Part shown: positions 1 through 64,000 of the stretch, one piece after another
Numbering within the stretch: the first letter of the stretch is position 1
Layout of the letters: each line of letters begins with the position of its first letter
Source: a virus
Taxonomy: Duplodnaviria; Caudoviricetes
DNA length: 64,000 nt
IMG/VR virus record: IMGVR_UViG_3300026165_000001
Location: 23,356 to 87,355 of that record
Direction: 5' to 3' (one strand)
Notes under the pieces: model-generated
The model's input: the letters and a program-made list of their open reading frames with translations, nothing else
Database searches by the model: none
Told to the model about the DNA's origin: nothing
Translations under genes and position numbers: made by a program

Positions 1-458
1 TATCGTGGTCGACGGTGCAATATCAACTGGTGCTTGGTGCGGTTCCACGTATATGTGTATTCAGCACCGAACAAACGACCAAGGGTTTCGTGATATTGAG
101 CTAGGAAGTCATACATAGCAAGTGTTCCGCTCTGTCCGCTTCCATAGCCGCGCAGGAAGGTGTTCCAGTAGTTTGCTTCAAATGGTTCAAACTCAACACC
201 GGTTGATGTTGTTCCGCTTACTCTTCCGTAAAGATCTTTTACGTCAATGATATTGTCTGGAAATGTGTATGTGTTGACATCTTCGGTAATCTCAAAAAAG
301 TGAAAGTTTTCTTCGACAGCGTTCTCACTTCGTTGTCTATATTTTTCTAAGGCTTTGTCGATTGATAGTTCATAGTGCTCAGGGTCGAGTTCAACGTCAA
401 CCATCTGGCCACCAAGTCTCAACTCAATCTCTTTTGTGATTTTTGCGCGATCTGTCAT
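1..458 (-). CDS. gp13: Neck protein (T4 gp13-like), 3' end outside window
   Basis: Not in ORF track. Manual translation from ATG at 458 (SD AGGAG upstream): MTDRAKITKEIELRLGGQMVDVELDPEHYELSIDKALEKYRQRSENAVEE..., open to position 1. The RLG-xxx-DVEL N-terminus is typical of gp13; divergent from gp14. Confidence 0.85.
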   Translation of the reverse strand, partial: MTDRAKITKEIELRLGGQMVDVELDPEHYELSIDKALEKYRQRSENAVEENFHFFEITEDVNTYTFPDNIIDVKDLYGRVSGTTSTGVEFEPFEANYWNTFLRGYGSGQSGTLAMYDFLAQYHETLGRLFGAEYTYTWNRTKHQLILHRRPR

Positions 459-478
459 AAAGTGCTCCTGCTGTCAGG

Positions 479-503
479 TATTTATTGCGATACTGGATAA
501 ATA
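479..503. promoter_or_regulatory. Back-to-back gp55-type late promoters for gp13 (-, 479-485) and gp14 (+, 497-503)
   Basis: TATTTAT at 479-485 and ATAAATA at 497-503 match the T4 late consensus TATAAATA core; gp55 homolog present in window. Confidence 0.75.
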
Positions 504-519
504 CCCGAAAGGAATCGCT

Positions 520-1626
520 ATGCCTCGCCTCTCTATGTGGAGTCCAAATAAGACCAACGACTACAAGTTCTTTGACCGCACTATCCGCGAGCAGTTTCAT
601 GTTGGCGGGACGGGGGCAATTATTCACAAGTATGTTGGTCCTGAAGATGGACAACTATCAGATGATCCTAGTCGACCTGATTATCAAAACAATAATGTTA
701 TAAACGAAACAACTATACAAGACTTGCTGTTACTTGAAAATCGTGACCGCAAGTATGACAAAGATCTATACGAATTGCGCGGCATTTATAATGTAAGCGA
801 TAACGACTTTGACCTCACACAATTTGGCCTATTCCTTACAAACGACACACTATACATGACATTCCACCTTAATGAAATGGTTGAAGTTTTGGGACGTAAA
901 CTCATGAGTGGCGACGTTATTGAGTTGCCGCATCTTATCGAACAATATGCTCTTGATGCAGACACGCCGCCCATTCCTAAATTCTATACTGTTAGTGATG
1001 GTAACAGAGGTGGTGAAGGTTTTAGTGCTACTTGGTGGCCACACATTTGGCGTGCCAAGCTTGAACCAATTACTGACAGCCAAGAGTTTGACGATATCCT
1101 AGGAAATGCAGATGATGCCGACAGTATGAAGAATGTATTCAGCACATTTGCCAAAGAAATGGATATCACTGACGCTGTAGTTGAAAGTGCTGCGGGAAAT
1201 GATCCTATTGGCGGCGCTACTCAGCTTGTAGATCATCTCTACAACTATGTCAATGAACAAGGATATAATTGGGATCCTGGCGAGACTATAGCATCAGGCG
1301 ATAATTTTCCAAGCACACCAAATCAAGGTGACTTCTACATACGCACAGATTTTCGTCCAAACCGTCTCTTTGTTTACAGGGATACACGTTGGGTGAGACT
1401 ATACGATAACATCGACGACCGCACTTGGAGCGATAGAACGTTCAATGCTTCAACCTTTGTAAATAATATCGATACAGATGTAGCCACAGGGCGAGAATAT
1501 AATTCACGCCAGAGCATTGAAGATGCGATTCGTCCACGAGCAGATTATGATGGCAACGCGGATGTTGATCTGGATGAAAGTTTTGATGTTAGTTTCAATA
1601 ACAAAGATTTTGGAAATGATCCATAA
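520..1626 (+). CDS. gp14: Neck / head-completion protein (T4 gp14-like)
   Basis: ORF 436..1626; real start likely ATG 520 (SD AAGGA, late promoter just upstream). DLLLLENRDRKY, FGLFL..DTLYMTFH and GDVIELP motifs; lies between gp13 and gp15. Confidence 0.75.
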   Translation: MPRLSMWSPNKTNDYKFFDRTIREQFHVGGTGAIIHKYVGPEDGQLSDDPSRPDYQNNNVINETTIQDLLLLENRDRKYDKDLYELRGIYNVSDNDFDLTQFGLFLTNDTLYMTFHLNEMVEVLGRKLMSGDVIELPHLIEQYALDADTPPIPKFYTVSDGNRGGEGFSATWWPHIWRAKLEPITDSQEFDDILGNADDADSMKNVFSTFAKEMDITDAVVESAAGNDPIGGATQLVDHLYNYVNEQGYNWDPGETIASGDNFPSTPNQGDFYIRTDFRPNRLFVYRDTRWVRLYDNIDDRTWSDRTFNASTFVNNIDTDVATGREYNSRQSIEDAIRPRADYDGNADVDLDESFDVSFNNKDFGNDP

Positions 1627-2978
1627 TGCAATATTTTTACGATGAACAAATAAGAAAATACCTCTTGCAATTTGTGCGAATTTTCGGAAATTTCACAGTT
1701 CAAAAAGGTTTTGATGCACAAGGAAATCCTGTTTACGAAACTGTGCCTGCGCGTTATGGTGACATGAGTAGACAAGTCGGTCATATTCTCAAAGAAAATA
1801 GCGAGAACAGTTTAAACACTGTTCCTTTCATTAGTTGCTATGTTAACAATCTTGAAATGAAACCAGATCTCCGTCGTTATCCTCAATTTGAAGAAACTCT
1901 ACAAGTAATAGAAAAAGAGTTTGATGAGGATAGCCATACCTATCTAGAAAACCCAGGCCAGAGCTATAATGTGACGCGTTACCAACCTGTGCCATATTTG
2001 CTTACCATGAACGTTGACATTTGGACCAGCAATACTGATCAAAAGCTTCAGCTTCTTGAACAAATTCTTGTCTTGTTCAATCCTGGAATCAACCTACACA
2101 CAAATCAAAACACACTGGATTGGACCAGTCTTGCATATTGTGAAATGACAAATACGACTTGGTCAAGTCGTAGTCTTCCAAGCGGAGCCGATACTGTTAT
2201 TGATGTCGCAACGCTAACATTTGAGATGCCTATCTTTATCAATCCTCCTGTCCGTGTTCAGCGTATGAATATCATCCATACTATCCTTACACAAATTCAT
2301 ACCCTAGACTTGGAAGACTTTGAAACTTGGACTGTGGACGCAATCACAGGAGATAATAGCAGCTTTGTGGTCACAACACTGGAAGATTATTGGATTCGTT
2401 TTGAAGATGGCAGCGCCTTGTTGTTACAACGCAATGGTGATGATCAAGGTGGTTTAGGCACAGTTCTAAATTGGGAGAAGGATGTGTTCAGCAATTATGG
2501 TGAATTGCGTCCTGGCATAAGTCAGATTCGTTTACGTCAGGGTGACGACGTAACAGATCCCAGTAGCGATGTAATAGGAACGATTGATTTTGATCCAAAC
2601 AATAACCAAAGATTAATAGTAAATATTGATGCAGACACTCTTCCTAACAACACACAAGGAACGGTTGACGCTATTATCAATCCACAAAATACAGGCCCGG
2701 GTGATGGCAACTTGCCCAGTGCAGTTCTTGGACAGAGATATCTTGTGCTTGACGAAGTTCCAAGTGGTGGAATTTGGGGGACCATTACAGCGGGCAAAAA
2801 CGATATTATTGAATTTAATGGTGGTTCATGGGTCGTCAGTTTTGACTCAAGTGCTAATGGTGGCACAGAATATGTAACTAATACTGCTACCGGAGATCAA
2901 TTTGAGTGGACTGGTGAGTTTTGGCAGAACAGTTATGAAGGCACTTACCGAGAAGGTTGGTGGCGTCTTTACATATAA
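1626..2978 (+). CDS. gp15: Tail sheath stabilizer / tail terminator (T4 gp15-like) with C-terminal extension
   Basis: MQYFYDEQIRKYLLQF..IFGNF, VPARYG, PVPY..MNVDIW and QLLEQILVLFNP are gp15-family hallmarks. Confidence 0.85.
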   Translation: MQYFYDEQIRKYLLQFVRIFGNFTVQKGFDAQGNPVYETVPARYGDMSRQVGHILKENSENSLNTVPFISCYVNNLEMKPDLRRYPQFEETLQVIEKEFDEDSHTYLENPGQSYNVTRYQPVPYLLTMNVDIWTSNTDQKLQLLEQILVLFNPGINLHTNQNTLDWTSLAYCEMTNTTWSSRSLPSGADTVIDVATLTFEMPIFINPPVRVQRMNIIHTILTQIHTLDLEDFETWTVDAITGDNSSFVVTTLEDYWIRFEDGSALLLQRNGDDQGGLGTVLNWEKDVFSNYGELRPGISQIRLRQGDDVTDPSSDVIGTIDFDPNNNQRLIVNIDADTLPNNTQGTVDAIINPQNTGPGDGNLPSAVLGQRYLVLDEVPSGGIWGTITAGKNDIIEFNGGSWVVSFDSSANGGTEYVTNTATGDQFEWTGEFWQNSYEGTYREGWWRLYI

Positions 2979-2981
2979 ATA
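2974..2981 (+). promoter_or_regulatory. Late promoter TATAAATA, probably leaderless for the NUDIX gene
   Basis: Perfect T4 late consensus overlapping the gp15 stop; ATG follows 5 nt later. Confidence 0.7.
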
Positions 2982-2986
2982 GACAC

Positions 2987-3430
2987 ATGACAATCAGAGC
3001 AAGCGGATGTATTCTACTAAGCGAGAATACAAAAAGGATTTTGCTTCAGCTACGAAAACCAGACCGCAAAAACAAAAATTATTGGGGATTTTGGGGAGGC
3101 ACACAAGAAGGCCAAGAACTTCCTGTGCAAACAATTGAGCGTGAATTGGAAGAAGAGCTTGGATTTTTGCCTGACATTACTAAATTTATTCCAATACATA
3201 AAATGGTGAGTAATGACGAATCATTTGAGTATGACACATTCCTCGCCACTGTTCCTCAAGAATTTACACCCAACATAAATGGCGAAAGCGAAGGCTACGC
3301 CTGGGTTAACTACGACCGTTATCCAGTTCCGTTACACCCAGGCGCTAAAATAGTTCTTCAAAATCCTCGTATAATAAGTAAGATCAAAACTGTGGTCGAT
3401 CAGCTTGTCACTGCCCAGGACATCAGATAA
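2987..3430 (+). CDS. NUDIX hydrolase
   Basis: Nudix box GGTQEGQELPVQTIERELEEELG (GX5EX7REUXEEXG); start placed at ATG 2987 within ORF 2957..3430. Confidence 0.9.
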   Translation: MTIRASGCILLSENTKRILLQLRKPDRKNKNYWGFWGGTQEGQELPVQTIERELEEELGFLPDITKFIPIHKMVSNDESFEYDTFLATVPQEFTPNINGESEGYAWVNYDRYPVPLHPGAKIVLQNPRIISKIKTVVDQLVTAQDIR

Positions 3431-3435
3431 TACAT

Positions 3436-4515
3436 TTATGCTAGATCGCCTTTGATATTAACAACGTTATTGTCAATAAACTTAATCGTTACAACGCCAT
3501 ATTGACCTGCTGATTGAGTTAAGCCTCCAAGACTTAAAATAGTAACAGCTTCTGCTAGAGAAGTAAAATTTAATGCACCCGATCCTGATTGTTCGATATA
3601 AAATTCATCTCCAACTGAAAATGTGTTTGATGGAATTTCTACATCAAAAGGCAATCCACCTGAGTTATTAAGTCGTATGTATGTGCCTGCGTCAATTCCT
3701 GCAAGATTGAAAAGGAAATCAGCGGTTACATCTAGAACAGTTGGAAAACCTCCTCCTCCTCCACCACCACTTTCTATAGCAATATTCGCTTGTCCAGATC
3801 CAGCATCTGTAACCGTAACACTAGAACCTGTGAAGTTCAATGTTGATGCTGTTCCTACGATGCTCACACCATCATCTTCTACAGCAAAAGATCCACCTCC
3901 ACCCGAGGAATCAATAGTAATTGTTCCAGCACCATCATCATATGTAAGTGTGATATTTGATCCAGCAACAAGAAGATCATTTACTCGATCGTCTACTCGT
4001 TCATCTGTGTAATATAGATTGCTACCCTCAGATATTTGTGCGGTGGTTGATGGTCCATTGATTGTTAGTAGGTTAGAACCATCATCGTAACTTAATCCAA
4101 TATTTGTTCCACCAGCTAACATTGCAGCAACACGGTCGTCTACTCTTTCGTCTGTAAAATAAAGATTACTACCTTCTGCTAAATCTCCGGTATCATTACC
4201 ACTTAAATCAACATTACCATCATTTATTTGCTCCCAAACAGCGGTAACATTTGTGTTGTCCAAACAGACATATATTGCATCATTTGTTTCATCAATCCAA
4301 AAATCACCAACAGCAAATTTACCATTACCACCACTACCGTCAACATCATCGTTAACAGTGGGCGCGGCAGTTTTGCCTGTAATTTTGAATGGAACACTGT
4401 CTGATATATTATCAAAATGTGTGCGTAAATCCTCAGCGGTAATTCCGCCTGTTGCGTTCGTTGCGAACAATGTATCTGTTAATGTTCTAAAGGTGCTGTT
4501 TGAAACTTGTGCCAT
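3436..4515 (-). CDS. Fibre protein (candidate neck/collar fibre), paralog of the 47494/51422/53268 fibres
   Basis: N-terminal NATGGITAEDLR..APTVNDD..GDFWIDE..YVCLDN domain; two EGSNLY(F/Y)TDERVDDRV repeats; shared C-terminal F-x-VGD..IEQ..QYG..IKGDLA domain. Confidence 0.7.
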   Translation of the reverse strand: MAQVSNSTFRTLTDTLFATNATGGITAEDLRTHFDNISDSVPFKITGKTAAPTVNDDVDGSGGNGKFAVGDFWIDETNDAIYVCLDNTNVTAVWEQINDGNVDLSGNDTGDLAEGSNLYFTDERVDDRVAAMLAGGTNIGLSYDDGSNLLTINGPSTTAQISEGSNLYYTDERVDDRVNDLLVAGSNITLTYDDGAGTITIDSSGGGGSFAVEDDGVSIVGTASTLNFTGSSVTVTDAGSGQANIAIESGGGGGGGFPTVLDVTADFLFNLAGIDAGTYIRLNNSGGLPFDVEIPSNTFSVGDEFYIEQSGSGALNFTSLAEAVTILSLGGLTQSAGQYGVVTIKFIDNNVVNIKGDLA

Positions 4516-4589
4516 ATTTACTTACTCTTGCCTTTTCTGGATTCTATCCTGTCTTACTATCTTAATTATCTGTTTTTTCTCGTCGTGGA

Positions 4590-5174
4590 TCAATACTCTT
4601 TAATTCCGTATAAAAATCCTCGTCCAGTCATAACACTAGCTGGCATCTGGAATCTTAGATTTGTTATATCACTAGTAGTAAAGCGCATTCCGCCAAACTG
4701 ACAAAGCACTGGTCGATCACCGTTAGCAACTGTTGAGTGATAACTTCCAGCACCCACAAATCCCGTATAGGCTCCAGCCTCATTGGCATTAAAAATCAAC
4801 ATCTCTAGTCTGAGACCATCCCTTGCACCATCATTACCAATTCCTTCACCTGAAGCATTGAAGATTAAACGATTATCAACCTCAGTATATAAACTGTTTC
4901 CAGCGCCATCTCTGCTTTGGGCAATAGTTGAGTAATCACCACTCGTGCTGTCCCATGAGACTCCGTTATCTGTTGATGTTTCCATTTCAAAAACACCATC
5001 ATTTGATGCAAATACAGTATTCACGAAACGGACAACATAAACCGGATATGATCCATCTAGATTAAAGATCACACTGGTCGCAGAAAAGTTTTGTGCATCT
5101 AGTCGTATCTCAGCCGGACGATAGATTCCCTTTCCGCGGTATCGTAATTCATTAGTTCTTAGTGTTCCACTCAT
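4590..5174 (-). CDS. Putative fibre tip / adhesin subunit
   Basis: 194 aa, beta-rich, MSGTLRTNEL N-terminus, ends LYGIKEY; similar to 5860..6426. Confidence 0.55.
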   Translation of the reverse strand: MSGTLRTNELRYRGKGIYRPAEIRLDAQNFSATSVIFNLDGSYPVYVVRFVNTVFASNDGVFEMETSTDNGVSWDSTSGDYSTIAQSRDGAGNSLYTEVDNRLIFNASGEGIGNDGARDGLRLEMLIFNANEAGAYTGFVGAGSYHSTVANGDRPVLCQFGGMRFTTSDITNLRFQMPASVMTGRGFLYGIKEY

Positions 5175-5860
5175 AGGCTTTGTCCTACTCTTCCCATGTT
5201 GTTTGTTGGTTTTTGTCTCACATATAGCACAGCTCTACCTGTAATAGTCTCGTCGTTCTCTGTCATAAATGCAAATCCCACAGCGGGATTTGCAAGGGCT
5301 ACATGACTACCTCCACCACTTGGCATGACAAATACATTATCACTCCCATTAAGTTGAACTCCCATTGATGAGAATGCGAAAAATTTTCCTAGGGCCACAT
5401 AAATTTCACCACTCCATCCACCTGCTGTATCCTCATCTCGAATATCAGCCGGGTGTAGCATGGCATCGTTCTGTCCACTTCCTCCAGGGGTATCAACATC
5501 AGGGGTTCCATCAGCTTGGAGTTCGATATAACTCCAGCTCTTATTTCCATCATTAAGTATAGGGGCAAGTCGGTGACCATTAGTTCCTCTTGACAGTGGA
5601 ACCAGTTGGAATCTCCTCGCATCAACCGTTGTGTGTAGGTTAAGACAAAGTATTCTGAATTCGAATAGATTTAAGTCTTCTTCATTTGGAGTGAATCCAA
5701 ATGTCCGTTCGATTACATCAATACCATCCCACCCAGGCATTCTGGGATCACCAACAGTGCTACCAGGAAGGGACCCAAAGTCAATACTATCCACATAGGA
5801 CCAGTCCCGGTATATGCTTTCGCCGTTGCCGTCAAGAAGATCGTCAATGGTAGTTGTCAT
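5171..5860 (-). CDS. Putative fibre tip / adhesin subunit
   Basis: 229 aa; translationally coupled to both neighbours; MTTTIDDLLDGNG N-terminus, GRAVLYVRQ near the C-terminus. Confidence 0.5.
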   Translation of the reverse strand: MTTTIDDLLDGNGESIYRDWSYVDSIDFGSLPGSTVGDPRMPGWDGIDVIERTFGFTPNEEDLNLFEFRILCLNLHTTVDARRFQLVPLSRGTNGHRLAPILNDGNKSWSYIELQADGTPDVDTPGGSGQNDAMLHPADIRDEDTAGGWSGEIYVALGKFFAFSSMGVQLNGSDNVFVMPSGGGSHVALANPAVGFAFMTENDETITGRAVLYVRQKPTNNMGRVGQSL

Positions 5861-6426
5861 TAATAGTTCCTTCCATAAAGAGACATGCCTATCGAGGTTA
5901 AATCACCGCCGGGCTCATGTAAAGATACGAATGTGATCTTGGTTGAGGGATTGTAGGCGCCAGTGGCTCGGAACCTATTTGAATACAAGGCGCCACTAAA
6001 CTCAAAGTGAGTTGGTGCCGCTGCATATGGATCGAAGATGAGCGTTCTCAAGGTTTCATCACCTGAGGTGTTGCTAGATATGCTGTTTTTAATACTGTCT
6101 CCCCCAGTTGAATTAGTCCCAAAAAAAGCGCCTGTGTTATTTACACCATATGAAATATAAGAGTAATCATTTGTGGTAATCCATGTAGGGGTGCTACCAG
6201 TGTTTGTTGCTACACGGAATTCTATATCGGTCCCGAATCCTCCACTGATGGCAAAAATTTCCATCTCAAGATAATCATAGTCACCATCATATGGTTGGAT
6301 GTCAAATCCAAGATAATCAGTATTCAATTCCCCTTCACTTCCCCGGAAGAAGCTGTCAAGTAGCACTCTCTCATTCATATTGTTTCCGTCCAGATCTTGA
6401 AGTGATCCAATTTGTAATGTGCTCAT
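5860..6426 (-). CDS. Putative fibre tip / adhesin subunit
   Basis: 188 aa; strong SD GGAGG; MSTLQIGSLQDLDG N-terminus, ends SLYGRNY; directly downstream of the 1026-aa fibre. Confidence 0.55.
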   Translation of the reverse strand: MSTLQIGSLQDLDGNNMNERVLLDSFFRGSEGELNTDYLGFDIQPYDGDYDYLEMEIFAISGGFGTDIEFRVATNTGSTPTWITTNDYSYISYGVNNTGAFFGTNSTGGDSIKNSISSNTSGDETLRTLIFDPYAAAPTHFEFSGALYSNRFRATGAYNPSTKITFVSLHEPGGDLTSIGMSLYGRNY

Positions 6427-6435
6427 ATGTCCTCC

Positions 6436-9400
6436 TTAAACAATGGATAAATTTCCATTTACAGTAATGGTAGTTCCAGTAGCAATTTCAAGTGGTCCTG
6501 CTGCGCTGGCATTCTCGTTGGCATCTATGGTTACATCTGTATTGAGGACTTGCTCATTGACACGGAAGATATCTCCTGGTGCTGATCCAACTTCACCATT
6601 CTCGCCTTTGAAAAGACCGGCGCCGCCTCCGCCGCCAAGTGCGGCCCAAGAACTATTTGAATATCCTTCAAACTCATTATTTGTTGAGTTATAACGGATA
6701 TATCCATCAGCACCAGTTGGTCTTTGTGCATCTGTTCCTACAGGCAACCGGATGGCATCAGTTGCGCTGATATCAAGACTAACAGCGGGTGCACCAGTTC
6801 CAATACCAATCAAACCATCAGATTTGACAACCAATCTATTATTAGCGCCATCTGTTTGAAACTGTATATCAGCAGCATCAATGGTTCTCATTATTAGTGA
6901 GTCTGTTCCTCTATGAAACAGGCTTGTATTGCCTTCGCTGGCTCTTAGAATTCTAAATCCATAATCTGTGTAGGTAGTTCCTCCAACAAGATCGATAAAT
7001 GCATTGCCGTCGCCTGTTCTACCTTCACCGATCTGGATAAAGTGTGGTGCTGTTCCTGTGCTTCTAGTGAGATTGATGTTGTCAGCGAATGTCTTGTTGC
7101 CGCCAATTGTTTGATTGCTTGTTAAATCTACATAATCAGCTGGGTCGAATGCCTTAACTGCTGCTAGGTTGGTTACCTCACTGTCCATTAATGCTCCAGC
7201 CGCTGTAACATTGGCAGTGTCAGTTACATCAGCCAGTGCCTCTATGCCATCTAGCTTGGTGCCATCAGATGCGAGGTCTCTGCCATCAACTGTTCCACTT
7301 ACTGTGATATTGCCTGTAATATCAAGTGCGGCTCCATTGTAGGTAAGTCCGGTTGTGCCTTCAATAGTGCCATCACCAGTCCATACGCCAACTTGGTTGT
7401 CAACTGGTGTGCCTACTTTGTTTACATCCCCTCCTCCAGCAATGCTAGCCCATGTTCCATCTCCTCTCCAGTATGTTGAAGAACTCGCTCCTGTTCCACC
7501 GTTGAGGTTTGATACTGGAAGATTTCCAGTTACTTGACTTGCAAGATCAATGTTGGCATCGTTAGTGTATGTGCCAGCACCTGTCCTGCGCATAAATCCA
7601 TTTGTAGAAAAGTCACTATCCATAACAGCGCCTGCGGCTGCCACATTAACAGTATCAGTTACATCTGCTAGTGCTTCAATGCCTGCTAGCTTTGAGATGT
7701 CGCCTGCGGTTGTAAACTTATTTGTGGTAGAAGTGTCATCTAAATCATCTGGGTCCAATACCACAGCACCCGTCAATCCGTTGACACTGTCAACATCTCC
7801 GCCGGCATCAATAGTCAATGTTCCAGCCACATCGTTATATGTAAGTGTTACATTTGAGCCCGCTGTGAGTAGGCTATCAACTCTATCGTCTACTCGTTCA
7901 TCTGTATAGTAGAGATTTGTTCCTTCACTTAGATCGTCTGTATCCTTGGTCCCTAGTCTTGTATCAAAGTCTGTATTGAAAGTGTTGTAGTATGCGGGCT
8001 CTGCCCAACTTCCATCTGCTCTCAAAAAGTTGGTTGTACCTCCACCTGAGCTAGGGACAATACCACTGTTACTAATGTTGAATGTGCGCAGTAGATCAGT
8101 TGCCGCAGGGCCTGTGAGTGCTTCAATATCGCCTGTGCCACTACTGTCACGACCAAGTATGCGATTGGTAGCAATGTGCTGCATCTTGGCAAAAGTAATA
8201 GCTTGATCTGGAACGGCCACTGTGAGTGTTCCTGCCACATCATTATATGTTAAGTTAATGGCATCGCCTTCAACGAGAAGTGCTGCAACTCTATCGTCTA
8301 CTCGTTCATCTGTGTAGTAGAGATTTGTTCCTTCACTTAGATCTGTTGTAGAATTGCCACTCAAGTCTTGAAGTGCTGTGTCTGCCAAATCGCCCTGTGC
8401 TGCTGTGGCATAGTCAGCCGGATCAAATGCCTTAACTGCTGCTAGGTTGGTTACCTCACTATCCATGAGTGCCCCTGCTGATGTAACATTAGCAGTATCA
8501 GTTACATCAGCGCCAGTTTCAATACCTGCTAGTTTTGTTTGTTCGCTATCTGTAAAGGCATTTGTATTAACATTATTTTCATAAGCAGTCTTGATCTCAG
8601 CATCTGTTTGGTCTGCTGTCGCACCAGTTTCAATACCTGCTAGTTTTGAGATGTCACCTGCCGTTGTAAACTTGTTGGTTGTTGAGGTGTCATCTAGATC
8701 ATCTGGGTCCAATACCACAACACCTGTTTGTCCATTTACACTATCAACTGGAGCCGTTCCGCCTGCCGCATCAATAGTCAGTGTTCCTGACACATCATCA
8801 TATGTGAGGGTAATGTTTGTTCCACCAACCAGTAGACTGTCAACTCTATCGTCTACTCGTTCATTGGTGAAGTAAAGGTTTGTTCCCTCACTTAGATCGG
8901 TAGTTGAACTACCTGAAAGATCCTGTAGTGCTGTGTCTGCCAAATCGCCCTGTGCGGCAGTAGCATAGTCAGCCGGATCAAATGCCTTGACATCAGCTAG
9001 ATTTGTTACTTCGCTGTCCATTAGGGCACCTGCTGATGTAACATTGGCAGTATCAGTCACATCTGCTAGTGCTTCCACTCCTGCTAGTTTTGTTTGTTCA
9101 GCATCAGTAAAGGCATTGGTATCAGCATTATTTTCATAAGCAGTCTTTATCTCTGCATCTGTTTGATCGGCAGTTGCGCCTGCTTCCACTCCTGCTAGCT
9201 TTGAGATGTCGCTTGCGGTTGTAAACTTGTTGGTTGTTGAGGTGTCATCTAGATCATCTGGATCCAATACCACAACACCTGTTTGTCCATTTACACTGTC
9301 AACGTCTCCGCCACTTCCTCCCCCGATCGCGCCCCAGCCTGAGTTATATCCTTCAAACTGACCAAGGTCAGAATTGAAACGTATCATACCATCAACACCA

Positions 9401-9516
9401 GATGGTCGATTACCTGTTGTGCCTACTGGTAACTTGACAGCACCTAGAATATCGAATGTGAGTGTCTCGTCTTCAGTTGAGATCAGGTTACCATTATGAT
9501 TTAAATTAATTGGCAT
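6436..9516 (-). CDS. Long repetitive fibre protein (1026 aa)
   Basis: LPVGT..RP..G.IR(F/Y)N..FEGY motifs at both ends, VDSVNG(Q/L)TG and EGTNLYYTDERVDDRV repeats, C-terminal NENASAAGPLEIATGTTITV domain. Confidence 0.8.
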   Translation of the reverse strand: MPINLNHNGNLISTEDETLTFDILGAVKLPVGTTGNRPSGVDGMIRFNSDLGQFEGYNSGWGAIGGGSGGDVDSVNGQTGVVVLDPDDLDDTSTTNKFTTASDISKLAGVEAGATADQTDAEIKTAYENNADTNAFTDAEQTKLAGVEALADVTDTANVTSAGALMDSEVTNLADVKAFDPADYATAAQGDLADTALQDLSGSSTTDLSEGTNLYFTNERVDDRVDSLLVGGTNITLTYDDVSGTLTIDAAGGTAPVDSVNGQTGVVVLDPDDLDDTSTTNKFTTAGDISKLAGIETGATADQTDAEIKTAYENNVNTNAFTDSEQTKLAGIETGADVTDTANVTSAGALMDSEVTNLAAVKAFDPADYATAAQGDLADTALQDLSGNSTTDLSEGTNLYYTDERVDDRVAALLVEGDAINLTYNDVAGTLTVAVPDQAITFAKMQHIATNRILGRDSSGTGDIEALTGPAATDLLRTFNISNSGIVPSSGGGTTNFLRADGSWAEPAYYNTFNTDFDTRLGTKDTDDLSEGTNLYYTDERVDDRVDSLLTAGSNVTLTYNDVAGTLTIDAGGDVDSVNGLTGAVVLDPDDLDDTSTTNKFTTAGDISKLAGIEALADVTDTVNVAAAGAVMDSDFSTNGFMRRTGAGTYTNDANIDLASQVTGNLPVSNLNGGTGASSSTYWRGDGTWASIAGGGDVNKVGTPVDNQVGVWTGDGTIEGTTGLTYNGAALDITGNITVSGTVDGRDLASDGTKLDGIEALADVTDTANVTAAGALMDSEVTNLAAVKAFDPADYVDLTSNQTIGGNKTFADNINLTRSTGTAPHFIQIGEGRTGDGNAFIDLVGGTTYTDYGFRILRASEGNTSLFHRGTDSLIMRTIDAADIQFQTDGANNRLVVKSDGLIGIGTGAPAVSLDISATDAIRLPVGTDAQRPTGADGYIRYNSTNNEFEGYSNSSWAALGGGGGAGLFKGENGEVGSAPGDIFRVNEQVLNTDVTIDANENASAAGPLEIATGTTITVNGNLSIV
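8230..9300 (-). repeat. Internal ~555-bp (185-aa) tandem duplication in the fibre gene; further partial copies near 7140-7260 and 7640-7940
   Basis: GTTTGTCCATTTACACT starts at 9281 and at 8726 (period 555); near-identical protein blocks. Confidence 0.9.
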
Positions 9517-9533
9517 TTTTGTGAAGATTCCTA

Positions 9534-9562
9534 TTGACTTCCTGGTATTTATCGCTTATATT
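9534..9562 (+). promoter_or_regulatory. sigma70 promoter TTGACT-N17-TATATT, with a minus-strand late promoter (9546-9552) nested in its spacer
   Basis: -35 at 9534-9539, -10 at 9557-9562; TATTTAT in the spacer reads ATAAATA toward the fibre gene. Confidence 0.75.
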
Positions 9563-9568
9563 GAATAC

Positions 9569-9760
9569 ATATTAAGCGGCTCCGAGGGATATGGGGCGTT
9601 GAATAAAGTAACTAGCGTTAGGCACAGGTGAGACCGGACTATTACAGCTGGTCACTGACCCTAGTGCACCTGAGGTCGCGTTGCGGCCATAGGGGATCAG
9701 AGTAACTAGTAACCATTTCGATCAAGAGTGAACCGGCCCTAGGGCCGGTTCTTTTGTTTT
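9569..9760 (+). ncRNA. Candidate ~190-nt structured small RNA
   Basis: Bounded by a sigma70 promoter and an intrinsic terminator; GC-richer than flanks; several stems; no convincing ORF. Confidence 0.55.
9730..9760. terminator. Intrinsic terminator, likely bidirectional (sRNA on +, capsid operon on -)
   Basis: Perfect 22-nt palindrome GAACCGGCCCTAGGGCCGGTTC (9730-9751) followed by TTTTGTTTT on +. Confidence 0.85.
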
Positions 9761-9777
9761 TACTAAAACAACAGCTA

Positions 9778-10938
9778 TTAGCTGAAGGTTAGGTTTGCAG
9801 TTGTAACGTCAATGCGGTTTAGGTAGTCCGCAGCGTTACCAAGGCTTGACGCCTGGTTGCTGAGTTCTACGTATCCGTAACGTGTCATGAAGCTGACAAC
9901 TGGCTCGAAGGTGCTTGGGTCAAGCACTGTGCCTGAGCTCATTAGAGGAATGTATGGGCAGTAGAATGCCGCTGCATCTGTCTCGTTTGAACCTTTATAT
10001 CCGATAAGGATGTTGTCGTCTGTCGCATACTGGTTAACATAAACGCGCATTGAGCCGTTTAGTGTACCAACGAACTTGGTGTTTGTTGGCGCCTCGAAAG
10101 GACCTTCAGTTGTGCGAGCAAATGCACTTGTGGTAGCTGCCTGGAGCACTGTGAGGATTGTTGGTGAAACAACCATCCAGTTACCAGCGCCACGACGTGT
10201 GCGAGCTGCAATGTCGTTTGCTGCCTTGTTGATGAGCACTGCTAGTGCAGCATGTTCGTCACCAACAAAGGTTGCGGTTCCGCTTACTGCGTTCTGGTCG
10301 TATGTGCTGGTTGCAGCACCTGCGAGTGAACGTAGAGATGCTAGGATCTCTTGGTCGATTTCAGCAGTGATCTCCTGCGCGAGCGCAGCCATGATCTCTG
10401 CTTCAACGTCTAGGCCATGCATAGCTTGTGCGTCTTGCGCAGCTTCGAAAGTCCAACGTGCGCTGAGCTTACGAGTCTTTGCTTCGACGGTCTGCTTGAG
10501 GACCTGGATGTTTAGCTTACGACCAGCCTGACCTTCAAGCACTGAAGTTGCTTCAGCGCGGTCAGTTGTAGCGTTACCTGAGTAACCGTTAGCAATCTGG
10601 AACGGGCTAAGTGCCTCGTCACCAGCAACTGCTGAGTCGAATGTTTCTGCATAACGGACACGTAGAGTGTGGATTTGACCAACTGGGCCGGTCATTGGCT
10701 GCACACCAACTAGTTCGTTTGCAATAACAGTTGGCATAACACGGCGGATAACTGGTAGGATCACTTTGTTAAGTGTCGCAATGTTACCTGCTGATGTTGA
10801 GCCGACTGTTGCAGATTCTGACAACTGCTTCTTGGTGTTTTCAAGAACAGTTTCCATAACTGACTTTTTGTTACCGGTCAAGCCGTCAACGAGTGCGTCC
10901 TTGGTTGCTGACCAGTTTTCGAATAGAACGTCTGCCAT
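9778..10938 (-). CDS. gp23: Major capsid protein (T4 gp23 family)
   Basis: LPVIRRVMP.VIANELVGVQPMTGPVG, TRKLSARWT.EAAQD, GYKG..E.DAA.FYCPYIPL, TRYG. Confidence 0.97.
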   Translation of the reverse strand: MADVLFENWSATKDALVDGLTGNKKSVMETVLENTKKQLSESATVGSTSAGNIATLNKVILPVIRRVMPTVIANELVGVQPMTGPVGQIHTLRVRYAETFDSAVAGDEALSPFQIANGYSGNATTDRAEATSVLEGQAGRKLNIQVLKQTVEAKTRKLSARWTFEAAQDAQAMHGLDVEAEIMAALAQEITAEIDQEILASLRSLAGAATSTYDQNAVSGTATFVGDEHAALAVLINKAANDIAARTRRGAGNWMVVSPTILTVLQAATTSAFARTTEGPFEAPTNTKFVGTLNGSMRVYVNQYATDDNILIGYKGSNETDAAAFYCPYIPLMSSGTVLDPSTFEPVVSFMTRYGYVELSNQASSLGNAADYLNRIDVTTANLTFS

Positions 10939-10951
10939 TTTAATTTCTCCT

Positions 10952-12070
10952 TTAGCTTAGTCCTGCTAATTTCTTGAGTTCAATGATATCAGCTGAGCCA
11001 CCAACGTCTTGCTGGGCGCTCTTGTTGACCTTGTCACCATTAACTTCACGTACTGGACGCTTGTTTTCAGTGAGTTTAGCCTTCTTTGCTTGTGTCTTAA
11101 CATCTGAGTCTTCTGAAAGGACACTTGGAAGATACTTCTTGTATGCTGTCTTCAACTGTGAAGTCTTGACACTTTCAAGTAGTGTTCCCATTAGTTCTTT
11201 CTGACCCCTGTTTAGAGGACCAAGCATTTCGCTCATAATTTGCTTTCGCTCACTCAAGTCGGTTGCGACTCTAGCTTTGCGGTTTGCTTCTTTGAGCTGT
11301 TGTTCCCTAGCTTCTATTGCTTCTTTTGATTCAGCAAGGTTCTGCTTTAGGTTCATTATTTCTTTAGCAAGTTTAGCAGTCTGTGTGCTTTCGCTTAGAG
11401 TGCTTGTCATAAACTCGCTTGCGAATGTCTCGAAAATCTTACGACCGAACTCGTTTTCCTTAGCTGTTTGAATGTCTTCGTGTAGAGTTGTGAGCTCCTT
11501 ACGCATAACATTTTCAACCATGGTTTCAAGTTTAGCTGCGCTCTTCTTGATGAAGTTGCGCTTTGCTTGTTCGATGACTTTTTGACCTTCGCGTACCATT
11601 TTGACTTTCTGCTCTGCTAGAGCTCGCTTGTCATCATGGAATTCGTTGAGTTCTTTGGTTAGCTGCTTGAGAACAAACTCTTCTAGCTTACCAAAATTAG
11701 CCTTTTGTGTTTTACGATCCTCACGCAATTCACCGATTTCCTTAGCTAGAACTTCTTGAACAAAACTATCGAGCATCTTGGCGTGCTCTTTAACCGCTTT
11801 CTTGTAACGAACGCGATCTTCTGCGACCTTGGCTTTGTCCGTTGCGAACTCTTCCAATTCGGTCTTGATAGCTTCCTTCAACATTGCGTCCATTGCTTCA
11901 ACAATTTGTGACTTGTCATTTTCATAACGAGACGCAAACTCTTCACGCAACTCTGCGGTCATAGCCTCGCGCTCTTCAGCAATACGTGCTTCGAACGCTT
12001 CGTTTAGCTCTGACTGAAGTTCTTCGTTAAGAACATCGCTGCCGAGGATTTCTTTAAATGACTTAGGCAT
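10952..12070 (-). CDS. gp22: Prohead scaffolding/core protein (gp22-like)
   Basis: Charged coiled-coil protein between protease and capsid; many L-x-E sites. Confidence 0.85.
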   Translation of the reverse strand: MPKSFKEILGSDVLNEELQSELNEAFEARIAEEREAMTAELREEFASRYENDKSQIVEAMDAMLKEAIKTELEEFATDKAKVAEDRVRYKKAVKEHAKMLDSFVQEVLAKEIGELREDRKTQKANFGKLEEFVLKQLTKELNEFHDDKRALAEQKVKMVREGQKVIEQAKRNFIKKSAAKLETMVENVMRKELTTLHEDIQTAKENEFGRKIFETFASEFMTSTLSESTQTAKLAKEIMNLKQNLAESKEAIEAREQQLKEANRKARVATDLSERKQIMSEMLGPLNRGQKELMGTLLESVKTSQLKTAYKKYLPSVLSEDSDVKTQAKKAKLTENKRPVREVNGDKVNKSAQQDVGGSADIIELKKLAGLS

Positions 12071-12072
12071 GT

Positions 12073-12708
12073 TTATTTTCTCCCTAGGTCTTGGATAATT
12101 CGAATCATCTCTTCTTTGAGATACTTCTGTGCTCTTGGATCGTGCTGAACATTAGTTGCTACGTCCCAAATGCTATTAGCACGACGGTGATTCATGATGT
12201 GTTCATAAATCGGATCCGGATATGCTTCTGGTGCACTTGGATTCGCCACGATATCTACCGTAACAATTTCAAACTCTGACACACTGCCTGAGCCATCAAC
12301 GTTACCACTGCCGCGTGAGCTGACCCCTAGTTTTACACCACTTTCCAGTAGTGTTTTACATATGTTGCCCATTGGAGTGGGCAACATTTTTAGTTTACCA
12401 ACACCGTCTGATCCACGCATGTCCATATCGACAATCATGTGGCTTACACGGTCAAGGTTGATGTTCAGATCGTCTGGATGATCTGCTTCACCAAGGACTG
12501 TATAACCACCAGCAATCTTCTCTTTGAGCGACTTAACGGCGCTTGTGATTTCATTAACTGGGTATACTCTTTGATTCTGATTTCGCTTATCACCTTGGAT
12601 GAAGATACCCTGCATATACAGGTCCTTGCCACCTTGGCCATTATCATGGCTTTCAGTAGTAATAGACGCTGCATCAGGCGTAATAACTTCTCTAAGAGGT
12701 GTAAACAT
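12073..12708 (-). CDS. gp21: Prohead maturation protease (gp21)
   Basis: GIFIQ..RNQNQRVYP, GEADHP, VSH, GVSSRGSG, DIVANPSAPEA. Confidence 0.95.
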   Translation of the reverse strand: MFTPLREVITPDAASITTESHDNGQGGKDLYMQGIFIQGDKRNQNQRVYPVNEITSAVKSLKEKIAGGYTVLGEADHPDDLNINLDRVSHMIVDMDMRGSDGVGKLKMLPTPMGNICKTLLESGVKLGVSSRGSGNVDGSGSVSEFEIVTVDIVANPSAPEAYPDPIYEHIMNHRRANSIWDVATNVQHDPRAQKYLKEEMIRIIQDLGRK

Positions 12709-12722
12709 CAGTTATCGTTTCC

Positions 12723-13610
12723 TTAGTGCTTTTTCTTGTCTTTGAAAAGGCTTTGTGCCTTTTCGCTTGAGTTACTTGGGTGTGAAACTTTCTTGTCCAT
12801 CTTGCCCTTTTGCTCTTGTGGTCCAGTAACACTCATTTTCTTTGCTGAGTCACCTTTACCACCTTTTTCGTCTCCACCAAACTTATTGACTGGCTTTGCA
12901 TGGCCGCCGCTCATATCGCTTTGGTTTTGCAGAACTGGTGAAGCTTTTCCGTCTTCATCACCTGACATTGAAACATTTTGCTTGTGTAGCTTTGCGTCTT
13001 CGCCTAGGTCATCATCTTCAAGGTCGTCATCTTCAAGGTCGTCATCTTCTTCGTCACCCATGTCGGCGTCCATGTCTCCGAATTCATCAGCAACTTCGTC
13101 GCCTTCCTCTTCGTCGCCCATTTCGTCGCCCATCATGTCGGCAAATACTGCTTTGAGTTCTTCAATAGCATCTTCGACGTTTTGGACTGCTTCTTCAGCA
13201 TCACCGTCGCCGCCCATCTCTGGATCGTCGTCCATATCTAGATCGTCGCCCATATCTGGCTCGTCTTCCATGTCCATATCAACGTCCATGTCCATTTCGC
13301 CCTCAAGATCGTCAACGGCTTCATCTTCTTCGTCGTCTTCGCCAAAATATTCTTCAGCTTCGAGTTCGTCTTCCATTGTTTCGAGATCGTCCTCAAAGTC
13401 ACCTGACTCGTCTTCGTCATGATAACCTTCTTCAAGGTCTTCATCTTCGTCAAGCTCTAGCTCGTCTTCCACTGCGTCATCTTCTTCAGCTAGGTCAGCA
13501 TAAATCTCACGCGCTGTTTCGATGAGGTGCTCATGCAACATTTCGCTGGCAAGTTCACCCTCGCCATTCACCATGTATTCAAGCACTTTTTCGAGTTTTG
13601 ATTTTGTCAT
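12723..13610 (-). CDS. Highly acidic prohead core protein
   Basis: D/E-rich low-complexity body with a basic C-terminus; sits where T4 gp67/gp68 lie (between portal and protease); SD AAGGAG. Confidence 0.7.
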   Translation of the reverse strand: MTKSKLEKVLEYMVNGEGELASEMLHEHLIETAREIYADLAEEDDAVEDELELDEDEDLEEGYHDEDESGDFEDDLETMEDELEAEEYFGEDDEEDEAVDDLEGEMDMDVDMDMEDEPDMGDDLDMDDDPEMGGDGDAEEAVQNVEDAIEELKAVFADMMGDEMGDEEEGDEVADEFGDMDADMGDEEDDDLEDDDLEDDDLGEDAKLHKQNVSMSGDEDGKASPVLQNQSDMSGGHAKPVNKFGGDEKGGKGDSAKKMSVTGPQEQKGKMDKKVSHPSNSSEKAQSLFKDKKKH

Positions 13611-13662
13611 TCTTCACACTCCTTGGCCCATCGTGGGCACTGTTTTGCATTACTTCAAATAG

Positions 13663-13669
13663 TATTTAC
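13663..13669 (-). promoter_or_regulatory. Late promoter variant (GTAAATA) for the core/capsid operon
   Basis: TATTTAC on +; leader hairpin GCCCATCGTGGGC at 13626-13638; roughly phased A-tracts at 13692, 13703 and 13712. Confidence 0.55.
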
Positions 13670-13752
13670 AAAACAAAATGCCTTACCTTAGAAAAAGGCA
13701 CGAAAAAGGGCAAAAAGTGTGTTTTAATTCCGTGATCTACCTGACTAAGTAA

Positions 13753-13959
13753 TCACTCTTCGGCGTCTGGGCTACCGTAGATGTATGCTACATCATCAAT
13801 TCTTTGCTTTTGTTCAAGATCTTCAATGCTGCGAGTCTTGCGCAGCTTTTGAAGATGCCGCAAAGTTATACGTGGACGACGTCTGTGATCAATGTTGACC
13901 ACTGTGTAATCGTCCTGTTCTTCGTCATAATATTCTCTTAGAAATTCTTGACTTCTCAT
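13753..13959 (-). CDS. Small head-operon protein
   Basis: 68 aa, overlaps the portal stop; RRPRITLRHLQKLRK; SD GAGG. Confidence 0.7.
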   Translation of the reverse strand: MRSQEFLREYYDEEQDDYTVVNIDHRRRPRITLRHLQKLRKTRSIEDLEQKQRIDDVAYIYGSPDAEE

Positions 13960-15674
13960 ATTTCCTCATCCCCTTCATCGCCACCTATTGGGCTAGTTTC
14001 GTCACCACCTGCTTCAGCATCAAAGTCTTCTTCACCGCCAAGATCTTCATCAGCTTCAAAATCATCTAGGCTGCCATCAGCACCACCCTGGACACCAACG
14101 TTTCCTAGATCACTGAATTCTTCATCATCAACTGATCCTTCTTCATTGCCCTTGATTGGATTTTCCTGCTTCCATAGCTTTTCGTTTTCAAGTATTTCAT
14201 CTTCACTGAGTTGTAGATATTTCTTGAGCATGAATCTCTTGCTCAAATAATCAACACCTTCAAGTTGACCAAATACACTGGCACGTGAGCTGTTGATTTC
14301 AATCTCACGATAATCACTAAAGCTTTGTGGTTCAACAAAGTCCAACTCAAACTGACTTGAATCAATTTCATAACCACGGTGCTTGAGGAACAATTTGAAT
14401 TCTTTATCAAATGATGGTTGAACAATACGTTGCAGTCTCTGGCAGTATTTTGTAAATCGATATTCTTGAATAAATGCTGTTCCTACACGTCCATCATTAT
14501 ATGTTGCTGTGCCGTCATCTGGTCCAGTAGGTAGATAGCTACTTGGAACGCGCAAACCACGAGCTAGTTTGTTATTGAAGAATTTGAGGTCATCAATATC
14601 ACCTAGGTTGTCACCGCCCGGTAGTGTTTCAACTTTACTGCCACGTCCTTCAGCTGTTTGAGCAAAGAAGTAATCTTCCATGATTGATAGCGGGTTGTAT
14701 TGCGCATCCATCATATTGCTACCACCACCTGTTCGTGTTGGAATACGACGCTGGTGAATTTCGTTCTTTACGCGCTCAACATGAGACATTGCTTGGTGGC
14801 TTGGCATATCACCTACGTCAATATAAAAGATACGACGTTCAGGTGCTCGTTGCACACGGTAAATGATAATTGAGTCTTCAAGCAATTCTTTTTGCTTGTA
14901 TGTTTTGAAAACAGCATCAAGAATACTATTGCCGAATGGCCAAGCATTGTCCATTCCATCTGTTAGTGCCATATGAATAACGTGCTTGGCATCAATTGAA
15001 AATTCAACATCTCCACCTGCTCCGCCGTTTACATTGGTAACGTTTGAAGCATTTCTTTGAGTTGTTGAATTGATCATGTTTGTCGGACTGACACTTGCTC
15101 CAGCATAGTTGCCAGGACCTTTTTGATTGGTCGCAACCAGAGTCTGAAAATTAGGATCCAAATTTTTGATGATATATTGTGATGGTTCTTTACCACGACT
15201 TTCGTCAACAATCACACGCAATACGTCAGCTGGGCTTACATAGTAAAGTTTCCAAGTTTCAGGATCACGCACAAATGGTTGGTCGCCATATTTGACTGTA
15301 TTACGAAATGTATTAAATATTCGCCTGTTCCAATCATTTACACGGCACCATTGCTTGAGAACGGTTTGAAGAACATCGCTTTCAGTTTCAGTAGGACTGT
15401 CATGCCATTTGATAATGAATGGTGATTCAGTTTCTTCGTCTTGCTGTGTTGAAAATTCTGCAATCGTGTCTAGAGCAGTATTAATTTCACTGTCCATGTC
15501 CATTTGATCATATTGGACATAACGTTCAAGACGATTGGGTTGTCCAACATATACCTCTGGTAGCCAACTCTGAAAACGCGATGCATCTGTTTTATTTGCG
15601 CCGCGTGATTTCCCACCACTTAGTGGACTTTGAGTGCCTTGGTATGTTTGAAAATGCTTCTTCCAGCCTGCCAT
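13956..15674 (-). CDS. gp20: Portal vertex protein (gp20)
   Basis: LEDSIIIYRVQRAPERRIFYIDVG, MEDYFF..EGRGSKVETLPGG.NLG.IDD, LRVPSS. Confidence 0.97.
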   Translation of the reverse strand: MAGWKKHFQTYQGTQSPLSGGKSRGANKTDASRFQSWLPEVYVGQPNRLERYVQYDQMDMDSEINTALDTIAEFSTQQDEETESPFIIKWHDSPTETESDVLQTVLKQWCRVNDWNRRIFNTFRNTVKYGDQPFVRDPETWKLYYVSPADVLRVIVDESRGKEPSQYIIKNLDPNFQTLVATNQKGPGNYAGASVSPTNMINSTTQRNASNVTNVNGGAGGDVEFSIDAKHVIHMALTDGMDNAWPFGNSILDAVFKTYKQKELLEDSIIIYRVQRAPERRIFYIDVGDMPSHQAMSHVERVKNEIHQRRIPTRTGGGSNMMDAQYNPLSIMEDYFFAQTAEGRGSKVETLPGGDNLGDIDDLKFFNNKLARGLRVPSSYLPTGPDDGTATYNDGRVGTAFIQEYRFTKYCQRLQRIVQPSFDKEFKLFLKHRGYEIDSSQFELDFVEPQSFSDYREIEINSSRASVFGQLEGVDYLSKRFMLKKYLQLSEDEILENEKLWKQENPIKGNEEGSVDDEEFSDLGNVGVQGGADGSLDDFEADEDLGGEEDFDAEAGGDETSPIGGDEGDEEI

Positions 15675-15700
15675 AATGATTATCTATTCCTATTTGTGGG

Positions 15701-15707
15701 TATTTAT
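15701..15707 (-). promoter_or_regulatory. Late promoter for the portal gene
   Basis: TATTTAT overlapping the tape-measure stop codon, 26 nt upstream of the portal ATG. Confidence 0.7.
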
Positions 15708-17986
15708 TGACTTTCTTCAGCAGTGCGATTGAGTCTTTGTAGTTGACGATTTGTGTCTTCTATCAGTTCTGTTTGACGAGCTAACCAGTCTTCTATTCTA
15801 GGTGCAGCTTGATTGTTAAGAAACGCATTCATTTCTTGGGTATTTGCTTCTATTCCATTGACACCATTGGGTGTAGTCATTGAACCAGGATTAACTGGGC
15901 CCGGAGTTCTTTCTAGTATACTGTTATTTTCAAATGGAGTATTAAGAGCTGGATAACTTTGAGCCTCACGTTGCATCCATTCATTACGTCGTCGTTGCCA
16001 TTCTAATTGCTCATCGTTAGTACCATCCGTCGGAAATGGATATTGATCTTCAAATTTTCCGCTAATTGTTCCATCGCCGGTTGGTTTAATTCCCAGTCCT
16101 GTTGCAAAAGCACCAGCTGGTGTCGCGGCGCGGGTGCCTTTTACAAGCATCGGCAAAAATCGACTCAAAATTCCAGGAGTTTTTGATGCTGCTGCTGATG
16201 CACCAGATTTAACTGCGCCTGTGCCGCGTGTAACCCAATTACGCAATTGTGAGAATAAGCCGCCAGCACCAGATGCAGCACCTGAACCCCGTCCTAATAG
16301 ATTTTTAGCACCACCAAGCATTCTTCCTCCGGTTTTACGCCATCCCCAACCCAACATCTTACGTCCAGGACCTGTAAGAGAGAGCAGCCCAAGGCCGACA
16401 CCAGCTGCTTTTAACGCATCAGTAAACCTTTCCATACCGGTTGTCATTTCAGAATATGAACCTTTTATTCCTTGCCACAGCGTGTTATCGGGTCCGAAAT
16501 TATCCGAAATATTGCGTATTGCCTCGACCAATTCTCCTCCACTACTTTTGACATCAAGTCCGAGATTTTCAATAACTGTTGACAAAGTGCTATCTTTCAT
16601 ACGATTAGTGGTTTCTTGTATGTGGCTTGCAAGTGCGAGGAGTTCAGTCTCCATTGTGGCTTGAGCTGCATCTTGATGTGCTTCACGATTGGTTTCAACA
16701 GCCTTTTCAAGTCCTTGCAATTCACTCACAAGGCTTATCAATTGGGCCGCGCCATCGACATCTCTCTGTGCAAGTCGACCCAACTGCACCATTTCATCAG
16801 CTGGTATGGCATCACCCAGTTCAGCCAATCTGCTAACCAATTGAACATTAAATTCACTTGTGTCCATGGTTTTCATGTTGCTACTAACAAAATTAAAAAT
16901 ATCCTGCAACATTGTGTTTGCTTCGCTATTGATTGATGCGATTGCACGGACTGCTTCATTATTTGTGGTGCGGAAATCCAACCCTGTTGCGATGGCTTGA
17001 GCCATGGCCAAACCAATCTGGTCACCAACTTCCCCGCCGGCGCCGAATACAGTTGCCAAGGAATTGAAATTCTCGCTCAACCTGCCACCTTCACGCTCTA
17101 TGCTCATACGGAATGCAGTGATTGCTGGATCGTCTGCCATTTCACGACGTTTACGTATCATATCACGTCGATCTTGTCCAGTAATAGCAGCAAGTCCTGT
17201 TGTTTCAAGCAATAGATTATTCATTGATTCTGCCAGGCCATCTTGTATTGCTTGTTGATTCATGCCGCTGCGGCGACGGATTTCAATTTCTTCCAATAAC
17301 ATTTCATTATATTCAGTATTAGTTAAACCAAAGTTATTGAAATCTCTTGCGAGCACTCTTGCTTCACGGCTAATCCTACTGAAGTTAGCGGCGCCGTCTT
17401 GTGCATTTTCACCCATTGCACGAAGTGAATCTCCGTTGCTCATTACCAATTTGCCATAGTCTTCCATATTGAGACCTGTTAATGTGGCTTGATGTCTCAA
17501 TTCTACAAGGCTAGATCCCAATCCAATACCGACATTTGAAAGTTCACTGACGTTTTTTGCGAATTCTTCAAGCACACTTACTGCAAATCCCGCAGCGGCG
17601 CCGATGGCTCCGATTGGAATCAATGCCTTTACGATGCCAGAAAGACTTTCCTTATTAAAGGCATCTGCAAGATCTTTACTAGTGGATTTCAGTGAATTGG
17701 TAGCATTTTGCAGAGCCTTTCCGTGATCTTTACGAAATTCATTGAGCTTCTTTTCAGCTTTAATACTTTCGGACCGATCTTGTTTTGTAGCTGTCTTCAA
17801 GTCACGCAATATTTTTTGATTGTCCGCTACTGTCTTTTGACTACGTCCTGAATGCTTGACCAATTCAGTTAGAGCTTTGGCGCTTGCGAGATTGAACTTT
17901 GACATTTCGCGAGCAGTTTCTTCGGTTGCCCAACGAGGAACGCGAACACTTTCTCCGCCAATTATAATTTCAATATCATCTGCCAT
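15704..17986 (-). CDS. Tape measure protein
   Basis: 760 aa, helical, A/G/S-rich with hydrophobic segments; divergent from the tail chaperone gene. Confidence 0.75.
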   Translation of the reverse strand: MADDIEIIIGGESVRVPRWATEETAREMSKFNLASAKALTELVKHSGRSQKTVADNQKILRDLKTATKQDRSESIKAEKKLNEFRKDHGKALQNATNSLKSTSKDLADAFNKESLSGIVKALIPIGAIGAAAGFAVSVLEEFAKNVSELSNVGIGLGSSLVELRHQATLTGLNMEDYGKLVMSNGDSLRAMGENAQDGAANFSRISREARVLARDFNNFGLTNTEYNEMLLEEIEIRRRSGMNQQAIQDGLAESMNNLLLETTGLAAITGQDRRDMIRKRREMADDPAITAFRMSIEREGGRLSENFNSLATVFGAGGEVGDQIGLAMAQAIATGLDFRTTNNEAVRAIASINSEANTMLQDIFNFVSSNMKTMDTSEFNVQLVSRLAELGDAIPADEMVQLGRLAQRDVDGAAQLISLVSELQGLEKAVETNREAHQDAAQATMETELLALASHIQETTNRMKDSTLSTVIENLGLDVKSSGGELVEAIRNISDNFGPDNTLWQGIKGSYSEMTTGMERFTDALKAAGVGLGLLSLTGPGRKMLGWGWRKTGGRMLGGAKNLLGRGSGAASGAGGLFSQLRNWVTRGTGAVKSGASAAASKTPGILSRFLPMLVKGTRAATPAGAFATGLGIKPTGDGTISGKFEDQYPFPTDGTNDEQLEWQRRRNEWMQREAQSYPALNTPFENNSILERTPGPVNPGSMTTPNGVNGIEANTQEMNAFLNNQAAPRIEDWLARQTELIEDTNRQLQRLNRTAEESQ

Positions 17987-18008
17987 GAAAAGCCCTTAAA
18001 ATACGTAG

Positions 18009-18047
18009 ATAAATACCCAGTGTAGGGTAATCCTTACATATATTTAG
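18009..18047. promoter_or_regulatory. Face-to-face late promoters (+ ATAAATA 18009-18015; - CTAAATA 18041-18047) with a hairpin between them
   Basis: Motifs read directly; hairpin TGTAGGG-TAAT-CCTTACA at 18021-18038. Confidence 0.6.
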
Positions 18048-18057
18048 CGAGATCGAA

Positions 18058-18891
18058 ATGAGTGAAAATCCACTACAGAAACTATATAGAAACAAGAAAG
18101 TCTATGTTTCATTGCCCAGCGGTGGCAGATTTTATAACTCTGGTGTAAAACTCAGTGCAGACAATGAAATCGGCGTTATGCCCATGACTGCCACTGACGA
18201 AATCAAACTCAAAACTCCTGATGCTCTGTTCAACGGCGAAGCCCTATACGAACTATTCAAGAGCTGTGTGCCAGATATCGAAAATCCACGTGAAATACCA
18301 GTGTGTGATATCGACAAATTATTGCTTGCAATTCGCATGGCAACCAGTGGTTCAACATTGGAGATAAAATCCACTTGCCCTAAATGCAAACACATAGAAA
18401 AATATGATGTTGACCTAGGCGTAATCATGAACAGTGCACAAGAAATCACTGAAGACAACGCTGTAACATTGGATGACGACATCATTGTTGAAACCCGTCC
18501 ACTCACACTACAAAGTCAAATCATGGCACAAATGGATTCATTTTATCAATACCGTATGCAGCAAATGATCAATGACGATAGTGTGCCAGACGAACAAAAG
18601 GCTAAAGAGTTTAATGAAATACTAGTCCAAGCCATCACACTTCAAACAGGACAAGTTGCCAGTTGTATTACAAAGGTGACATTGGACGAAGACACTCAAG
18701 TAACCGATAGTGAACACATTTTTGAGTGGGTAGAAAACATGGATAGTCATACTCATAGAAAAATTAAAGATTGTATTGAAAAATTGAGCGATCCAAAAAT
18801 GAGTGATAGTGTTACCATCAAATGCAGTCAAGAAGAATGTGGTCATGAATACAAAGCAAACATTGACCTAAATCCAGTAAATTTTTTCTAG
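18058..18891 (+). CDS. gp26: Baseplate hub / tail assembly chaperone (T4 gp26-like)
   Basis: VSLPSGG.FY, MTA.DEI, D..LLAIR.AT.G, two Cys pairs (CPKC, CSQEEC), ends NFF. Confidence 0.75.
   Translation: MSENPLQKLYRNKKVYVSLPSGGRFYNSGVKLSADNEIGVMPMTATDEIKLKTPDALFNGEALYELFKSCVPDIENPREIPVCDIDKLLLAIRMATSGSTLEIKSTCPKCKHIEKYDVDLGVIMNSAQEITEDNAVTLDDDIIVETRPLTLQSQIMAQMDSFYQYRMQQMINDDSVPDEQKAKEFNEILVQAITLQTGQVASCITKVTLDEDTQVTDSEHIFEWVENMDSHTHRKIKDCIEKLSDPKMSDSVTIKCSQEECGHEYKANIDLNPVNFF
18882..18888 (+). other. Putative -1 programmed ribosomal frameshift site T TTT TTC
   Basis: X XXY YYZ heptamer immediately before TAG; the -1 frame reads LATAIH into ATG 18906 with no stop. Confidence 0.7.
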
Positions 18892-18905
18892 CCACCGCCA
18901 TACAC

Positions 18906-19121
18906 ATGACTCCTGGTGAATTAAGACAATACATTCACGATATGGAGGTGGAGGTAGAACGACTGGAGGAATACGTATTTGATATAGCACTCTTTAGTGA
19001 GGGTGCGATATCTGTTAGTGAACTCCTAGGTATGCCCATGCCCAAAATACGAAAATTCGAAGAACGCCTAAGCGAAAAAGTCAAAGCAGAAGCTGGCAAG
19101 AAGGGAACCGAGTATCTCTAA
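18906..19121 (+). CDS. Tail chaperone C-terminal extension, probably expressed as a frameshift fusion
   Basis: 71-aa ORF with no SD upstream (CCACCGCCATACAC); in the -1 frame of gp26. Confidence 0.7.
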   Translation: MTPGELRQYIHDMEVEVERLEEYVFDIALFSEGAISVSELLGMPMPKIRKFEERLSEKVKAEAGKKGTEYL

Positions 19122-19130
19122 TCAACTCAG

Positions 19131-19253
19131 ACGGTTGTCAACCGTATATTTCCATCCACTCCACTCTATTATAGTGATGCTTCGCATCACTAGCTGATTC
19201 GCATATCTCATCTCCATTCGCTTCGCTCATTTCGATTCGATCTGCTTTCAGCA
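19131..19253. repeat. Cluster of inverted repeats and GAA-loop mini-hairpins
   Basis: ACGGTTG-T-CAACCGT (19131-19145); TAGTGATGC-TTC-GCATCACTA (19172-19192); GCTTCGC (= GCGAAGC on -) at 19179 and 19220; TGCT-TTC-AGCA (19243-19253); six TTCG copies in 60 bp. Confidence 0.8.
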
Positions 19254-19313
19254 TTTCTTATCGTGTTTTACTATGTCGAATTGTCATTCCATTTTGATTT
19301 GAATGTTTTGAAT

Positions 19314-19693
19314 CTATTAGGCATTTCCCAGAACCAATAGCCACACTTTGCCCGATGAGGCAAAGTGTGGCTATGGCAGACGTTTCCCGTCACCAACCCA
19401 GCAAGCTGGGCCACTCCGTTCCAAAACAACCTTGTATAGCCAGGGAAGGGCGGTTGAGCGATACCCTTTTATGTTTAGCTTTTCAACGCGGGACCACATC
19501 ATGCTGTTAACGGCTTACACGATGCTGCCTGTGGGTTCCAAGCGTGTGAGGAGAGCCCACTCATTTCTCAGGTGTCAATCTGAGTGCGTATATGACTGCG
19601 ACATGCCAGATCTGTTGCCGAAAATTTGTTTACGGCTCCTCAAGGCATTCATTGAGGTCGCTATGGTCAGGGTTCTGAGGTTGGTCCTAATAA
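19314..19693 (-). ncRNA. Candidate large structured ncRNA (~380 nt)
   Basis: End-to-end closing stems, at least 8 internal helices including a 16-bp perfect stem (19337-19352/19359-19374); G-U pairs favour the minus strand. Confidence 0.7.
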
Positions 19694-19700
19694 GCCTATA

Positions 19701-20210
19701 TTAGTTGTGAGCACTTTCAAAGGCAGCTCTATTGAGTTCAAAGAAACTATCAAATTCTGTTAGTTTCCAAACAACTCCTTCCTGGTCCGTGTAGACAACG
19801 TGTCTGTTGGTTTTGAATGGCAACGTAGCATCAAATCCAACAAACTTACCTACACGGGTAATTTTCATAAAAAGAATATTAATGTCATCATCGTCCGCAG
19901 CATCTTTGATTTGCTGCAACCAATCTTCGAGAATAGGGATCGGCTCGTTGAATAGTAATCTATGGAACGGAAAACTTGCGTAGTTTTTACATTCACAGTT
20001 AAATCGATTCCAATGATCAGGCGGAACAATGTCGCCCTTCATGTGACGTATCTGCCCATCACTCATGAGAATTTTACGGTCGGCATTGCTGCCACCTGTA
20101 TAAGCCCCACTGTTGGGGACGCGCATGAATGGCGCGCCATAAGTCTCTGTCAAGTATTTGGCGACATCACGTTCCCACGCGCCGCCCTTGGCTTTGCTTT
20201 TACTGGTCAA
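19701..20210 (-). CDS. Holliday junction resolvase-like PD-(D/E)xK nuclease
   Basis: SKSKAKGGAWERDVAKYL..RVPNSGA..GDIVP..ECKNY; TTG start overlapping the upstream TGA. Confidence 0.8.
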   Translation of the reverse strand: MTSKSKAKGGAWERDVAKYLTETYGAPFMRVPNSGAYTGGSNADRKILMSDGQIRHMKGDIVPPDHWNRFNCECKNYASFPFHRLLFNEPIPILEDWLQQIKDAADDDDINILFMKITRVGKFVGFDATLPFKTNRHVVYTDQEGVVWKLTEFDSFFELNRAAFESAHN

Positions 20211-20425
20211 AGGTCTTTAATCATCTCTGCTAGCCCCGCTCCGACATTTCGTGATTTACTATTAAATCCTGTGATGTCAGAACCAAAGTCATATGTCATG
20301 CTGGGTAATGTATATGTTGATATCGTGGTGTCTATAGTGCTGGTATCAACACCACTATACGGCCTATTAGGATCATCGTAGACTATTCCGCCGTTGTATG
20401 AATATGGGTGTGTGTTATAATTCAT
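20207..20425 (-). CDS. Hypothetical protein
   Basis: 72 aa, SD GGAG, coupled to neighbours; ends GAGLAEMIKDL. Confidence 0.6.
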   Translation of the reverse strand: MNYNTHPYSYNGGIVYDDPNRPYSGVDTSTIDTTISTYTLPSMTYDFGSDITGFNSKSRNVGAGLAEMIKDL

Positions 20426-20663
20426 TTATCATCTCCGCAAGAACAGGACCACATTTGTATGATTCTGTTATCTTTTTCTGTGTTTTTTTATTCTCTGTAG
20501 CTTTTCTTGTCGTTTGTTGGGCCTCGACTATTTTGTATAGTTCATCGATATGATTGAAGTCTGCGTTTGCATTAACATAATCATAATCATACCAATGACT
20601 TTTAATACTGTCAAGTTGTGAACCGTAATATGTTTTGCTAGGGATATTTTTACTCAATGTCAA
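20415..20663 (-). CDS. Hypothetical protein
   Basis: 82 aa, TTG start with AGGAG upstream, overlapping the gp46 end; ends GPVLAEMINEL. Confidence 0.6.
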   Translation of the reverse strand: MTLSKNIPSKTYYGSQLDSIKSHWYDYDYVNANADFNHIDELYKIVEAQQTTRKATENKKTQKKITESYKCGPVLAEMINEL

Positions 20664-22422
20664 ACTCCTGATCTGGGCTAAAGCTAGTAAAGCCGTTTTC
20701 TTTAACCACGTAGAGTATGTTATTTACTCTTCCAATTAATTCTTCCCTGTGTGAAATAAGGAATATATTTTTGTTTCTATCGCGGTGCATTTTTTTCAGA
20801 ACAACAAGTGCACTTTCTACACCATTGCTATCCATGCCACTATCAATTAATTCGTCTATTGCCATGAAGTCAATAGGCGTATTGGTGCTTTCGTGAACAT
20901 CACGGAATGCCCAACTAAGGCCAAGAATCAATCTATTTCTTTCGCCTCGACTCAAGTTATCAAAATCTAGTTCACGTCCTAATTCTGTAATTTCAACACT
21001 GAGATCATTTTGAAATTGAACCTCGTGTGGCAAACCCAACTTGTTAAGATAATAGTTGAGTCGGCTATTTAAATATTGTAGATTTTGATCAATAATGCGC
21101 TTGCGGACAAAACTGTCTTTGTTTGTGAGCAACTTGAGTAAGAACTCCTGATGTTCACGCAAGTTATGCAAGCTATTCATTGTCTCCCATTCGATTGTTT
21201 GGATGCCAGATTCTTCAAGACTAGCAACTTGTTCAGTATAGGGGTCTTCTGCCTGTTGCAACCCTTCTAGCTTACTGGTCAAAGTTGCTAGTTGACTTTG
21301 TTGTTCATACGCCTCTTGCGCCGTTGCATATTTAGTTGTGGGTATCTTGTCTGGCAGCTTGATGGCTTTGATCTTGTGAGTTATTTCTTCGACATTGCCG
21401 TTTGCTTCTGCTATGGCTGCTTGATGTCCCTCTATGGCTCTGGTTTTATTTTTAATGATTTTGTCATTTGAATCATCATGGAGTTCCTGACCACATGCAT
21501 AGCAAGTATGGTTTTTAGCTGCTTCCAGGTCCTTCTCAGCTTTTTCCAAGCTACGTTTTTCGCGTTGAATTGTAGCTTCTTCTCCTGATAGAGAGCGTTG
21601 TAGTTCTGACAGCTCAGAATTTTTACGACGGTATTCGTCAAGCGCCACATGCTGTTCAAGTTCGAATTCAATGTCCATGGACTCGAGTTCAGATACAGCT
21701 TCTTGAAGCTCTTTGATTTCTTCTGCGTTCTTATTTTTCCATACACGTTGCCTACGTTTGAGGTCTTCAATCGAACGTTTAATTTGCTCATTAGCATTCT
21801 CCACGCCTTTGACCCGATATTCTTCTTCTTTGATTTGATCCTTGGTGGTTTTTACCAATTCTTTAAGCACATTTGCTTTTTCACTGAGCAACGTGATTCC
21901 CATGAGATTTTCAATAATCTCACGTTGATCATTCGCTCGTAATGCAAGGAAAGGTTCGTTATATGTGTTTAGAGCAATGAGATGTTTGAACATGATATGA
22001 TTCATTCCAATCACATTTTCAATCTCATGCTGAGTCAAACGCATTTCACCCTGTCCTTCGTCAGTTTCCACAACCGCGTCGTGTTCATTGACCAAAAATT
22101 TAAGAGTGTTTGGGGCGCGACCCCTTTCAATACGATAGGAATTGTTACCCACTTCGAATTCAACTGTTACCAACATTCCTTTGTTATTGGTCTTATTGAT
22201 AAGGTTGTTTTTTCGAATATTAGTAATGGCATTTCCATAAAGAGCATAGCTAAGGGCGTTGATCATAGTGGTCTTGCCCACGCCGTTTCGTGAACCATCA
22301 CCACCAAGATCCAAGTTATTACCCAACACAAGTGTTAGTCCAGCTTCTTGGAAATTGACGGCCTGGGTAACGTTACCCACGCTCATAAAATTCTTGATTG
22401 TGATATTCTTAAACCGAATCAT
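20650..22422 (-). CDS. gp46: Recombination ATPase, Rad50/SbcC family (gp46)
   Basis: Walker A NGVGKTT, coiled coil with CYAC zinc hook, LSRGE signature, IDELID Walker B, ISH. Confidence 0.95.
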   Translation of the reverse strand: MIRFKNITIKNFMSVGNVTQAVNFQEAGLTLVLGNNLDLGGDGSRNGVGKTTMINALSYALYGNAITNIRKNNLINKTNNKGMLVTVEFEVGNNSYRIERGRAPNTLKFLVNEHDAVVETDEGQGEMRLTQHEIENVIGMNHIMFKHLIALNTYNEPFLALRANDQREIIENLMGITLLSEKANVLKELVKTTKDQIKEEEYRVKGVENANEQIKRSIEDLKRRQRVWKNKNAEEIKELQEAVSELESMDIEFELEQHVALDEYRRKNSELSELQRSLSGEEATIQREKRSLEKAEKDLEAAKNHTCYACGQELHDDSNDKIIKNKTRAIEGHQAAIAEANGNVEEITHKIKAIKLPDKIPTTKYATAQEAYEQQSQLATLTSKLEGLQQAEDPYTEQVASLEESGIQTIEWETMNSLHNLREHQEFLLKLLTNKDSFVRKRIIDQNLQYLNSRLNYYLNKLGLPHEVQFQNDLSVEITELGRELDFDNLSRGERNRLILGLSWAFRDVHESTNTPIDFMAIDELIDSGMDSNGVESALVVLKKMHRDRNKNIFLISHREELIGRVNNILYVVKENGFTSFSPDQEFDIE

Positions 22423-22703
22423 TCTGGTCGTTCAGATCCATTGTCTTTTGTGTCTTCATCTTGAAGAGCCTCGTCCATCCAGTCTGGCATTGTGTCTGGA
22501 TTTTCAGTGATTGCTTTTCCTAGCAGCAACATAAGTGAATCCATATCTTGGTCCATTAATTCATGAATTAAACCTTGAAATTCACCATCTTCCATTAATT
22601 GTTCGTAACTTTGATCAGTGCCATTTTGTTTTGCACGATCACTCCATTCACCAACACGTTCATGCAATTCATTTATTTGGTCTAGTTTCTTTTGATCAGT
22701 CAT
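22419..22703 (-). CDS. Hypothetical acidic protein
   Basis: 94 aa with SD AAGGA, between gp47 and gp46. Confidence 0.65.
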   Translation of the reverse strand: MTDQKKLDQINELHERVGEWSDRAKQNGTDQSYEQLMEDGEFQGLIHELMDQDMDSLMLLLGKAITENPDTMPDWMDEALQDEDTKDNGSERPE

Positions 22704-22713
22704 TAATTAATCC

Positions 22714-23733
22714 TTATAGATTGTTGTATATATCCATTAGTAATTTTTTGTTGATCATTTCGCTATCAACATTCTGAAGCTGATTATAAACGATTTGATC
22801 TACACTTTCCACAACGAAATCACCGTCCTGTGCAGGATCCATTGACATTTCGTCTTTCTTGACAGGCAGCAGACTGAGTTCACGTGGATTGAACTGAGTC
22901 ATAAATGTTTCCTTAATGAAGTTTGCTTCTTCATAACTGATAGGAACGTCTAGCATCGCCCGACAATAGGTTTTTTCGTTTAGGTAGTCCTCTGGCGCGT
23001 CAATCAGGTCGCTAAGATTGAGGCGGATATAGCGTGGGCCATCATAATTGACATAAGTTGGTTCACCTCCCCACTTTAAAAACATAGCACCACGTTGGTC
23101 ATCCCAGGCATCAGCATAATTGTGAGCAAAAGGACTACCTAAATAATGGACTTTGTCCCGCACTTGGCGCTTGTGAAAGTGCCCGCTAAAGACATAGTCA
23201 GCTTTCTTGAAATCATCTGCTTTGAGTTCGCCGTGGTCAGGCATCTCAACAATGGCATTCATCATGAAATGTGGCAACTCAAAATGGCCAAAGACATACT
23301 TACTCTTCAGCTTTTTCATCTTTTTCCATTCATCTCCAACTAGCCAAGGAACCAAGGCGACATCGCCCTGCTCTAAAACATCGTCGTTGATAATGTGAAT
23401 ATTGTCAAACATGTCTCCATATGGGATGGAGTTAATCTCTCGCTTTTCACGATAGAATAGATCATGGTTCCCAACTAACATGTAGATGTTTTCAAATGCT
23501 TTACTCAGCCTGGAAAAGTTGCTTACTGTGTAGTTGAGAGTTGATACGTTAACACTAGCACGATGGTGATGCCAATCGCCTAGGAATATGCAGGTTTCAC
23601 AGCCACGAGTTTTTGCTTCGTCGATAAACCATTTGATAAACTCTTCACAGTCGATATTGTGTTGGCGACTGTTATTTTTGTTACCAAAATGAATGTCGGT
23701 GAAACACGCGGCGTGTTCAAATAAGTTGTTCAA
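22714..23733 (-). CDS. gp47: Recombination nuclease, Mre11/SbcD family (gp47)
   Basis: DIHFG, GDWHH, GNHD, GHFE and SGHFH phosphoesterase motifs. Confidence 0.95.
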   Translation of the reverse strand: MNNLFEHAACFTDIHFGNKNNSRQHNIDCEEFIKWFIDEAKTRGCETCIFLGDWHHHRASVNVSTLNYTVSNFSRLSKAFENIYMLVGNHDLFYREKREINSIPYGDMFDNIHIINDDVLEQGDVALVPWLVGDEWKKMKKLKSKYVFGHFELPHFMMNAIVEMPDHGELKADDFKKADYVFSGHFHKRQVRDKVHYLGSPFAHNYADAWDDQRGAMFLKWGGEPTYVNYDGPRYIRLNLSDLIDAPEDYLNEKTYCRAMLDVPISYEEANFIKETFMTQFNPRELSLLPVKKDEMSMDPAQDGDFVVESVDQIVYNQLQNVDSEMINKKLLMDIYNNL

Positions 23734-23758
23734 GAGTGCGACCTCGATTTATCTAATG

Positions 23759-23787
23759 ATAATAACAGCTTAGTTGCTAGCTGTCAA
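23759..23787 (-). promoter_or_regulatory. sigma70 promoter TTGACA-N17-TATTAT for the gp47/gp46 operon
   Basis: TGTCAA at 23782-23787 and ATAATA at 23759-23764 on +; extended -10 TG present. Confidence 0.75.
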
Positions 23788-24048
23788 GTGTTCAAGCTCT
23801 GCTCTGATCTCAGATTTCATGATTTCCATAAGTTCAGATTCTGCATAGGCTGCATAAAACTCATCAAGATCTTCTGCTAGCGTAGTCTGAAATTTGACAT
23901 TCATGTCATATTCTTCATCATTGTATGTTGTGGTAAACTTATATTCTCGATATTTTTCAGTTTCTTCATTCACATACTTCATGACAACGAATTCATTATC
24001 ATTAACAGTCATTTGCAGAAATTCTTCAGATTGTGTTGTATTTGACAT
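23770..24048 (-). CDS. Small acidic protein with a gp23-like C-terminal helix
   Basis: 92 aa, SD GAGG; C-terminus aligns without gaps to a segment of the capsid protein in this window. Confidence 0.65.
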   Translation of the reverse strand: MSNTTQSEEFLQMTVNDNEFVVMKYVNEETEKYREYKFTTTYNDEEYDMNVKFQTTLAEDLDEFYAAYAESELMEIMKSEIRAELEHLTASN

Positions 24049-24069
24049 TCTTAATTCCTCTTGTTTTCA

Positions 24070-24336
24070 CTAAGTGACAATTGCATCAAAACGTTTTATG
24101 GCTTGTGTCATAGTGTTTCCGTTCTTAGCAACACCCATTAAATGGAGTCGGATAATTCGAGACCCATCTTCTCTTGGCGTAGCCTTGTCAAACTGATCGT
24201 CAATTTGATACACAATGTCAGCAATTGACGAACCACTACCACCAACTGTATCCCCGACAGGGCGAATATTATGCATCTCAATAAACTCAGACAATTCGGG
24301 CCAATTTTCAATCTTGTATGTTCGTTTTTGTGACAT
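24070..24336 (-). CDS. Hypothetical protein
   Basis: 88 aa, SD AGGAG directly after gp55. Confidence 0.65.
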   Translation of the reverse strand: MSQKRTYKIENWPELSEFIEMHNIRPVGDTVGGSGSSIADIVYQIDDQFDKATPREDGSRIIRLHLMGVAKNGNTMTQAIKRFDAIVT

Positions 24337-24344
24337 ATTTTCTC

Positions 24345-25238
24345 CTAAATAGTATTGTATCCGGCATTTCTTAATTCTTCTTGTTTTTTTTCTTCATCCT
24401 CATCCCGAGAACGTTGCTGGGCAGCTTCATCGTCTAGCTGACGGTTGAAGCTGGGCATGTATCCGCCATCCTGTAACATGTCGTCACGGATGTTTTGGTT
24501 ACGTTTTTCGAGATTGAGAACACGAGTAAAGCTATTAGTGATGGTTGCAGTATAGTAAGCGAAAGGATTAGCACTTCTTGCTTCGTTAAACTTGAGTCCA
24601 ACTTCACTCAACTGTAATAATGCTGCACTTTGCATCTCATCATTATATGTATAGCCCCGCCAGTTACCGCGCATTGCATAACGCTCTACCAACTTCATCA
24701 TCATTTTGGCCAGCTCGCCTGTCAAACCACCATGTGTTTGACTAAAATGACCGTTATCAAATCCACCTTGCCAGTGGCTACGCAATACTTCCTTTAGTTC
24801 ACCATCTACAAACGCATAGTGTTTAAATGGCGGAAAGTTGATGCGAGTGTGTAGGTCTGCTACTGTTTTTGGGTTTTTCTTTCGATTAGGTGTTTCTGGG
24901 ATATGATCATATGTCATTACACGAAACACAACGTCTTCATCTGAGATAGAGCTGGGATCAACACGAAAATCAGCTTGTTTGGGTTTTGTTGATCTCACAC
25001 CACCTGCATCATGCCACGCATTGATACCTTTTTCATATCCCGCGCTTGATAGTTGCGCAGCGTGATTTTCTTTTGCCTCATGAATTTTTTCGTCGTCGAT
25101 CTCTTCTAGAGAATCAACAATGTTGTCAAAATGCTTGTATCGATCATCCAAGGCATAGCAATAACTTAGCTTGCTCTTGTGAATTTCCTTTAGCATATCT
25201 TTGTTGTTGAGGTATTTTGTAGACTTCTTCCTGACCAT
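24345..25238 (-). CDS. gp55: Late-transcription sigma factor (gp55)
   Basis: YLNNKD.L..I, NWRGYTYNDEM, KFNE.RS.NPFAYYT...NSF; matching late promoters occur across the window. Confidence 0.9.
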   Translation of the reverse strand: MVRKKSTKYLNNKDMLKEIHKSKLSYCYALDDRYKHFDNIVDSLEEIDDEKIHEAKENHAAQLSSAGYEKGINAWHDAGGVRSTKPKQADFRVDPSSISDEDVVFRVMTYDHIPETPNRKKNPKTVADLHTRINFPPFKHYAFVDGELKEVLRSHWQGGFDNGHFSQTHGGLTGELAKMMMKLVERYAMRGNWRGYTYNDEMQSAALLQLSEVGLKFNEARSANPFAYYTATITNSFTRVLNLEKRNQNIRDDMLQDGGYMPSFNRQLDDEAAQQRSRDEDEEKKQEELRNAGYNTI

Positions 25239-25259
25239 TTAAGATTCCTTGTTGATATC

Positions 25260-25288
25260 AGTATAATACGTTAACCCATTGAAGTCAA
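25260..25288 (-). promoter_or_regulatory. sigma70 promoter TTGACT-N17-TATACT for gp55
   Basis: AGTCAA at 25283-25288 and AGTATA at 25260-25265 on +. Confidence 0.8.
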
Positions 25289-25303
25289 GCGGTTTTCAGG
25301 CTG

Positions 25304-25364
25304 ATAAATATTAGTTAGAAGGCGTTGAATTGTTGGATTGAGGGCATGTCACGCTGGTATTTAT
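25304..25364. promoter_or_regulatory. Face-to-face late promoters (+ 25304-25310 for the baseplate operon; - 25358-25364 toward gp55)
   Basis: GATAAATA on + and GTATTTATC (GATAAATAC on -). Confidence 0.6.
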
Positions 25365-25374
25365 CGGAATCAAC

Positions 25375-26025
25375 ATGGTTACAAGACAAGATCTCAGAGC
25401 ATCATTAACGGTTAAAACCCGTAGCAGAAGTTTCGGCGTGAACAATTTTTTCACCGGGACAATACCTGCTTACAACGTTCCCTTCCAAGGACCAGGACAG
25501 GCATTAATAAGAACACGTGGTATCGTGTTTCCGTTTACTCCCAACATCAGCGTTGCACAACAGGTTGAATATGGTCAGTATGATGTAGTGCACACAAATT
25601 ACCAACAGAATGCATATGCAAGGACGCGCAACCCCCAAATACAAATTACTGGGGTATTTGTTAGTCAAACGCCAGAAGAAGCAGCGTATACAGTGGGCGT
25701 GATGCATTTCCTCAGAGTGTGCAGCAAGATGAATTTTGGTGCCAACGACGATGATCGCGGCACACCACCGCCAGTGCTATTGTTTAGTGCATATGGGGCA
25801 TATAATTTTCAAAATGTTCCTGTATTGATTGGTAGCTTTAACTATGTATACCAAGATGATGTTGATTATGTTGAGGTAGAAACAGGGGGCGAAACGGTGC
25901 AGATACCATCAATGATGATCATTGCTATCGACTTGCTACCACAATACAGCCCAGAAAAACAAACAAACCAATTCACACTTGATAGTCTTGCAAGAGGAAG
26001 TGGCTATAGGAATGGATTTATCTAA
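25375..26025 (+). CDS. Baseplate tail-tube initiator (gp48/gp54-like)
   Basis: GIVFPFTPNI..HTNY, GTPPPVL.FSAYG..F.NVPV; first gene of the baseplate operon. Confidence 0.65.
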   Translation: MVTRQDLRASLTVKTRSRSFGVNNFFTGTIPAYNVPFQGPGQALIRTRGIVFPFTPNISVAQQVEYGQYDVVHTNYQQNAYARTRNPQIQITGVFVSQTPEEAAYTVGVMHFLRVCSKMNFGANDDDRGTPPPVLLFSAYGAYNFQNVPVLIGSFNYVYQDDVDYVEVETGGETVQIPSMMIIAIDLLPQYSPEKQTNQFTLDSLARGSGYRNGFI

Positions 26026-26312
26026 TGTCATATAAAAGAACAAGTCATCTCAGAGCAACACCAGTTGTGAATGGTTTTACTCAATTATGGGAACCACCAA
26101 TCGTTCCAGATTTCACTCGTGCAAAAGAATTTACTATCAATCAAAAATACAACAAGAGACCAGATTTACTGGCTTATGATCTATATGGTGAAAGTCGTTT
26201 TTGGTGGGTATTTGCCATTTACAATAAGAACGATTTAGTAGATCCAATTAATGATTTTGTTACCGGTACTCGTATATGGATTCCGGATCGCGATTACATT
26301 GCAGGAATTTAA
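26025..26312 (+). CDS. gp53: Baseplate wedge protein with LysM-like fold (gp53-like)
   Basis: RPDLLAYDLYG...WWVFA..N...DPI.DF..G..I.IP. Confidence 0.8.
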   Translation: MSYKRTSHLRATPVVNGFTQLWEPPIVPDFTRAKEFTINQKYNKRPDLLAYDLYGESRFWWVFAIYNKNDLVDPINDFVTGTRIWIPDRDYIAGI

Positions 26313-28387
26313 TGACTTATTTAACAAACAAACTTAACAATTACGAAACATATACCTATAACATCAGGCTTTATGTTTGTAAACCAGAACGTGTCCAAGA
26401 CCTTGATGCTGCAATTGATCGGGGTGACGCTATCATTTTGGCTGATAACGCACAAATTGCACGATATAATATCAATTCTTTGGAGCAAGTTTTCCGCATC
26501 AGCCATTCTTTGGTTCGAGAGGGAGTAGGTAGCCAATTTGATATGCGCATTGTTGAACCAAATGGTGTTACGTTATTGAGCACCATAAAGGGAATTTGTA
26601 ATCAACTCGGCATTGCAGACCATCTTAGAGCAACATATATTATCGCAGTTGATTTTCACGGTAGATTGTCGGATGGCCAGCCGAAAAAATTCCCGCAGAC
26701 ATTTTATTACCCAGTGGTTGTTAGCCAGTTTACATTTAAGGTTGATGAAGGTGGAACCAATTATCAAATTCGTTTAGTTGAAAATTCACAAGTTGGATAT
26801 CAAGTTGCTGCTAATGAAGTAAGAAATACAATTACTATTCAGGCTGAAACTGTTGGTGAGTTTGTTGACCAATTTGAGGAAAAACTAAACCAATCATTGA
26901 GATATTCTTGGAGAGCAAATGCCAGCCTTTCAGCAGGATTGGGTCCGGATGAATATAAGTTTGAATTTGACGGCACCACAGAAGATTGGCGCAGTTGGAG
27001 ATTTGAAGTTCTAGATGCTGATTTCCAAGTTGGTGCTGTGAGTTTTGAAGGTGTTCCGGGAAGAAGTCCTAAATTGCAAGTTGTGGCTATGAACGGAACA
27101 CAAATTACTACTTTAATGAGTCAAGTCCTACAATTAACAGCGGAATACAAACAAATCTTGATTAATCAAGGTGGCGAGATTAGCAATCAAACCATGCGTC
27201 GAAAACCAGAAGATGCGTCAAATAGACAGTTGGACGTATTCCCTGTTTTCTTTAAAATGATTTCAAATGTCGAATACAATGAGTATGATCAATTTCGAGG
27301 CGACTATAGAAAAACCTATCGTTATAAACTCAAAGCATATACTGCGACTGATGAAATTTTGGATGCAAACCAATTTATGTCTAGCATTGGTAATTCAAGC
27401 GTTCAGCGTTCAAGAATATTCAATCTAATTGCTGGGGATTTCCTACGTAAACGTTATGATTATTATTTTACTGGACGTAATACAGAAGTATTAAGTTTGG
27501 ATTTACAGTTTGATTATGCTTATTTCAATATCACACCCATGGGCGATGGTTACTTTGGTGATCCAGATGTTCAAAGAGCCGTAGCAGCGGGTGATGATAT
27601 TAGTGTTCGTGATCGTCTCAGTAAAATTGAAATTTTACAAGATGACCTGGGAAGCGCAAAAAGCGGTTTAGCTCGCGCACAGAGACAATTTGATAATGCT
27701 TTAGGGAGCGGATCAAGAACACAAATTGGTTTTGCTATAGGAAGTTTGGAGAATGCAAGTATTGAAGTTAATGCAAGGATTGGAGATATCCGCAGCGCCC
27801 TAGCAGACGGTTATGATTTTAATCCAAGCAGTGTTCAATACTTACAGCGTTGGGTCGAAGATACGATCAGTGATAGTGATACATATGGTTCAGAAAATAA
27901 CCTAAGAAGCGGCGCATTAAAATTTGGCGCAGTCAAAACTAACCTTGAAAATAGCGGTGACCTTATTACTATTGAGATGGAAGTTCGTGGTGATCCATAC
28001 TGGATGGGTAAACCAAATACATTTTATAATCAACAACAAAACATTGAAGATCTAGTAGACTATGAGGCAGGCGCCCCGAGTTTCTTTCTCAATGTTAACT
28101 TGCCAAGCACTGAAGAAGATGCTGACGGTAGACGAAAACCAGATCCAGATTACATGGTAAGTGGAGTTTATCGTGTTGTCAGTGTAATCAATCGTTTCCA
28201 TAACGGACAATTTATACAATATCTCGAAGCAGTGCGTGATATTGGAACAAATGTGGCAACTGTTTATGACATGCTTGCTGGTGACACCAGTGTGGATCTT
28301 GCACGAGATCTTGCTTCATTGCGTCAACAAGGAAACTCAATTTCACAACGAATTGAGAACGCAAGGCTTGGATTGGATCGTAATTAA
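26312..28387 (+). CDS. Baseplate hub protein (gp27-like)
   Basis: Start at ATG 26312 (TAATG coupling); C-terminal EVRGDPYW..SGVYRV..V..RF..GQF.Q.L hub motif; precedes gp5. Confidence 0.7.
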   Translation: MTYLTNKLNNYETYTYNIRLYVCKPERVQDLDAAIDRGDAIILADNAQIARYNINSLEQVFRISHSLVREGVGSQFDMRIVEPNGVTLLSTIKGICNQLGIADHLRATYIIAVDFHGRLSDGQPKKFPQTFYYPVVVSQFTFKVDEGGTNYQIRLVENSQVGYQVAANEVRNTITIQAETVGEFVDQFEEKLNQSLRYSWRANASLSAGLGPDEYKFEFDGTTEDWRSWRFEVLDADFQVGAVSFEGVPGRSPKLQVVAMNGTQITTLMSQVLQLTAEYKQILINQGGEISNQTMRRKPEDASNRQLDVFPVFFKMISNVEYNEYDQFRGDYRKTYRYKLKAYTATDEILDANQFMSSIGNSSVQRSRIFNLIAGDFLRKRYDYYFTGRNTEVLSLDLQFDYAYFNITPMGDGYFGDPDVQRAVAAGDDISVRDRLSKIEILQDDLGSAKSGLARAQRQFDNALGSGSRTQIGFAIGSLENASIEVNARIGDIRSALADGYDFNPSSVQYLQRWVEDTISDSDTYGSENNLRSGALKFGAVKTNLENSGDLITIEMEVRGDPYWMGKPNTFYNQQQNIEDLVDYEAGAPSFFLNVNLPSTEEDADGRRKPDPDYMVSGVYRVVSVINRFHNGQFIQYLEAVRDIGTNVATVYDMLAGDTSVDLARDLASLRQQGNSISQRIENARLGLDRN

Positions 28388-30132
28388 TGGCAATTAGTAG
28401 AGATATATACACACGAAAAGTTCGCTCAGCTTATAATCAACATACACTTGAAAAAGGTTTACGAATTCCGGCTGGGTTATATCGCGGCATTGTGGTTGAT
28501 ATTGATGACCCAAACCGTGAAGGCAGAGTCAAAGTTCAGATACAAAAGTTTTATGGCGCTTTCCCTGCTGGTGAAACGTCAGCTAGCCAGGTTGCAGGTG
28601 ACGAATTTTTAGGTGCAATATGGTGTCATCAACTTTTGCCGTTTGGACAGACATCTCCACCAGCTGAAGGCCCTAATGGAACCGTAAGTCAAAACACTAG
28701 CGGGTTTTTTGGCGCCCCGCCCGAACGAGATAATGAAGTATTGGTTGCATTTGGTAGCGATATGAGCGCTGGTGTAATCGTGGGTATGATACCAGATCCG
28801 TTCAAAAGAGAAGGCATAGCAGGAGCAGGCAAAACCCGCACAACCGCTACTGGCGAAACCACAATTGGTCTTGAAACGTCTCGTACGGCTGGCTCGATTG
28901 ATGACTTGCCAGACGAACACCCCCAAGCAGAAGTGCTGCGCAATCAGGGTCTTGACAGAGACCGTATACGCGGACAGAACTTCTCAAGCCCCACTAGAGA
29001 CCCCAGTTCGCGCGTCGTTGGCATGAGTTCTCCAACTGGTCATGCCATTGTAATGGATGATGGCAATCTTGAAGATGGCGACAACCTGGGAATGAGGATA
29101 CGAACCGCCGGCGGCGCACAGATCCTCATGGACGACACAAATGGTCTAACCTATATTAACAATCGTGAAGGTAATGTATGGATCGAAATGAACCGTAACG
29201 GCGATATTGACATCTATGCAGCTAGCACAATCAATATGCATACTTTGGGTGATTTCAATATGCATTGTGGTGGCAGTTTTAATTTGCAAGCCGGATCTGA
29301 TATCAACATGAGAGCCATGGGAAGCGTAAAACAACAGGCTGTTGGTGGCCCTTTTGACATTACATCAGGATCAAATTTAAATCTCACAGCGGATGGAAAT
29401 GGTAATATGAGCGTTGCTGGTAACTATCGTGAAACAGCGGCTCGAATCGACATGAACGGTCCAGCAGCAGAAGTGGCTGCGCCACCCCCCACAAATCAGC
29501 TGGCTGGTAACAATGTGGTTACTGAAAGCGTGGCCCGACGTGTTCCAGAAGCAGAACCTTGGGCTGGACACCTTGATGTTAGTGTGCTTGACACTGGCTC
29601 AGCGAGTGGCGCTGTGGCACAAGGAGAAAGTAACAGTTATTATTATGGTAGTCCAACAGACCTATCAAGCTATAATGATCAGACTGGTGAATTTGACATC
29701 AATAATTTCCCGCCTAGTCAAGGAGGAGAATTCCTTAGCTATTCAAGCAACGTTGATAGGCGTATTGATCCTGAATTGATTTCCATGGTGGAAGAGGTAG
29801 CACGACGTTTTGGTCGACCACTAACAGTCACAAGTGGTTTCCGTTCTCCCAGTTACAATGCGAAAGTGGGTGGCGCCAAGAAAAGTCAACACCAACAAGG
29901 TAAGGCTATCGATGTTTCAGGTAATGGTTTGACTAATCAAGATCGTCTAGATTTGATCGCAATCGCCAGTGCTGTGGGTATTAGAGGTATTGGTGTCTAT
30001 AGCGGAGGAAGTCTTCACTTTGACAACCGCAGCGGAGCAAGGGCTGCATGGGGCAGTGACTATACTCGTGCAAGTGTCCCAAGTTATGCGGTAGCAGCGG
30101 CTAATCGTCACCGTAGTGGAGGATTTGGATAA
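28387..30132 (+). CDS. gp5: Baseplate central spike (gp5/VgrG-like) with C-terminal M15 Zn-peptidase
   Basis: OB-fold YRGIVVDIDDPNREGRVKV, GHAIVMDD beta-helix region, VTSGFRS..YNAKVGGAKKSQH..GKAID..GIGVY..LHFD. Confidence 0.85.
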   Translation: MAISRDIYTRKVRSAYNQHTLEKGLRIPAGLYRGIVVDIDDPNREGRVKVQIQKFYGAFPAGETSASQVAGDEFLGAIWCHQLLPFGQTSPPAEGPNGTVSQNTSGFFGAPPERDNEVLVAFGSDMSAGVIVGMIPDPFKREGIAGAGKTRTTATGETTIGLETSRTAGSIDDLPDEHPQAEVLRNQGLDRDRIRGQNFSSPTRDPSSRVVGMSSPTGHAIVMDDGNLEDGDNLGMRIRTAGGAQILMDDTNGLTYINNREGNVWIEMNRNGDIDIYAASTINMHTLGDFNMHCGGSFNLQAGSDINMRAMGSVKQQAVGGPFDITSGSNLNLTADGNGNMSVAGNYRETAARIDMNGPAAEVAAPPPTNQLAGNNVVTESVARRVPEAEPWAGHLDVSVLDTGSASGAVAQGESNSYYYGSPTDLSSYNDQTGEFDINNFPPSQGGEFLSYSSNVDRRIDPELISMVEEVARRFGRPLTVTSGFRSPSYNAKVGGAKKSQHQQGKAIDVSGNGLTNQDRLDLIAIASAVGIRGIGVYSGGSLHFDNRSGARAAWGSDYTRASVPSYAVAAANRHRSGGFG

Positions 30133-30842
30133 TGCTTAGACTGGTTGAATCTAATAGACGTATTCCCTGGGAAACATTTACAATACAGGATGAATTTGCT
30201 GTCAAGTTTGTAATCAACGTTGGCGTTGCAGTCGTAAGCGAGGAAATGCTGAGCTTGATGTTGGGCTATCGTGAATGGAGTGGTATACGTTACATCAATC
30301 AGGCCACTGGTGATTATGAAATAGGATATGGTATTGGTGATCCTGATGATGAACAAGGATATACTGAGCCGCAAGCATATGCTGACTGGGTTGGATACAT
30401 ACGTAATCGTCAAAAGAACCTTAGAACACAAATTCCAATTGTAGGCATAACACAAGCCGCATTTGATGCTTTGCTAAGTCTCTATGTTGATACAGGCACT
30501 TGGAGAACGGTTCAATCAAATGAAGGATTATATGATCTAGCTGACGCTGTTAAAAACTCTAATTGGTTGTTAGTGGCAGATATTATTTCTCGTGGAAATG
30601 TCAATCCTGAGCTTCGCAAAAAAGAAGCAGCGGTAGTGCAGCTTGGTGACTATAACACAATCAAAACAAGACAGCAACAGCGAACCACAGGTATCCAAAA
30701 ATTAAGAAACGCCTATGTGAGTGGTCTTCCTGAATTTGAAAGAAAACAGGCTGAATTTGTATTCTATCGTCAATTTGGATCATTCTTGCCTGGTATGAGC
30801 CAGCTAAGGCAACGCCGAATTGTTGCTCAAGCACTCACATAA
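30132..30842 (+). CDS. Lysozyme-fold (GH24-like) baseplate protein, catalytic triad apparently degenerate
   Basis: EIGYG, ITQAAFDALLSL and RKKEA resemble the GH24 TIGYG, LTQ..FDALVS and RR..E motifs. Confidence 0.6.
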   Translation: MLRLVESNRRIPWETFTIQDEFAVKFVINVGVAVVSEEMLSLMLGYREWSGIRYINQATGDYEIGYGIGDPDDEQGYTEPQAYADWVGYIRNRQKNLRTQIPIVGITQAAFDALLSLYVDTGTWRTVQSNEGLYDLADAVKNSNWLLVADIISRGNVNPELRKKEAAVVQLGDYNTIKTRQQQRTTGIQKLRNAYVSGLPEFERKQAEFVFYRQFGSFLPGMSQLRQRRIVAQALT

Positions 30843-30862
30843 AATACGCAGTTTTTCATACC

Positions 30863-30869
30863 ATAAATA
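30863..30869 (+). promoter_or_regulatory. Late promoter, probably leaderless for gp25
   Basis: ATAAATA followed by 5 nt and then ATG 30875; no SD. Confidence 0.65.
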
Positions 30870-30874
30870 CTGAT

Positions 30875-31240
30875 ATGGCAACTTTCGTAGGATTTTCAAC
30901 AGTTGGTAAACGAACAGGCACTCGAGTCCTTGAGGATAAAGAGTTGGCCAAGCGTGACTTGCTTAATCATTTTTACACACGAAGAGGTGAGCGACTTGGT
31001 GAACCTGAGTTCGGAAGCATCTTGCCAGAATTGATTTTTGAGCAATTTGACCAATTGGTTGTTCAAGCCGCTGATGAAGACGTCAAAGCAATTATTGGTT
31101 TAGACCCGCGTTGGGAATTGATAGACTATCGTATCAATGAGGGCGACAAAACGTTGACAATTGAAATACAATTGCGTTACGTCCCTGATCTCAGCGAAGA
31201 TCGTTTGGTGTTGAAATACACTAGTGAAGAAGAGATTTAA
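30875..31240 (+). CDS. gp25: Baseplate wedge subunit (gp25)
   Basis: DLLNHFYTRRGER..PEFGS.L..LIFE..DPR. Confidence 0.9.
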   Translation: MATFVGFSTVGKRTGTRVLEDKELAKRDLLNHFYTRRGERLGEPEFGSILPELIFEQFDQLVVQAADEDVKAIIGLDPRWELIDYRINEGDKTLTIEIQLRYVPDLSEDRLVLKYTSEEEI

Positions 31241-31243
31241 CAT

Positions 31244-34200
31244 ATGGCACAGAGTATCCGACAGAGAAATTTGTTTGCAGCAGAAGACTATCGTCTTGTA
31301 TACGACAGTTTCAAACAAGCAAACTTTCAAGCATACGACTACGACACAATACGTGGCGCACTAGTTGATTATATTCAACAGCAATATCCAGAAAATTTCA
31401 ATGACTGGATTCAATCCAGTGAATTTGTTGCGCTGATTGAAACACTTGCGTTCCTTGCGCACAGTCTAGCCTTTCGTATTGACCAAGCAGGACGTGAAAA
31501 CTTCCTTAGCACTGCGGAACGTCGTGCCAGCGTTTTGCGTATTGCTGATTTTCTAGGATACACACCAACACGTCATCAACCAGCTCGTGGTCATCTCAAA
31601 GTTACAGGCATCCGCACTACACAGGACGTTTTTGATATCAATGGTGATAGCCTTAAGAACCAGACAATTGATTTTGAAGACTCATATCAAAACTTTTTAT
31701 TGGTGATGAATGAAGTATTGAGTGCTACAAATAAGTTTGGTAGACCAAACAATAGTATAAGAATTGGCAACGTCAAGAACGACATTTACACCACCAATAT
31801 TTCAAACAACCGTAATATTGTATTTGATATTCAAGGTGAGGTAAATGGGGTGCGTCGTGGGTTTGAAGTGCACGGCACCAATATCAATCGTTCTACCAAT
31901 ACATTGGTTGAATCAGAACCTGATCCGACTGGCAGCTTTAACATCGTTTACAAAAATGACGGCCAGGGACTCGGTAGTAATGATACTGGATTTTTTGTGG
32001 GCTTCAAGCAAGGCACATTGCAATTTAATGATATCACAGCAGACGAAGCTGTTAGTAATCTCTTGATTGATCTTGGAGCAACCAATGTTAATAACAGTGA
32101 TATTTGGGTTCAAAGTATTAATGATTCAGGTGAAATAGTAAACAGTTGGACTAAGGTGGATAGCGGATTTGGTGCTAACACTGTTTTTAACAACATACGA
32201 CAAGATAACCGAAAACTCTACTCAGTAAAAACAGTAGATGAAGACAACGTCAACATTATATTTGGTGATGGTGTCTTTAGCGAAATACCTCGTGGTATTA
32301 TTCGAATTTGGTATCGCACTGGTATCAATCAGACATACACACTAGATCCAGATGATATTGGAACAGTGACTTTTGGTTTCAACTATGATTCACCAGACAA
32401 TAACACGTATAAGGTAACATTTACATGTGAATTGCAAGATCCAGTAACAAACGCATCTTCAGCAGAAACCATTACCAGCATTAAAAACAATGCCGGACGT
32501 GTTTTTGCTGCACAAGATAGAATGATCACTGCCAGTGATTACAGCGTTTATCCACTTACTGTTAGCGAGAATATTCGCAAAATCAAAGCAATTAATAGAA
32601 CATATACCGGACATAGCAGATTTATTCGCGCACAAGATCCCACTGCAACCTACCAAAGCGTGGATCTCGTGTTTGATGATGGATATATCTATAGTGAAGG
32701 CTTGACATATCGAACAAATCTAGCGTTGCCTAGTAACCTCAGTGTTGATCAAATTTATTATCGCTTTATTGATGAAGCTATCTCAAATCCTGAAGTGATC
32801 AATTTGTTCTACAGCAAATATGAAGATGTCAGTGTAGATTTCAACAACGTGAGCACAAGCTATGAGTGGCAACAAATTACAAGTGGTTATAGAGGCTCAA
32901 CTGGTTATTTAACACGGGGAAGTGTTATTCAAAAGATTGGGTCAAATGCTACAAACGATCTAAACGATGCTCGCCCAGGAAGCATTGTAGAATTTGTGGA
33001 ATCACCATACAATAGCGGCACGCTGGGCGAGCCAGGTGATTCTCTCACAATTATAAATGCTGGTTCAGGATATACGAGTGCACCTACTGTTACCATTCGC
33101 GGAACAGGAACAGGCGCTGAAGCCACAGCCACGATAAATGGCGGTCAGATTTCTGGCGTGACGTTAACGGCAGGCGGAGCAGGATATCAAAACCCTGTTG
33201 TCGTTGAAATCACCGGCGGGGGTGGTAGCGGCGCGGCGGCCGTAGCTCGTGCCCAGTCAGCGGCTAAGACATGGGCTCGTGTAGTTGATGTCGTATCAGA
33301 TGGACAGGGTATCAATGACAGTAATGGCAATCCTACTGGCCTCACATCACGTGGACAGGGGGCAGTGGTTCTCAATAAGGTCATTCCCAACACTGCTCGT
33401 GTAAGTCGTGTGTTTCCAGCATACAAAACACAATTTAGTGACGAAGAAAGAAACAATATTCTTGATGAGCTAGCAAACCTAAACTCATTTGGTTTGCGTT
33501 ATGATGAAACTGCTAGCGAATGGAAAATCATACGCTCAGGTGATCTTCCGACAACTGATGAAAACAATCCAGATAATTTCAGCTTTGAAAATGCTGGTGA
33601 TTTGAGTAATTCAAACAATGACCATAGTTGGATCATGCGAGTTAATTATAGTGCAAGTCGTTGGGAATTTATTTCACGGCGACAGCGATTTGTTTATGGA
33701 TCCGACGAAAAAATTCGCTTCTTTAATCAAAACGGCAAGAGACGATTCAATGTAGAAACAAACAAACCAGAACGCGATGCAATTGTTGTGTCACGAATTA
33801 ACACAAAGCCAAACGGTAGCCTATTTCCTCTAGAAGAAGATTTGACTTTCTTTGCTTACCGTTATTTCACAGAACCAGACGGATACACAGACAATCGAAA
33901 AGTAATCGTTACACTGGCTGATGTTGACAATGACAATTATCCAGATAATCCTCTTGCATTTAAAACACTATCTGGCAATAACAATATTGCACTGGGAACC
34001 GTGACGGAAGACGGAAATGAATACACTGTGAGAACAGAAACTGGAACAGAAGTGCCAGGACGCAGCAATTTGACTGCGACGTGGCGCCGCATTAGCACTA
34101 GTCGTTATCGCATTGATCCAAGTCTTTCAAATATTATTGATGTGTTCGTTCTTAACCAGAATTATGACACTAAATATCGAGAGTGGATTGCAGATAGCAG

Positions 34201-34669
34201 AAAAGAATCAGAACGCCCAGAAACCCCAACCGAAGTGGAATTGGAAAAACAATTTGCGGCACTAGATTCCAAGAAAGCAATTAGTGATTCAATTGTTTAT
34301 CGAGCAGCAGAATACAAGGTGTTGTTCGGTGAATTGGCTGATTTGGAATTGCAAGGTAAGTTTAAGATCGTGAAAGTTTCTGGAACAACATTGACAGACA
34401 ATGAAATCAAGTCAAGAGTATTAACTGCAATTCAAAATTTCTTTGATATCAATAATTGGGATTTTGGTGAGACGTTCTACTTTACAGAGTTGAGCGCCTA
34501 TATTCACCAACAACTTCCTGGTGTCATTAGCAGTGTGGTTTTGGTTCCATTGGCAACCAACAGTCAATTTGGTGACTTATTCCAGATCGGACCAGACAGC
34601 AATGAATTGTTTATTCCAGACGTAACACTAACTGATATCGAAATTGTCGATTCATTGAATTCAATATAA
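31244..34669 (+). CDS. gp6: Baseplate wedge subunit (gp6-like)
   Basis: YDYDTIR..L, ENFNDW..SSE, ENFL.TA.RR.SV, FGDG.F, QDRMITASDY; GxGY-repeat insert near 33050-33250. Confidence 0.9.
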   Translation: MAQSIRQRNLFAAEDYRLVYDSFKQANFQAYDYDTIRGALVDYIQQQYPENFNDWIQSSEFVALIETLAFLAHSLAFRIDQAGRENFLSTAERRASVLRIADFLGYTPTRHQPARGHLKVTGIRTTQDVFDINGDSLKNQTIDFEDSYQNFLLVMNEVLSATNKFGRPNNSIRIGNVKNDIYTTNISNNRNIVFDIQGEVNGVRRGFEVHGTNINRSTNTLVESEPDPTGSFNIVYKNDGQGLGSNDTGFFVGFKQGTLQFNDITADEAVSNLLIDLGATNVNNSDIWVQSINDSGEIVNSWTKVDSGFGANTVFNNIRQDNRKLYSVKTVDEDNVNIIFGDGVFSEIPRGIIRIWYRTGINQTYTLDPDDIGTVTFGFNYDSPDNNTYKVTFTCELQDPVTNASSAETITSIKNNAGRVFAAQDRMITASDYSVYPLTVSENIRKIKAINRTYTGHSRFIRAQDPTATYQSVDLVFDDGYIYSEGLTYRTNLALPSNLSVDQIYYRFIDEAISNPEVINLFYSKYEDVSVDFNNVSTSYEWQQITSGYRGSTGYLTRGSVIQKIGSNATNDLNDARPGSIVEFVESPYNSGTLGEPGDSLTIINAGSGYTSAPTVTIRGTGTGAEATATINGGQISGVTLTAGGAGYQNPVVVEITGGGGSGAAAVARAQSAAKTWARVVDVVSDGQGINDSNGNPTGLTSRGQGAVVLNKVIPNTARVSRVFPAYKTQFSDEERNNILDELANLNSFGLRYDETASEWKIIRSGDLPTTDENNPDNFSFENAGDLSNSNNDHSWIMRVNYSASRWEFISRRQRFVYGSDEKIRFFNQNGKRRFNVETNKPERDAIVVSRINTKPNGSLFPLEEDLTFFAYRYFTEPDGYTDNRKVIVTLADVDNDNYPDNPLAFKTLSGNNNIALGTVTEDGNEYTVRTETGTEVPGRSNLTATWRRISTSRYRIDPSLSNIIDVFVLNQNYDTKYREWIADSRKESERPETPTEVELEKQFAALDSKKAISDSIVYRAAEYKVLFGELADLELQGKFKIVKVSGTTLTDNEIKSRVLTAIQNFFDINNWDFGETFYFTELSAYIHQQLPGVISSVVLVPLATNSQFGDLFQIGPDSNELFIPDVTLTDIEIVDSLNSI

Positions 34670-34678
34670 GGTAAATTG

Positions 34679-37600
34679 ATGGCAAAAGATTATAGCGCCA
34701 ACCCAAAAGACGTAAAAAACTTCACACAAGGGGCTGAAGTTGGACTGGATCAAAGCTTTCAGGACTATAGTGAGTTTCTGCCCTTTATCAATAGAACAGA
34801 ATCACTTGAGCGTTTCTTTGGCAGCACTGTCAATCAACTTCTAAGTTCTGGATCAACTCAGAGTATTGACGCATACTGGGGTCGGCTTGCAGGAAGAAAC
34901 TATAACCCAAATAACGAACTCTTTCAGTTTGAGCCTGATGCCACACGTCTTAACTATCAATTCCAGCCTGGCACAGTGAGCCGTGTTGAAGGCCAAACTG
35001 AACAAACTGTTAGTTACATCAATTGGCTCAAGCGTCTCGAAAGTCTTGGTGCTGATATTAATAACCATGATCGACTTTTCAGTGAGCTGGGATATGTGCT
35101 AGACTTGCCAATTAATGCAGATATGTTGATGAATTATCGCAATTATTATTGGTTAGAAGGACAAATACCAACAATTGTAATTGAACCCACAGTTGACGAT
35201 CCAATTGTCATTGATGATATCGTTAAGTTTTCATTCTATACAACTCCAGAATTGTCAAACTACAAGACTGTTGAGTTTGTGACTGGTTTGCGTGTTAAAT
35301 TCACAGGCGATTATGTTTCAAGTACGAGCGGAGATTATTTTGCTGATTATACATATTCAGTTGAAAATGTGGGCGGTGAAGGAGGAATTAAACTTGTGCC
35401 AGTTATTGATGATACTGGTGACAATCTATTCCCGAGCACCACTCCTTATGAGATAGAAATCCGCGAAGGCTGGGATATATTTGATTATGATACAACACCA
35501 TTCGATGGCATCGCGCCATTCGATCCATACGACGTCACAACTAATCGTGATCGTGAAGATCTAAATCTTAACACTACATATATTGTAATGGAACGTTGGG
35601 CAGCCGATAAAAATCCTTGGGCCAGAACAAACAAGTGGTATAGCCTACATGCAATTGACATCATGGCAGAGTATAATGGCGTTAATGTTGAGGCATATAA
35701 AAACGCCTTTACCCGCGCCAATAGACCAATTATTGAATTCCGTGCAAACATGGAGCTCACAAACTTTTGTGGTAATTTTGCTGGCACAGTTGATTACGCA
35801 GTAAGCATCGACCAAGCAAGCCAAATTGGAGACTCAGGCGGATCTTTCCAAGTCGATAGTGAAAACTCATTGGAAGATGGCGATGTTATTTTTGTTGGTA
35901 AACCAGAAACAAATGGTATCCAGCTTGTTGAATTTAATCAAGACTTCAACAGTGACTTCGACAGCGGCCCAGCACTGAGCGGCGCGTTTGGTCCTCCATA
36001 TAGCAGCGCATTTGACGTTGGTGTGGCAATTACATTGAATCAAAACGCATACCAAGTCAGTATTGTTAGTAATACAATTACATTGACGCCACTTTCACCA
36101 TATAATGACGGCGATTATGTGATTGTCACTAAGGGAGAACAAAAAGGATTTGTCTATTGCTTTACAGAGGCTGATGGTTGGCAAGTCGCACAAAATAAAG
36201 AATCACGAGGTGATTTCCCGCTATTCAAGCTATATGATGACGAACTAATTGATCTTGAAAGTTACGAAAATACAGACTTTGTTGGTGAAAAGATCTTTGG
36301 ATATCGAGAAAATCCAACAGGCGGATTTGATCGTGAACTAGGATTTAGTCCATCATTTACGCAGCAAGGATCATTTAACGATTATGAATTTGAATGGACA
36401 CTTAGCACAAACCGTTATAGTCGTGATGTAACAGTGGACAATTCAACTGAAATTCGTGGATACTATTTCTGGCGAGATCGAGTTGAAAACAAATATTATA
36501 ATGGATGGACACAAGTCCGTGGTGGACAGCGTGTTCCTATTATCCAAACACAAGTCGCCGACGGAACAAACCAGCCTACATTTGAACTAGGAACAACAGC
36601 AGTCAGTCATCCCACTGAATACACTGTGGTTTTCCAGGACGATGAATATCGTTGGCACGAACACAGTTATATTGATCGTCATCCTATCGGTGAACCAAAT
36701 CCAACAATGGTTTGGCGCTATGATACTGATTACAATATCAATACGTTGATTGAAAACTCTAGCGATTCCTTGGAGTTTGTGCGAGCAATTTCTTATGCTT
36801 CAGATACTGTTTCCAGTATTACTTTAGCTAGTGCAACACCGGTTGAGATCACAGTTGCAGATACATCACAGCTAAAGACTGGTGACCGTGCCACATTTAC
36901 AAATGTAACAGGAACAACCGAACTCAATGGGAATACTTATGAAATCACAGTTGTTAACTCAACTACATTTACACTAGATGGAACAGATGGTGATGATTTC
37001 AGTGCTTATGTAAGTGATGGCGACATTACATATGGTGATGGAGATATCACTGTTACTGTAACAGATGATCTAAACACAACTGTAAATGTATCCAGCAGCT
37101 ATGTATATGGAAAGATATTGTATCGCAATACTAATGATTCAACCATTCAGGGAGAGATTTTCCTTTCTGATGAAAATCAAAATAGATACTCTGTAATTCG
37201 CAATGGTCGTTATCTCGTAGAAGATGTTGATTACGCATTTAGTGGCACAACAATTACCGTGACTGCGGAATGCAGTGAGGACGATGTTCTTGAACTAATT
37301 TATATTGCTGATGCAGATCTAGAAAATGTTGTTTATGATGTGGCTCCTATTCACTTCTACAATAACGATAACAAACCATTCACGTTTGTGGGTTATGACG
37401 ATCTAACAAATCACTTTGCACGACAAATGTCTGCAATGCCAGGATTTGATGGTGATGTATTTGGCATTAACAACTACCATAACACGGTGCGACAGCATTC
37501 ATATGACGGCTTGATTAGACAGCAAATCTTCTCAAGCAAGCGTGTGCAATATCTAATAGATCAAGAGTCTATTAATCCAGTTCGTGCACTCAAAAATATT

Positions 37601-40600
37601 TCACGTGATTATGCTGATTTCAAGAAATACTTTATTAATAAAGTTCGACAATTGTGGAATACAAATGAATGGTCAACTGTTAGAGAATTGGTTGACCGAG
37701 CAATTTCTGACATCAATATTGGAAAAAGCGACGAATTCAAATATGCACATAGTGACATGGCATATGCTAAACAATTCAGAAGCATTGAACACACAATAAC
37801 AAATAGCGATACTGAATATGCTATGCCCAGTGTGGTTAACGTTTATAATGATCGACAAAACCATATACAAGTCTGGCTAAAGGAATATGATTCAGTGACA
37901 AGCCAGTTCATTGAACGTCCGTTGGTCAAGGATATTGATTATACAATTAACGGTCCAAATATTGTTTTGACCAGCCCGGCTGAATTTAGTGGTAATGTTG
38001 TAAACAGTTCAGATAATGTTGTAAACAGTTCAGACAATGTCATTGTTGGTGAACCAACCGGTGGACCAGCAACTCTTACCATACGTTGGTATAGTGTAAA
38101 TCAACTGAGTCATATTCCGCCAAGTGCAGTCAAACTAGGATTCTTCCGTCCAACACAAATTGAATTTACAGATGGTGTATTGATTGGACATGACGGAAGT
38201 CGTTATACTGCAACAAACACAGATATCACCAACACAAAAAGTGTTGACTTTGATGTTGTCGCGGCTGCACTATACGATTATGAGTTGCGAGTATTCAATA
38301 ACTTGGTTGATGGACACTTCCTAAGCGATACACAATACAATTATGAAATGGGGGAATTTTATCCAAACCCTGATGGCGAGTTTGCTTATGATGTATCAGA
38401 TATCAATGATCGACTCGATGACTGGTATAACCGTTGGGCTATCCGCAACAGCGTAACTGAAATTGACACGGTTGCTTATGATGCTGGTGATGAATTTACT
38501 TGGAATTACAGCACGGTTGGTCCTGAACTGGGTAGCTGGCGCAGCATATACACTTATTACTTTGGAACAGATCGCCCACACACACATCCTTGGGAGATGC
38601 TCGGACACCGCATCAAGCCTACATGGTGGGATGCAACTTATAGTTGGACGGCGGGACCTTTGCGTGATGCATTGATTTCAGCCTTGAAGTTCGGCAAAAC
38701 AGGAGACACAAGCGGTCCTGATAAGATTGATTTGCGTTATGCTCGTAGCAGCTATGATTGGGACGATGAAACCCTGGTCAGTGATGATGGTTCAGCAACC
38801 TTAAATGGTCCTGACACCGCAGGCGTTGTTAGCACACCAGCGAGTATTGATGCTGCACGTGATTTTGTTTTTGGTGATTGGAGTGAAACAGAGGATAGAT
38901 GGCGTAAGAGTAGTGAATATCTTTTTGCGCTTGCTGAAGTCTATTTGCAACTCAAGCCATACAGGACACACGAGCTATTTTGGTTCCTACATCGTTACAA
39001 TATTAATCGCAACGTAACACAAGAACAGTGGGTCAATATTGATTATTGTATTCGTGCATATAATCAAGAATTGCACAACCAAAAAGTCAAAGACGGTGTT
39101 ATCGCTAGTATACGTGTCGTTAATGGCGGAACAGGATATACATTCCTTGATCTTGAATTTGAACAAGGACCCATTTGTTATCGTATTGCTGAAGCACAAG
39201 CCTATACATCTGCAGGACGTGTGGTGGCTGTAGCAGTTACAGATCCAGGACGAGGCTTTGCTAGTGATCCAGTGGTCAATTTGAATGGTCCTCCAAGCGG
39301 TTCCGGTGTTGAGTTAGAGTATGTTATTATTTCTGATCTATACTTCACACACCTAGGATTCAACACTCTTCCAGCAGAAGAATATGTAGTGGTAAATCCA
39401 GACTCAACAGACCTAGCTGAACGACTTGATGGCCTTGATATCAATTACATGCTACATGTTGGAGGATTTACTGACAAGCGCATACTTGCTATTGAGTTGG
39501 ATGGTGATTATGATAGTGGTGTTGTTCGTATTCCAGAAACAAGCTACGACATTCTAATTGATCGCAATGCTCCAATCAAAACAGCATTTTATTCAGGTGT
39601 TCGAATCGATAAAGAGGACGTTGGTTACCGCGTGAGTGGTTACGATCTTGATAGTGAATTCTTCAATTATCTTCTGCCATCAACAGCAGGCAAACAGATA
39701 AGTGTTGATATTGGAAATACTGAGGTTGTGAAACATCTCAACTGGAGAAACGAGGTAGCACGAATTCCTTACAATACAGTGCTCCTCAAGCGCCAAGAAC
39801 TGTATCAGTTCTTGCTGGGACTTGGCAAATACTATGAAAGCATTGGTTTTGATGCATATACACAATGGGAAGTGGAAGCCAGAGCAGCGATTGAATGGGC
39901 ATTGGGAACCGACACTGATCCTTTCTATGTGAATGGTATTAATGATACAATCAGTTATCATCAAGGAACACGTGGCGTTGTGCAAACAATCGACGTCAAT
40001 TACGATGGTGTGCCCAACTTGCTTGATCAAAATTTTAAGAATATTCGACGCAATGAAACACTTGTTTTGAGAGATAATGATAAAACTGAAATCTCAATCA
40101 AGAACGGCGAAGATAGAATTTATGGTCTAGGTGTTCGTGTTATTGAATTTGAACACATCATTACCATTGATAATGTTACATCATTCAATGACGAATTTTA
40201 TATTCCTGAGTTGGGTGTTGGTCAAAACCGTGTCCGCCTAGTAGGCGAAAGAACAAGAAATTGGAACGGTCGTGTTGAGGCGGTTGGATACCTTGTGCAA
40301 GATACAGGACTTGTTCTCAATATAGAAAGCAGCGTTCGTGAGCTTGAACAGGACTGGATGACATCTGACAGTAAAGCACTTGAGCGTTTGACACGTCAAA
40401 CTCGTGGATACAATGTTGGATATTCAAAACCAACATACATGACCAATACTTTTGTTAGCGACCGTTCAGGTTATGCGTTTGAAAAGGGTTTGAGAAAATA
40501 CCGCGGCACTGCTAGCGCAATCGAAGCCATGACCAGGAACAAGAACATTTTTGGTCAAGAATTTGAGCATGAACTATATGAAAACTGGATGGTAAGACTG

Positions 40601-43600
40601 GGAGATTTTGGTGACGTTAGTGAACGCAACCCGATTGAATTCCAAGTTGATCAAAACAAAATCAAAGATGACCCACAGCATTTCCGTTTTTCAGAGAGTT
40701 TTGTTAGTGATAAATCCAGTGACTTGATAATTGATATCAGCAAAGGATCAACTGATGCAATAAATGGTGATTATTCATCACCATTTGGAGTTTATGATGT
40801 ATTGCCACTAGATAATAGCAGCATTGAAAATCTTAAAGATTACCAGACATTTCTGCGTGATGCTGGATTGCCTGTTGTTCAAGAAATAGATTATTTCCTA
40901 GACTCTATTGACAATATTGGAGATATCTATGACCCAACACAACCATATGCGTTGATTCCAAATTGGAGTGAGACATCATCATATGTTGAAGGTGATTTGG
41001 TCCGCCGCTTCGGTAAAGTATACAGCTTGCTTGTTGAATCAACAGGTTTAACAACACTCAATGATGACATCATTGTTCGTGGTAACCAAGTATTCCCGCT
41101 TGTGCCAAATGGATCAACATTTATTGCGAACGGAGAAACTGTCACATTCAACAAGGCAGACGAAAGTGTATCATTTGATACAATCACAGTTGATGGCACA
41201 CAAACCAATCCAAGCATTCCGTCAGGAACAACTCTTGTTATTGATGGTATCAATGTTGACTTTGTTAAAAACGCTACCACAACAACCTATAGTGATATTG
41301 TTTTGGAAGGAAATGTAACGTCTCCAACAATACAGAACAGCGCATCACGTGAGTTGAGAATTGGTTACGCCAACAGTGCGACGGCACCTCTAACATACAT
41401 CACAGTAGCCTTCGACGAGCTTGAAGACACGCTTACCATGCAAACCATTCTCATTGATGCATTTACAGAAGCCGGACTTGCTGATCCTATTGGTGCAAGT
41501 GTAACCTACCTAACCACTCTCGAGGCTCTGCGTAGTGCGTATGTTGCCGCAGAAAGCGTTGCGTCATGGGAAACCATCATTGATAACTTTTATGATGCTA
41601 CAGGAACACCTGATCGTTTCTTGAACCCTGAATACTGGCCAACAGTGCTAGGATTTACTGGGGCAAGTTGGGAAACAGAGGCACGTGATATGATTCAAGT
41701 CGACCTTGATCTAATTGATGAGTTGGGCGGCAGCACTGCGGCAACTGTGGCAACAATTGTTGATGGCACTGCGGTGATTGATACTGAGCGTGATGCAGCA
41801 AACAACCTTCTTGATTTTGGTGTTACCCCAAATGATGAAAACGAAAACCTAGCAGATTTCACACTCTACTTGGAAAATAACGGAGGTGTAACAATTGCTA
41901 CAGGTCAGGAAATCACTGTTACCAACCCCAAGAACTATGTTGAAGATAACCTTGTGGCAATTGCAAATAAGATTTCAACAGCACTTACAGCCGCGCCAAG
42001 TGGTATTAATGTGTCAACAGCAGGTAACCGTATTACACTAAGCCGAACTGGAAACCAAGCTGGTTATCGGTTTGGAGTTACTACAGATGTAGCTCTTGGA
42101 TTTACTGATGCTGATAATGACGTTCAGACTTCAGGAACAACCACCAGTGGTCCTGTTCCTCTAACATTAAATGAAGCCGTCCAGACAGTTAACCAGTTCA
42201 GTATTACCGGAGTCACAGCGCAAAATGTCAGTGACCGTATGCGCCTATTAAGCACAAACGAAGAATTAACGATTGGATCAGGAACAGCAAACGGTGTCCT
42301 AGGATTTACACCAGGATCAACGCCTGCTACATCAAATACAACCAATGTTCCAGTGGATCTATCCATTGGCGATGTTGTAAGTCAAATCAATCAAGCAGAA
42401 ATTGATGATTTAACTGCCAGCCAGGTCGAAGGTGCGCTGGTTCTACGTTATACAGGTGAAACATTGATAATTGGCGATGGAACAGCCAACGATGAACTAG
42501 GCCTTGCAGCGCAAACATATGAATCATTGTCAGACGCAGTTCAAAACATTTTTGATCCGGCAGATTGGGCAGTCATAGCTGACCCAGCACACTTTAATAT
42601 CTGGACAATTGATAATATTGGCAGTGATCCTCTTGGACCAAGCGGAACAAATCGTTATGATGTTTACCAAACACTAGACTTCCAAATTGGAGTTCTAGAG
42701 ATTTGTGCCGGCGAAGAAAATGGCGACGATGCTTACATCAAGTGTGATACACCACATACATTGTCAGCTGGTGAGTTTGTGATGATTGTCAACTCAACCA
42801 CTGTGCCAAGTGTTGATGGTATTCATGTTGTTACGGGTATTCAAGACGATCAAGGCTTCTACATCGACCGTTATATCGAACAAAAAGGATTTACAGGAAA
42901 AGTATTCCCAATACGCTCAGTTCGGTTCCCAGACTCTTTTGTTGCCGCCGCGGCAATGACTGATGAAAATTATGTCCAGGGTAGCCTAGGACTACGTGTT
43001 GGTGATTACATTTATGCTGATACTCGTTTGGATATCAATAGCAATAGCTTAGGTTATGGCGCTGTATATGATGTAAAAAGAACTACTGAGGGCGCAGGGT
43101 TGCGTTTTGTTCGTAGAGAAGTAGGAAAAACCAATAACAGTGAAATCAAAAACGGAATCTTGTATAGTAATACAACTGGCGAAACTGTGATTCGTTATGA
43201 AGTATTCGATCCTCTAAAAGGAATCATTCCTGGTATTGCTGAAGCTGAAATTGATTTGCGTAGCGATGTTGATTTTGCATATTACAATAACAGCACTGAT
43301 CCAAATGTTGAAGTTAGAACTGACAATGTCTGGGGACAGCGTCAAATAGGAACAGTTTGGTGGGATTTGAGCAATGCAATTTATCTCAACTATGATCAAA
43401 TCAATCCGGAATATCGCCAGGAGTTCTGGGGACAGCTATTCCCATCAGGCACAATTGATGTTTATGAATGGACTAAGAGTCCTGTAACTCCAGATGAATA
43501 TGCCGATGCAGTGAATGCAGGAACAGTGATTGATGGCACTGAATTGACAGGATTGCCATATTCCTTTGTGGATCAATTTGGTGAAGAACAATATAGTTGG

Positions 43601-45805
43601 TGTGAAGAAGTTGAATTCAATAAAACTACTAACCAACTTGAGACATACTTCTATTTCTGGGTTAAGAACAAGACAACCACCCCAAATATTGAAAGAGAAT
43701 ACTCAGTAATACAGCTAGCACAAATCATTGAAGATCCATCAACACAACAGATTGATTGGATTGCTGCATCCAGCGATAACACTCTATTGGTTAGTAGTCT
43801 ATCACGTGCTACAGGTTATGATGATTTGGTCATGCAGGTCAATTTTGACAACAATAGTAGCGAGTATCACCAAGAATTTGCGTTGCTCGCTGAAGGCGAT
43901 CCAGCAACCGTAATTCCTGAATGGTTGCATATCAGCCTGCGTGATAGTTTGGCTGGATTCACACAGGACACAGAAATATCTGAATTCTCACCTTGGGATT
44001 CAAGCTTTAGTTATGTGCGAGGTCAAGTTGTGCAAAGCACACTTGGAGATTTCTTCCGCTGCACAAATCCATCTACCAATAATGATCCAGACACAGATGA
44101 AAACAACGAGTATTGGGAGAAACTGGAAGCAAGAACAATCGAACCTGATGGTGAATTTAACGGCGTAAGTCAGGTTGAATTGAATGTTCCCAATAACATT
44201 CCAGATCTTGATTTGCATCCGTATGTTCGTTATGGATTGGAAACACGCCCACATCAAATTTGGTTCCGTGATATCGACTACGCTCGTGAAGTATTGATTG
44301 ACAAGATTAATGATCAGTTAAGTGAAGTAAATCTTTCTGACAGTGACTTGCCTTGGCGCGATGAATTTGAGCGTAGCTTTACAGTTGGCGGCCAGACATA
44401 TAACATCAAGGATTATTGGCAATTTGCTGATTGGTCAATTGATGGAACAATTATTGAAAAGGGTGACGGAGATTATTTTGTAGAACTAGATCTTGATTTG
44501 CCAACGATTAGCAATCCTCAAGAAGGCGAAATAGCTCAGGTTACACGAAGTTTTGATGTAGATAGACGTCAACGTCGTGAAGTATTCCGTTACACAAATG
44601 GCGAATGGCAATTGATTTTCAAGGAAAGAGGAACGATACAATTCAATGATTTGCTTTGGAATTCAGATATTTCCAATTTCGGTTGGGATGTGGCATCATG
44701 GGATGTAATTGGATGGGACAAAAATTCAAGTGCAGTTGCAGTTGAGATTTTTGAAAGCTTTTTCCGTAAAATCTGGATTGGTGAGTATCGACGATATTAT
44801 ACTGATCTCTGGTTCCACATGGCCAAGCACGTATTGCGTGAACAGGAAGAAGTTGATTGGCTCTTTAAGACAAGTTATTTCGATCTAATCATGGAGGATA
44901 ACCTAGAAAAGCGTTATAACAAGTTCTTTGATCAAAATACAGATGACTTCTTTGACTTTGTCAACACAGTCAAGCCATTCCGCAGCAAAATACTTGATGG
45001 AATTGTGCGTGAAACTGTGAGTGAAGAGCTAGAATTGACAACCGAAAACACAGTTGAAATCCGTGTCCAAACTAACCCTCTAGATGATACAGTGGATGAA
45101 ACAGATACTCGTGCATTCCGTTTGTCAGTTAACCGTAATGAACTGAACTACTCAAGTCAAATTATCAACAGCAATAAAGTATTGCTTGGTCTTGATATTG
45201 GCCCAGATGATACTGTCATTCCATACCTCAATACCAGCAATACGACATTGTCAGCTGGACCTGGTGTAATTTGGATCAATGGAGAAAGAATAACTTACCA
45301 GTCAATTGTTACTAATGATGATCTAGGCGGAATTGGTTCAGGTTTTACCAGTGGATTTGATCTGGGATTCAGTGGTGTAACATTGCTCACCGGCGTTGAA
45401 CGTGGCACTCAAGGCACATTTGCTAGAGGACATAGCTTTGCTGATATCATTGAGGATGCAACTGGTCTTGAGCTCACTGAAAATACCACACTGAGTGATT
45501 ACACATTCACATTGACTCCGGCTTGGAACACCCTTGGTGAGGGACTTCTTAGTGGTTCCAACCTTGATACTAATGGTGTAACAATTCAAGGAAATAATTT
45601 TGGAACAATTGATGCATATGGCGATATTTGGTTGGCACAGTTGTTGGCGTTGCAGAACACAGCAAATGCAATTCAAGAGTTTCAAGACGAACTTCAGGAG
45701 TTCATACATGTTTATTGGGCACAGATCTTGCAGATTGCTAATGGAAGCAGCACATTGATTACGGCTGATAGCACTGATGTAACCGCAGATGGCAGTGTGT
45801 CATGA
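34679..45805 (+). CDS. Giant baseplate wedge protein (gp7-like, ~3708 aa)
   Basis: Follows gp6; single 11-kb ORF; C-terminal VKPFRSK motif; inserted FCCH-like and GxGY domains; ATG 34679 preferred over TTG 34676. Confidence 0.75.
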   Translation: MAKDYSANPKDVKNFTQGAEVGLDQSFQDYSEFLPFINRTESLERFFGSTVNQLLSSGSTQSIDAYWGRLAGRNYNPNNELFQFEPDATRLNYQFQPGTVSRVEGQTEQTVSYINWLKRLESLGADINNHDRLFSELGYVLDLPINADMLMNYRNYYWLEGQIPTIVIEPTVDDPIVIDDIVKFSFYTTPELSNYKTVEFVTGLRVKFTGDYVSSTSGDYFADYTYSVENVGGEGGIKLVPVIDDTGDNLFPSTTPYEIEIREGWDIFDYDTTPFDGIAPFDPYDVTTNRDREDLNLNTTYIVMERWAADKNPWARTNKWYSLHAIDIMAEYNGVNVEAYKNAFTRANRPIIEFRANMELTNFCGNFAGTVDYAVSIDQASQIGDSGGSFQVDSENSLEDGDVIFVGKPETNGIQLVEFNQDFNSDFDSGPALSGAFGPPYSSAFDVGVAITLNQNAYQVSIVSNTITLTPLSPYNDGDYVIVTKGEQKGFVYCFTEADGWQVAQNKESRGDFPLFKLYDDELIDLESYENTDFVGEKIFGYRENPTGGFDRELGFSPSFTQQGSFNDYEFEWTLSTNRYSRDVTVDNSTEIRGYYFWRDRVENKYYNGWTQVRGGQRVPIIQTQVADGTNQPTFELGTTAVSHPTEYTVVFQDDEYRWHEHSYIDRHPIGEPNPTMVWRYDTDYNINTLIENSSDSLEFVRAISYASDTVSSITLASATPVEITVADTSQLKTGDRATFTNVTGTTELNGNTYEITVVNSTTFTLDGTDGDDFSAYVSDGDITYGDGDITVTVTDDLNTTVNVSSSYVYGKILYRNTNDSTIQGEIFLSDENQNRYSVIRNGRYLVEDVDYAFSGTTITVTAECSEDDVLELIYIADADLENVVYDVAPIHFYNNDNKPFTFVGYDDLTNHFARQMSAMPGFDGDVFGINNYHNTVRQHSYDGLIRQQIFSSKRVQYLIDQESINPVRALKNISRDYADFKKYFINKVRQLWNTNEWSTVRELVDRAISDINIGKSDEFKYAHSDMAYAKQFRSIEHTITNSDTEYAMPSVVNVYNDRQNHIQVWLKEYDSVTSQFIERPLVKDIDYTINGPNIVLTSPAEFSGNVVNSSDNVVNSSDNVIVGEPTGGPATLTIRWYSVNQLSHIPPSAVKLGFFRPTQIEFTDGVLIGHDGSRYTATNTDITNTKSVDFDVVAAALYDYELRVFNNLVDGHFLSDTQYNYEMGEFYPNPDGEFAYDVSDINDRLDDWYNRWAIRNSVTEIDTVAYDAGDEFTWNYSTVGPELGSWRSIYTYYFGTDRPHTHPWEMLGHRIKPTWWDATYSWTAGPLRDALISALKFGKTGDTSGPDKIDLRYARSSYDWDDETLVSDDGSATLNGPDTAGVVSTPASIDAARDFVFGDWSETEDRWRKSSEYLFALAEVYLQLKPYRTHELFWFLHRYNINRNVTQEQWVNIDYCIRAYNQELHNQKVKDGVIASIRVVNGGTGYTFLDLEFEQGPICYRIAEAQAYTSAGRVVAVAVTDPGRGFASDPVVNLNGPPSGSGVELEYVIISDLYFTHLGFNTLPAEEYVVVNPDSTDLAERLDGLDINYMLHVGGFTDKRILAIELDGDYDSGVVRIPETSYDILIDRNAPIKTAFYSGVRIDKEDVGYRVSGYDLDSEFFNYLLPSTAGKQISVDIGNTEVVKHLNWRNEVARIPYNTVLLKRQELYQFLLGLGKYYESIGFDAYTQWEVEARAAIEWALGTDTDPFYVNGINDTISYHQGTRGVVQTIDVNYDGVPNLLDQNFKNIRRNETLVLRDNDKTEISIKNGEDRIYGLGVRVIEFEHIITIDNVTSFNDEFYIPELGVGQNRVRLVGERTRNWNGRVEAVGYLVQDTGLVLNIESSVRELEQDWMTSDSKALERLTRQTRGYNVGYSKPTYMTNTFVSDRSGYAFEKGLRKYRGTASAIEAMTRNKNIFGQEFEHELYENWMVRLGDFGDVSERNPIEFQVDQNKIKDDPQHFRFSESFVSDKSSDLIIDISKGSTDAINGDYSSPFGVYDVLPLDNSSIENLKDYQTFLRDAGLPVVQEIDYFLDSIDNIGDIYDPTQPYALIPNWSETSSYVEGDLVRRFGKVYSLLVESTGLTTLNDDIIVRGNQVFPLVPNGSTFIANGETVTFNKADESVSFDTITVDGTQTNPSIPSGTTLVIDGINVDFVKNATTTTYSDIVLEGNVTSPTIQNSASRELRIGYANSATAPLTYITVAFDELEDTLTMQTILIDAFTEAGLADPIGASVTYLTTLEALRSAYVAAESVASWETIIDNFYDATGTPDRFLNPEYWPTVLGFTGASWETEARDMIQVDLDLIDELGGSTAATVATIVDGTAVIDTERDAANNLLDFGVTPNDENENLADFTLYLENNGGVTIATGQEITVTNPKNYVEDNLVAIANKISTALTAAPSGINVSTAGNRITLSRTGNQAGYRFGVTTDVALGFTDADNDVQTSGTTTSGPVPLTLNEAVQTVNQFSITGVTAQNVSDRMRLLSTNEELTIGSGTANGVLGFTPGSTPATSNTTNVPVDLSIGDVVSQINQAEIDDLTASQVEGALVLRYTGETLIIGDGTANDELGLAAQTYESLSDAVQNIFDPADWAVIADPAHFNIWTIDNIGSDPLGPSGTNRYDVYQTLDFQIGVLEICAGEENGDDAYIKCDTPHTLSAGEFVMIVNSTTVPSVDGIHVVTGIQDDQGFYIDRYIEQKGFTGKVFPIRSVRFPDSFVAAAAMTDENYVQGSLGLRVGDYIYADTRLDINSNSLGYGAVYDVKRTTEGAGLRFVRREVGKTNNSEIKNGILYSNTTGETVIRYEVFDPLKGIIPGIAEAEIDLRSDVDFAYYNNSTDPNVEVRTDNVWGQRQIGTVWWDLSNAIYLNYDQINPEYRQEFWGQLFPSGTIDVYEWTKSPVTPDEYADAVNAGTVIDGTELTGLPYSFVDQFGEEQYSWCEEVEFNKTTNQLETYFYFWVKNKTTTPNIEREYSVIQLAQIIEDPSTQQIDWIAASSDNTLLVSSLSRATGYDDLVMQVNFDNNSSEYHQEFALLAEGDPATVIPEWLHISLRDSLAGFTQDTEISEFSPWDSSFSYVRGQVVQSTLGDFFRCTNPSTNNDPDTDENNEYWEKLEARTIEPDGEFNGVSQVELNVPNNIPDLDLHPYVRYGLETRPHQIWFRDIDYAREVLIDKINDQLSEVNLSDSDLPWRDEFERSFTVGGQTYNIKDYWQFADWSIDGTIIEKGDGDYFVELDLDLPTISNPQEGEIAQVTRSFDVDRRQRREVFRYTNGEWQLIFKERGTIQFNDLLWNSDISNFGWDVASWDVIGWDKNSSAVAVEIFESFFRKIWIGEYRRYYTDLWFHMAKHVLREQEEVDWLFKTSYFDLIMEDNLEKRYNKFFDQNTDDFFDFVNTVKPFRSKILDGIVRETVSEELELTTENTVEIRVQTNPLDDTVDETDTRAFRLSVNRNELNYSSQIINSNKVLLGLDIGPDDTVIPYLNTSNTTLSAGPGVIWINGERITYQSIVTNDDLGGIGSGFTSGFDLGFSGVTLLTGVERGTQGTFARGHSFADIIEDATGLELTENTTLSDYTFTLTPAWNTLGEGLLSGSNLDTNGVTIQGNNFGTIDAYGDIWLAQLLALQNTANAIQEFQDELQEFIHVYWAQILQIANGSSTLITADSTDVTADGSVS
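37993..38034 (+). repeat. Perfect 21-bp tandem duplication (NVVNSSD x2)
   Basis: TAATGTTGTAAACAGTTCAGA twice, plus a partial third copy. Confidence 0.95.
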
Positions 45806-45808
45806 ACC

Positions 45809-45815
45809 ATAAATA
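45809..45815 (+). promoter_or_regulatory. Late promoter for the fibre cluster
   Basis: ATAAATA 23 nt upstream of ATG 45839. Confidence 0.7.
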
Positions 45816-45838
45816 TAGTAAACCCATAGGAAACAGGC

Positions 45839-47494
45839 ATGGCAGTAAATACCCTTAATGAATTGATAACACTCCTTAATGCAGCTGATACTGATGCATC
45901 TGCCTTGGCTGCTATTACAAATGATTCTGCTACTTCAACTGATAGCAGCACAACTCCAGGATATGTCGATACAAGACTTAATGACGATCCTGTCAAAAAT
46001 GTCCGCAAAGTTATAGCTGATATTGAAAATGGTATTACAACCAATGTCCGTCCAGCAGTTCATGAGGAAGGCGTTGAAGTTCTAAATAATCCAGCAATTA
46101 TCAATTTTGTTGGTGACAATATCACAGTAACAGATGGCGGAAGCAATACCGCATTGATTACAGTTTCTAGTGTTGGCGCAGTTGGAACACCAGTTGACAA
46201 CCAAGTTGGTGTGTGGACTGGTGACGACACATTAGAAGGCACATCAGAGCTTACCTTTAATGGATCAACGCTAACGATTACCAATGACTCTGGACCTGCA
46301 TTGAGTATTGTAGATTCAAATGACTCAGTAACATTCCTACAACAAATTGTCAACCCTGGAACACCAGCAGTTCAAATCGGAACCACAACAGCACACAACT
46401 TAGAATTTCGTGTTGATGGATCAACACACATGACTCTAGACACCTCTGGAGATCTAAACGTTACAGGTAATATCACTGTGGGTGGTACAGTTGAAGGTGT
46501 AGATATTGCTAATGCTGTAACCAAAGTAGCAACACCAGCAGATAATCAAATTGGTGTTTGGACTGGAGATGGAACCTTGGAAGGGGACGCTAACCTAACA
46601 TGGGATGGAACCGCTCTAGATATTACTGGTGATATAACAGTTAGTGGAACAGTTGATGGTGTAGATATTGCTAATGCTGTAACCAAAGTAGGCACGCCTG
46701 CGGATAACCAAATCGGTGTATGGACTGGTGATGGCACTATCGAAGGAGATGCCAACCTAACATGGGATGGTGCACTTCTAGTCATTGGCGGTACAGATGC
46801 ATTGCAGGTTCCTGACGGCACCACAGCGGAACGTCCAGGGTCGCCCGCCGCTGGTATGATTCGTTATAACACAGACAACGGAAACTTTGAAGGCTACTCG
46901 ACCACATGGGAGCCACTTGTATCGCCTACCCAAGCAGTCAACACACAAGCAGGAGCCAGTTATAGCCCAACATTAGATGATAATGGTGCTCTTATTGTAA
47001 TGACAAGTGCATCGGCCAATGACGTGTTTATTGGTAGATCCACAGTGATTTCAGATACAATTACTGGAATTACCAATGCAGCAAGTGCAGTCGTAACAAC
47101 CACAGGCGATAACTCCGTTGAGGTCGATGTCGGAGACGAAGTTACAATAACCAACGTCGTTGGAATGACAGAATTGAATGGAAATACATATGAAATTACA
47201 GCCATTAGTGGTAATGATGTTACTATTAATGTAGACTCATCTGGTTTTGGAACATATTCAAGTGGTGGAGATGCCGATTTCTTGCCAGAAATTGCGTATC
47301 CGATTGGATATAAAATTGATATTATTCAAGCAAGTATCGGAACAACTTCAATCCAAATGGATCCAGGTGTTGGATTGAGAGGGATGGCCTCAACACCATC
47401 AGGAACTAGCAGAGATGTCGGCGCTATTGGTGAAGTTGTAACCATAATTCAATATGATGAAGACAGCTGGGGCGTTCAAGGAGACACAGTTTAA
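45839..47494 (+). CDS. Tail fibre protein
   Basis: Three TP(V/A)DNQ(V/I)GVWTGD repeats (162-bp period for the last two), [13 protein letters not shown] motif, FCCH-like insert in the C-terminal domain. Confidence 0.75.
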
Positions 47495-49527
47495 TGGCAC
47501 AAGTTGATAGAACAACATTTTTATCTAATACATCCACACTCTATCCTGACAACACAACGGGATTGATTTCTCCTCAGGACTTGCGAGCTCAGATGGATAA
47601 TATTGCTGATTCATCGCCATTCATGGCAACAGGCCAGAATTCAGCACCCAGTGTCAACGATGACTCGACTGGCACCGCAGGTAATGGAGCATTTGATCCA
47701 GGCGATATATGGATAGATGAAACAAACGACGCAGCATATATCTGTGCTGATAATACTGATACTGCCGCTGTTTGGCTTGCTCTATCGGATCCATCAGTTG
47801 TTACTAAAACTGGAACACCAAGTGGTGGTGAGATTGCTCTTTGGGATTCAGATGGAGTTATTGAAGCAAGTTCTACGTTATCAGTTGATTCCAATCGATT
47901 TGTTTTTGAATCCGCTAATCCAGTTATCGACATTGTCGAGAGCGATGGTGCAGCTGATAATCAGCGTTGGTGGTTCTGGGGTTCGGGTGAAGATTTGCGT
48001 ATTGCTCCAGTAACAGATTCAGGAAGTGCTAGCGGAAAATACATTGCTCTGAAAAGAACAGGAAGCGACTTTGACAGTTTAGATATCACACAGTCAACAG
48101 CTACAAGAACAAGCATTAGTCAAAATAGCATTGAATTCAGCATTGCTGATTCAACAATACAAACAACCGATACAACCAGCCTGTTGCTTGGAGTGGATGG
48201 AACATCACGCCTTCGCATTAATGCAGCAAACAACGATGTTGATATATTGGGTGTCGGAACCGGAAATCAGTCTTTCAATGTTGGCAACTCAGCCACTACA
48301 ACAGGGGATACTGCCGTTCAGATTGGTGTTGGAAGAACTGATGACGGCAATGCATACATTGATTTAGCTGGTGATACAACATATACTGATTTCGGTCTGA
48401 GAATGATCCGTAACAGCGGTGAAAACGGAATCTCCCGTATAGCACACCGTGGCACAGGAAACTTTAGCTTCCAAAGCCAAGACGGTGGAGCCTTTGAATT
48501 TTCAGGCGGCGTATTTAATATCGCTCATTCAACTGCAACGCTATCACTAGCTGATACAGATGCTGTGAGTGGTGGCATTGCTAGTATTTCTGCTGGATTA
48601 ACTGGTAATCTCATAATGCAAGCTGACCCTACTGATGTCGAGGCAGGCAGTTATATTTCATACGAAGTTGATAACCTTGAAGTAATGCGTGTTGTCAATG
48701 GCAATGTTGGTATCGGCGAAACCAGCCCACAAGTTAATCTACACATTAGTTCAACCTTCCCCAAGATTCGTTTTGATGACACAGATGTCAGCGGAGCGTC
48801 ATATGTTGGCCCTGAAGGGTCAGTCATGCGTATTGAAGCAGATTCAACAAATGTTGATTCAAACAGTGCGGTTGGTGTATTTGTTGATGGTGGACAAATT
48901 GGACTATTCAACTCAACTGGTCTTGAAATAACCGGAGCACTTTTTGGTGCAACCCAAACACAGGCCGAGACAACAGGAACCTTCCGTCGTATTCGCACAA
49001 CAGAAAGCGGATATAGTTATGAAATGAATAATGCTGGCGCTAATACAATTGAAATACTCGGTGATAAAGATTTTTCCATAACAGGCGCAACACAGGCCAA
49101 TCCAGTGGTAATTACAGTATCAGATACTACTGAATTGGAAACAGGTGACACTGTTGATATTTCAAGTGTAGGCGGCATGACTGAATTGAACGGCAACACA
49201 TACGCAATCACAGTTCTTGATGGAACAACATTCAGTCTTCAAGACTCAGGCACTGGTGCAGATATAGACGGAACCGGATTTACGGCATATACAAGTGGCG
49301 GCACAGCAACCCGTAACGCGCTTGTTTATCCAGACGGGTTTTATTGTGAAATTATACAAACTGGAGCCGGAACAACCACAGTTCAAGCAGGCACTTCTAT
49401 TGGATTAAACGGCACTTCTGGTGGCGGCGGTGATGTTTCGACTCAATATGGTGTAGTTAGATTGAGAAAGACGTCTGGTGGAACAGATCAATGGGTTGCT
49501 GACGGAGATATTGGAGCAATTTCATAA
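47494..49527 (+). CDS. Tail fibre protein
   Basis: [14 protein letters not shown]-terminal domain, [10 protein letters not shown] beta repeats, FCCH-like insert, ends [11 protein letters not shown]. Confidence 0.75.
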
Positions 49528-51413
49528 TGGCAAGACAAGCAATTGGGGTAGGAACAACCGCGAACGACGGAACAGGCGATCCACTTCGCGACGCGCTTAT
49601 CAAAGTAAACAACATGACAACCGAACTCTATACTGCACTAGGGGACGGTAGTAGCATACAATTCAATACATATACAATTCGAAATTCTACAAATGCGGCC
49701 GCAGCCGCCGCGCTTGATAATGGAACAGTTGTCACTATAGATAGTCTTCTCTATCTAGTTGATAATACTGCAACAGGATCAGACAGTGCAACAAATGATT
49801 TAAGTGTTGATGGATTGTTACCATTTGGAGATATTTTTTACGAGCATTTTGGTGCGCGAGGAGATGGTGTTACAGATGATACTGCGGCAATGAACGCAGC
49901 AATTGATTATTATAGAAATTTGATCGATACAGGAACTGATAGAGATAATTCAGCAGTTTTAAGAGGGCGGTCAAACGCTATATATGTAATTAGTGGAACT
50001 GGTCTTAATATGACTGGTTTTGGTTCTGTTGGTGCCACTTTTGACTTTACAGGAACACGTATTAATGCAGCAACCAGTGGCGAAGCTGTTGTTGACATGT
50101 TAGATAGCCGCTGGTGTGTAGTTCGTAATCTTTACATCACAACCACTGGAACATGTAAAAGCGGCGTAATGATTGGACGCAAAGACTCAGGTTCTGCTGA
50201 TCGCCATACCTTTGAAAACCTTCGTATATATGGAGATTTCAGTGTCGCATGTTTAACGAATTATCGTTCAGAACAAAATGTGTTTATTCAGGCTGAATTG
50301 ATTAATAATGCAGCTATAGCAGACTCTCGTGCATTAATTGTTGACGGAAATGATACATCATACACATCAGACCACGTCTCTGTTGCTGGTGTTTCAGGAA
50401 CAACAAATGAAAACCGTTTCCTTGGAGGAAGTTTTATTCACCGAGCAGATCTTCAAGGAGATGCTGTTTATATAACCGGCTGCCAAAAATTAGAAATGCA
50501 CAAAAGCTTTGTTGCTGCTCGTCATACTGCCGCAATCGTTATTGATCTTGATGGATCAGCAGGCTGTGCTGCTCTTGATCTTGACGTCCATATTGAATCT
50601 TTTCTTGGTGGAGCGGGAATTGATTATTGCTTTGAATTCCGTGGCACAGGCAATGTAGTTTTGGATGGATTTAGATATCGTGATCATCGTCATCATGCTG
50701 ATCTTGCTGTTTTCTATCGTAACGGACCATCTACTATTACTATCACAGATTTCCGTGTAGAGATTTTTGACGCGGTTGATACAGGTACCCCAATTTTTGA
50801 CAGTGTGGCTGAATGGAAATTAGAAGGACAACTTTTATGCAGCGGAAATGCTGTCATTGATACAGATATCAAATTGGCCGGACATATGAGAGATGACACA
50901 ACAGTGATTAATCGATTTGGTCCTCTTAGCCTGGTAGACACCATGGCATTTTCATCTGACGATGATGTCGCTCAGTTCTTTGCACCCACTGGTGCAAAAG
51001 GAATAACAATCAGTAACGCATTGAGACCACGAATTTCTTTTGGTGATGAATTAGATGCGAATCGTGCTTCTATCGATTACAATGTAGATGCTGATTTGTT
51101 GACAATTCAATGGGAAGACGGCACCCAAGCTATGGTTATCCGTGATTCTTACTTTGGCCCAAGCACAGGCACTGCTAACACACAGGACCTTGCCCGAGGC
51201 AGTTTTCGATTTAACGACGGATACTTTGCGGGCCGCCTTTACCATTCAGCAACTGGAAGTAACACTATTTCAATCAGCGGTGGAACCGGATCTCCAGAAA
51301 GCGTTGTCACGGCGGCACAAGGAAGTCTATATACCAGAACCGACGGAGGTGCGGGCACCACCCTCTACGTCAAGGAGAGCGGTACCGGGAACACCGGCTG
51401 GGTTGCAAAGTAA
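49527..51413 (+). CDS. Tailspike / depolymerase with gp9/gp10-type N-terminus
   Basis: [27 protein letters not shown]; FGARGDGVTDDTAA pectate-lyase-like beta-helix start; C-terminal GSPE.VVTA..GSLY.RTDGG..TLYVKESGTGNTGWVAK. Confidence 0.8.
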   Translation: MARQAIGVGTTANDGTGDPLRDALIKVNNMTTELYTALGDGSSIQFNTYTIRNSTNAAAAAALDNGTVVTIDSLLYLVDNTATGSDSATNDLSVDGLLPFGDIFYEHFGARGDGVTDDTAAMNAAIDYYRNLIDTGTDRDNSAVLRGRSNAIYVISGTGLNMTGFGSVGATFDFTGTRINAATSGEAVVDMLDSRWCVVRNLYITTTGTCKSGVMIGRKDSGSADRHTFENLRIYGDFSVACLTNYRSEQNVFIQAELINNAAIADSRALIVDGNDTSYTSDHVSVAGVSGTTNENRFLGGSFIHRADLQGDAVYITGCQKLEMHKSFVAARHTAAIVIDLDGSAGCAALDLDVHIESFLGGAGIDYCFEFRGTGNVVLDGFRYRDHRHHADLAVFYRNGPSTITITDFRVEIFDAVDTGTPIFDSVAEWKLEGQLLCSGNAVIDTDIKLAGHMRDDTTVINRFGPLSLVDTMAFSSDDDVAQFFAPTGAKGITISNALRPRISFGDELDANRASIDYNVDADLLTIQWEDGTQAMVIRDSYFGPSTGTANTQDLARGSFRFNDGYFAGRLYHSATGSNTISISGGTGSPESVVTAAQGSLYTRTDGGAGTTLYVKESGTGNTGWVAK

Positions 51414-51421
51414 GGATAAAA

Positions 51422-52630
51422 ATGACACAACAAACAAAAGTAGAATATGATTTCCAAACCACTAACCTATTTCCAACAAATGGAGTAGGAGCAATTAGTG
51501 CGAATGATGTGAGAACACATTTTCAAAATACATCAGATAGTTTTGCATTTCAATCAACAGGAAATACCTCTGCACCAAGTGCTAATGATGATGGTAACAA
51601 TTCATCAGGTAATGGCTCGTTTTTTGTTGGTAATATTTGGATAGATGAAACAGCCAACATTGCCTACATATGTCTAGATAACTCCACTGGCGCAGCTATT
51701 TGGGGGACATTGTCTTCTTCAGGTGGATCTGTAAATGCTTCTGGAACGCCACTCAACAATCAATTGGCCGTCTGGACAGCAGCAGATACAATTGAGGGTG
51801 AAGCTAATGTTACTTGGGATGGAACCGCTCTAGATATTACTGGTGATATAACAGTTAGCGGAACGGTTGATGGACGAGACGTCGCTGCGGACGGCGCTCT
51901 TGCAGCAAGTGCTCTCCAAGATGTAATTGATGACACAACCCCGCAACTTGGCGGCGACCTTGATGTTAACTCTAACTCAATTGTTAGCACAAGCAATGGT
52001 GATATTACAATTGCACCCGACGGAACAGGTAATGTCATACTAGGCAACTATGAGTTTGATGTGGATCAGACTGTAGGTGCTGGCCAAGATAATTATGTGA
52101 TGACATATAACAACGCTAATGGCTTAATAAGTCTTGAAGCAGCCGCAGGCGGCGGCGATGTTTCAAAAGTCGGCACACCAGTGGACAACGAAATTGGTGT
52201 ATGGACTGGTGACGGCACCATTGAAGGTGACACAAACTTTACATGGGATGGTAGCACACTTGACATAACAGGTGCTGTGAGCGTATCAGGAAACGTTGTT
52301 TACAGTGTCGGACTTGGAACAGAATCTTCAAGCTTTACACTCGCACTAGCTGACGCAGGTACAATACGTGAAATAGACTCAACAGGCGGCGCAGTGACTA
52401 TTACTATTCCAACCAATGCTAGCGTGGCATTCCCTGTGGGCACAATCATTAACTTTACCAACCTTGATGCTACCAGCACAATCAGCCTAACTGGTGATGT
52501 GGGTGTTACACTAAACGGTGTGAGCGCAGGTAGTGGTGATTTTTCCGGCGATGCTTATGAAGGAGTTACATTGTATAAACGAGCAACCGACGAATGGGTC
52601 GTACAAGGTGCAATAGGAGCAGTTGCATAA
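51422..52630 (+). CDS. Tail fibre protein
   Basis: NGVGAISANDVR N-terminal domain, DTTPQLGGDLDVN motif, IPTNASVAFPVGT..WVVQGAIGAVA C-terminal domain. Confidence 0.75.
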   Translation: MTQQTKVEYDFQTTNLFPTNGVGAISANDVRTHFQNTSDSFAFQSTGNTSAPSANDDGNNSSGNGSFFVGNIWIDETANIAYICLDNSTGAAIWGTLSSSGGSVNASGTPLNNQLAVWTAADTIEGEANVTWDGTALDITGDITVSGTVDGRDVAADGALAASALQDVIDDTTPQLGGDLDVNSNSIVSTSNGDITIAPDGTGNVILGNYEFDVDQTVGAGQDNYVMTYNNANGLISLEAAAGGGDVSKVGTPVDNEIGVWTGDGTIEGDTNFTWDGSTLDITGAVSVSGNVVYSVGLGTESSSFTLALADAGTIREIDSTGGAVTITIPTNASVAFPVGTIINFTNLDATSTISLTGDVGVTLNGVSAGSGDFSGDAYEGVTLYKRATDEWVVQGAIGAVA

Positions 52631-53244
52631 TGAGTATTTTTCTGCATAGAGCAGGCTTGCTTAATATAAATGTTGGCGGTGGTGGCGGAGCCGCCACACG
52701 ATCTGTCCTATTTACTGATAATTTTAACCGCGCTAACCAAACATTACAAACAAGTGCAGACTGGACAAAAAATACTGTTGATGATGATGCAAATATTTCT
52801 AGTAATGTATTAGAGGGAACCCCGGCTGGTTTTCCAGCAGATGAATACATTGCAACAGTTAACAGCATTAGTCCAAACAATGATCAATATGTTGAATTTG
52901 AAGTTGCTACAAGTGGAGGTTTCCTAGAATTCGGTGGAGTCGTTGCTCGGTTTACAGATACAGACAACTTTTATGGACTACGTGAAGAAGGGGGTGATCT
53001 TGTCTTGATTTTAAGAGTGACGGCCCTCGGCCAAGGTGCCCTATGGACTTACTCTAGTGATTCTGGCAGTGTTAGTCCAGGAGATGTTTGCTCTCTTGAA
53101 ATTGTAGGAACCACATTGAAAGTTTTTGTCAACGGTGTAGAAGTTTATCAAAGAATAGATACAGATCACTCCAGTGGAGATGTTGGTGTGTGGTTTGAAG
53201 GACCAGTCCAAATTGATAATTTCGAGGCCGGAAATATGGTATAA
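52630..53244 (+). CDS. Fibre tip adhesin with lectin-like (ConA-type) beta-sandwich
   Basis: ATG 52630 coupled to the upstream TAA; Gly linker, FTDNFNRAN, LKVFVNG..D..HSSG.VG..IDNF. Confidence 0.6.
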   Translation: MSIFLHRAGLLNINVGGGGGAATRSVLFTDNFNRANQTLQTSADWTKNTVDDDANISSNVLEGTPAGFPADEYIATVNSISPNNDQYVEFEVATSGGFLEFGGVVARFTDTDNFYGLREEGGDLVLILRVTALGQGALWTYSSDSGSVSPGDVCSLEIVGTTLKVFVNGVEVYQRIDTDHSSGDVGVWFEGPVQIDNFEAGNMV

Positions 53245-53247
53245 ATA
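53240..53247 (+). promoter_or_regulatory. Late promoter TATAAATA
   Basis: Perfect consensus overlapping the stop codon, upstream of SD GAGGA. Confidence 0.75.
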
Positions 53248-53267
53248 TACGAATAGAGGACAACACG

Positions 53268-54926
53268 ATGACACAAGTTGACAAGACCACATTTAAATCA
53301 TCCACTACATCGCTTTTCGCTGATAATACCACTGGCGAGATCGGTGCTGGTGACCTTCGTTTCCAGATGGATAACTTGGCTGACAGTGTTATATTTAAAA
53401 AAACAAACCAAACAACAAATCCAACAGTAAATGATGATGATAACAATACATCTGGTAATGGTGTATTTGAAATTGGCGATATTTGGGTCAACTCAACATT
53501 AGAAACAACTTGGATTTGTGTTGATAATTCAACTGGCGCGGCAAATTGGGATCCGCTCACATTTGATACATCAGGCTTTGCTAGTATTTTTGGCGCGCCT
53601 GCAGACAATCGAATCGCTGTGTGGCGCACAGCTACACAAATTGAATCATCATCAGATTTAACCTGGGATGGCAGCACCCTTGATGTTACTGGAGATATCA
53701 CTGTTAGTGGTAATATAAATGGTAAAGATATCGTAGCTATTAGTGATACTGTTGACAGTCTGTCACCAAGTGCAATTGATGATATTGCTATTACTCAAAC
53801 ACCAGTGGGTGGCGGCGCCGCATCTGGTTGGGACGCAACAGGCCTCAACTTCAGTATTGGTGATGGTTTAGCTATTAGTCAAAATGGAACCACCACCAAT
53901 ATCCGAATTGACAATAACAACATTACAAATGATACATCTACAAGAACACTAGGACCCAATGATAACAATTCATTTGTTACTAACCGAGGCGCCACTGGCA
54001 GTGTTATTTGGACATTGCCTTTAACATCAGCATTGGAGAGTGTCGGCCCAAGATTGGTTACAACATTTATCAAAGTTGCAAATCAGTCCATGCAGATTAT
54101 TGGTGCAGTGGGTGTTAGCATAAACGGACTGACTGAATCAGGCTCAAATGAAAGCTTGATTGAAATTTGTCCAAGCCAATACTTTAGTCACGCAACAGTT
54201 GTGTGGTCTGGAATTACAAATTCATATTATGTCTATTCAGGTTCAAATGTTGTGCGAAGCGGATCAGTTAGCGATGATCAATTTGCTGTCTGGTCAAATA
54301 GTGGACAAACACTGGGCGGTTATGCTAATCTTACATATGATAATACCGATCTTGTTCTTGAAAATGCTAATAGTTTTGATATTAGCGGAACAGCGCCAGA
54401 TTTAATAATGACCAGCACCAATAGTGGAACAGGAACGACCAATCTAACGGCAACTGATGCAGATTTTATTATTGATGTTGATCCAGGCACATTGATTGGT
54501 AGCTCAAGATTTCTTCTCAATATCGATGGCTCAACCATTATCCAATCGGACTCCACTGACGTTTCCATTGGTGCTGATGTTGATGTAACTGGCTCAGTGA
54601 AATATGATTGGACAATCACAGATGATGCTACTGCATCATATACACTTGTATTGGCTGATCGCGGCACCGTCCGCACTATGAGTAGTGGATCAGCAAATAC
54701 CTTGACTATTCCTGCAAATGCTAGCGTGGCATTCCCAATAGGAACAATGATACGTGTCATTCAAATTGGCGCCGGAACCACTAGTATCACAGGTGATACT
54801 GGCGTCACATTGAACGGTGTAAGTGCAGGTAGCGGAGATGTCTCAGCACAATGGGATGAAGTTCGACTATACAAAGTCGCAACAGATGAATGGTATGCAA
54901 CAGGTGATATTGGAGCAGTTGCTTAA
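53268..54926 (+). CDS. Tail fibre protein
   Basis: DNTTGEIGAGDLR N-terminal domain; IPANASVAFPIGT..WYATGDIGAVA C-terminal domain. Confidence 0.75.
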   Translation: MTQVDKTTFKSSTTSLFADNTTGEIGAGDLRFQMDNLADSVIFKKTNQTTNPTVNDDDNNTSGNGVFEIGDIWVNSTLETTWICVDNSTGAANWDPLTFDTSGFASIFGAPADNRIAVWRTATQIESSSDLTWDGSTLDVTGDITVSGNINGKDIVAISDTVDSLSPSAIDDIAITQTPVGGGAASGWDATGLNFSIGDGLAISQNGTTTNIRIDNNNITNDTSTRTLGPNDNNSFVTNRGATGSVIWTLPLTSALESVGPRLVTTFIKVANQSMQIIGAVGVSINGLTESGSNESLIEICPSQYFSHATVVWSGITNSYYVYSGSNVVRSGSVSDDQFAVWSNSGQTLGGYANLTYDNTDLVLENANSFDISGTAPDLIMTSTNSGTGTTNLTATDADFIIDVDPGTLIGSSRFLLNIDGSTIIQSDSTDVSIGADVDVTGSVKYDWTITDDATASYTLVLADRGTVRTMSSGSANTLTIPANASVAFPIGTMIRVIQIGAGTTSITGDTGVTLNGVSAGSGDVSAQWDEVRLYKVATDEWYATGDIGAVA

Positions 54927-55498
54927 TGGATCAACTAAAGTTACATGTTGAAGGACACGTTCTCATACGTGATTTTGACACAGGCGAAGTTTTGTTAAAC
55001 CGTCGCAACGCAATCCATCGTGAAAACATGAGCTATGCTATTGCGAGTGCGCTAAGTAATACAACAGGAGTAAATGGATTTCTTGGTTTTATCCAGTCAA
55101 TGGCTTTTGGTAATGGTGGTGTTATTGTTGACGGAAGCGGCAATATCACGTATAATGCAGTAAATATTACCAGCGTTGTTGACGAATTATATAACCAAAC
55201 ATACATCAAGAATGTCAACTCAACTGTTGATGATGATGTAGAAAATAATACGAACGTGATACACACGGGCGGTACGACATACAGTGATGTGGTCGTAACA
55301 TGCACATTAGATTATGCGGAACCTGTAGGACAGGATCCTCTCGATGACACAGCCGACCAAGAGGGCGATTATGTTTTTGATGAAATTGGTCTAGTGTCGC
55401 AACAAGGTAGATTGCTAACTCATTTAATTTTTCACCCTGTTCAAAAATCAGCGAATAGAAAAATTCAAGTAGTCTACACTGTTAGAATATCAACGTAG
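54926..55498 (+). CDS. Baseplate / fibre-attachment structural protein
   Basis: MAFGNGG, FDEIGL, LLTHLIFHPVQKS..I.VVYTVRI resemble tail-collar attachment domains. Confidence 0.6.
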   Translation: MDQLKLHVEGHVLIRDFDTGEVLLNRRNAIHRENMSYAIASALSNTTGVNGFLGFIQSMAFGNGGVIVDGSGNITYNAVNITSVVDELYNQTYIKNVNSTVDDDVENNTNVIHTGGTTYSDVVVTCTLDYAEPVGQDPLDDTADQEGDYVFDEIGLVSQQGRLLTHLIFHPVQKSANRKIQVVYTVRIST

Positions 55499-55507
55499 GA
55501 CATATAA

Positions 55508-56569
55508 ATGGCATATACAGTAGATTATTCAGACGGAACCAAAACCCCAATTACAGTTAGTAACAGTGCAGTGAACACCACAACCAATATTGGTTTTGTG
55601 GGTCAAGGCTACAAGAATTATGGGGAAGTTATTGCTGAAGACTTTTTGAGATTGCTGGAGAACTTCGCGAATGGTTCCGCGCCAAGTAAACCAGTAGAAG
55701 GACAGCTTTGGTATGACTCATCAACTAACGAGCTGAAATATTTTGATGATACCGTTGCCAACAGTGGCAATTGGAAATCAATCGCAAGCATGACTGTTCA
55801 AGGATCGGCACCGAACACGGTTGGTGAGACAGATGGTCATTTTTGGCTAGACAGCGACACCGGAGTGTTGTATCTTTATTATAACGGTAACTGGACCACT
55901 GTGACAGATGTCGCAGGTCAGACTCGTATCGTTACGAGAACGCGCCTTGAAGATGACGGTACGTCACATTCAACAATTGAAGTCATTGTTGGTGGTGAAA
56001 TTGTCAGCATTACTTCAAGTGATTCCGCTGATTGGGTTCCTGGAAGCGTAACAAATCCAGAATATCTGGAAGACGGAGTTACGCTACTCATAACACAATT
56101 CCCAAGTATTTCACAAGGTATTAACCTCAATACTGCTGATAGTTATGTATTCAACGGAACAGCAACCACAGCGCAGTATGCTGACCTTGCAGAACGTTAT
56201 CATGCAGACATGCCATATGAATATGGAATAGTAGTAAAGATTGGCGGATCAAATGAAGTCACACAGACCACCAAAGAATATTGCTCAGATGTATTTGGAA
56301 TCGTTTCAGATAAACCAGCATTTGGTATGAATACAGGAGCAGGAACACAAGAGACTCACCCATTTGTAGCGTTGAGTGGTCGTGTTCCAGTTCGTGTTGT
56401 CGGTAAGGTAAGTAAAGGCGAACGCCTAGTAACAAGTGCAACTCCTGGACATGCTATGTCAGCAGGCAGCGAAGCAGGAATTGACTGGCATTTTGTTATT
56501 GGACGCGCACTAGAAGATAAAATCAATGATGAACCAGGCATTGTTGAGGTAGTAGTAGGAACAAAATAA
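55508..56569 (+). CDS. Short fibre / baseplate protein with C-terminal intramolecular-chaperone-like domain
   Basis: YGE.IAE.FL.LLENFA...P..PVEGQLWYD; ADLAERY..VAL.GRVPV.V.G.V.KGE.LV.S..IGRALE. Confidence 0.75.
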   Translation: MAYTVDYSDGTKTPITVSNSAVNTTTNIGFVGQGYKNYGEVIAEDFLRLLENFANGSAPSKPVEGQLWYDSSTNELKYFDDTVANSGNWKSIASMTVQGSAPNTVGETDGHFWLDSDTGVLYLYYNGNWTTVTDVAGQTRIVTRTRLEDDGTSHSTIEVIVGGEIVSITSSDSADWVPGSVTNPEYLEDGVTLLITQFPSISQGINLNTADSYVFNGTATTAQYADLAERYHADMPYEYGIVVKIGGSNEVTQTTKEYCSDVFGIVSDKPAFGMNTGAGTQETHPFVALSGRVPVRVVGKVSKGERLVTSATPGHAMSAGSEAGIDWHFVIGRALEDKINDEPGIVEVVVGTK

Positions 56570-56570
56570 C

Positions 56571-58412
56571 GTGGCACTCGAAACTGGCGGCTTGATTGAA
56601 ATTGAAGACTACAACGAAATTGCGTTGGAGGTCAATAGACTGTTCAGTGATAATACATCATCACTGATCTATAATAGTTCAAATAAGCTAGCAGATGAAG
56701 TAATTGCAGGTGGTGATACCTCACCACTCTATATTGTAAACCTCGACGCTCCCATGGATAGTGTTGATGATTTTATTGTTGTCACATTGGACAATGAAAC
56801 CCTTATACGTGATGATGACTATACAGTTCTTAGCACATCACAGGTTAGAATTTCCAGTGCGGTTCCAGATACAACACAAATTCAAGTATTCAATAGGACT
56901 ACCCATCGTTATGGTTGGGGGCAACAAGCTAGCGTATATCCGGCAACTGAGGGAGATATTGTTCGATCAGATGAACAGACGCTACAAGCATACCTTGAAG
57001 CCAATGTCAATAACCTTATTGACAAAGTCAATATCATGGAAACTCGAACAACAGGTCCAACATCACTGAGTCGAGTTGCGTCGGGAGAAATCATTGACCA
57101 TCAAGACAAAGCAACCATTCTCACAACCATTGACAATGATATTGATTCAGGCACCCAATATTGGGATAACGACGTGGCAACTATCACACGTTCAGTTATT
57201 GCGTTTGATAGAACAGACCCCTGGACTACCAAACTAACAGGAATAGCTCGTTATACATGGGACAACTATAATGAAATGCGTTATTTTTTCAATTCTGGCA
57301 ATGCGATACGTATTTCTCTTGAAATGACTGGTGATGATTCAAATCAAGGTTATGCTAACTGGAGTCAGGTCATTGAAGACATTGGCACGGTTGTCCTCAA
57401 TTATGAACAAACAACACAAACTGGTGTAAATGGAACAGGTGTTAATATCGGAGCCTATGAATTAACTGGTGGATATCAGACTGTATTTACTAGTGGTAGT
57501 CCTAGTGCTCCAAAGAATATTGAAGGCGGTTTTGAAGAATATGCGAGTTATGACAGTCTTCAAGCCGTGTTTAGTGCTCGTATTCTAGAAGATGCTCCTG
57601 CCACTGGACAAATCAGTATCGATGTTCGTGTAGAACTTGACGATACTGAGTTTGATCAGTATGTTGAAGGAACAACGTCGTTCCTAGCTGGATATACTCT
57701 TGCTGATGTTGTCACTAATAATACAGCCATCTTCTCTGTAACTGATTTTACTCCTGATGTAACAGGTTTGGTAGATTGGATTGTTGATGGCACATCCATA
57801 ACACCAGCACAAGATGGATTTACATGGTCAGATGTTGGCGCGGATGGCGATAGTGTTGAAGACGGATTTGAGTTTGTGAATGGCGACATGAAAATGATTG
57901 TTGAATGCACAATTCTCAATCCAGGTTGTATTTTTGAAATTGACACTTCGACCACAAACTATGTTGCGGGTGGTGAGCCATTTAGTGCAACGCCAAGCTT
58001 GAGAGTAGGGGATGCTGGATCACCAGCAGGTGATGTAGGACAAATAGAATTTCGTTTCGCGGCCACGCCGGGCCGTCTTGCACCACCAGAAGTTGAAAAC
58101 TTCTTAATGCGAGTTAATGACATCGACCAAGCTATAAGCGGACGACAAGAACAAATTACAGTCACAGCATTTGATGCAGAAGGTAACAGTGTTACGCCCA
58201 CCCTTACAGGTGGCAGTAACCTCACAATTGTTGATAATGTTGCGACATCAAATACAAACTTTAGTTCAAACGCAAGCAACGCAAGCAATAGCTTGCTAAT
58301 CAGTGTTACTGTGCCTGTTAATCGCGTTATTGTCAAATATGGCAGCATACGTAACAACGGCGGCGGCGCGGTTTGGATCAGCGAAGTCTACTACGACACA
58401 ATCTCGCTATAA
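56571..58412 (+). CDS. Virion structural / fibre-associated protein
   Basis: GTG start with SD AGGA; YGWGQ and RYFFNSG.AIR motifs; beta-rich C-terminal domain. Confidence 0.6.
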   Translation: MALETGGLIEIEDYNEIALEVNRLFSDNTSSLIYNSSNKLADEVIAGGDTSPLYIVNLDAPMDSVDDFIVVTLDNETLIRDDDYTVLSTSQVRISSAVPDTTQIQVFNRTTHRYGWGQQASVYPATEGDIVRSDEQTLQAYLEANVNNLIDKVNIMETRTTGPTSLSRVASGEIIDHQDKATILTTIDNDIDSGTQYWDNDVATITRSVIAFDRTDPWTTKLTGIARYTWDNYNEMRYFFNSGNAIRISLEMTGDDSNQGYANWSQVIEDIGTVVLNYEQTTQTGVNGTGVNIGAYELTGGYQTVFTSGSPSAPKNIEGGFEEYASYDSLQAVFSARILEDAPATGQISIDVRVELDDTEFDQYVEGTTSFLAGYTLADVVTNNTAIFSVTDFTPDVTGLVDWIVDGTSITPAQDGFTWSDVGADGDSVEDGFEFVNGDMKMIVECTILNPGCIFEIDTSTTNYVAGGEPFSATPSLRVGDAGSPAGDVGQIEFRFAATPGRLAPPEVENFLMRVNDIDQAISGRQEQITVTAFDAEGNSVTPTLTGGSNLTIVDNVATSNTNFSSNASNASNSLLISVTVPVNRVIVKYGSIRNNGGGAVWISEVYYDTISL

Positions 58413-58416
58413 CCCA

Positions 58417-58444
58417 TTGACATCTAAGAAAATCTTGTTATACT
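58417..58444 (+). promoter_or_regulatory. sigma70 promoter TTGACA-N16-TATACT with extended -10
   Basis: -35 at 58417-58422, TG at 58436-58437, -10 at 58439-58444. Confidence 0.75.
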
Positions 58445-58468
58445 GAGACAGTATATAAAGGATCCCAC

Positions 58469-58816
58469 ATGGACGAACGTTTAGAAAAGGCGCTCGCCTT
58501 CTCGAAATATCGTGCGACAATCGAAAATCGTCGCAAGGCGTTGCTGCGCCGTTTTGAAACCATGCAAGTTGTTCACCAAGACAATGGCATGTTTCTTGCT
58601 GATCAGGCCACTATTAGTTTTGTTGAGGCACTGATCTCACAAGGACACAAAGATGCTGTCCTCATAGATCAAAAATCACGCCCGATTCAAATCAACGATC
58701 TTTCAGCATTTCGTGACAAACTCTTCAATACATACTTTGAAGCTACAAACGAATACCAAACTGAATATCAAAAACTTGCAAAGGCGCGTGACGTTAAAAA
58801 AGCCATGGAGTGGTAA
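58469..58816 (+). CDS. Conserved hypothetical protein (possible fibre chaperone)
   Basis: 115 aa, SD AAGGA; NG.F.ADQ..I..V..L..VLID...PI pattern. Confidence 0.6.
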   Translation: MDERLEKALAFSKYRATIENRRKALLRRFETMQVVHQDNGMFLADQATISFVEALISQGHKDAVLIDQKSRPIQINDLSAFRDKLFNTYFEATNEYQTEYQKLAKARDVKKAMEW

Positions 58817-59703
58817 TGACCGAGACCACAGGCGTCGCGTTCTTTGCATACAACACTGAGCAAATTGATTACCTAAAATTAGCGACAGTCGCTGGCAGAT
58901 ATGTCAAGCGGCATATGCCCAATCGTGAAGTGTGTTTAATTACAAACACAGGCACTTGGGATTGGTTCCGTCGCAGTCCCTTTAGTCAATATGAACATGC
59001 ATTTGATGATATTGTATTGATAGAGCCCAGCGAACGTTGGAACGAACGCACTCACTACGATTCGCCTTATTATAAATTTGTCAGTGAGTTTAAAAATGGC
59101 AACAAGCATCGTGTCATTGATTATACACCTTATGATCGCACATTGCTAATTGATATTGACTACGTAATTCAAAACTCTAGTCTGGATTATGTGTTCGACA
59201 CTGACAGTGCTGTAACACTTTTTCATCGTGCTGAAAGTTTGGACAGGCAGCCACCACCACACAGTCATCAAGAGCTAAACAGCTTGGGAATACCGCAGTT
59301 GTGGAGCACGGCGGTTTATTTTGATAAAAACAGCTCGACAAGCCAAATGTTTTTTGATATTTGGGGACATGTCGCTGACAATTATGATTTCTATCGGTTC
59401 CTTTATGGTTTTACAGGAAGTATGTATCGCACAGATTATGCAGTTAGTATCGCAACGCACATAATGAATGGAATGGGACAGGGTGAGTTGATCGAAGACT
59501 TTTCCATGCCCCTGATCAACATGAGTCAGAAAGATAATATTGTCAAAATCAACGGTGCTGATGAATGGGTTTATTTGATAAATGATCGAGAACAGAACTG
59601 GGAAGATACACCGACTTTGATTAAAGGTGAAAATGTCCATGTCATGAATAAACGAGCAATTGAGAGAAATTTTGACGATATAATGGAGGCACTTGATGAA
59701 TAA
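58816..59703 (+). CDS. Glycosyltransferase-like protein (GT-A fold, GT8-like)
   Basis: TPYDRTLLIDIDY DxD motif; YRTDYAVSIA.H; start at ATG 58816 (TAATG). Confidence 0.65.
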   Translation: MTETTGVAFFAYNTEQIDYLKLATVAGRYVKRHMPNREVCLITNTGTWDWFRRSPFSQYEHAFDDIVLIEPSERWNERTHYDSPYYKFVSEFKNGNKHRVIDYTPYDRTLLIDIDYVIQNSSLDYVFDTDSAVTLFHRAESLDRQPPPHSHQELNSLGIPQLWSTAVYFDKNSSTSQMFFDIWGHVADNYDFYRFLYGFTGSMYRTDYAVSIATHIMNGMGQGELIEDFSMPLINMSQKDNIVKINGADEWVYLINDREQNWEDTPTLIKGENVHVMNKRAIERNFDDIMEALDE

Positions 59704-59824
59704 TTTTCTTACTGGTATAGTTCTGGGTCTAATTATTGCGTTGGGGTTTTATATATACGATGCACGTGATGGCTGCATCGGTGGATTAACTGGTCCAAAC
59801 GTCTATTGTGAGGTTTCACAGTGA
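59696..59824 (+). CDS. 42-aa single-pass membrane microprotein
   Basis: Not in ORF track: MNNFLTGIVLGLIIALGFYIYDARDGCIGGLTGPNVYCEVSQ; SD GGAGG; overlaps both neighbours. Confidence 0.75.
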   Translation: MNNFLTGIVLGLIIALGFYIYDARDGCIGGLTGPNVYCEVSQ

Positions 59825-60678
59825 AGGGTTATATCTTCATGGGAGTGGATGATGAGGACAAGAGCGATAATCTTGAGTGCGCATATGCTCTCAGCCTCAG
59901 CCTCAAGTTAGCAGATCCTGAACGTGAAACTTGCGTTGTGGTTGCTGACTTTAACCAAGTGCCAAAGAGACTTGAAAACGGATTTGACTACATTGTTGAG
60001 TTGCCGTTCGGTCGCAGCGAACCCAATCACCATGACATTTTGATTGATTTTTGGCAGGTTTTTTATTGCACTCCGTTTGAACAAACCATATACATAGATA
60101 GATGCAGTCTTGCTCTTGATAATATGTCAAGTCTCTGGTCGGTCAGTGACCGGAACGAGGACATTGTATTTGGCACAGCACGAGATTTTCGTGGTGACCT
60201 TGCTTTTGATAGTGAAAGATTTGTTGCACAAACACGAAGTGAATTACCCGCATTTAAGGCGGATCTCATTTATTTCAGTAAAGATCTTCGTTCCAGTGAA
60301 TTTTTTAAAATGGCTGACCCTGTATTCAAGGGATGGCGCGATATCTATCGTGAATACATTAAAGATTATCGTGTTGATGATTTTGATTACACTCTCATGG
60401 TAAATATCGTTGCACACTTAATAGGTGAGCAATATTTTTGGTCCAATCAATTTGATTATACAGATCTCGAAATCAATTTCCTATTTGATCCGGATAGTGA
60501 TGAAAATATTTGGTTAGATCGTCTAGACGTATGGGTTACTGATGATCCTACTATTAAAATTAATAACCACAATCAACACGGTTTGTTTCACTATGGTGAT
60601 CCGGACTTCTTAAAACAAGAAACAATTGAAGCACTAGATGCCCGTTACCGCAAAACCAAGAAAAAGATCAACTCCTAA
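59821..60678 (+). CDS. Glycosyltransferase-like protein, paralog of 58816
   Basis: AYALSLSLK, TPFEQTIYIDRC (DxD degenerate), FHYG. Confidence 0.55.
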   Translation: MKGYIFMGVDDEDKSDNLECAYALSLSLKLADPERETCVVVADFNQVPKRLENGFDYIVELPFGRSEPNHHDILIDFWQVFYCTPFEQTIYIDRCSLALDNMSSLWSVSDRNEDIVFGTARDFRGDLAFDSERFVAQTRSELPAFKADLIYFSKDLRSSEFFKMADPVFKGWRDIYREYIKDYRVDDFDYTLMVNIVAHLIGEQYFWSNQFDYTDLEINFLFDPDSDENIWLDRLDVWVTDDPTIKINNHNQHGLFHYGDPDFLKQETIEALDARYRKTKKKINS

Positions 60679-61624
60679 CTACTATGTCTATTACAACGAC
60701 TGGACAGGAGAGATCTATACTTTGGGTTGCAGTCCACAGCCTGACAATCCGCAGCCATTTGTTGTTACCCGTGAAGAAACTGTAAGAGAAATTATTCGTG
60801 GCCGCGCCAGTGAAAGTCATTACGTGGTTAGTTTGGATAGTAGTGATGACAGAAAACTAATCAGCAAAAGTGAAATACTGCGCCTGCGTGAAAAAGAAAA
60901 CGACCTCTTTCTTTTACCGCATCAACGCATGAGAGAATGGGATATACGCGCCCGTCTCTACATGCAAAATAAACGTTTGGTATTTGATATCAACCGTGAA
61001 AAAATTCGCAAGATGGTTGCGCACAATATGCAACGAGAGATACATCTCAATAGGCCTGTTACTTTTGAGTTTTATCTTGTCAAGCGCAATCGTCCTGATT
61101 ACCTTCTTGAAGTAATTGAAATCGACGCTGCGACTTTAATCAATGATCGCCTATTAGCGTTTAATATAGAACATCTATTGCCTCATACAGATATACGTGA
61201 CATTGATATAATGACGCGGCGTGTGTTTCGTAATTACTACTATAAGATTTTAGATGATACATACGTAGAAGTCCTTGACGAAGATCGCCTCGCAGCTACC
61301 GCCCGCCGCTGGCAGGTTGCATCCTCAACATCAGATGCTCACATTGTGTTTGAACAAGAGGACGATATAGTCACAGTAACCAGCAATGTCAGTTCTGAAC
61401 AACTGGATGATGTGCAGTTATGGCAACGCATGATGAATTTCTATGTGGTTGGAAATACACCAGACCAATACTATGATCAATTCGAAGTGGACATAAGTGA
61501 ATTGAGAATGGGTCAAGCGGAACGATTCCAAGTAGAATTTGACTTGGATAAAGTGCAGATAATGTATCACAATCCGCTACTAAAAGTTAGAAAAGGAAAA
61601 TCGAATGAATCTCACGCCAATTAA
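60638..61624 (+). CDS. Hypothetical protein with two similar beta domains
   Basis: 328 aa; FYLVKRNRPDY and FYVVGNTPDQY internal similarity. Confidence 0.6.
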   Translation: MPVTAKPRKRSTPNYYVYYNDWTGEIYTLGCSPQPDNPQPFVVTREETVREIIRGRASESHYVVSLDSSDDRKLISKSEILRLREKENDLFLLPHQRMREWDIRARLYMQNKRLVFDINREKIRKMVAHNMQREIHLNRPVTFEFYLVKRNRPDYLLEVIEIDAATLINDRLLAFNIEHLLPHTDIRDIDIMTRRVFRNYYYKILDDTYVEVLDEDRLAATARRWQVASSTSDAHIVFEQEDDIVTVTSNVSSEQLDDVQLWQRMMNFYVVGNTPDQYYDQFEVDISELRMGQAERFQVEFDLDKVQIMYHNPLLKVRKGKSNESHAN

Positions 61625-62600
61625 TCAATTCGATATCGTTTTTATTAGCTACGATGAACCAAATGCTGATGACAATTATAATGATTTGCTAGAAAAATGT
61701 CCATGGGCCTTGCGCAGTCACGGAGTGTATGGAAGCGACGCAGCACACAAAGCAGCCGCAGCCATGTGCGAGACAGATCGCATCATCACCGTTGATGCTG
61801 ATAACATTGTAGATCCAGAGTTCTTCAATCTCGAAATAGATTTGGATGAAGTTGATCGCAGCGATGTTATCAGCTGGGCAGCAAAAAACGAAATCAACGG
61901 GCTAGTTTACGGAAATGGCGGCATCAAATGCTGGCCCCGCCATGTTATTAACAACATGAGAACGCACGAAGCAGCACCAGAAAATGACAAGCGAGCACAG
62001 GTTGACTTTTGCTGGAACATCAACTATGTTCAAATGAATAATGTTTACAGTCACGTCTATAATAATGCCAGTCCATTACAGGCATGGCGAGCAGGCTTCC
62101 GTGAGGGAGTAAAAATGACACTGGACAACGGAGATGTTGTTGACCGTGCACAAGTCAAGCGCGGGCATCGCAAGAACTATCAGCGGCTACTAGTCTGGCA
62201 AACAGTGGGTGCTGATGCGCACAACGGGCTTTGGGCCATTTATGGTGCACGACTTGGCACAGTAATGACCAATTTACAACGCGACGAATGGGATTGGCGC
62301 GCCGTTCGTGACTTTGAATGGTTAAACAATTTTTGGCGAGAATCAGTTGCCCCACGTTTTGCAGCAACAGACATGACAAAAGATATTGTTATTTGTGACC
62401 GGACCGGATATAAACATGATTCGCGCCAACTGCTGACAGAAACAATGAGCCTAGGACAACGTTTACGAGACGATCTTGGGATTGAGATTGCTGACATGGA
62501 TAAACAATCAAGTCGCTTTTTCAAGACTGTATATGTAAATCCTGCTCGTGTCGCACCCATGACACGAGAGACAGTAGTTCGAAATGAAATTGGCGATTAA
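61605..62600 (+). CDS. Glycosyltransferase-like protein
   Basis: DIVFISYDEPNA, AAHKAAA, TVDADN (DxD), YGNGGIKCW, AWRAGFREGVKM. Confidence 0.65.
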   Translation: MNLTPINQFDIVFISYDEPNADDNYNDLLEKCPWALRSHGVYGSDAAHKAAAAMCETDRIITVDADNIVDPEFFNLEIDLDEVDRSDVISWAAKNEINGLVYGNGGIKCWPRHVINNMRTHEAAPENDKRAQVDFCWNINYVQMNNVYSHVYNNASPLQAWRAGFREGVKMTLDNGDVVDRAQVKRGHRKNYQRLLVWQTVGADAHNGLWAIYGARLGTVMTNLQRDEWDWRAVRDFEWLNNFWRESVAPRFAATDMTKDIVICDRTGYKHDSRQLLTETMSLGQRLRDDLGIEIADMDKQSSRFFKTVYVNPARVAPMTRETVVRNEIGD

Positions 62601-64000
62601 TGACAAAGATAAATGATGTCAATTGGGAACGTGAACCTAGCGGCCTAATTGCTAACAACGAAAATAACATTGATAACGTTCGCAACTTGCTAAACAAAAC
62701 AGGTTGTGGATTCTGCCTTGCCAAGTTCAAACAGGTAACGCTTCATTTGGGCACGGGTATGACACACAGTTGTCATCACCCTACTCCACATCGCATTGAT
62801 CCCGAAGCAGTTCAAGCTGATCCCAATCAGTTATTCAATACACCAGAACTCAAAACTGCTCGACGACAAATGCTCAATGATGAAAAACCCAGCGAGTGTG
62901 ATTATTGTTGGCGCGTTGAAGACGATGGCGGCATGAGTGATCGCTATTTCAAAAGTCTTGAGCCCTGGGCGTTGCCAGATCATGATACAGTAGCAGCAAG
63001 CACTGGTGATGAAGATATCTACCCCAGCTACCTGGAAGTAAGCTTTAGCAATGTATGCAATATGAAGTGCACCTATTGCGGTCCAGAGTTTAGCAGTAAA
63101 TGGGTTGAAGAACTCAAGTCACAAGGACCAGTCAAACTGCTAGAAGGAACGGATAAAGAACAATGGGCGCAAGGATATCAGGATTTAGACACCCTCAATT
63201 ACAAGCATAGAGAGTTTAATCCCTACATTGACGCATTTTGGAGATGGTTTCCAGATGCATTGCCCCATCTCAAGCACTACCGTATTACTGGTGGTGAGCC
63301 ACTCATGAGCAAGGAAACATTCAAGAGCATGGACTGGTTGATTGAAAACCCAAACCCTGAGATGGAGTTTTCAATCAACTCAAACTTCAGTGTGCCGGAA
63401 AAATTGTGGGACCGCTTCATCGAGCGTCTCAGCGTGTTGCGAACTGGTAACCGCGTCAAAAAAATCACAATCTATACCAGCATTGAGGGCTGGGGAGAGC
63501 GTGCAGAATACGCGAGGACAGGCTTGGACTTTGAATTGCTACGCAGACGTTACGAGCAAATACTACAGCTAGGCAATGTGCGATGCGTGGTCATGGCAGC
63601 ATACAACATCTTTAGTGTTACCAGCATGAAGGAGATGTTGGAATGGTTGCATGAAATGAAAGTCCAGTATAATCCCAATAACTCTAGTGTTCATCTAGAA
63701 GAAAACACAGGCTTTGAATTGGTTCCTGGCAGCTATGGCGCACGGCGCGAGGCCAATCCCCAACACCACGTCATAGCGGGTATTGATATACCATATCTAC
63801 GTCATCCAGAGTATTTGGATGCTCAGTATTGTGATGCAGACATGGTAGAGCGTTATATGATACCAACATTGGACTACATGTCCAGTCATGCAGCTAGCAG
63901 TGTGTGGGGCGACCATCAAGGATTTGAAAATTACGAAATTGAAAAACTCAAACGCATCATTGTTCATCGTATGTATTTCAATCGCAAAACTCGTGACGAT
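62600..64000 (+). CDS. Radical SAM enzyme with N-terminal Cys-rich (SPASM/twitch-like) region, truncated by window end
   Basis: Not in ORF track. ATG 62600: MTKINDVNW..FCLAK..SCHHP..CDYCW..SNVCNMKCTYCGP (CxxxCxxC)..ITGGEPL. Confidence 0.9.
   Translation, partial: MTKINDVNWEREPSGLIANNENNIDNVRNLLNKTGCGFCLAKFKQVTLHLGTGMTHSCHHPTPHRIDPEAVQADPNQLFNTPELKTARRQMLNDEKPSECDYCWRVEDDGGMSDRYFKSLEPWALPDHDTVAASTGDEDIYPSYLEVSFSNVCNMKCTYCGPEFSSKWVEELKSQGPVKLLEGTDKEQWAQGYQDLDTLNYKHREFNPYIDAFWRWFPDALPHLKHYRITGGEPLMSKETFKSMDWLIENPNPEMEFSINSNFSVPEKLWDRFIERLSVLRTGNRVKKITIYTSIEGWGERAEYARTGLDFELLRRRYEQILQLGNVRCVVMAAYNIFSVTSMKEMLEWLHEMKVQYNPNNSSVHLEENTGFELVPGSYGARREANPQHHVIAGIDIPYLRHPEYLDAQYCDADMVERYMIPTLDYMSSHAASSVWGDHQGFENYEIEKLKRIIVHRMYFNRKTRDD

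Follow-up and report, generated by a model that had tools for sequence, protein, structure and literature searches.

PAAR and T4 gp5.4 proteins cap the trimeric gp5-VgrG spike, and in this system a single polypeptide with three repeated motifs serves a three-fold partner. In adenovirus, the tail motif of the fibre, a short peptide containing aromatic residues, attaches the trimeric fibre to the penton base across a symmetry mismatch. In the neck of T4, gp14 holds on to gp15 through its acidic C-terminal region, while fibritin is carried by gp13 and not by gp14, as far as the available part of the description goes (PMC12929629). In phages CBA120 (TSP1-4) and Klebsiella phage RaK2 (gp528-534), the receptor-binding proteins are anchored in a modular way, and multiple fibres or spikes on one virion share conserved N-terminal modules and diverge downstream, according to an excerpt of the published account (PMC10253068).

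The window analysed here, a stretch of 64,000 nucleotides, is part of an 87,355-b record that covers ~24% of the genome of a T4-like jumbo myovirus, so far uncultured, and its features are collected in Table 1. At the neck, the gene in the gp14 position is flanked by a gp15-like gene and, encoded on the opposite strand, a gp13-like gene. The labels "gp14" and "gp7" are putative and have gene order as their sole basis. For the gp14-position protein, no Pfam family above the cut-off and no PDB sequence match were found, and hhalign against T4 gp14 returned a probability of 0.8%, homology being undetected.

Table 1. Structural, fibre and motif features of the window (positions in nucleotides)
Feature	Position	Strand	Remarks
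Virion protein in gp14 position, 368 aa from ATG at 520 (ORF list: GTG 436)	520..1626	+	PHROG 11591 "virion structural protein", E 5e-84
C-terminal tail of gp14-position protein, past conserved ...RQSIxDAIxP end	1537..1623	+	Contains peptide 1 (1582-1614)
gp15-like tail sheath stabiliser / tail terminator	1626..2978	+	Pfam T4-gp15_tss, E 1.8e-24
N-domain fibre, 359 aa	3436..4515	-	N-domain 4219-4515; C-terminal beta-sandwich domain ~3439-3747; structure model made
Accessory fibre cassette downstream of major capsid gene	3436..9516	-	1026-aa fibre; ORFs of 188, 229 and 194 aa; 359-aa N-domain fibre
gp6-like baseplate wedge protein	31244..34669	+	PHROG 10646, E 1e-282; also PHROG 219
Giant virion protein in gp7 position, 3709 aa	34676..45805	+	PHROG 10938, E 1e-247
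Site 1, period-4 aromatic triplet in indel	35933..35959	+	In 3/5 aligned homologues; 18/26 by reading of alignment
Site 2, period-4 aromatic triplet	35987..36013	+	All three positions aromatic in 5/5; 23/26 by reading of alignment
Insertion of ~18-25 aa with site 3 (45344-45370)	45296..45379	+	Inside conserved ...NGERIxY / RGTxGT domain
Fibre paralog, other N-terminal module and shared C-domain	45839..47494	+	C-domain common to the four N-domain fibres
N-domain fibre, 677 aa	47494..49527	+	N-domain 47494-47790
Tailspike-like protein, T4 gp9/gp10-type N-terminus and pectate-lyase-like segment	49527..51413	+	Pfam T4_gp9_10_N, E 3.8e-5, just under cut-off
N-domain fibre, 402 aa	51422..52630	+	N-domain 51422-51718
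N-domain fibre, 552 aa	53268..54926	+	N-domain 53268-53564; own aromatic look-alike at residues 99-108

Aromatic triplets in the neck-protein tail and the giant baseplate protein

The original prediction proposed that four short peptides with spaced aromatics, one at the end of the gp14-position protein and three in the gp7-like protein, are sockets for four fibres with a common N-terminal domain. Its coordinates are all exact, and the translations of peptide 1 and sites 1 to 3 are as it described them. Their number is no higher than chance: among 83 non-overlapping ORFs (28,065 aa), strict FxxxFxxxF has 3 matches against a mean of 2.29 in 200 shuffles, 39% of which reach 3, and the loosened F-x(3-4)-[FY]-x(3-4)-F, the only pattern that covers all four peptides, has 14 against 16.5 expected. 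One strict match, missed by that prediction, lies in the tailspike-like protein (49824-49850, residues 100-108), and conservation of the look-alike in the 552-aa fibre was sought in orthologues and not found.

The chance-level count within this single genome and the unconserved look-alike are what would be expected if the peptides were compositional low complexity, that is, Gly/Ser/Asp-rich linkers with incidental aromatics and no specific function. The homologues of the gp14-position protein, of which there are more than 8000, argue against it. Most end about 12 acidic residues past the conserved end; among the best 120, 104 could be anchored, and 25 of these have tails of at least 20 aa, 23 of them non-identical. 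In these 23 tails, aromatic gaps of 4 or 5 occur 43 times against 11.5 expected from shuffles, with 21 gaps of 4 (5.9 expected) and 22 gaps of 5 (5.6) between consecutive aromatics, whereas the neighbouring gaps 3 and 6 are found only 3 (7.1 expected) and 2 times (5.0). Runs at spacing 4-5 comprise 19 of exactly three aromatics and none longer, compared to 0.83 runs of three in shuffles. Peptide 1 itself has three Phe at spacings 4 and 5. The tails hold from 0 to 4 motif copies (one has four, another three), and certain tails nearly echo the wording of site 1 or site 2 of the giant protein.

The giant protein has 26 homologues of 3534-3875 aa. Site 3 has the form G-F-x-x-G-F-x-x-G-F-x-G, in which Gly and Phe are invariant in 6/6 close homologues while the intervening residues vary. 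Across the 26 homologues a period-4 triplet is present in all 23 anchored site-3 loops, two of which hold two copies, and the insertion is missing in the four distant homologues with a readable loop (L095, L096, L097 and L122), where ...NGERIEY continues straight to ...RGTxGT. Exceptions to the rule of exactly three are runs of 4, 4 and 5 in P0284, P0294 and P0290. Aromatics in this protein are conserved anyway, 75% of them overall and 55% where identity is low, and conservation taken by itself is weak evidence there, about 0.07 by our multiplication. The departure of the tails from shuffles, the retention of site 3 and the recurrence of the motif in two unrelated proteins leave chance as an already disfavoured explanation, to which we give little credence. 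The motif is real in its triplet form and in its position within tails and insertions.

A structural role without any fibre has also to be considered, in which the gp14-position tail would be a variant of the C-terminal "hook" of T4 gp14 on gp15 (or on the sheath) and the loops of the giant protein would serve internal packing. The tail of the window protein is acidic, like T4 gp14 residues 212-245, which are disordered before tail joining and embrace gp15 in the available excerpt of the T4 study (PMC12929629). However, the family-conserved part stops short of the triplet, and gp15 is present beside most homologues even though they have no such extension. Moreover, such variation in motif copies per tail would be odd for a fixed 6:6 interface, and the undetectable homology to T4 gp14 also speaks against this role, which seems to us very unlikely.

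Fibre genes and their shared modules

The common N-terminal domain of four fibres noted in the original prediction is real, a 99-aa module with four copies on the record. When residues 1-104 of ORF 3436-4515 served as tblastn query, exactly four places were found on the entire 87,355-b record, all within the window (E-values 2.7e-68, 2.4e-34, 9.6e-29 and 1.2e-25), with pairwise identities of 45-55% over 100 columns and 30 invariant columns. Profile positions 1-99 align to residues 1-99 in dozens of proteins of 180-1061 aa, and this location at the extreme N-terminus is the one that fibre anchors usually have. Its second half is a repeat unit found in up to 23 copies in other proteins, so by itself the module is no specific plug. 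Foldseek returned no fold match with E <= 0.001, and VIA-align reached a Z of 4.8 at best.

Overlooked in the original prediction was a C-terminal domain of ~100 aa common to all four N-domain fibres, which ORF 45839-47494 carries behind a different N-terminus. Residues 257-359 of the 359-aa fibre matched the Pa223 capsid spike (9ny6_C; Z 8.5, rmsd 2.6, 95 aligned), the KP1 baseplate protein (9f4a; Z 8.1, rmsd 2.6, 92 aligned) and CBA120 TSP4 residues 79-181 (7rej_A; Z 7.1, rmsd 2.9, 93 aligned), Z values of 7-8.5 being in the range that the tool deems common for models without a clear match. These matches raise the possibility of fibre-to-fibre attachment, in which the N-domain would dock on the gp9/gp10-like C-terminal beta-sandwich of another fibre, chained or branched as in CBA120 and RaK2, and the triplets would be linkers or structural loops with another role. 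XD domains, which are T4 gp10-like, are known docking platforms of branched fibres in the excerpted account (PMC10253068), and every N-domain fibre of the window carries the C-domain. Nevertheless, this arrangement leaves the periodicity of the triplets, their copy-number variation and the linkage of tails to fibre genes unexplained. In addition, of the four records read as lacking the N-domain as well as the site-3 insertion, two have the C-domain, whose distribution therefore does not follow the motif. We regard fibre-to-fibre attachment as distinctly improbable.

Linkage between triplets and fibre genes

The original prediction read the four peptides and four paralogs as a count, with one of each at the neck, and three peptides in the wedge for three paralogs right after the wedge gene. 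This positional match is loose, since the "neck" paralog is encoded on the opposite strand, as the last gene of a cassette running down from the major capsid gene, and the three "wedge" paralogs are not contiguous but interleaved with 45839-47494, 49527-51413 and 52594-53244. The window also has no fewer than three additional genes for fibres or spikes with other N-termini, which likewise need attachment points, and the count of four N-domains is a lower bound for the genome because the record is incomplete. Among collinear records, the ratios of sites to N-domain genes after the giant gene are 3:3, 2:2, 2:2 and 3:2, an agreement with a chance of about 0.5 by our permutation reckoning, and hence a numerical match without statistical power. 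Three sites accompany two N-domain genes in G002, and three sites plus a tail accompany two in G003, on a 25%-complete record; a tail with three motif copies is followed by just one gene that opens with the cognate N-module. These counts do not support a one-to-one code. What survives of the plug-and-socket idea once the numerical match is set aside is a modular conserved motif, nearly always of three aromatics at a fixed period, and its linkage to extra fibre genes.

The linkage is observed in two clades. At Tyr-type tail loci (the second clade), the next gene opens with the same ~35-aa N-terminal module in 8/8 cases, compared to only 4/78 at other loci. For Phe-type triplet tails with at least 4 kb of flank, the N-domain is nearby in two of three loci (the window and L020), compared to 0/54 other loci in the window-clade comparison; the third, L029, has a triplet tail, yet the N-domain was not found within 5.9 kb. 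Conversely, no triplet tail accompanies the fibre module at four loci (L129-131 and L216). The collinear relative G001 has neither the gp14-like tail nor the fibre cassette: the entire 3436..9516 block is missing, and the capsid gene directly follows a NUDIX gene. A homologue of ORF 49527-51413, sought in the stretch of G001 covered here, was not found there. As for the giant protein, the N-domain is present in all six records that carry the site-3 insertion and missing in all four read without it, three of which are 100% complete. This pattern separates one clade from distant phages and amounts to a near-single evolutionary event, and where tail and fibre gene are adjacent, co-inheritance through linkage alone would yield the same association.

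The pairing of an N-domain trimer with these peptides, central to the original prediction, was modelled with three copies of N-domain residues 1-135 and an 81-aa site-3 segment. The median score was 0.40 (runs 0.26, 0.45 and 0.40), above the best of three controls (0.02), with contact agreement between runs of at least 68% and partner pLDDT of at least 54. In the calibration of the tool this mark is reached by 58/80 solved complexes and 2/110 mismatched pairs, and scores of 0.60 or under include 7/80 solved complexes plus both passing mismatches. The verdict was "weak support", and the tool states that passes of this class are more often wrong than right for guesses that had no prior likelihood. 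As the prediction gives no contacts and no interface, the conserved flanks of the segment, rather than the triplet, may carry the score.

The triplets may also be docking tags for a partner other than the N-domain, for example another type of fibre (45839-type, 1026-aa or gp10-N spike), a stowed fibre bound by its distal end, or a decoration protein. Motif statistics and cassette linkage are silent on which protein binds, the N-domain fibre is just one of five genes in the neck cassette of the window, the L020 cassette also has three unrelated small ORFs, and W-x-x-x-F tail ends accompany cassettes without an N-domain in the visible flank. On the other hand, no module other than the N-domain follows the site-3 insertion from record to record, its predicted complex scored above the controls, and in the second clade the gene beside the tail consistently opens with one N-terminal module. 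Another partner is for these reasons unlikely, though it deserves consideration.

Proposed docking tags and known attachment systems

We tentatively favour, at somewhat less than even odds, the hypothesis that the aromatic triplets act as docking tags, short and linear, that recruit accessory fibres, with the N-domain as putative partner, and that tag and fibre are gained and lost together. In the neck protein at the gp14 position they would be displayed on the flexible C-terminal tail, and in the giant baseplate protein at the gp7 position on loops or insertions at the surface. Three aromatics would form each tag, at a spacing of 4 in the Phe type and 5 in the Tyr type, within sequence rich in Gly, Ser, Asp and Asn. 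An accessory fibre may be recruited to the virion by each of them, and in the window phage the likeliest partner would be the 99-aa N-terminal module of the four fibres. Tag and cognate fibre gene would move jointly as a cassette, with variable tag copy number. As regards geometry, in an extended helix of three residues per turn, spacings of 4 and 5 would place successive side chains 120 degrees apart, so that a single peptide on the axis of a putative trimer could offer one aromatic per subunit.

The PAAR cap follows the same principle as the original prediction, no homology being implied, but PAAR is a folded cone on the tip of a beta-helix, whereas the element of the window would be an unfolded peptide contributing single aromatic side chains. 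In adenovirus the polarity is reversed, the peptide sitting on the fibre, and this eukaryotic virus is unrelated to the phage of the window. With CBA120 and RaK2 the fibres of the window share the modular layout and the gp9/gp10-like beta-sandwich, and one gene of the window has a T4 gp9/gp10-type N-terminus. In those phages another fibre or a baseplate protein supplies the socket in the form of a folded XD domain, as described in the excerpt (PMC10253068), while the proposed socket here is an aromatic triplet of 9-13 residues on a neck or baseplate tail or loop, and the N-domain has no detectable fold relative. In T4, fibritin (wac) is held by a folded insertion domain, gp13 domain III, whereas the candidate here is the gp14-position tail of a protein without sequence similarity to T4 gp14, and the fibres of the window were not fibritin-like in the searches run. 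Nevertheless, the gene neighbourhood is the same as in T4, where, in the available part of the description, a neck protein holds a trimeric fibre in place with a small element that is flexible otherwise (PMC12929629), for which the triplet tail is the counterpart proposed here.

The aromatic triplet in neck-protein tails and the giant protein

The four aromatic-spaced peptides of the original prediction, one in the C-terminal tail of the neck protein in gp14 position and three in the giant protein in gp7 position, lie exactly where it had placed them (see table). As an enrichment they did not stand: the 83 ORFs contain strict FxxxFxxxF 3 times, where 2.3 would be expected, and the looser pattern needed to capture all four peptides occurs 14 times against 16.5 expected. 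One strict occurrence, in the spike-like ORF, had been overlooked. With counts so near expectation, the finding would, on this genome alone, be chance.

Positions of the features discussed, in window coordinates unless a related record (G) or homologous locus (L) is named
Feature	Position	Remark
gp14-position neck protein	520-1626
Peptide 1, neck-protein tail	1582-1614
NUDIX hydrolase gene	2957-3430
N-domain fibre	3436-4515
Accessory fibre cassette	3436-9516
1026-aa fibre	6436-9516	minus strand
Giant protein, gp7 position	34676-45805	3709 aa
Site 1	35933-35959
Site 2	35987-36013
E1_FCCH unit	36851-37027	giant protein
Site 3	45344-45370
C-domain gene with a different N-terminus	45839-47494
E1_FCCH unit	47084-47269	ORF 45839-47494
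N-domain fibre	47494-49527
E1_FCCH unit	49099-49311	677-aa fibre
Spike-like gene	49527-51413
N-domain fibre	51422-52630
N-domain fibre	53268-54926
Last window ORF	62600-64000	weak radical-SAM PHROG matches
Array similar to the last window ORF	G001:C1:115449-140000
Small C-domain proteins	G003:C1:19027-19554, 53981-54424, 58488-58874	128-175 aa
Genes with the ~35-aa module	L031:6684-8600, L204:6999-7598, L221:5639-8017, L223:9159-11099, L129:4235-4756 and others

The window runs from base 23356 to the end of a viral metagenome record of 87,355 b, which is about 24% complete (CheckV). PHROG and Pfam scans of the window revealed a T4-type structural module, in which genes for the portal, protease, scaffold and major capsid protein are accompanied by those for a gp13-like adaptor, a gp15-like terminator and a gp5-like hub; after the wedge genes (gp25-like and gp6-like) come the giant protein and a run of fibre genes. 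The closest cultured phages are distant jumbo myoviruses, capsid-region DNA of the Rak2/121Q/CBB group being 68-70% identical over about 27% of the query. A NUDIX hydrolase gene directly follows the gp15-like gene and is kept there in most relatives of both clades, an unusual fixture within a neck/tail module. Downstream of the tail genes, the counterpart of the last window ORF in the related record G001 is followed by at least seven further ORFs similar to it (21-33% identity), a large array of paralogs.

The neck protein has the gene position of T4 gp14, between an ORF matching PHROG 211 'head-tail adaptor Ad2', the label of T4 gp13, and one matching Pfam T4-gp15_tss. It has no detectable similarity to T4 gp14 (hhalign with a 12-sequence profile: probability 0.8%, E 0.074), no Pfam family above cut-off and no PDB sequence match as single sequence or profile, and its PHROG label is merely 'virion structural protein'. 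Its matches in cultured phages, among them SCTP-2, Atu_ph07, PA5oct and the Rak2 group, are all at most 39% identical. The family is large (more than 8000 matches), and its conserved sequence stops at ...RQSIxDAIxP, after which come about 5-12 residues, most of them acidic. From the best 120 of these homologues, 104 could be anchored and 25 carried tails of at least 20 aa, 23 of them non-identical. In these 23 tails, aromatic gaps of 4 and 5 occur 21 and 22 times (5.9 and 5.6 expected from shuffling), and gaps of 3 and 6 occur 3 and 2 times (7.1 and 5.0 expected). Runs of exactly three aromatics at spacing 4-5 number 19 against 0.83 expected, next to 5 runs of two (7.25 expected) and none of four or more (0.07 expected); the independent origins are fewer than 19, since related tails are counted more than once. 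Triplets may also follow one another, four in one tail and three in another. The tails fall into a Phe type of period 4, some members of which almost repeat the wording of giant-protein site 1 or site 2, a Trp/Tyr type of period 4, a Tyr type of period 5, and a longer type ending in W-x-x-x-F. The triplet is shared by two unrelated proteins and by several dissimilar tail families and, as is characteristic of short linear motifs, it is short, lies in tails, loops or indels, varies in copy number and keeps its key residues while others vary.

The giant ORF follows the gp6-like gene (PHROG 10646 and 219), and its sole family match is PHROG 10938 'virion structural protein', with no match to a gp7 model in PHROG or Pfam; its C-terminal part had no match in 50,697 phage records. 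Full-length homologues in four related IMG/VR records (G001, G002, G003 and G006) show 58-64% identity and are about equally distant from one another. Site 3 reads G-F-x-x-G-F-x-x-G-F-x-G in all full-length homologues, as it does in a sixth, partial copy; the x positions vary, and the Gly and Phe are invariant. At site 2 all three positions are aromatic in 5/5 at a local identity of only about 0.35, and site 1, within an indel, is present in 3/5. In a wider set of 26 homologues, the period-4 triplet was found in all 23 site-3 loops located by an anchor pattern, two of which hold two copies, and three homologues carry an extra copy about 110 residues upstream of site 3; as read from the alignment, site 1 is present in 18/26 and site 2 in 23/26. 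The rule of exactly three aromatics has exceptions in these proteins (runs of 4, 4 and 5). Taken alone, triplet conservation in the giant protein is weak evidence, since its aromatics are well conserved anyway (75% overall, 55% in low-identity stretches). The proposal that site 3 lies in an insert was borne out, because in four distant homologues (L095, L096, L097 and L122) ...NGERIEY leads on to ...RGTxGT, the ~18 residues containing the site being absent. The giant protein also contains one of three ~65-aa units of the window that match Pfam E1_FCCH (E 1e-9 to 1e-12). This unit comes and goes among homologues, occurring near the giant-protein C-terminus in G002 and G003, and giant-protein residues 701-800 show 9% identity across relatives.

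The terminal domains of the fibres

The shared N-terminal domain of four fibres is real: tblastn against the whole record located it four times, each time inside the window (E 1e-25 to 3e-68). Identity among the copies is 45-55%, 30 columns are invariant, and the domain has the layout of a virion anchor, occupying the very N-terminus of proteins whose downstream parts differ. Apart from the four window paralogs, this layout holds for dozens of proteins, 180-1061 aa long, among the best 150 of 2948 matches, in which profile positions 1-99 coincide with residues 1-99. In cultured phages, the search for the N-domain returned only a 32-aa partial match in three roseophage records. The model of the 359-aa fibre had a mean pLDDT of 65.9, that of the N-domain 88.8, and the N-domain is predicted to form a helical hairpin (residues 6-16 and 27-40) and, after it, a small beta module (residues 44-97). 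In other proteins the beta module is repeated, with up to 23 units in a single chain, so that the hairpin is what distinguishes N-termini. No convincing PDB relative emerged for either part (nothing in Foldseek at E <= 0.001, no VIA-align Z >= 5). The top-ranked structure for the beta half, the collagen XV trimerisation domain (Z 4.2, rmsd 2.6, 45 aligned), was too weak a match, and a by-eye likeness of residues 46-99 to CBM5/12 (PF02839) was dropped, with no Pfam match at E <= 0.01 in the four fibres.

Two features had escaped the original prediction: the four fibres also share internal repeat units and a C-terminal domain of ~100 aa (C-domain), and a fifth gene carries the C-domain behind a different N-terminus. 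The C-domain model resembles the Pa223 capsid spike 9ny6_C (Z 8.5, rmsd 2.6, 95 aligned), the KP1 baseplate protein 9f4a (Z 8.1, rmsd 2.6, 92 aligned) and residues 79-181, the gp10-like region, of CBA120 TSP4 (Z 7.1, rmsd 2.9, 93 aligned), with T4 gp9 (1qex) matching merely at Foldseek E 0.69. These top matches are all phage fibre or baseplate parts, in a Z range common for models without a clear match. Beta-sandwich domains of this gp10-like kind serve as docking platforms in branched fibres (PMC10253068), and because of this likeness we keep alive a rival explanation, in which the fibres chain N-domain to C-domain instead of docking to triplets. In G003, three small proteins consist of little beyond the C-domain, and one of them is encoded directly after the giant gene.

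The spike-like gene combines a T4 gp9/gp10-type N-terminus with a pectate-lyase-like segment; neither the collinear stretch of G001 nor any other relative examined contains a homologue. The 1026-aa fibre carries a near-identical ~40-aa segment (...LPVGT...RP.G.DG.IR.NS....FEGY...W...GGG) near its N-terminus and again near its C-terminus, and the partial look-alike noted earlier in this fibre is a Tyr/Phe period-4 triplet at residue 509. Another look-alike, after the N-domain of fibre 53268-54926, was discarded, as it is not conserved in five orthologues.

Linkage of triplets to fibre genes

One association was observed in a second clade, examined at 86 loci (L203-L282, L031-33 and L129-131), whose gp14-position proteins are about 55-60% identical to that of the window and in most of which the gp15-like gene directly follows. 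Where the neck protein ends in a Tyr-type triplet tail, the next gene opens with a ~35-aa N-terminal module in 8/8 loci (five distinct tails); the module was found in just 4/78 of the other second-clade loci, a count that keeps loci too short to show the next gene, and nowhere else among the loci examined. The genes concerned, inserted directly after the gp14-position gene, encode fibre-like proteins of 96 to 792 aa, and the module alignment (A9) has 13 invariant columns. By eye the module resembles helix 2 of the N-domain; hhalign gave this likeness a probability of 0.07%, and the two are therefore treated as different. The giant protein was not found on the five second-clade record fragments searched.

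In the clade of the window, the N-domain is encoded in sequence flanking the neck genes of the window itself and of L020, a locus with a Phe-type tail; it is absent near those of L029 (triplet tail, 5.9 kb of flank) and from all 54 remaining loci whose flank measures 4 kb or more. G001, collinear with the window, lacks both the tail and the whole accessory cassette; the tail is also missing from G006, L024/L026 and L128. As to site 3, the N-domain is present in 6/6 records whose giant protein carries the insertion and in 0/4 whose giant protein reads without it, three of these complete, and the C-domain is present in 2 of the latter four; the contrast amounts to little more than one event, because it sets one clade against distant phages.

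A code of one peptide for one paralog had been proposed from the numbers in the window, where three giant-protein sites are followed by three N-domain genes right after the giant gene. The sites and genes also agree in G001 (2 and 2) and G006 (2 and 2) and disagree in G002 (3 and 2), and by our own permutation reckoning, agreement in three of four records would arise in roughly half of cases. A metagenome scan yielded, for the close clade, only contigs of at most 80 kb, so that the counts include no complete close genome. The rearranged G003 (a 25%-complete record) has three sites, a triplet tail and two dispersed N-domain genes, and one tail with three triplet copies has just one gene carrying the cognate module after it. 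Together with the window fibres whose N-termini differ (the 45839 type, the gp10-N spike, the 1026-aa fibre), these counts leave the one-to-one code unsupported; if tags bind fibres, it is more likely that their copy number would set valency.

A proposed docking role and comparison with known systems

We hypothesize that the triplets are putative docking tags for accessory fibres, the Phe-type tag probably pairing with the 99-aa N-domain. In a complex prediction, three N-domains (residues 1-135) were combined with an 81-aa segment around site 3, along with three controls. The runs scored 0.26, 0.45 and 0.40 (median 0.40, best control 0.02), with at least 68% contact agreement between runs and partner pLDDT of at least 54. 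In calibration, 58 of 80 solved complexes and 2 of 110 mismatched pairs attained this mark; at 0.60 or below, just 7 of the 80 did so, as did both of the passing mismatches. This lends weak support to a complex of three N-domains with the segment; the prediction gives no interface, and the triplet cannot be called the contacting part. By our own geometry, successive aromatics on an extended helix with three residues to each turn would be rotated by +120 degrees at spacing 4, by -120 degrees at spacing 5 and by 0 degrees at spacing 3 or 6, which fits the enriched gaps (4, 5) and the depleted ones (3, 6) and would also fit a single peptide on a three-fold axis.

From these data we lean towards the view that the triplets dock to some partner, whichever it is; that this partner is the N-domain, as genomic association and the weakly supported co-fold suggest, is a tentative proposal. 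The T4 neck offers a precedent against docking: fibritin binds domain III of gp13, and the acidic gp14 C-terminus grips gp15 (PMC12929629). A broader scheme, an addressable fibre-tag system of marine jumbo T4-like phages with axial threading, class pairing, copy number and cassette evolution, seems unlikely to hold as a whole. In such a system a 9-13-residue peptide with three aromatics, added to or inserted in any exposed virion protein, would thread along the axis of a trimeric fibre N-terminus, each subunit receiving one aromatic; the Phe type of period 4 would address the 99-aa N-domain and the Tyr type of period 5 the ~35-aa module beside Tyr-type tails; copy number would fix the fibres per site, and small insertions with a linked fibre gene would add, move or multiply fibres in evolution.

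If true, docking tags would help to explain the fast turnover of fibre cassettes among uncultured marine jumbo phages and would supply an annotation rule, by which a triplet tail on the neck protein predicts an adjoining neck fibre gene. Searches in general terms of the literature on fibre attachment and neck structure, the motif being unsearchable as a pattern, found no aromatic triplet tag described on neck or baseplate proteins, which is weak evidence that it is absent from print. Conserved N-terminal anchors and XD docking domains are already known. To our knowledge, only a few cultured models show how many-fibred phages place their fibres, and these rely on folded adaptor domains; a peptide-sized tag of variable copy number would, if true, be a far simpler route to gain or multiply fibres.

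Follow-up and report, generated by a model that had tools for sequence, protein, structure and literature searches.

A previously uncatalogued large structured RNA of T4-like phages, located beside recombination nuclease genes

Introduction

Few large RNAs have intricate, conserved folds, and to our knowledge those that are well understood are nearly all ribozymes, the cores of ribonucleoproteins, or recently solved cage-forming RNAs. In large functional RNAs, a fixed core is commonly surrounded by outer domains that can be exchanged. GOLLD and ROOL are RNAs of ~580–800 nt that are associated with tRNA genes. These two RNAs and OLE are reported to form homo-oligomeric complexes (PMC12286853). 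The RNA described here, from a 64-kb stretch of phage DNA that we refer to as the window, resembles GOLLD and ROOL in being a large, phage-borne, many-helix and pseudoknotted RNA that came from comparative analysis and has no known function. It differs from them in its length of ~390 nt, in having no covariance-model match at E ≤ 10, in coming from a window without tRNA genes, in its fixed position after recombination-nuclease genes and in carrying twin words that co-vary.

The ColE1 RNA II and the T4 ori(uvsY) and ori(34) transcripts form a persistent hybrid with DNA, and their folds are far simpler than that of the present RNA. T4 ori(uvsY) adjoins genes 25 and 26. The present RNA is similar to these systems in that it would be a transcript of several hundred nucleotides upstream of an AT-rich stretch, and similar to ori(uvsY) in that it lies beside a gp26-type baseplate gene and recombination genes. 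However, it has no sequence relation to these primers, and the GC skew does not turn at its locus.

The guide RNAs of IscB (HEARO or omega RNA) and TnpB (reRNA) are likewise large RNAs encoded on the same strand as an adjacent small nuclease gene, with short lineage-specific words. The nucleases at the present locus, in contrast, are of the PDDEXK or GIY-YIG type and not RuvC/HNH, and the RNA persists with either nuclease family or with a gene in between. It also has no transposon end and no match to the models of these guide RNAs, and its words are 5–9 nt long and present twice.

Our approach resembles that of the Fremin-type catalogue of csRNAs, which also drew on IMG/VR intergenic regions and on covariation evidence; as its main text describes them, the candidate structured RNAs are 29–151 bases long and comprise 8,495 entries (PMC10690425). 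That main text has no baseplate, jumbo or GIY-YIG contexts and does not describe the whole multi-domain RNA, although fragments of it may be among the entries. The RNA was not described in the main-text literature searched, including PMC10690425, 10.64898/2026.09.22.753630 and PMC7318152.

Results

Genomic Context

The window comes from an 87-kb IMG/VR virus record with a CheckV completeness of 24%. The sequencing runs containing the whole stretch were labelled soil metagenome, and most of these may be the source sample; none of them was recorded as RNA. Four runs labelled RNA-Seq were probably DNA, and the contigs of relatives in them covered conserved pieces only.

The element of interest occupies a gap (19122–19700) between two convergent genes, one at 18906–19121 (+) and the other a nuclease gene (Table 1). 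Relatives of this PDDEXK_15 nuclease are annotated in some isolates as a Holliday-junction resolvase. Based on the Rad50-like protein, the closest isolates were jumbo phages, namely PA5oct (49.7% identity), followed by Phosso and Atu_ph07. The cumulative GC-skew minimum was at ~24–26 kb, which is where gene orientation diverges (minus-strand genes to 25238 and plus-strand genes from 25375).

Two other features of the window were observed. A single ORF of 3709 aa is located at 34676–45805 (+). The heptamer GCGNAGC was enriched (31 copies versus 14.3 expected; 0/100 shuffles reached 31), and its copy at 19179–19185 was the only one within a long intergenic stem. We rejected this heptamer as a general terminator, as the other three long-stem cases fall inside ORFs.

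Evidence for a Selected RNA Fold

The minus strand of the 380-nt region initially described folded at −138.3 kcal/mol, compared to −112.8 ± 5.4 kcal/mol for 100 dinucleotide shuffles (z −4.74, none as good), and the plus strand of the same 380 nt had a z of −3.48. Because folding energy alone is weak evidence, relatives were collected, with the nuclease protein as query, giving 80 IMG/VR loci. Searches of these loci with the gap sequence (nhmmer) identified a homologous stretch in 28 of the 80, and in 35 after one iteration, always directly after the nuclease gene and on its strand. RNAalifold of 15 sequences predicted 59 pairs, 38 of which had changes on both sides.

A covariance model, R1, was then based on a nested structure written for 18 seed sequences over the most conserved 158 nt (window 19568–19411), and has 155 positions and 32 pairs. 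R1 matched 48 of the 80 loci and the window at E ≤ 2.7e-6, on the strand of the nuclease gene and just downstream of it, and six more loci weakly. The window itself matched at 121.7 bits (E 1.8e-28), by construction since it was one of the 18 seeds. In the R1 alignment of 36 distinct sequences, 92.2% of base-pair cells were paired versus 65.3% in shuffles (0/500 as high), and pairing fell to 36–48% when the 3' partners were slid by 1–3 columns; these pair counts come from alignments that were fitted to the model, which favours the structure. Among the same sequences, compensatory changes on both sides were seen in 30 of the 32 pairs. The 14 distinct full-length rows that were not seeds paired at 391 of 428 cells (91.4%), and 13 of these had only 50–60% identity to any seed row. 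The crossing interactions, that is, the pseudoknot and the kissing pairs, had a covariation score of 0.283 compared to 0.136 in shuffles (0/500).

In relatives, four positions of the conserved 16-bp stem were U-G or G-U pairs, consistent with the earlier claim that G-U pairs work on the minus strand only. Because relatives carry such pairs, this 3' hairpin has been selected as RNA and not as a DNA cruciform. Together, these data showed that window 19704–19314 (−) encodes a structured RNA whose fold is under selection. Covariation across ~95 IMG/VR contigs, together with the strand-specific G-U pairs, lends strong support to the proposal of a large phage non-coding RNA encoded by the minus strand.

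Eight of the eleven helices in the preliminary description held in relatives; two end-closing helices and CCUCAA/UUGAGG did not. All five pairs of GUGGG/CCCAC covaried (99% paired), as did all six of AAGGGU/GCCCUU, and the suggested loop-loop contact between GUUGA and UCAAC was 85% paired, with G-C, A-U and G-U variants. The GCAUCGUG/CAUGAUG helix was weaker, being 60–70% paired in columns not fitted to it. The GCGAC/GUCGC, GCCG/CGGC and CCCAG/CUGGG helices were supported in four close relatives, and the positions of the 16-bp stem were each paired in 9–15 of 15 sequences. The CUCAG/CUGAG helix could be read off the sequences, but counts of its pairs in a MAFFT alignment were 3, 6, 1, 13 and 2 of 15. 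Pairing of the ends of the RNA with each other was not conserved: the terminal UUAUUAGG/CCUAAUAG helix was paired in 2–7 of 15 sequences, with only the window and its nearest relative keeping it, and CUCAGAACC/GGUUCUGGG was paired in 3–14 of 15, mostly at the low end. CCUCAA/UUGAGG was specific to the window, and the conserved pairing at its location is GCC/GGC, present in 15/15 sequences. The long-range P3 helix and the twin words flanking the 16-bp stem had been absent from the initial list of features.

Anatomy of the RNA

The fold comprises a 5' domain that varies between lineages, a compact core, and a 3' domain around a sequence-conserved hairpin (Table 1). Conservation extends from the leader word to a few bases beyond the second twin-word copy, where it fades.

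Table 1. Coordinates of the RNA element, its parts and associated genes (window positions unless a relative's contig, L, is given).
Feature	Position	Strand	Remarks
T4-type baseplate hub protein	18058–18891	+	Pfam T4_baseplate, E 1.9e-20
Rad50/SbcC-like protein, 590 aa	20650–22422	−	
PDDEXK_15 nuclease, 169 aa, upstream of RNA	19701–20210	−	Pfam PF24608, E 2.5e-24, full-length match
Whole conserved RNA element, ~390 nt	19314–19704	−	nhmmer and covariance-model matches in relatives, same strand
Invariant leader word CUAAUAUAGGC	19694–19704	−	Overlaps nuclease stop codon
5' domain	19567–19693	−	Invariant unpaired CCUUGA
5' domain helix UGAC/GUCA	19669–66 with 19596–93	−	
5' domain helix GCGAC/GUCGC	19661–57 with 19602–598	−	Both sides change in L003 and L004
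5' domain helix GCC/GGC	19646–44 with 19607–05	−	15/15 paired, G-C to A-U changes
5' domain helix GCCG/CGGC	19636–33 with 19620–17	−	
5' domain helix CUCAG/CUGAG	19584–80 with 19571–67	−	
Conserved core, model R1	19411–19568	−	
P1	19560–56 with 19535–31; inner 19552–50 with 19539–37	−	Conserved GCUCU internal loop
P2 (GCAUCGUG/CAUGAUG)	19524–18 with 19503–497	−	
P3, long-range	19513–09 with 19420–16, plus 19506–04 with 19424–22	−	All 9 pairs covary
P4	19489–88 with 19479–78	−	
P5	19468–63 with 19451–46	−	
P4/P5 loop kiss	19487–83 with 19457–53	−	
P6	19444–42 with 19432–30	−	
Variable hairpin CCCAG-CUUG-CUGGG	19397–19410	−	Both arms vary in 4 close relatives; deleted in the others
Small hairpin GAC-GGGAAAC-GUC	19379–19391	−	Twin-word copy 1 in loop
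Conserved 16-bp hairpin	19337–19374	−	3' arm keeps AAGU(G/A)UGA
3' tail UCUGGGAAAU	19323–19332	−	Twin-word copy 2
Long imperfect hairpin, GAGCGAAGCGAA tip	19252–19193	−	3' of AT-rich spacer
Hairpin UAGUGAUGC-GAA-GCAUCACUA	19192–19172	−	3' of long imperfect hairpin
GIY-YIG nuclease genes	L107:12147–12596, L086:3742–4197, L092:1983–2462, L131:1216–1650, L143:4927–5376, L144:3671–4096, L117:989–1423		
Downstream ORF, ~150 aa	L107:11034–11486, L143:6028–6465, L117:2020–2457, L035:4069–4515 and others		39–88% mutual identity

The leader word was invariant at 9 of 11 positions in the 15-sequence alignment, with the consensus CUAAnAnAGGC. In two relatives, the interval from the nuclease stop codon to the RNA contains a tandem array of 11-nt period (L032:3569–3627 and L065:3545–3617, of 5.4 and 6.5 copies); the last array unit is the invariant CTAAnAnAGGC word, of which the window has a single unit. 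We rejected the leader word as a general promoter, as it was unique in the window (2 matches at ≤1 mismatch versus 2.3 expected).

The 5' domain has at least two unrelated forms, other lineages carrying a different, larger one. The features that identify the core are P1, the H-type pseudoknot formed by P2 and P3, the kissing P4 and P5 loops, P6, and the invariant GCUCU and GGUA..GC..AACCGCC-type motifs. We also observed a third subtype (L069:3470–4150 and L074:3450–4100; also L058, L059, L062 and L066), which has the same 5' domain and P1 and a much longer core, where a GCGUUGC...GCAACCGG motif pair replaces the standard kissing loops. This subtype matched R1 weakly (E 0.011–0.16).

By eye, a GAC/GUC-type closure around the loop carrying the lineage's word recurs in several relatives. 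The RNA is followed by an AT-rich, non-conserved spacer (window ~19313–19253) and then by two very stable tandem hairpins (fold z −3.73). These hairpins (19172–19252) have GNRA- or GNA-type loops, and the same two hairpin types follow the RNA in the lineages inspected; they may mark the end of the transcript. A stretch of 28 nt at 19169–19196 was identical in contigs of relatives from other samples.

Comparison to Known RNA Families

No matches were identified in the whole window at the gathering thresholds of Rfam 15 (4227 models), which agreed with the initial statement that the element could not be assigned to tRNA, tmRNA, RNase P or intron RNAs and answered its call for an Rfam search. At E ≤ 10, window 19000–19900 had seven chance-level matches, all ≤17 bits versus thresholds of 40–440. 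Seven diverse family members (59,098 bases) had none at E ≤ 1. ARAGORN identified no tRNA or tmRNA genes in the 64-kb window. We rejected RNase P RNA, as there was no Rfam match, and a group I or II intron, as there was again no Rfam match and the element follows the stop codon of an intact 169-aa nuclease ORF. We conclude that, relative to Rfam 15 and the literature searched, this RNA is a previously uncatalogued family of large T4-like phages.

A simple scan of the minus strand at 18800–20300 found no sigma-70-like promoter before the element and no intrinsic terminator. These results are compatible with operon read-through, but are not proof of it. An intrinsic terminator as the sole explanation of the element was rejected, as the 16-bp stem is followed by UGGUUCUGGG and not by a U run.

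Distribution and a Conserved Genomic Slot

A degenerate 19-nt pattern for the P5 loop identified 65 IMG/VR loci, 62 of which matched R1. Fifteen of these 62 contigs were already in the first set by name, giving a total of ~95 distinct contigs besides the window's record. The RNA has so far been restricted to phages. Among at least 120 listed bacterial or archaeal matches to a similar 19-nt core motif, 80 were tested with R1 and none fitted it; we regard these matches as chance, as their number was about that predicted by chance in such a collection.

The element was not detected in several sets of isolate genomes. Blastn of the window element and of the element of L107 against 50,697 phage records gave no match. 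R1 found nothing in the whole records of PA5oct, Phosso, SCTP-2 and Melnitz, or near the nuclease gene of the first three with filters off (best E 0.76). By annotation only, P-HM1, S-SRM01 and phiM12 have no RNA-sized gap after the GIY-YIG gene. The four ncRNAs reported for PA5oct map elsewhere in its genome (PMC7318152). There are gene-poor gaps of 1–1.5 kb by the resolvase gene, near the baseplate hub gene, in PA5oct (L148:2479–3990) and Phosso (L149:2987–4000). These gaps, which have no R1 match, might hold an unrelated or very diverged RNA.

The gene order around the RNA was conserved: the Rad50-like gp46 gene, a small nuclease gene, the RNA, and the baseplate-hub gene gp26. The nuclease gene was not always of the same family. 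A PDDEXK gene was located ≤500 nt upstream in 15 of the 62 motif-found loci and 1.1 kb upstream, with another gene between, in five; 30 had no PDDEXK gene despite upstream room, and 12 were cut by the contig end. In all seven of those 30 loci that were checked, a ~150-aa SegE-type GIY-YIG nuclease was encoded immediately upstream (E 1.5e-32 to 2e-35). Thus, the slot between the Rad50-like gene and the RNA is occupied either by PDDEXK_15 or by a SegE-type GIY-YIG nuclease that is unrelated to it and similar in size, a pattern suggestive of one small domain-only nuclease having replaced another non-homologously. The RNA is therefore linked with the locus and not with one protein, since nucleases of two families can be encoded upstream of it.

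Many relatives also have a conserved ~150-aa ORF directly 3' of the RNA and on the same strand (Table 1), which has the motif CPFARKAR and belongs to no Pfam family. No copy of this ORF was found in the 64-kb window by tblastn.

Twin Words Flank the Conserved 3' Hairpin

In every subtype, two copies of one 5–9-nt word flank the conserved 3' hairpin, copy 1 in a hairpin loop and copy 2 in the single-stranded tail, 59–62 nt apart. The words differ between lineages (at least 15 versions), and both copies change together. The longest word common to both flanks had a mean length of 6.5 nt within one RNA, and reached ≥7 nt in 25 of 45 RNAs. When the two flanks came from different RNAs, the mean was 5.1 nt and words of ≥7 nt occurred in 10.8%, compared to 6.4% for shuffled flanks. 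In several lineages the words were only 5–6 nt, which is close to chance for a single sequence. Two different 9-mers each occurred exactly twice in their own records (61.7 and 22.5 kb), 62 nt apart, with none for the reversed control.

No complement of the twin words was found at a consistent place inside the RNA. The words were not enriched in the window (2 found versus 2.5 expected), or elsewhere in two relative genomes that were 85–91% complete (6 versus 8 for the control, and 7 versus 3), and no phage target for them was found in the window and these two near-complete genomes. As the copies change together and have no internal complement, we think that an outside partner pairs with or binds them.

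Discussion

We propose, with a probability of roughly 0.55, that this locus is a gene for a ~390-nt structured non-coding RNA that acts as a stable trans-acting RNA presenting its twin words to a partner. The trans role is one that we infer from complexity alone, and the position would also suit a cis role, at the end of the operon or at a replication origin. Transcription of the RNA would either begin at the invariant CUAAnAnAGGC word or run through from the gp47-gp46-nuclease operon, with the RNA at its tail end; the product would then accumulate as a stable RNA and act in trans. In this scheme, the role of the core would be that of a rigid scaffold, and the 3' domain would be a working surface that shows the lineage-specific word twice. 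The partner co-evolving with the words could be host or phage nucleic acid, or a dimeric protein.

Of the other explanations, the best placed, although in our estimation still unlikely, is that the locus is a replication origin at which the RNA is a primer or activator, the AT-rich stretch forms a persistent RNA–DNA hybrid, and the words and 11-nt arrays are iterons. Several features are consistent with an origin, including the 11-nt-period direct repeats in relatives (5.4 and 6.5 copies), the lineage-specific direct repeats that flank a conserved hairpin, the AT-rich, non-conserved spacer and two very stable hairpins that follow the RNA, and a position where the recombination genes meet gp26. 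However, in the window the leader unit stands alone, without an array, and the G-U pairs indicate that the 3' hairpin was selected as RNA and not as a DNA cruciform. The primer RNAs of the T4 origins are also not known to us to need an elaborate pseudoknotted fold. In addition, the GC-skew minimum is at ~24–26 kb and not at 19.3 kb, which is a weak test as skew follows gene orientation.

It is improbable, we believe, that the element is a cis-acting structure in the 3' untranslated region at the end of the operon, stopping exonucleases or transcription and setting the level of the gp47-gp46-nuclease message, but having no trans function itself. This reading is favoured by the constant position of the RNA at the 3' end of a gene block on the same strand, by the lack of a promoter-like site ahead of it and by the stable hairpins downstream. 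Nevertheless, an element of ~390 nt that has two tertiary contacts, and in which many unpaired bases are invariant, far exceeds the needs of known 3' stabilisers, and the RNA was kept when the upstream nuclease was of a different family or when a gene for 320–344 aa lay between. The scan of the minus strand at 18800–20300, moreover, revealed no intrinsic terminator.

Still more improbable, in our view, is a ribozyme that cleaves itself or acts on other RNA or DNA, or an RNA that forms part of an enzyme together with the domain-only nuclease encoded next to it. Large ribozymes are brought to mind by the size of the RNA, its pseudoknotted core, its invariant junction bases and its swappable peripheral domains, and the neighbouring gene encodes a small nuclease, of the PDDEXK or the GIY-YIG family. 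That adjacency is not strict, however, no Rfam 15 ribozyme model was matched, and we could name neither a cleavage site nor a substrate.

The RNA could also be an addressing RNA of a new type for phage recombination, although we consider this very doubtful. The twin words would then pair with a nucleic-acid site and the core would recruit the PDDEXK or GIY-YIG nuclease, or the Mre11/Rad50-like gp47/gp46, to make a programmed break or junction. We know of no RNA guidance in the PDDEXK and GIY-YIG nuclease families found here. If true, this break or junction would start recombination-dependent replication or attack a host target, and would represent an RNA-directed use of these nuclease families.

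Finally, the alternative named in the preliminary description, that the plus-strand ORF 19348–19704 (118 aa) is a real gene and the structure incidental, is hardly credible: the frame is open in the window and its three closest relatives, but there was no codon signal in comparisons to those relatives, either in substitutions by codon position (25/29/31, 30/36/34 and 47/42/51, with no periodicity) or in indel runs (11/12, 8/10 and 13/17 of them not multiples of three), the ORF had no Pfam match, no ORF of ≥60 aa occurs there in distant relatives in which the element is retained, and the strong covariation is on the opposite strand.

Conclusions

The favoured reading of a stable trans-acting RNA concerns a molecule that is amenable to in vitro transcription, probing, imaging and assay without culturing the phage. 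An RNA that is widespread in uncultured large phages, fixed beside their recombination machinery and equipped with a co-evolving pair of words is a candidate for new RNA biochemistry.
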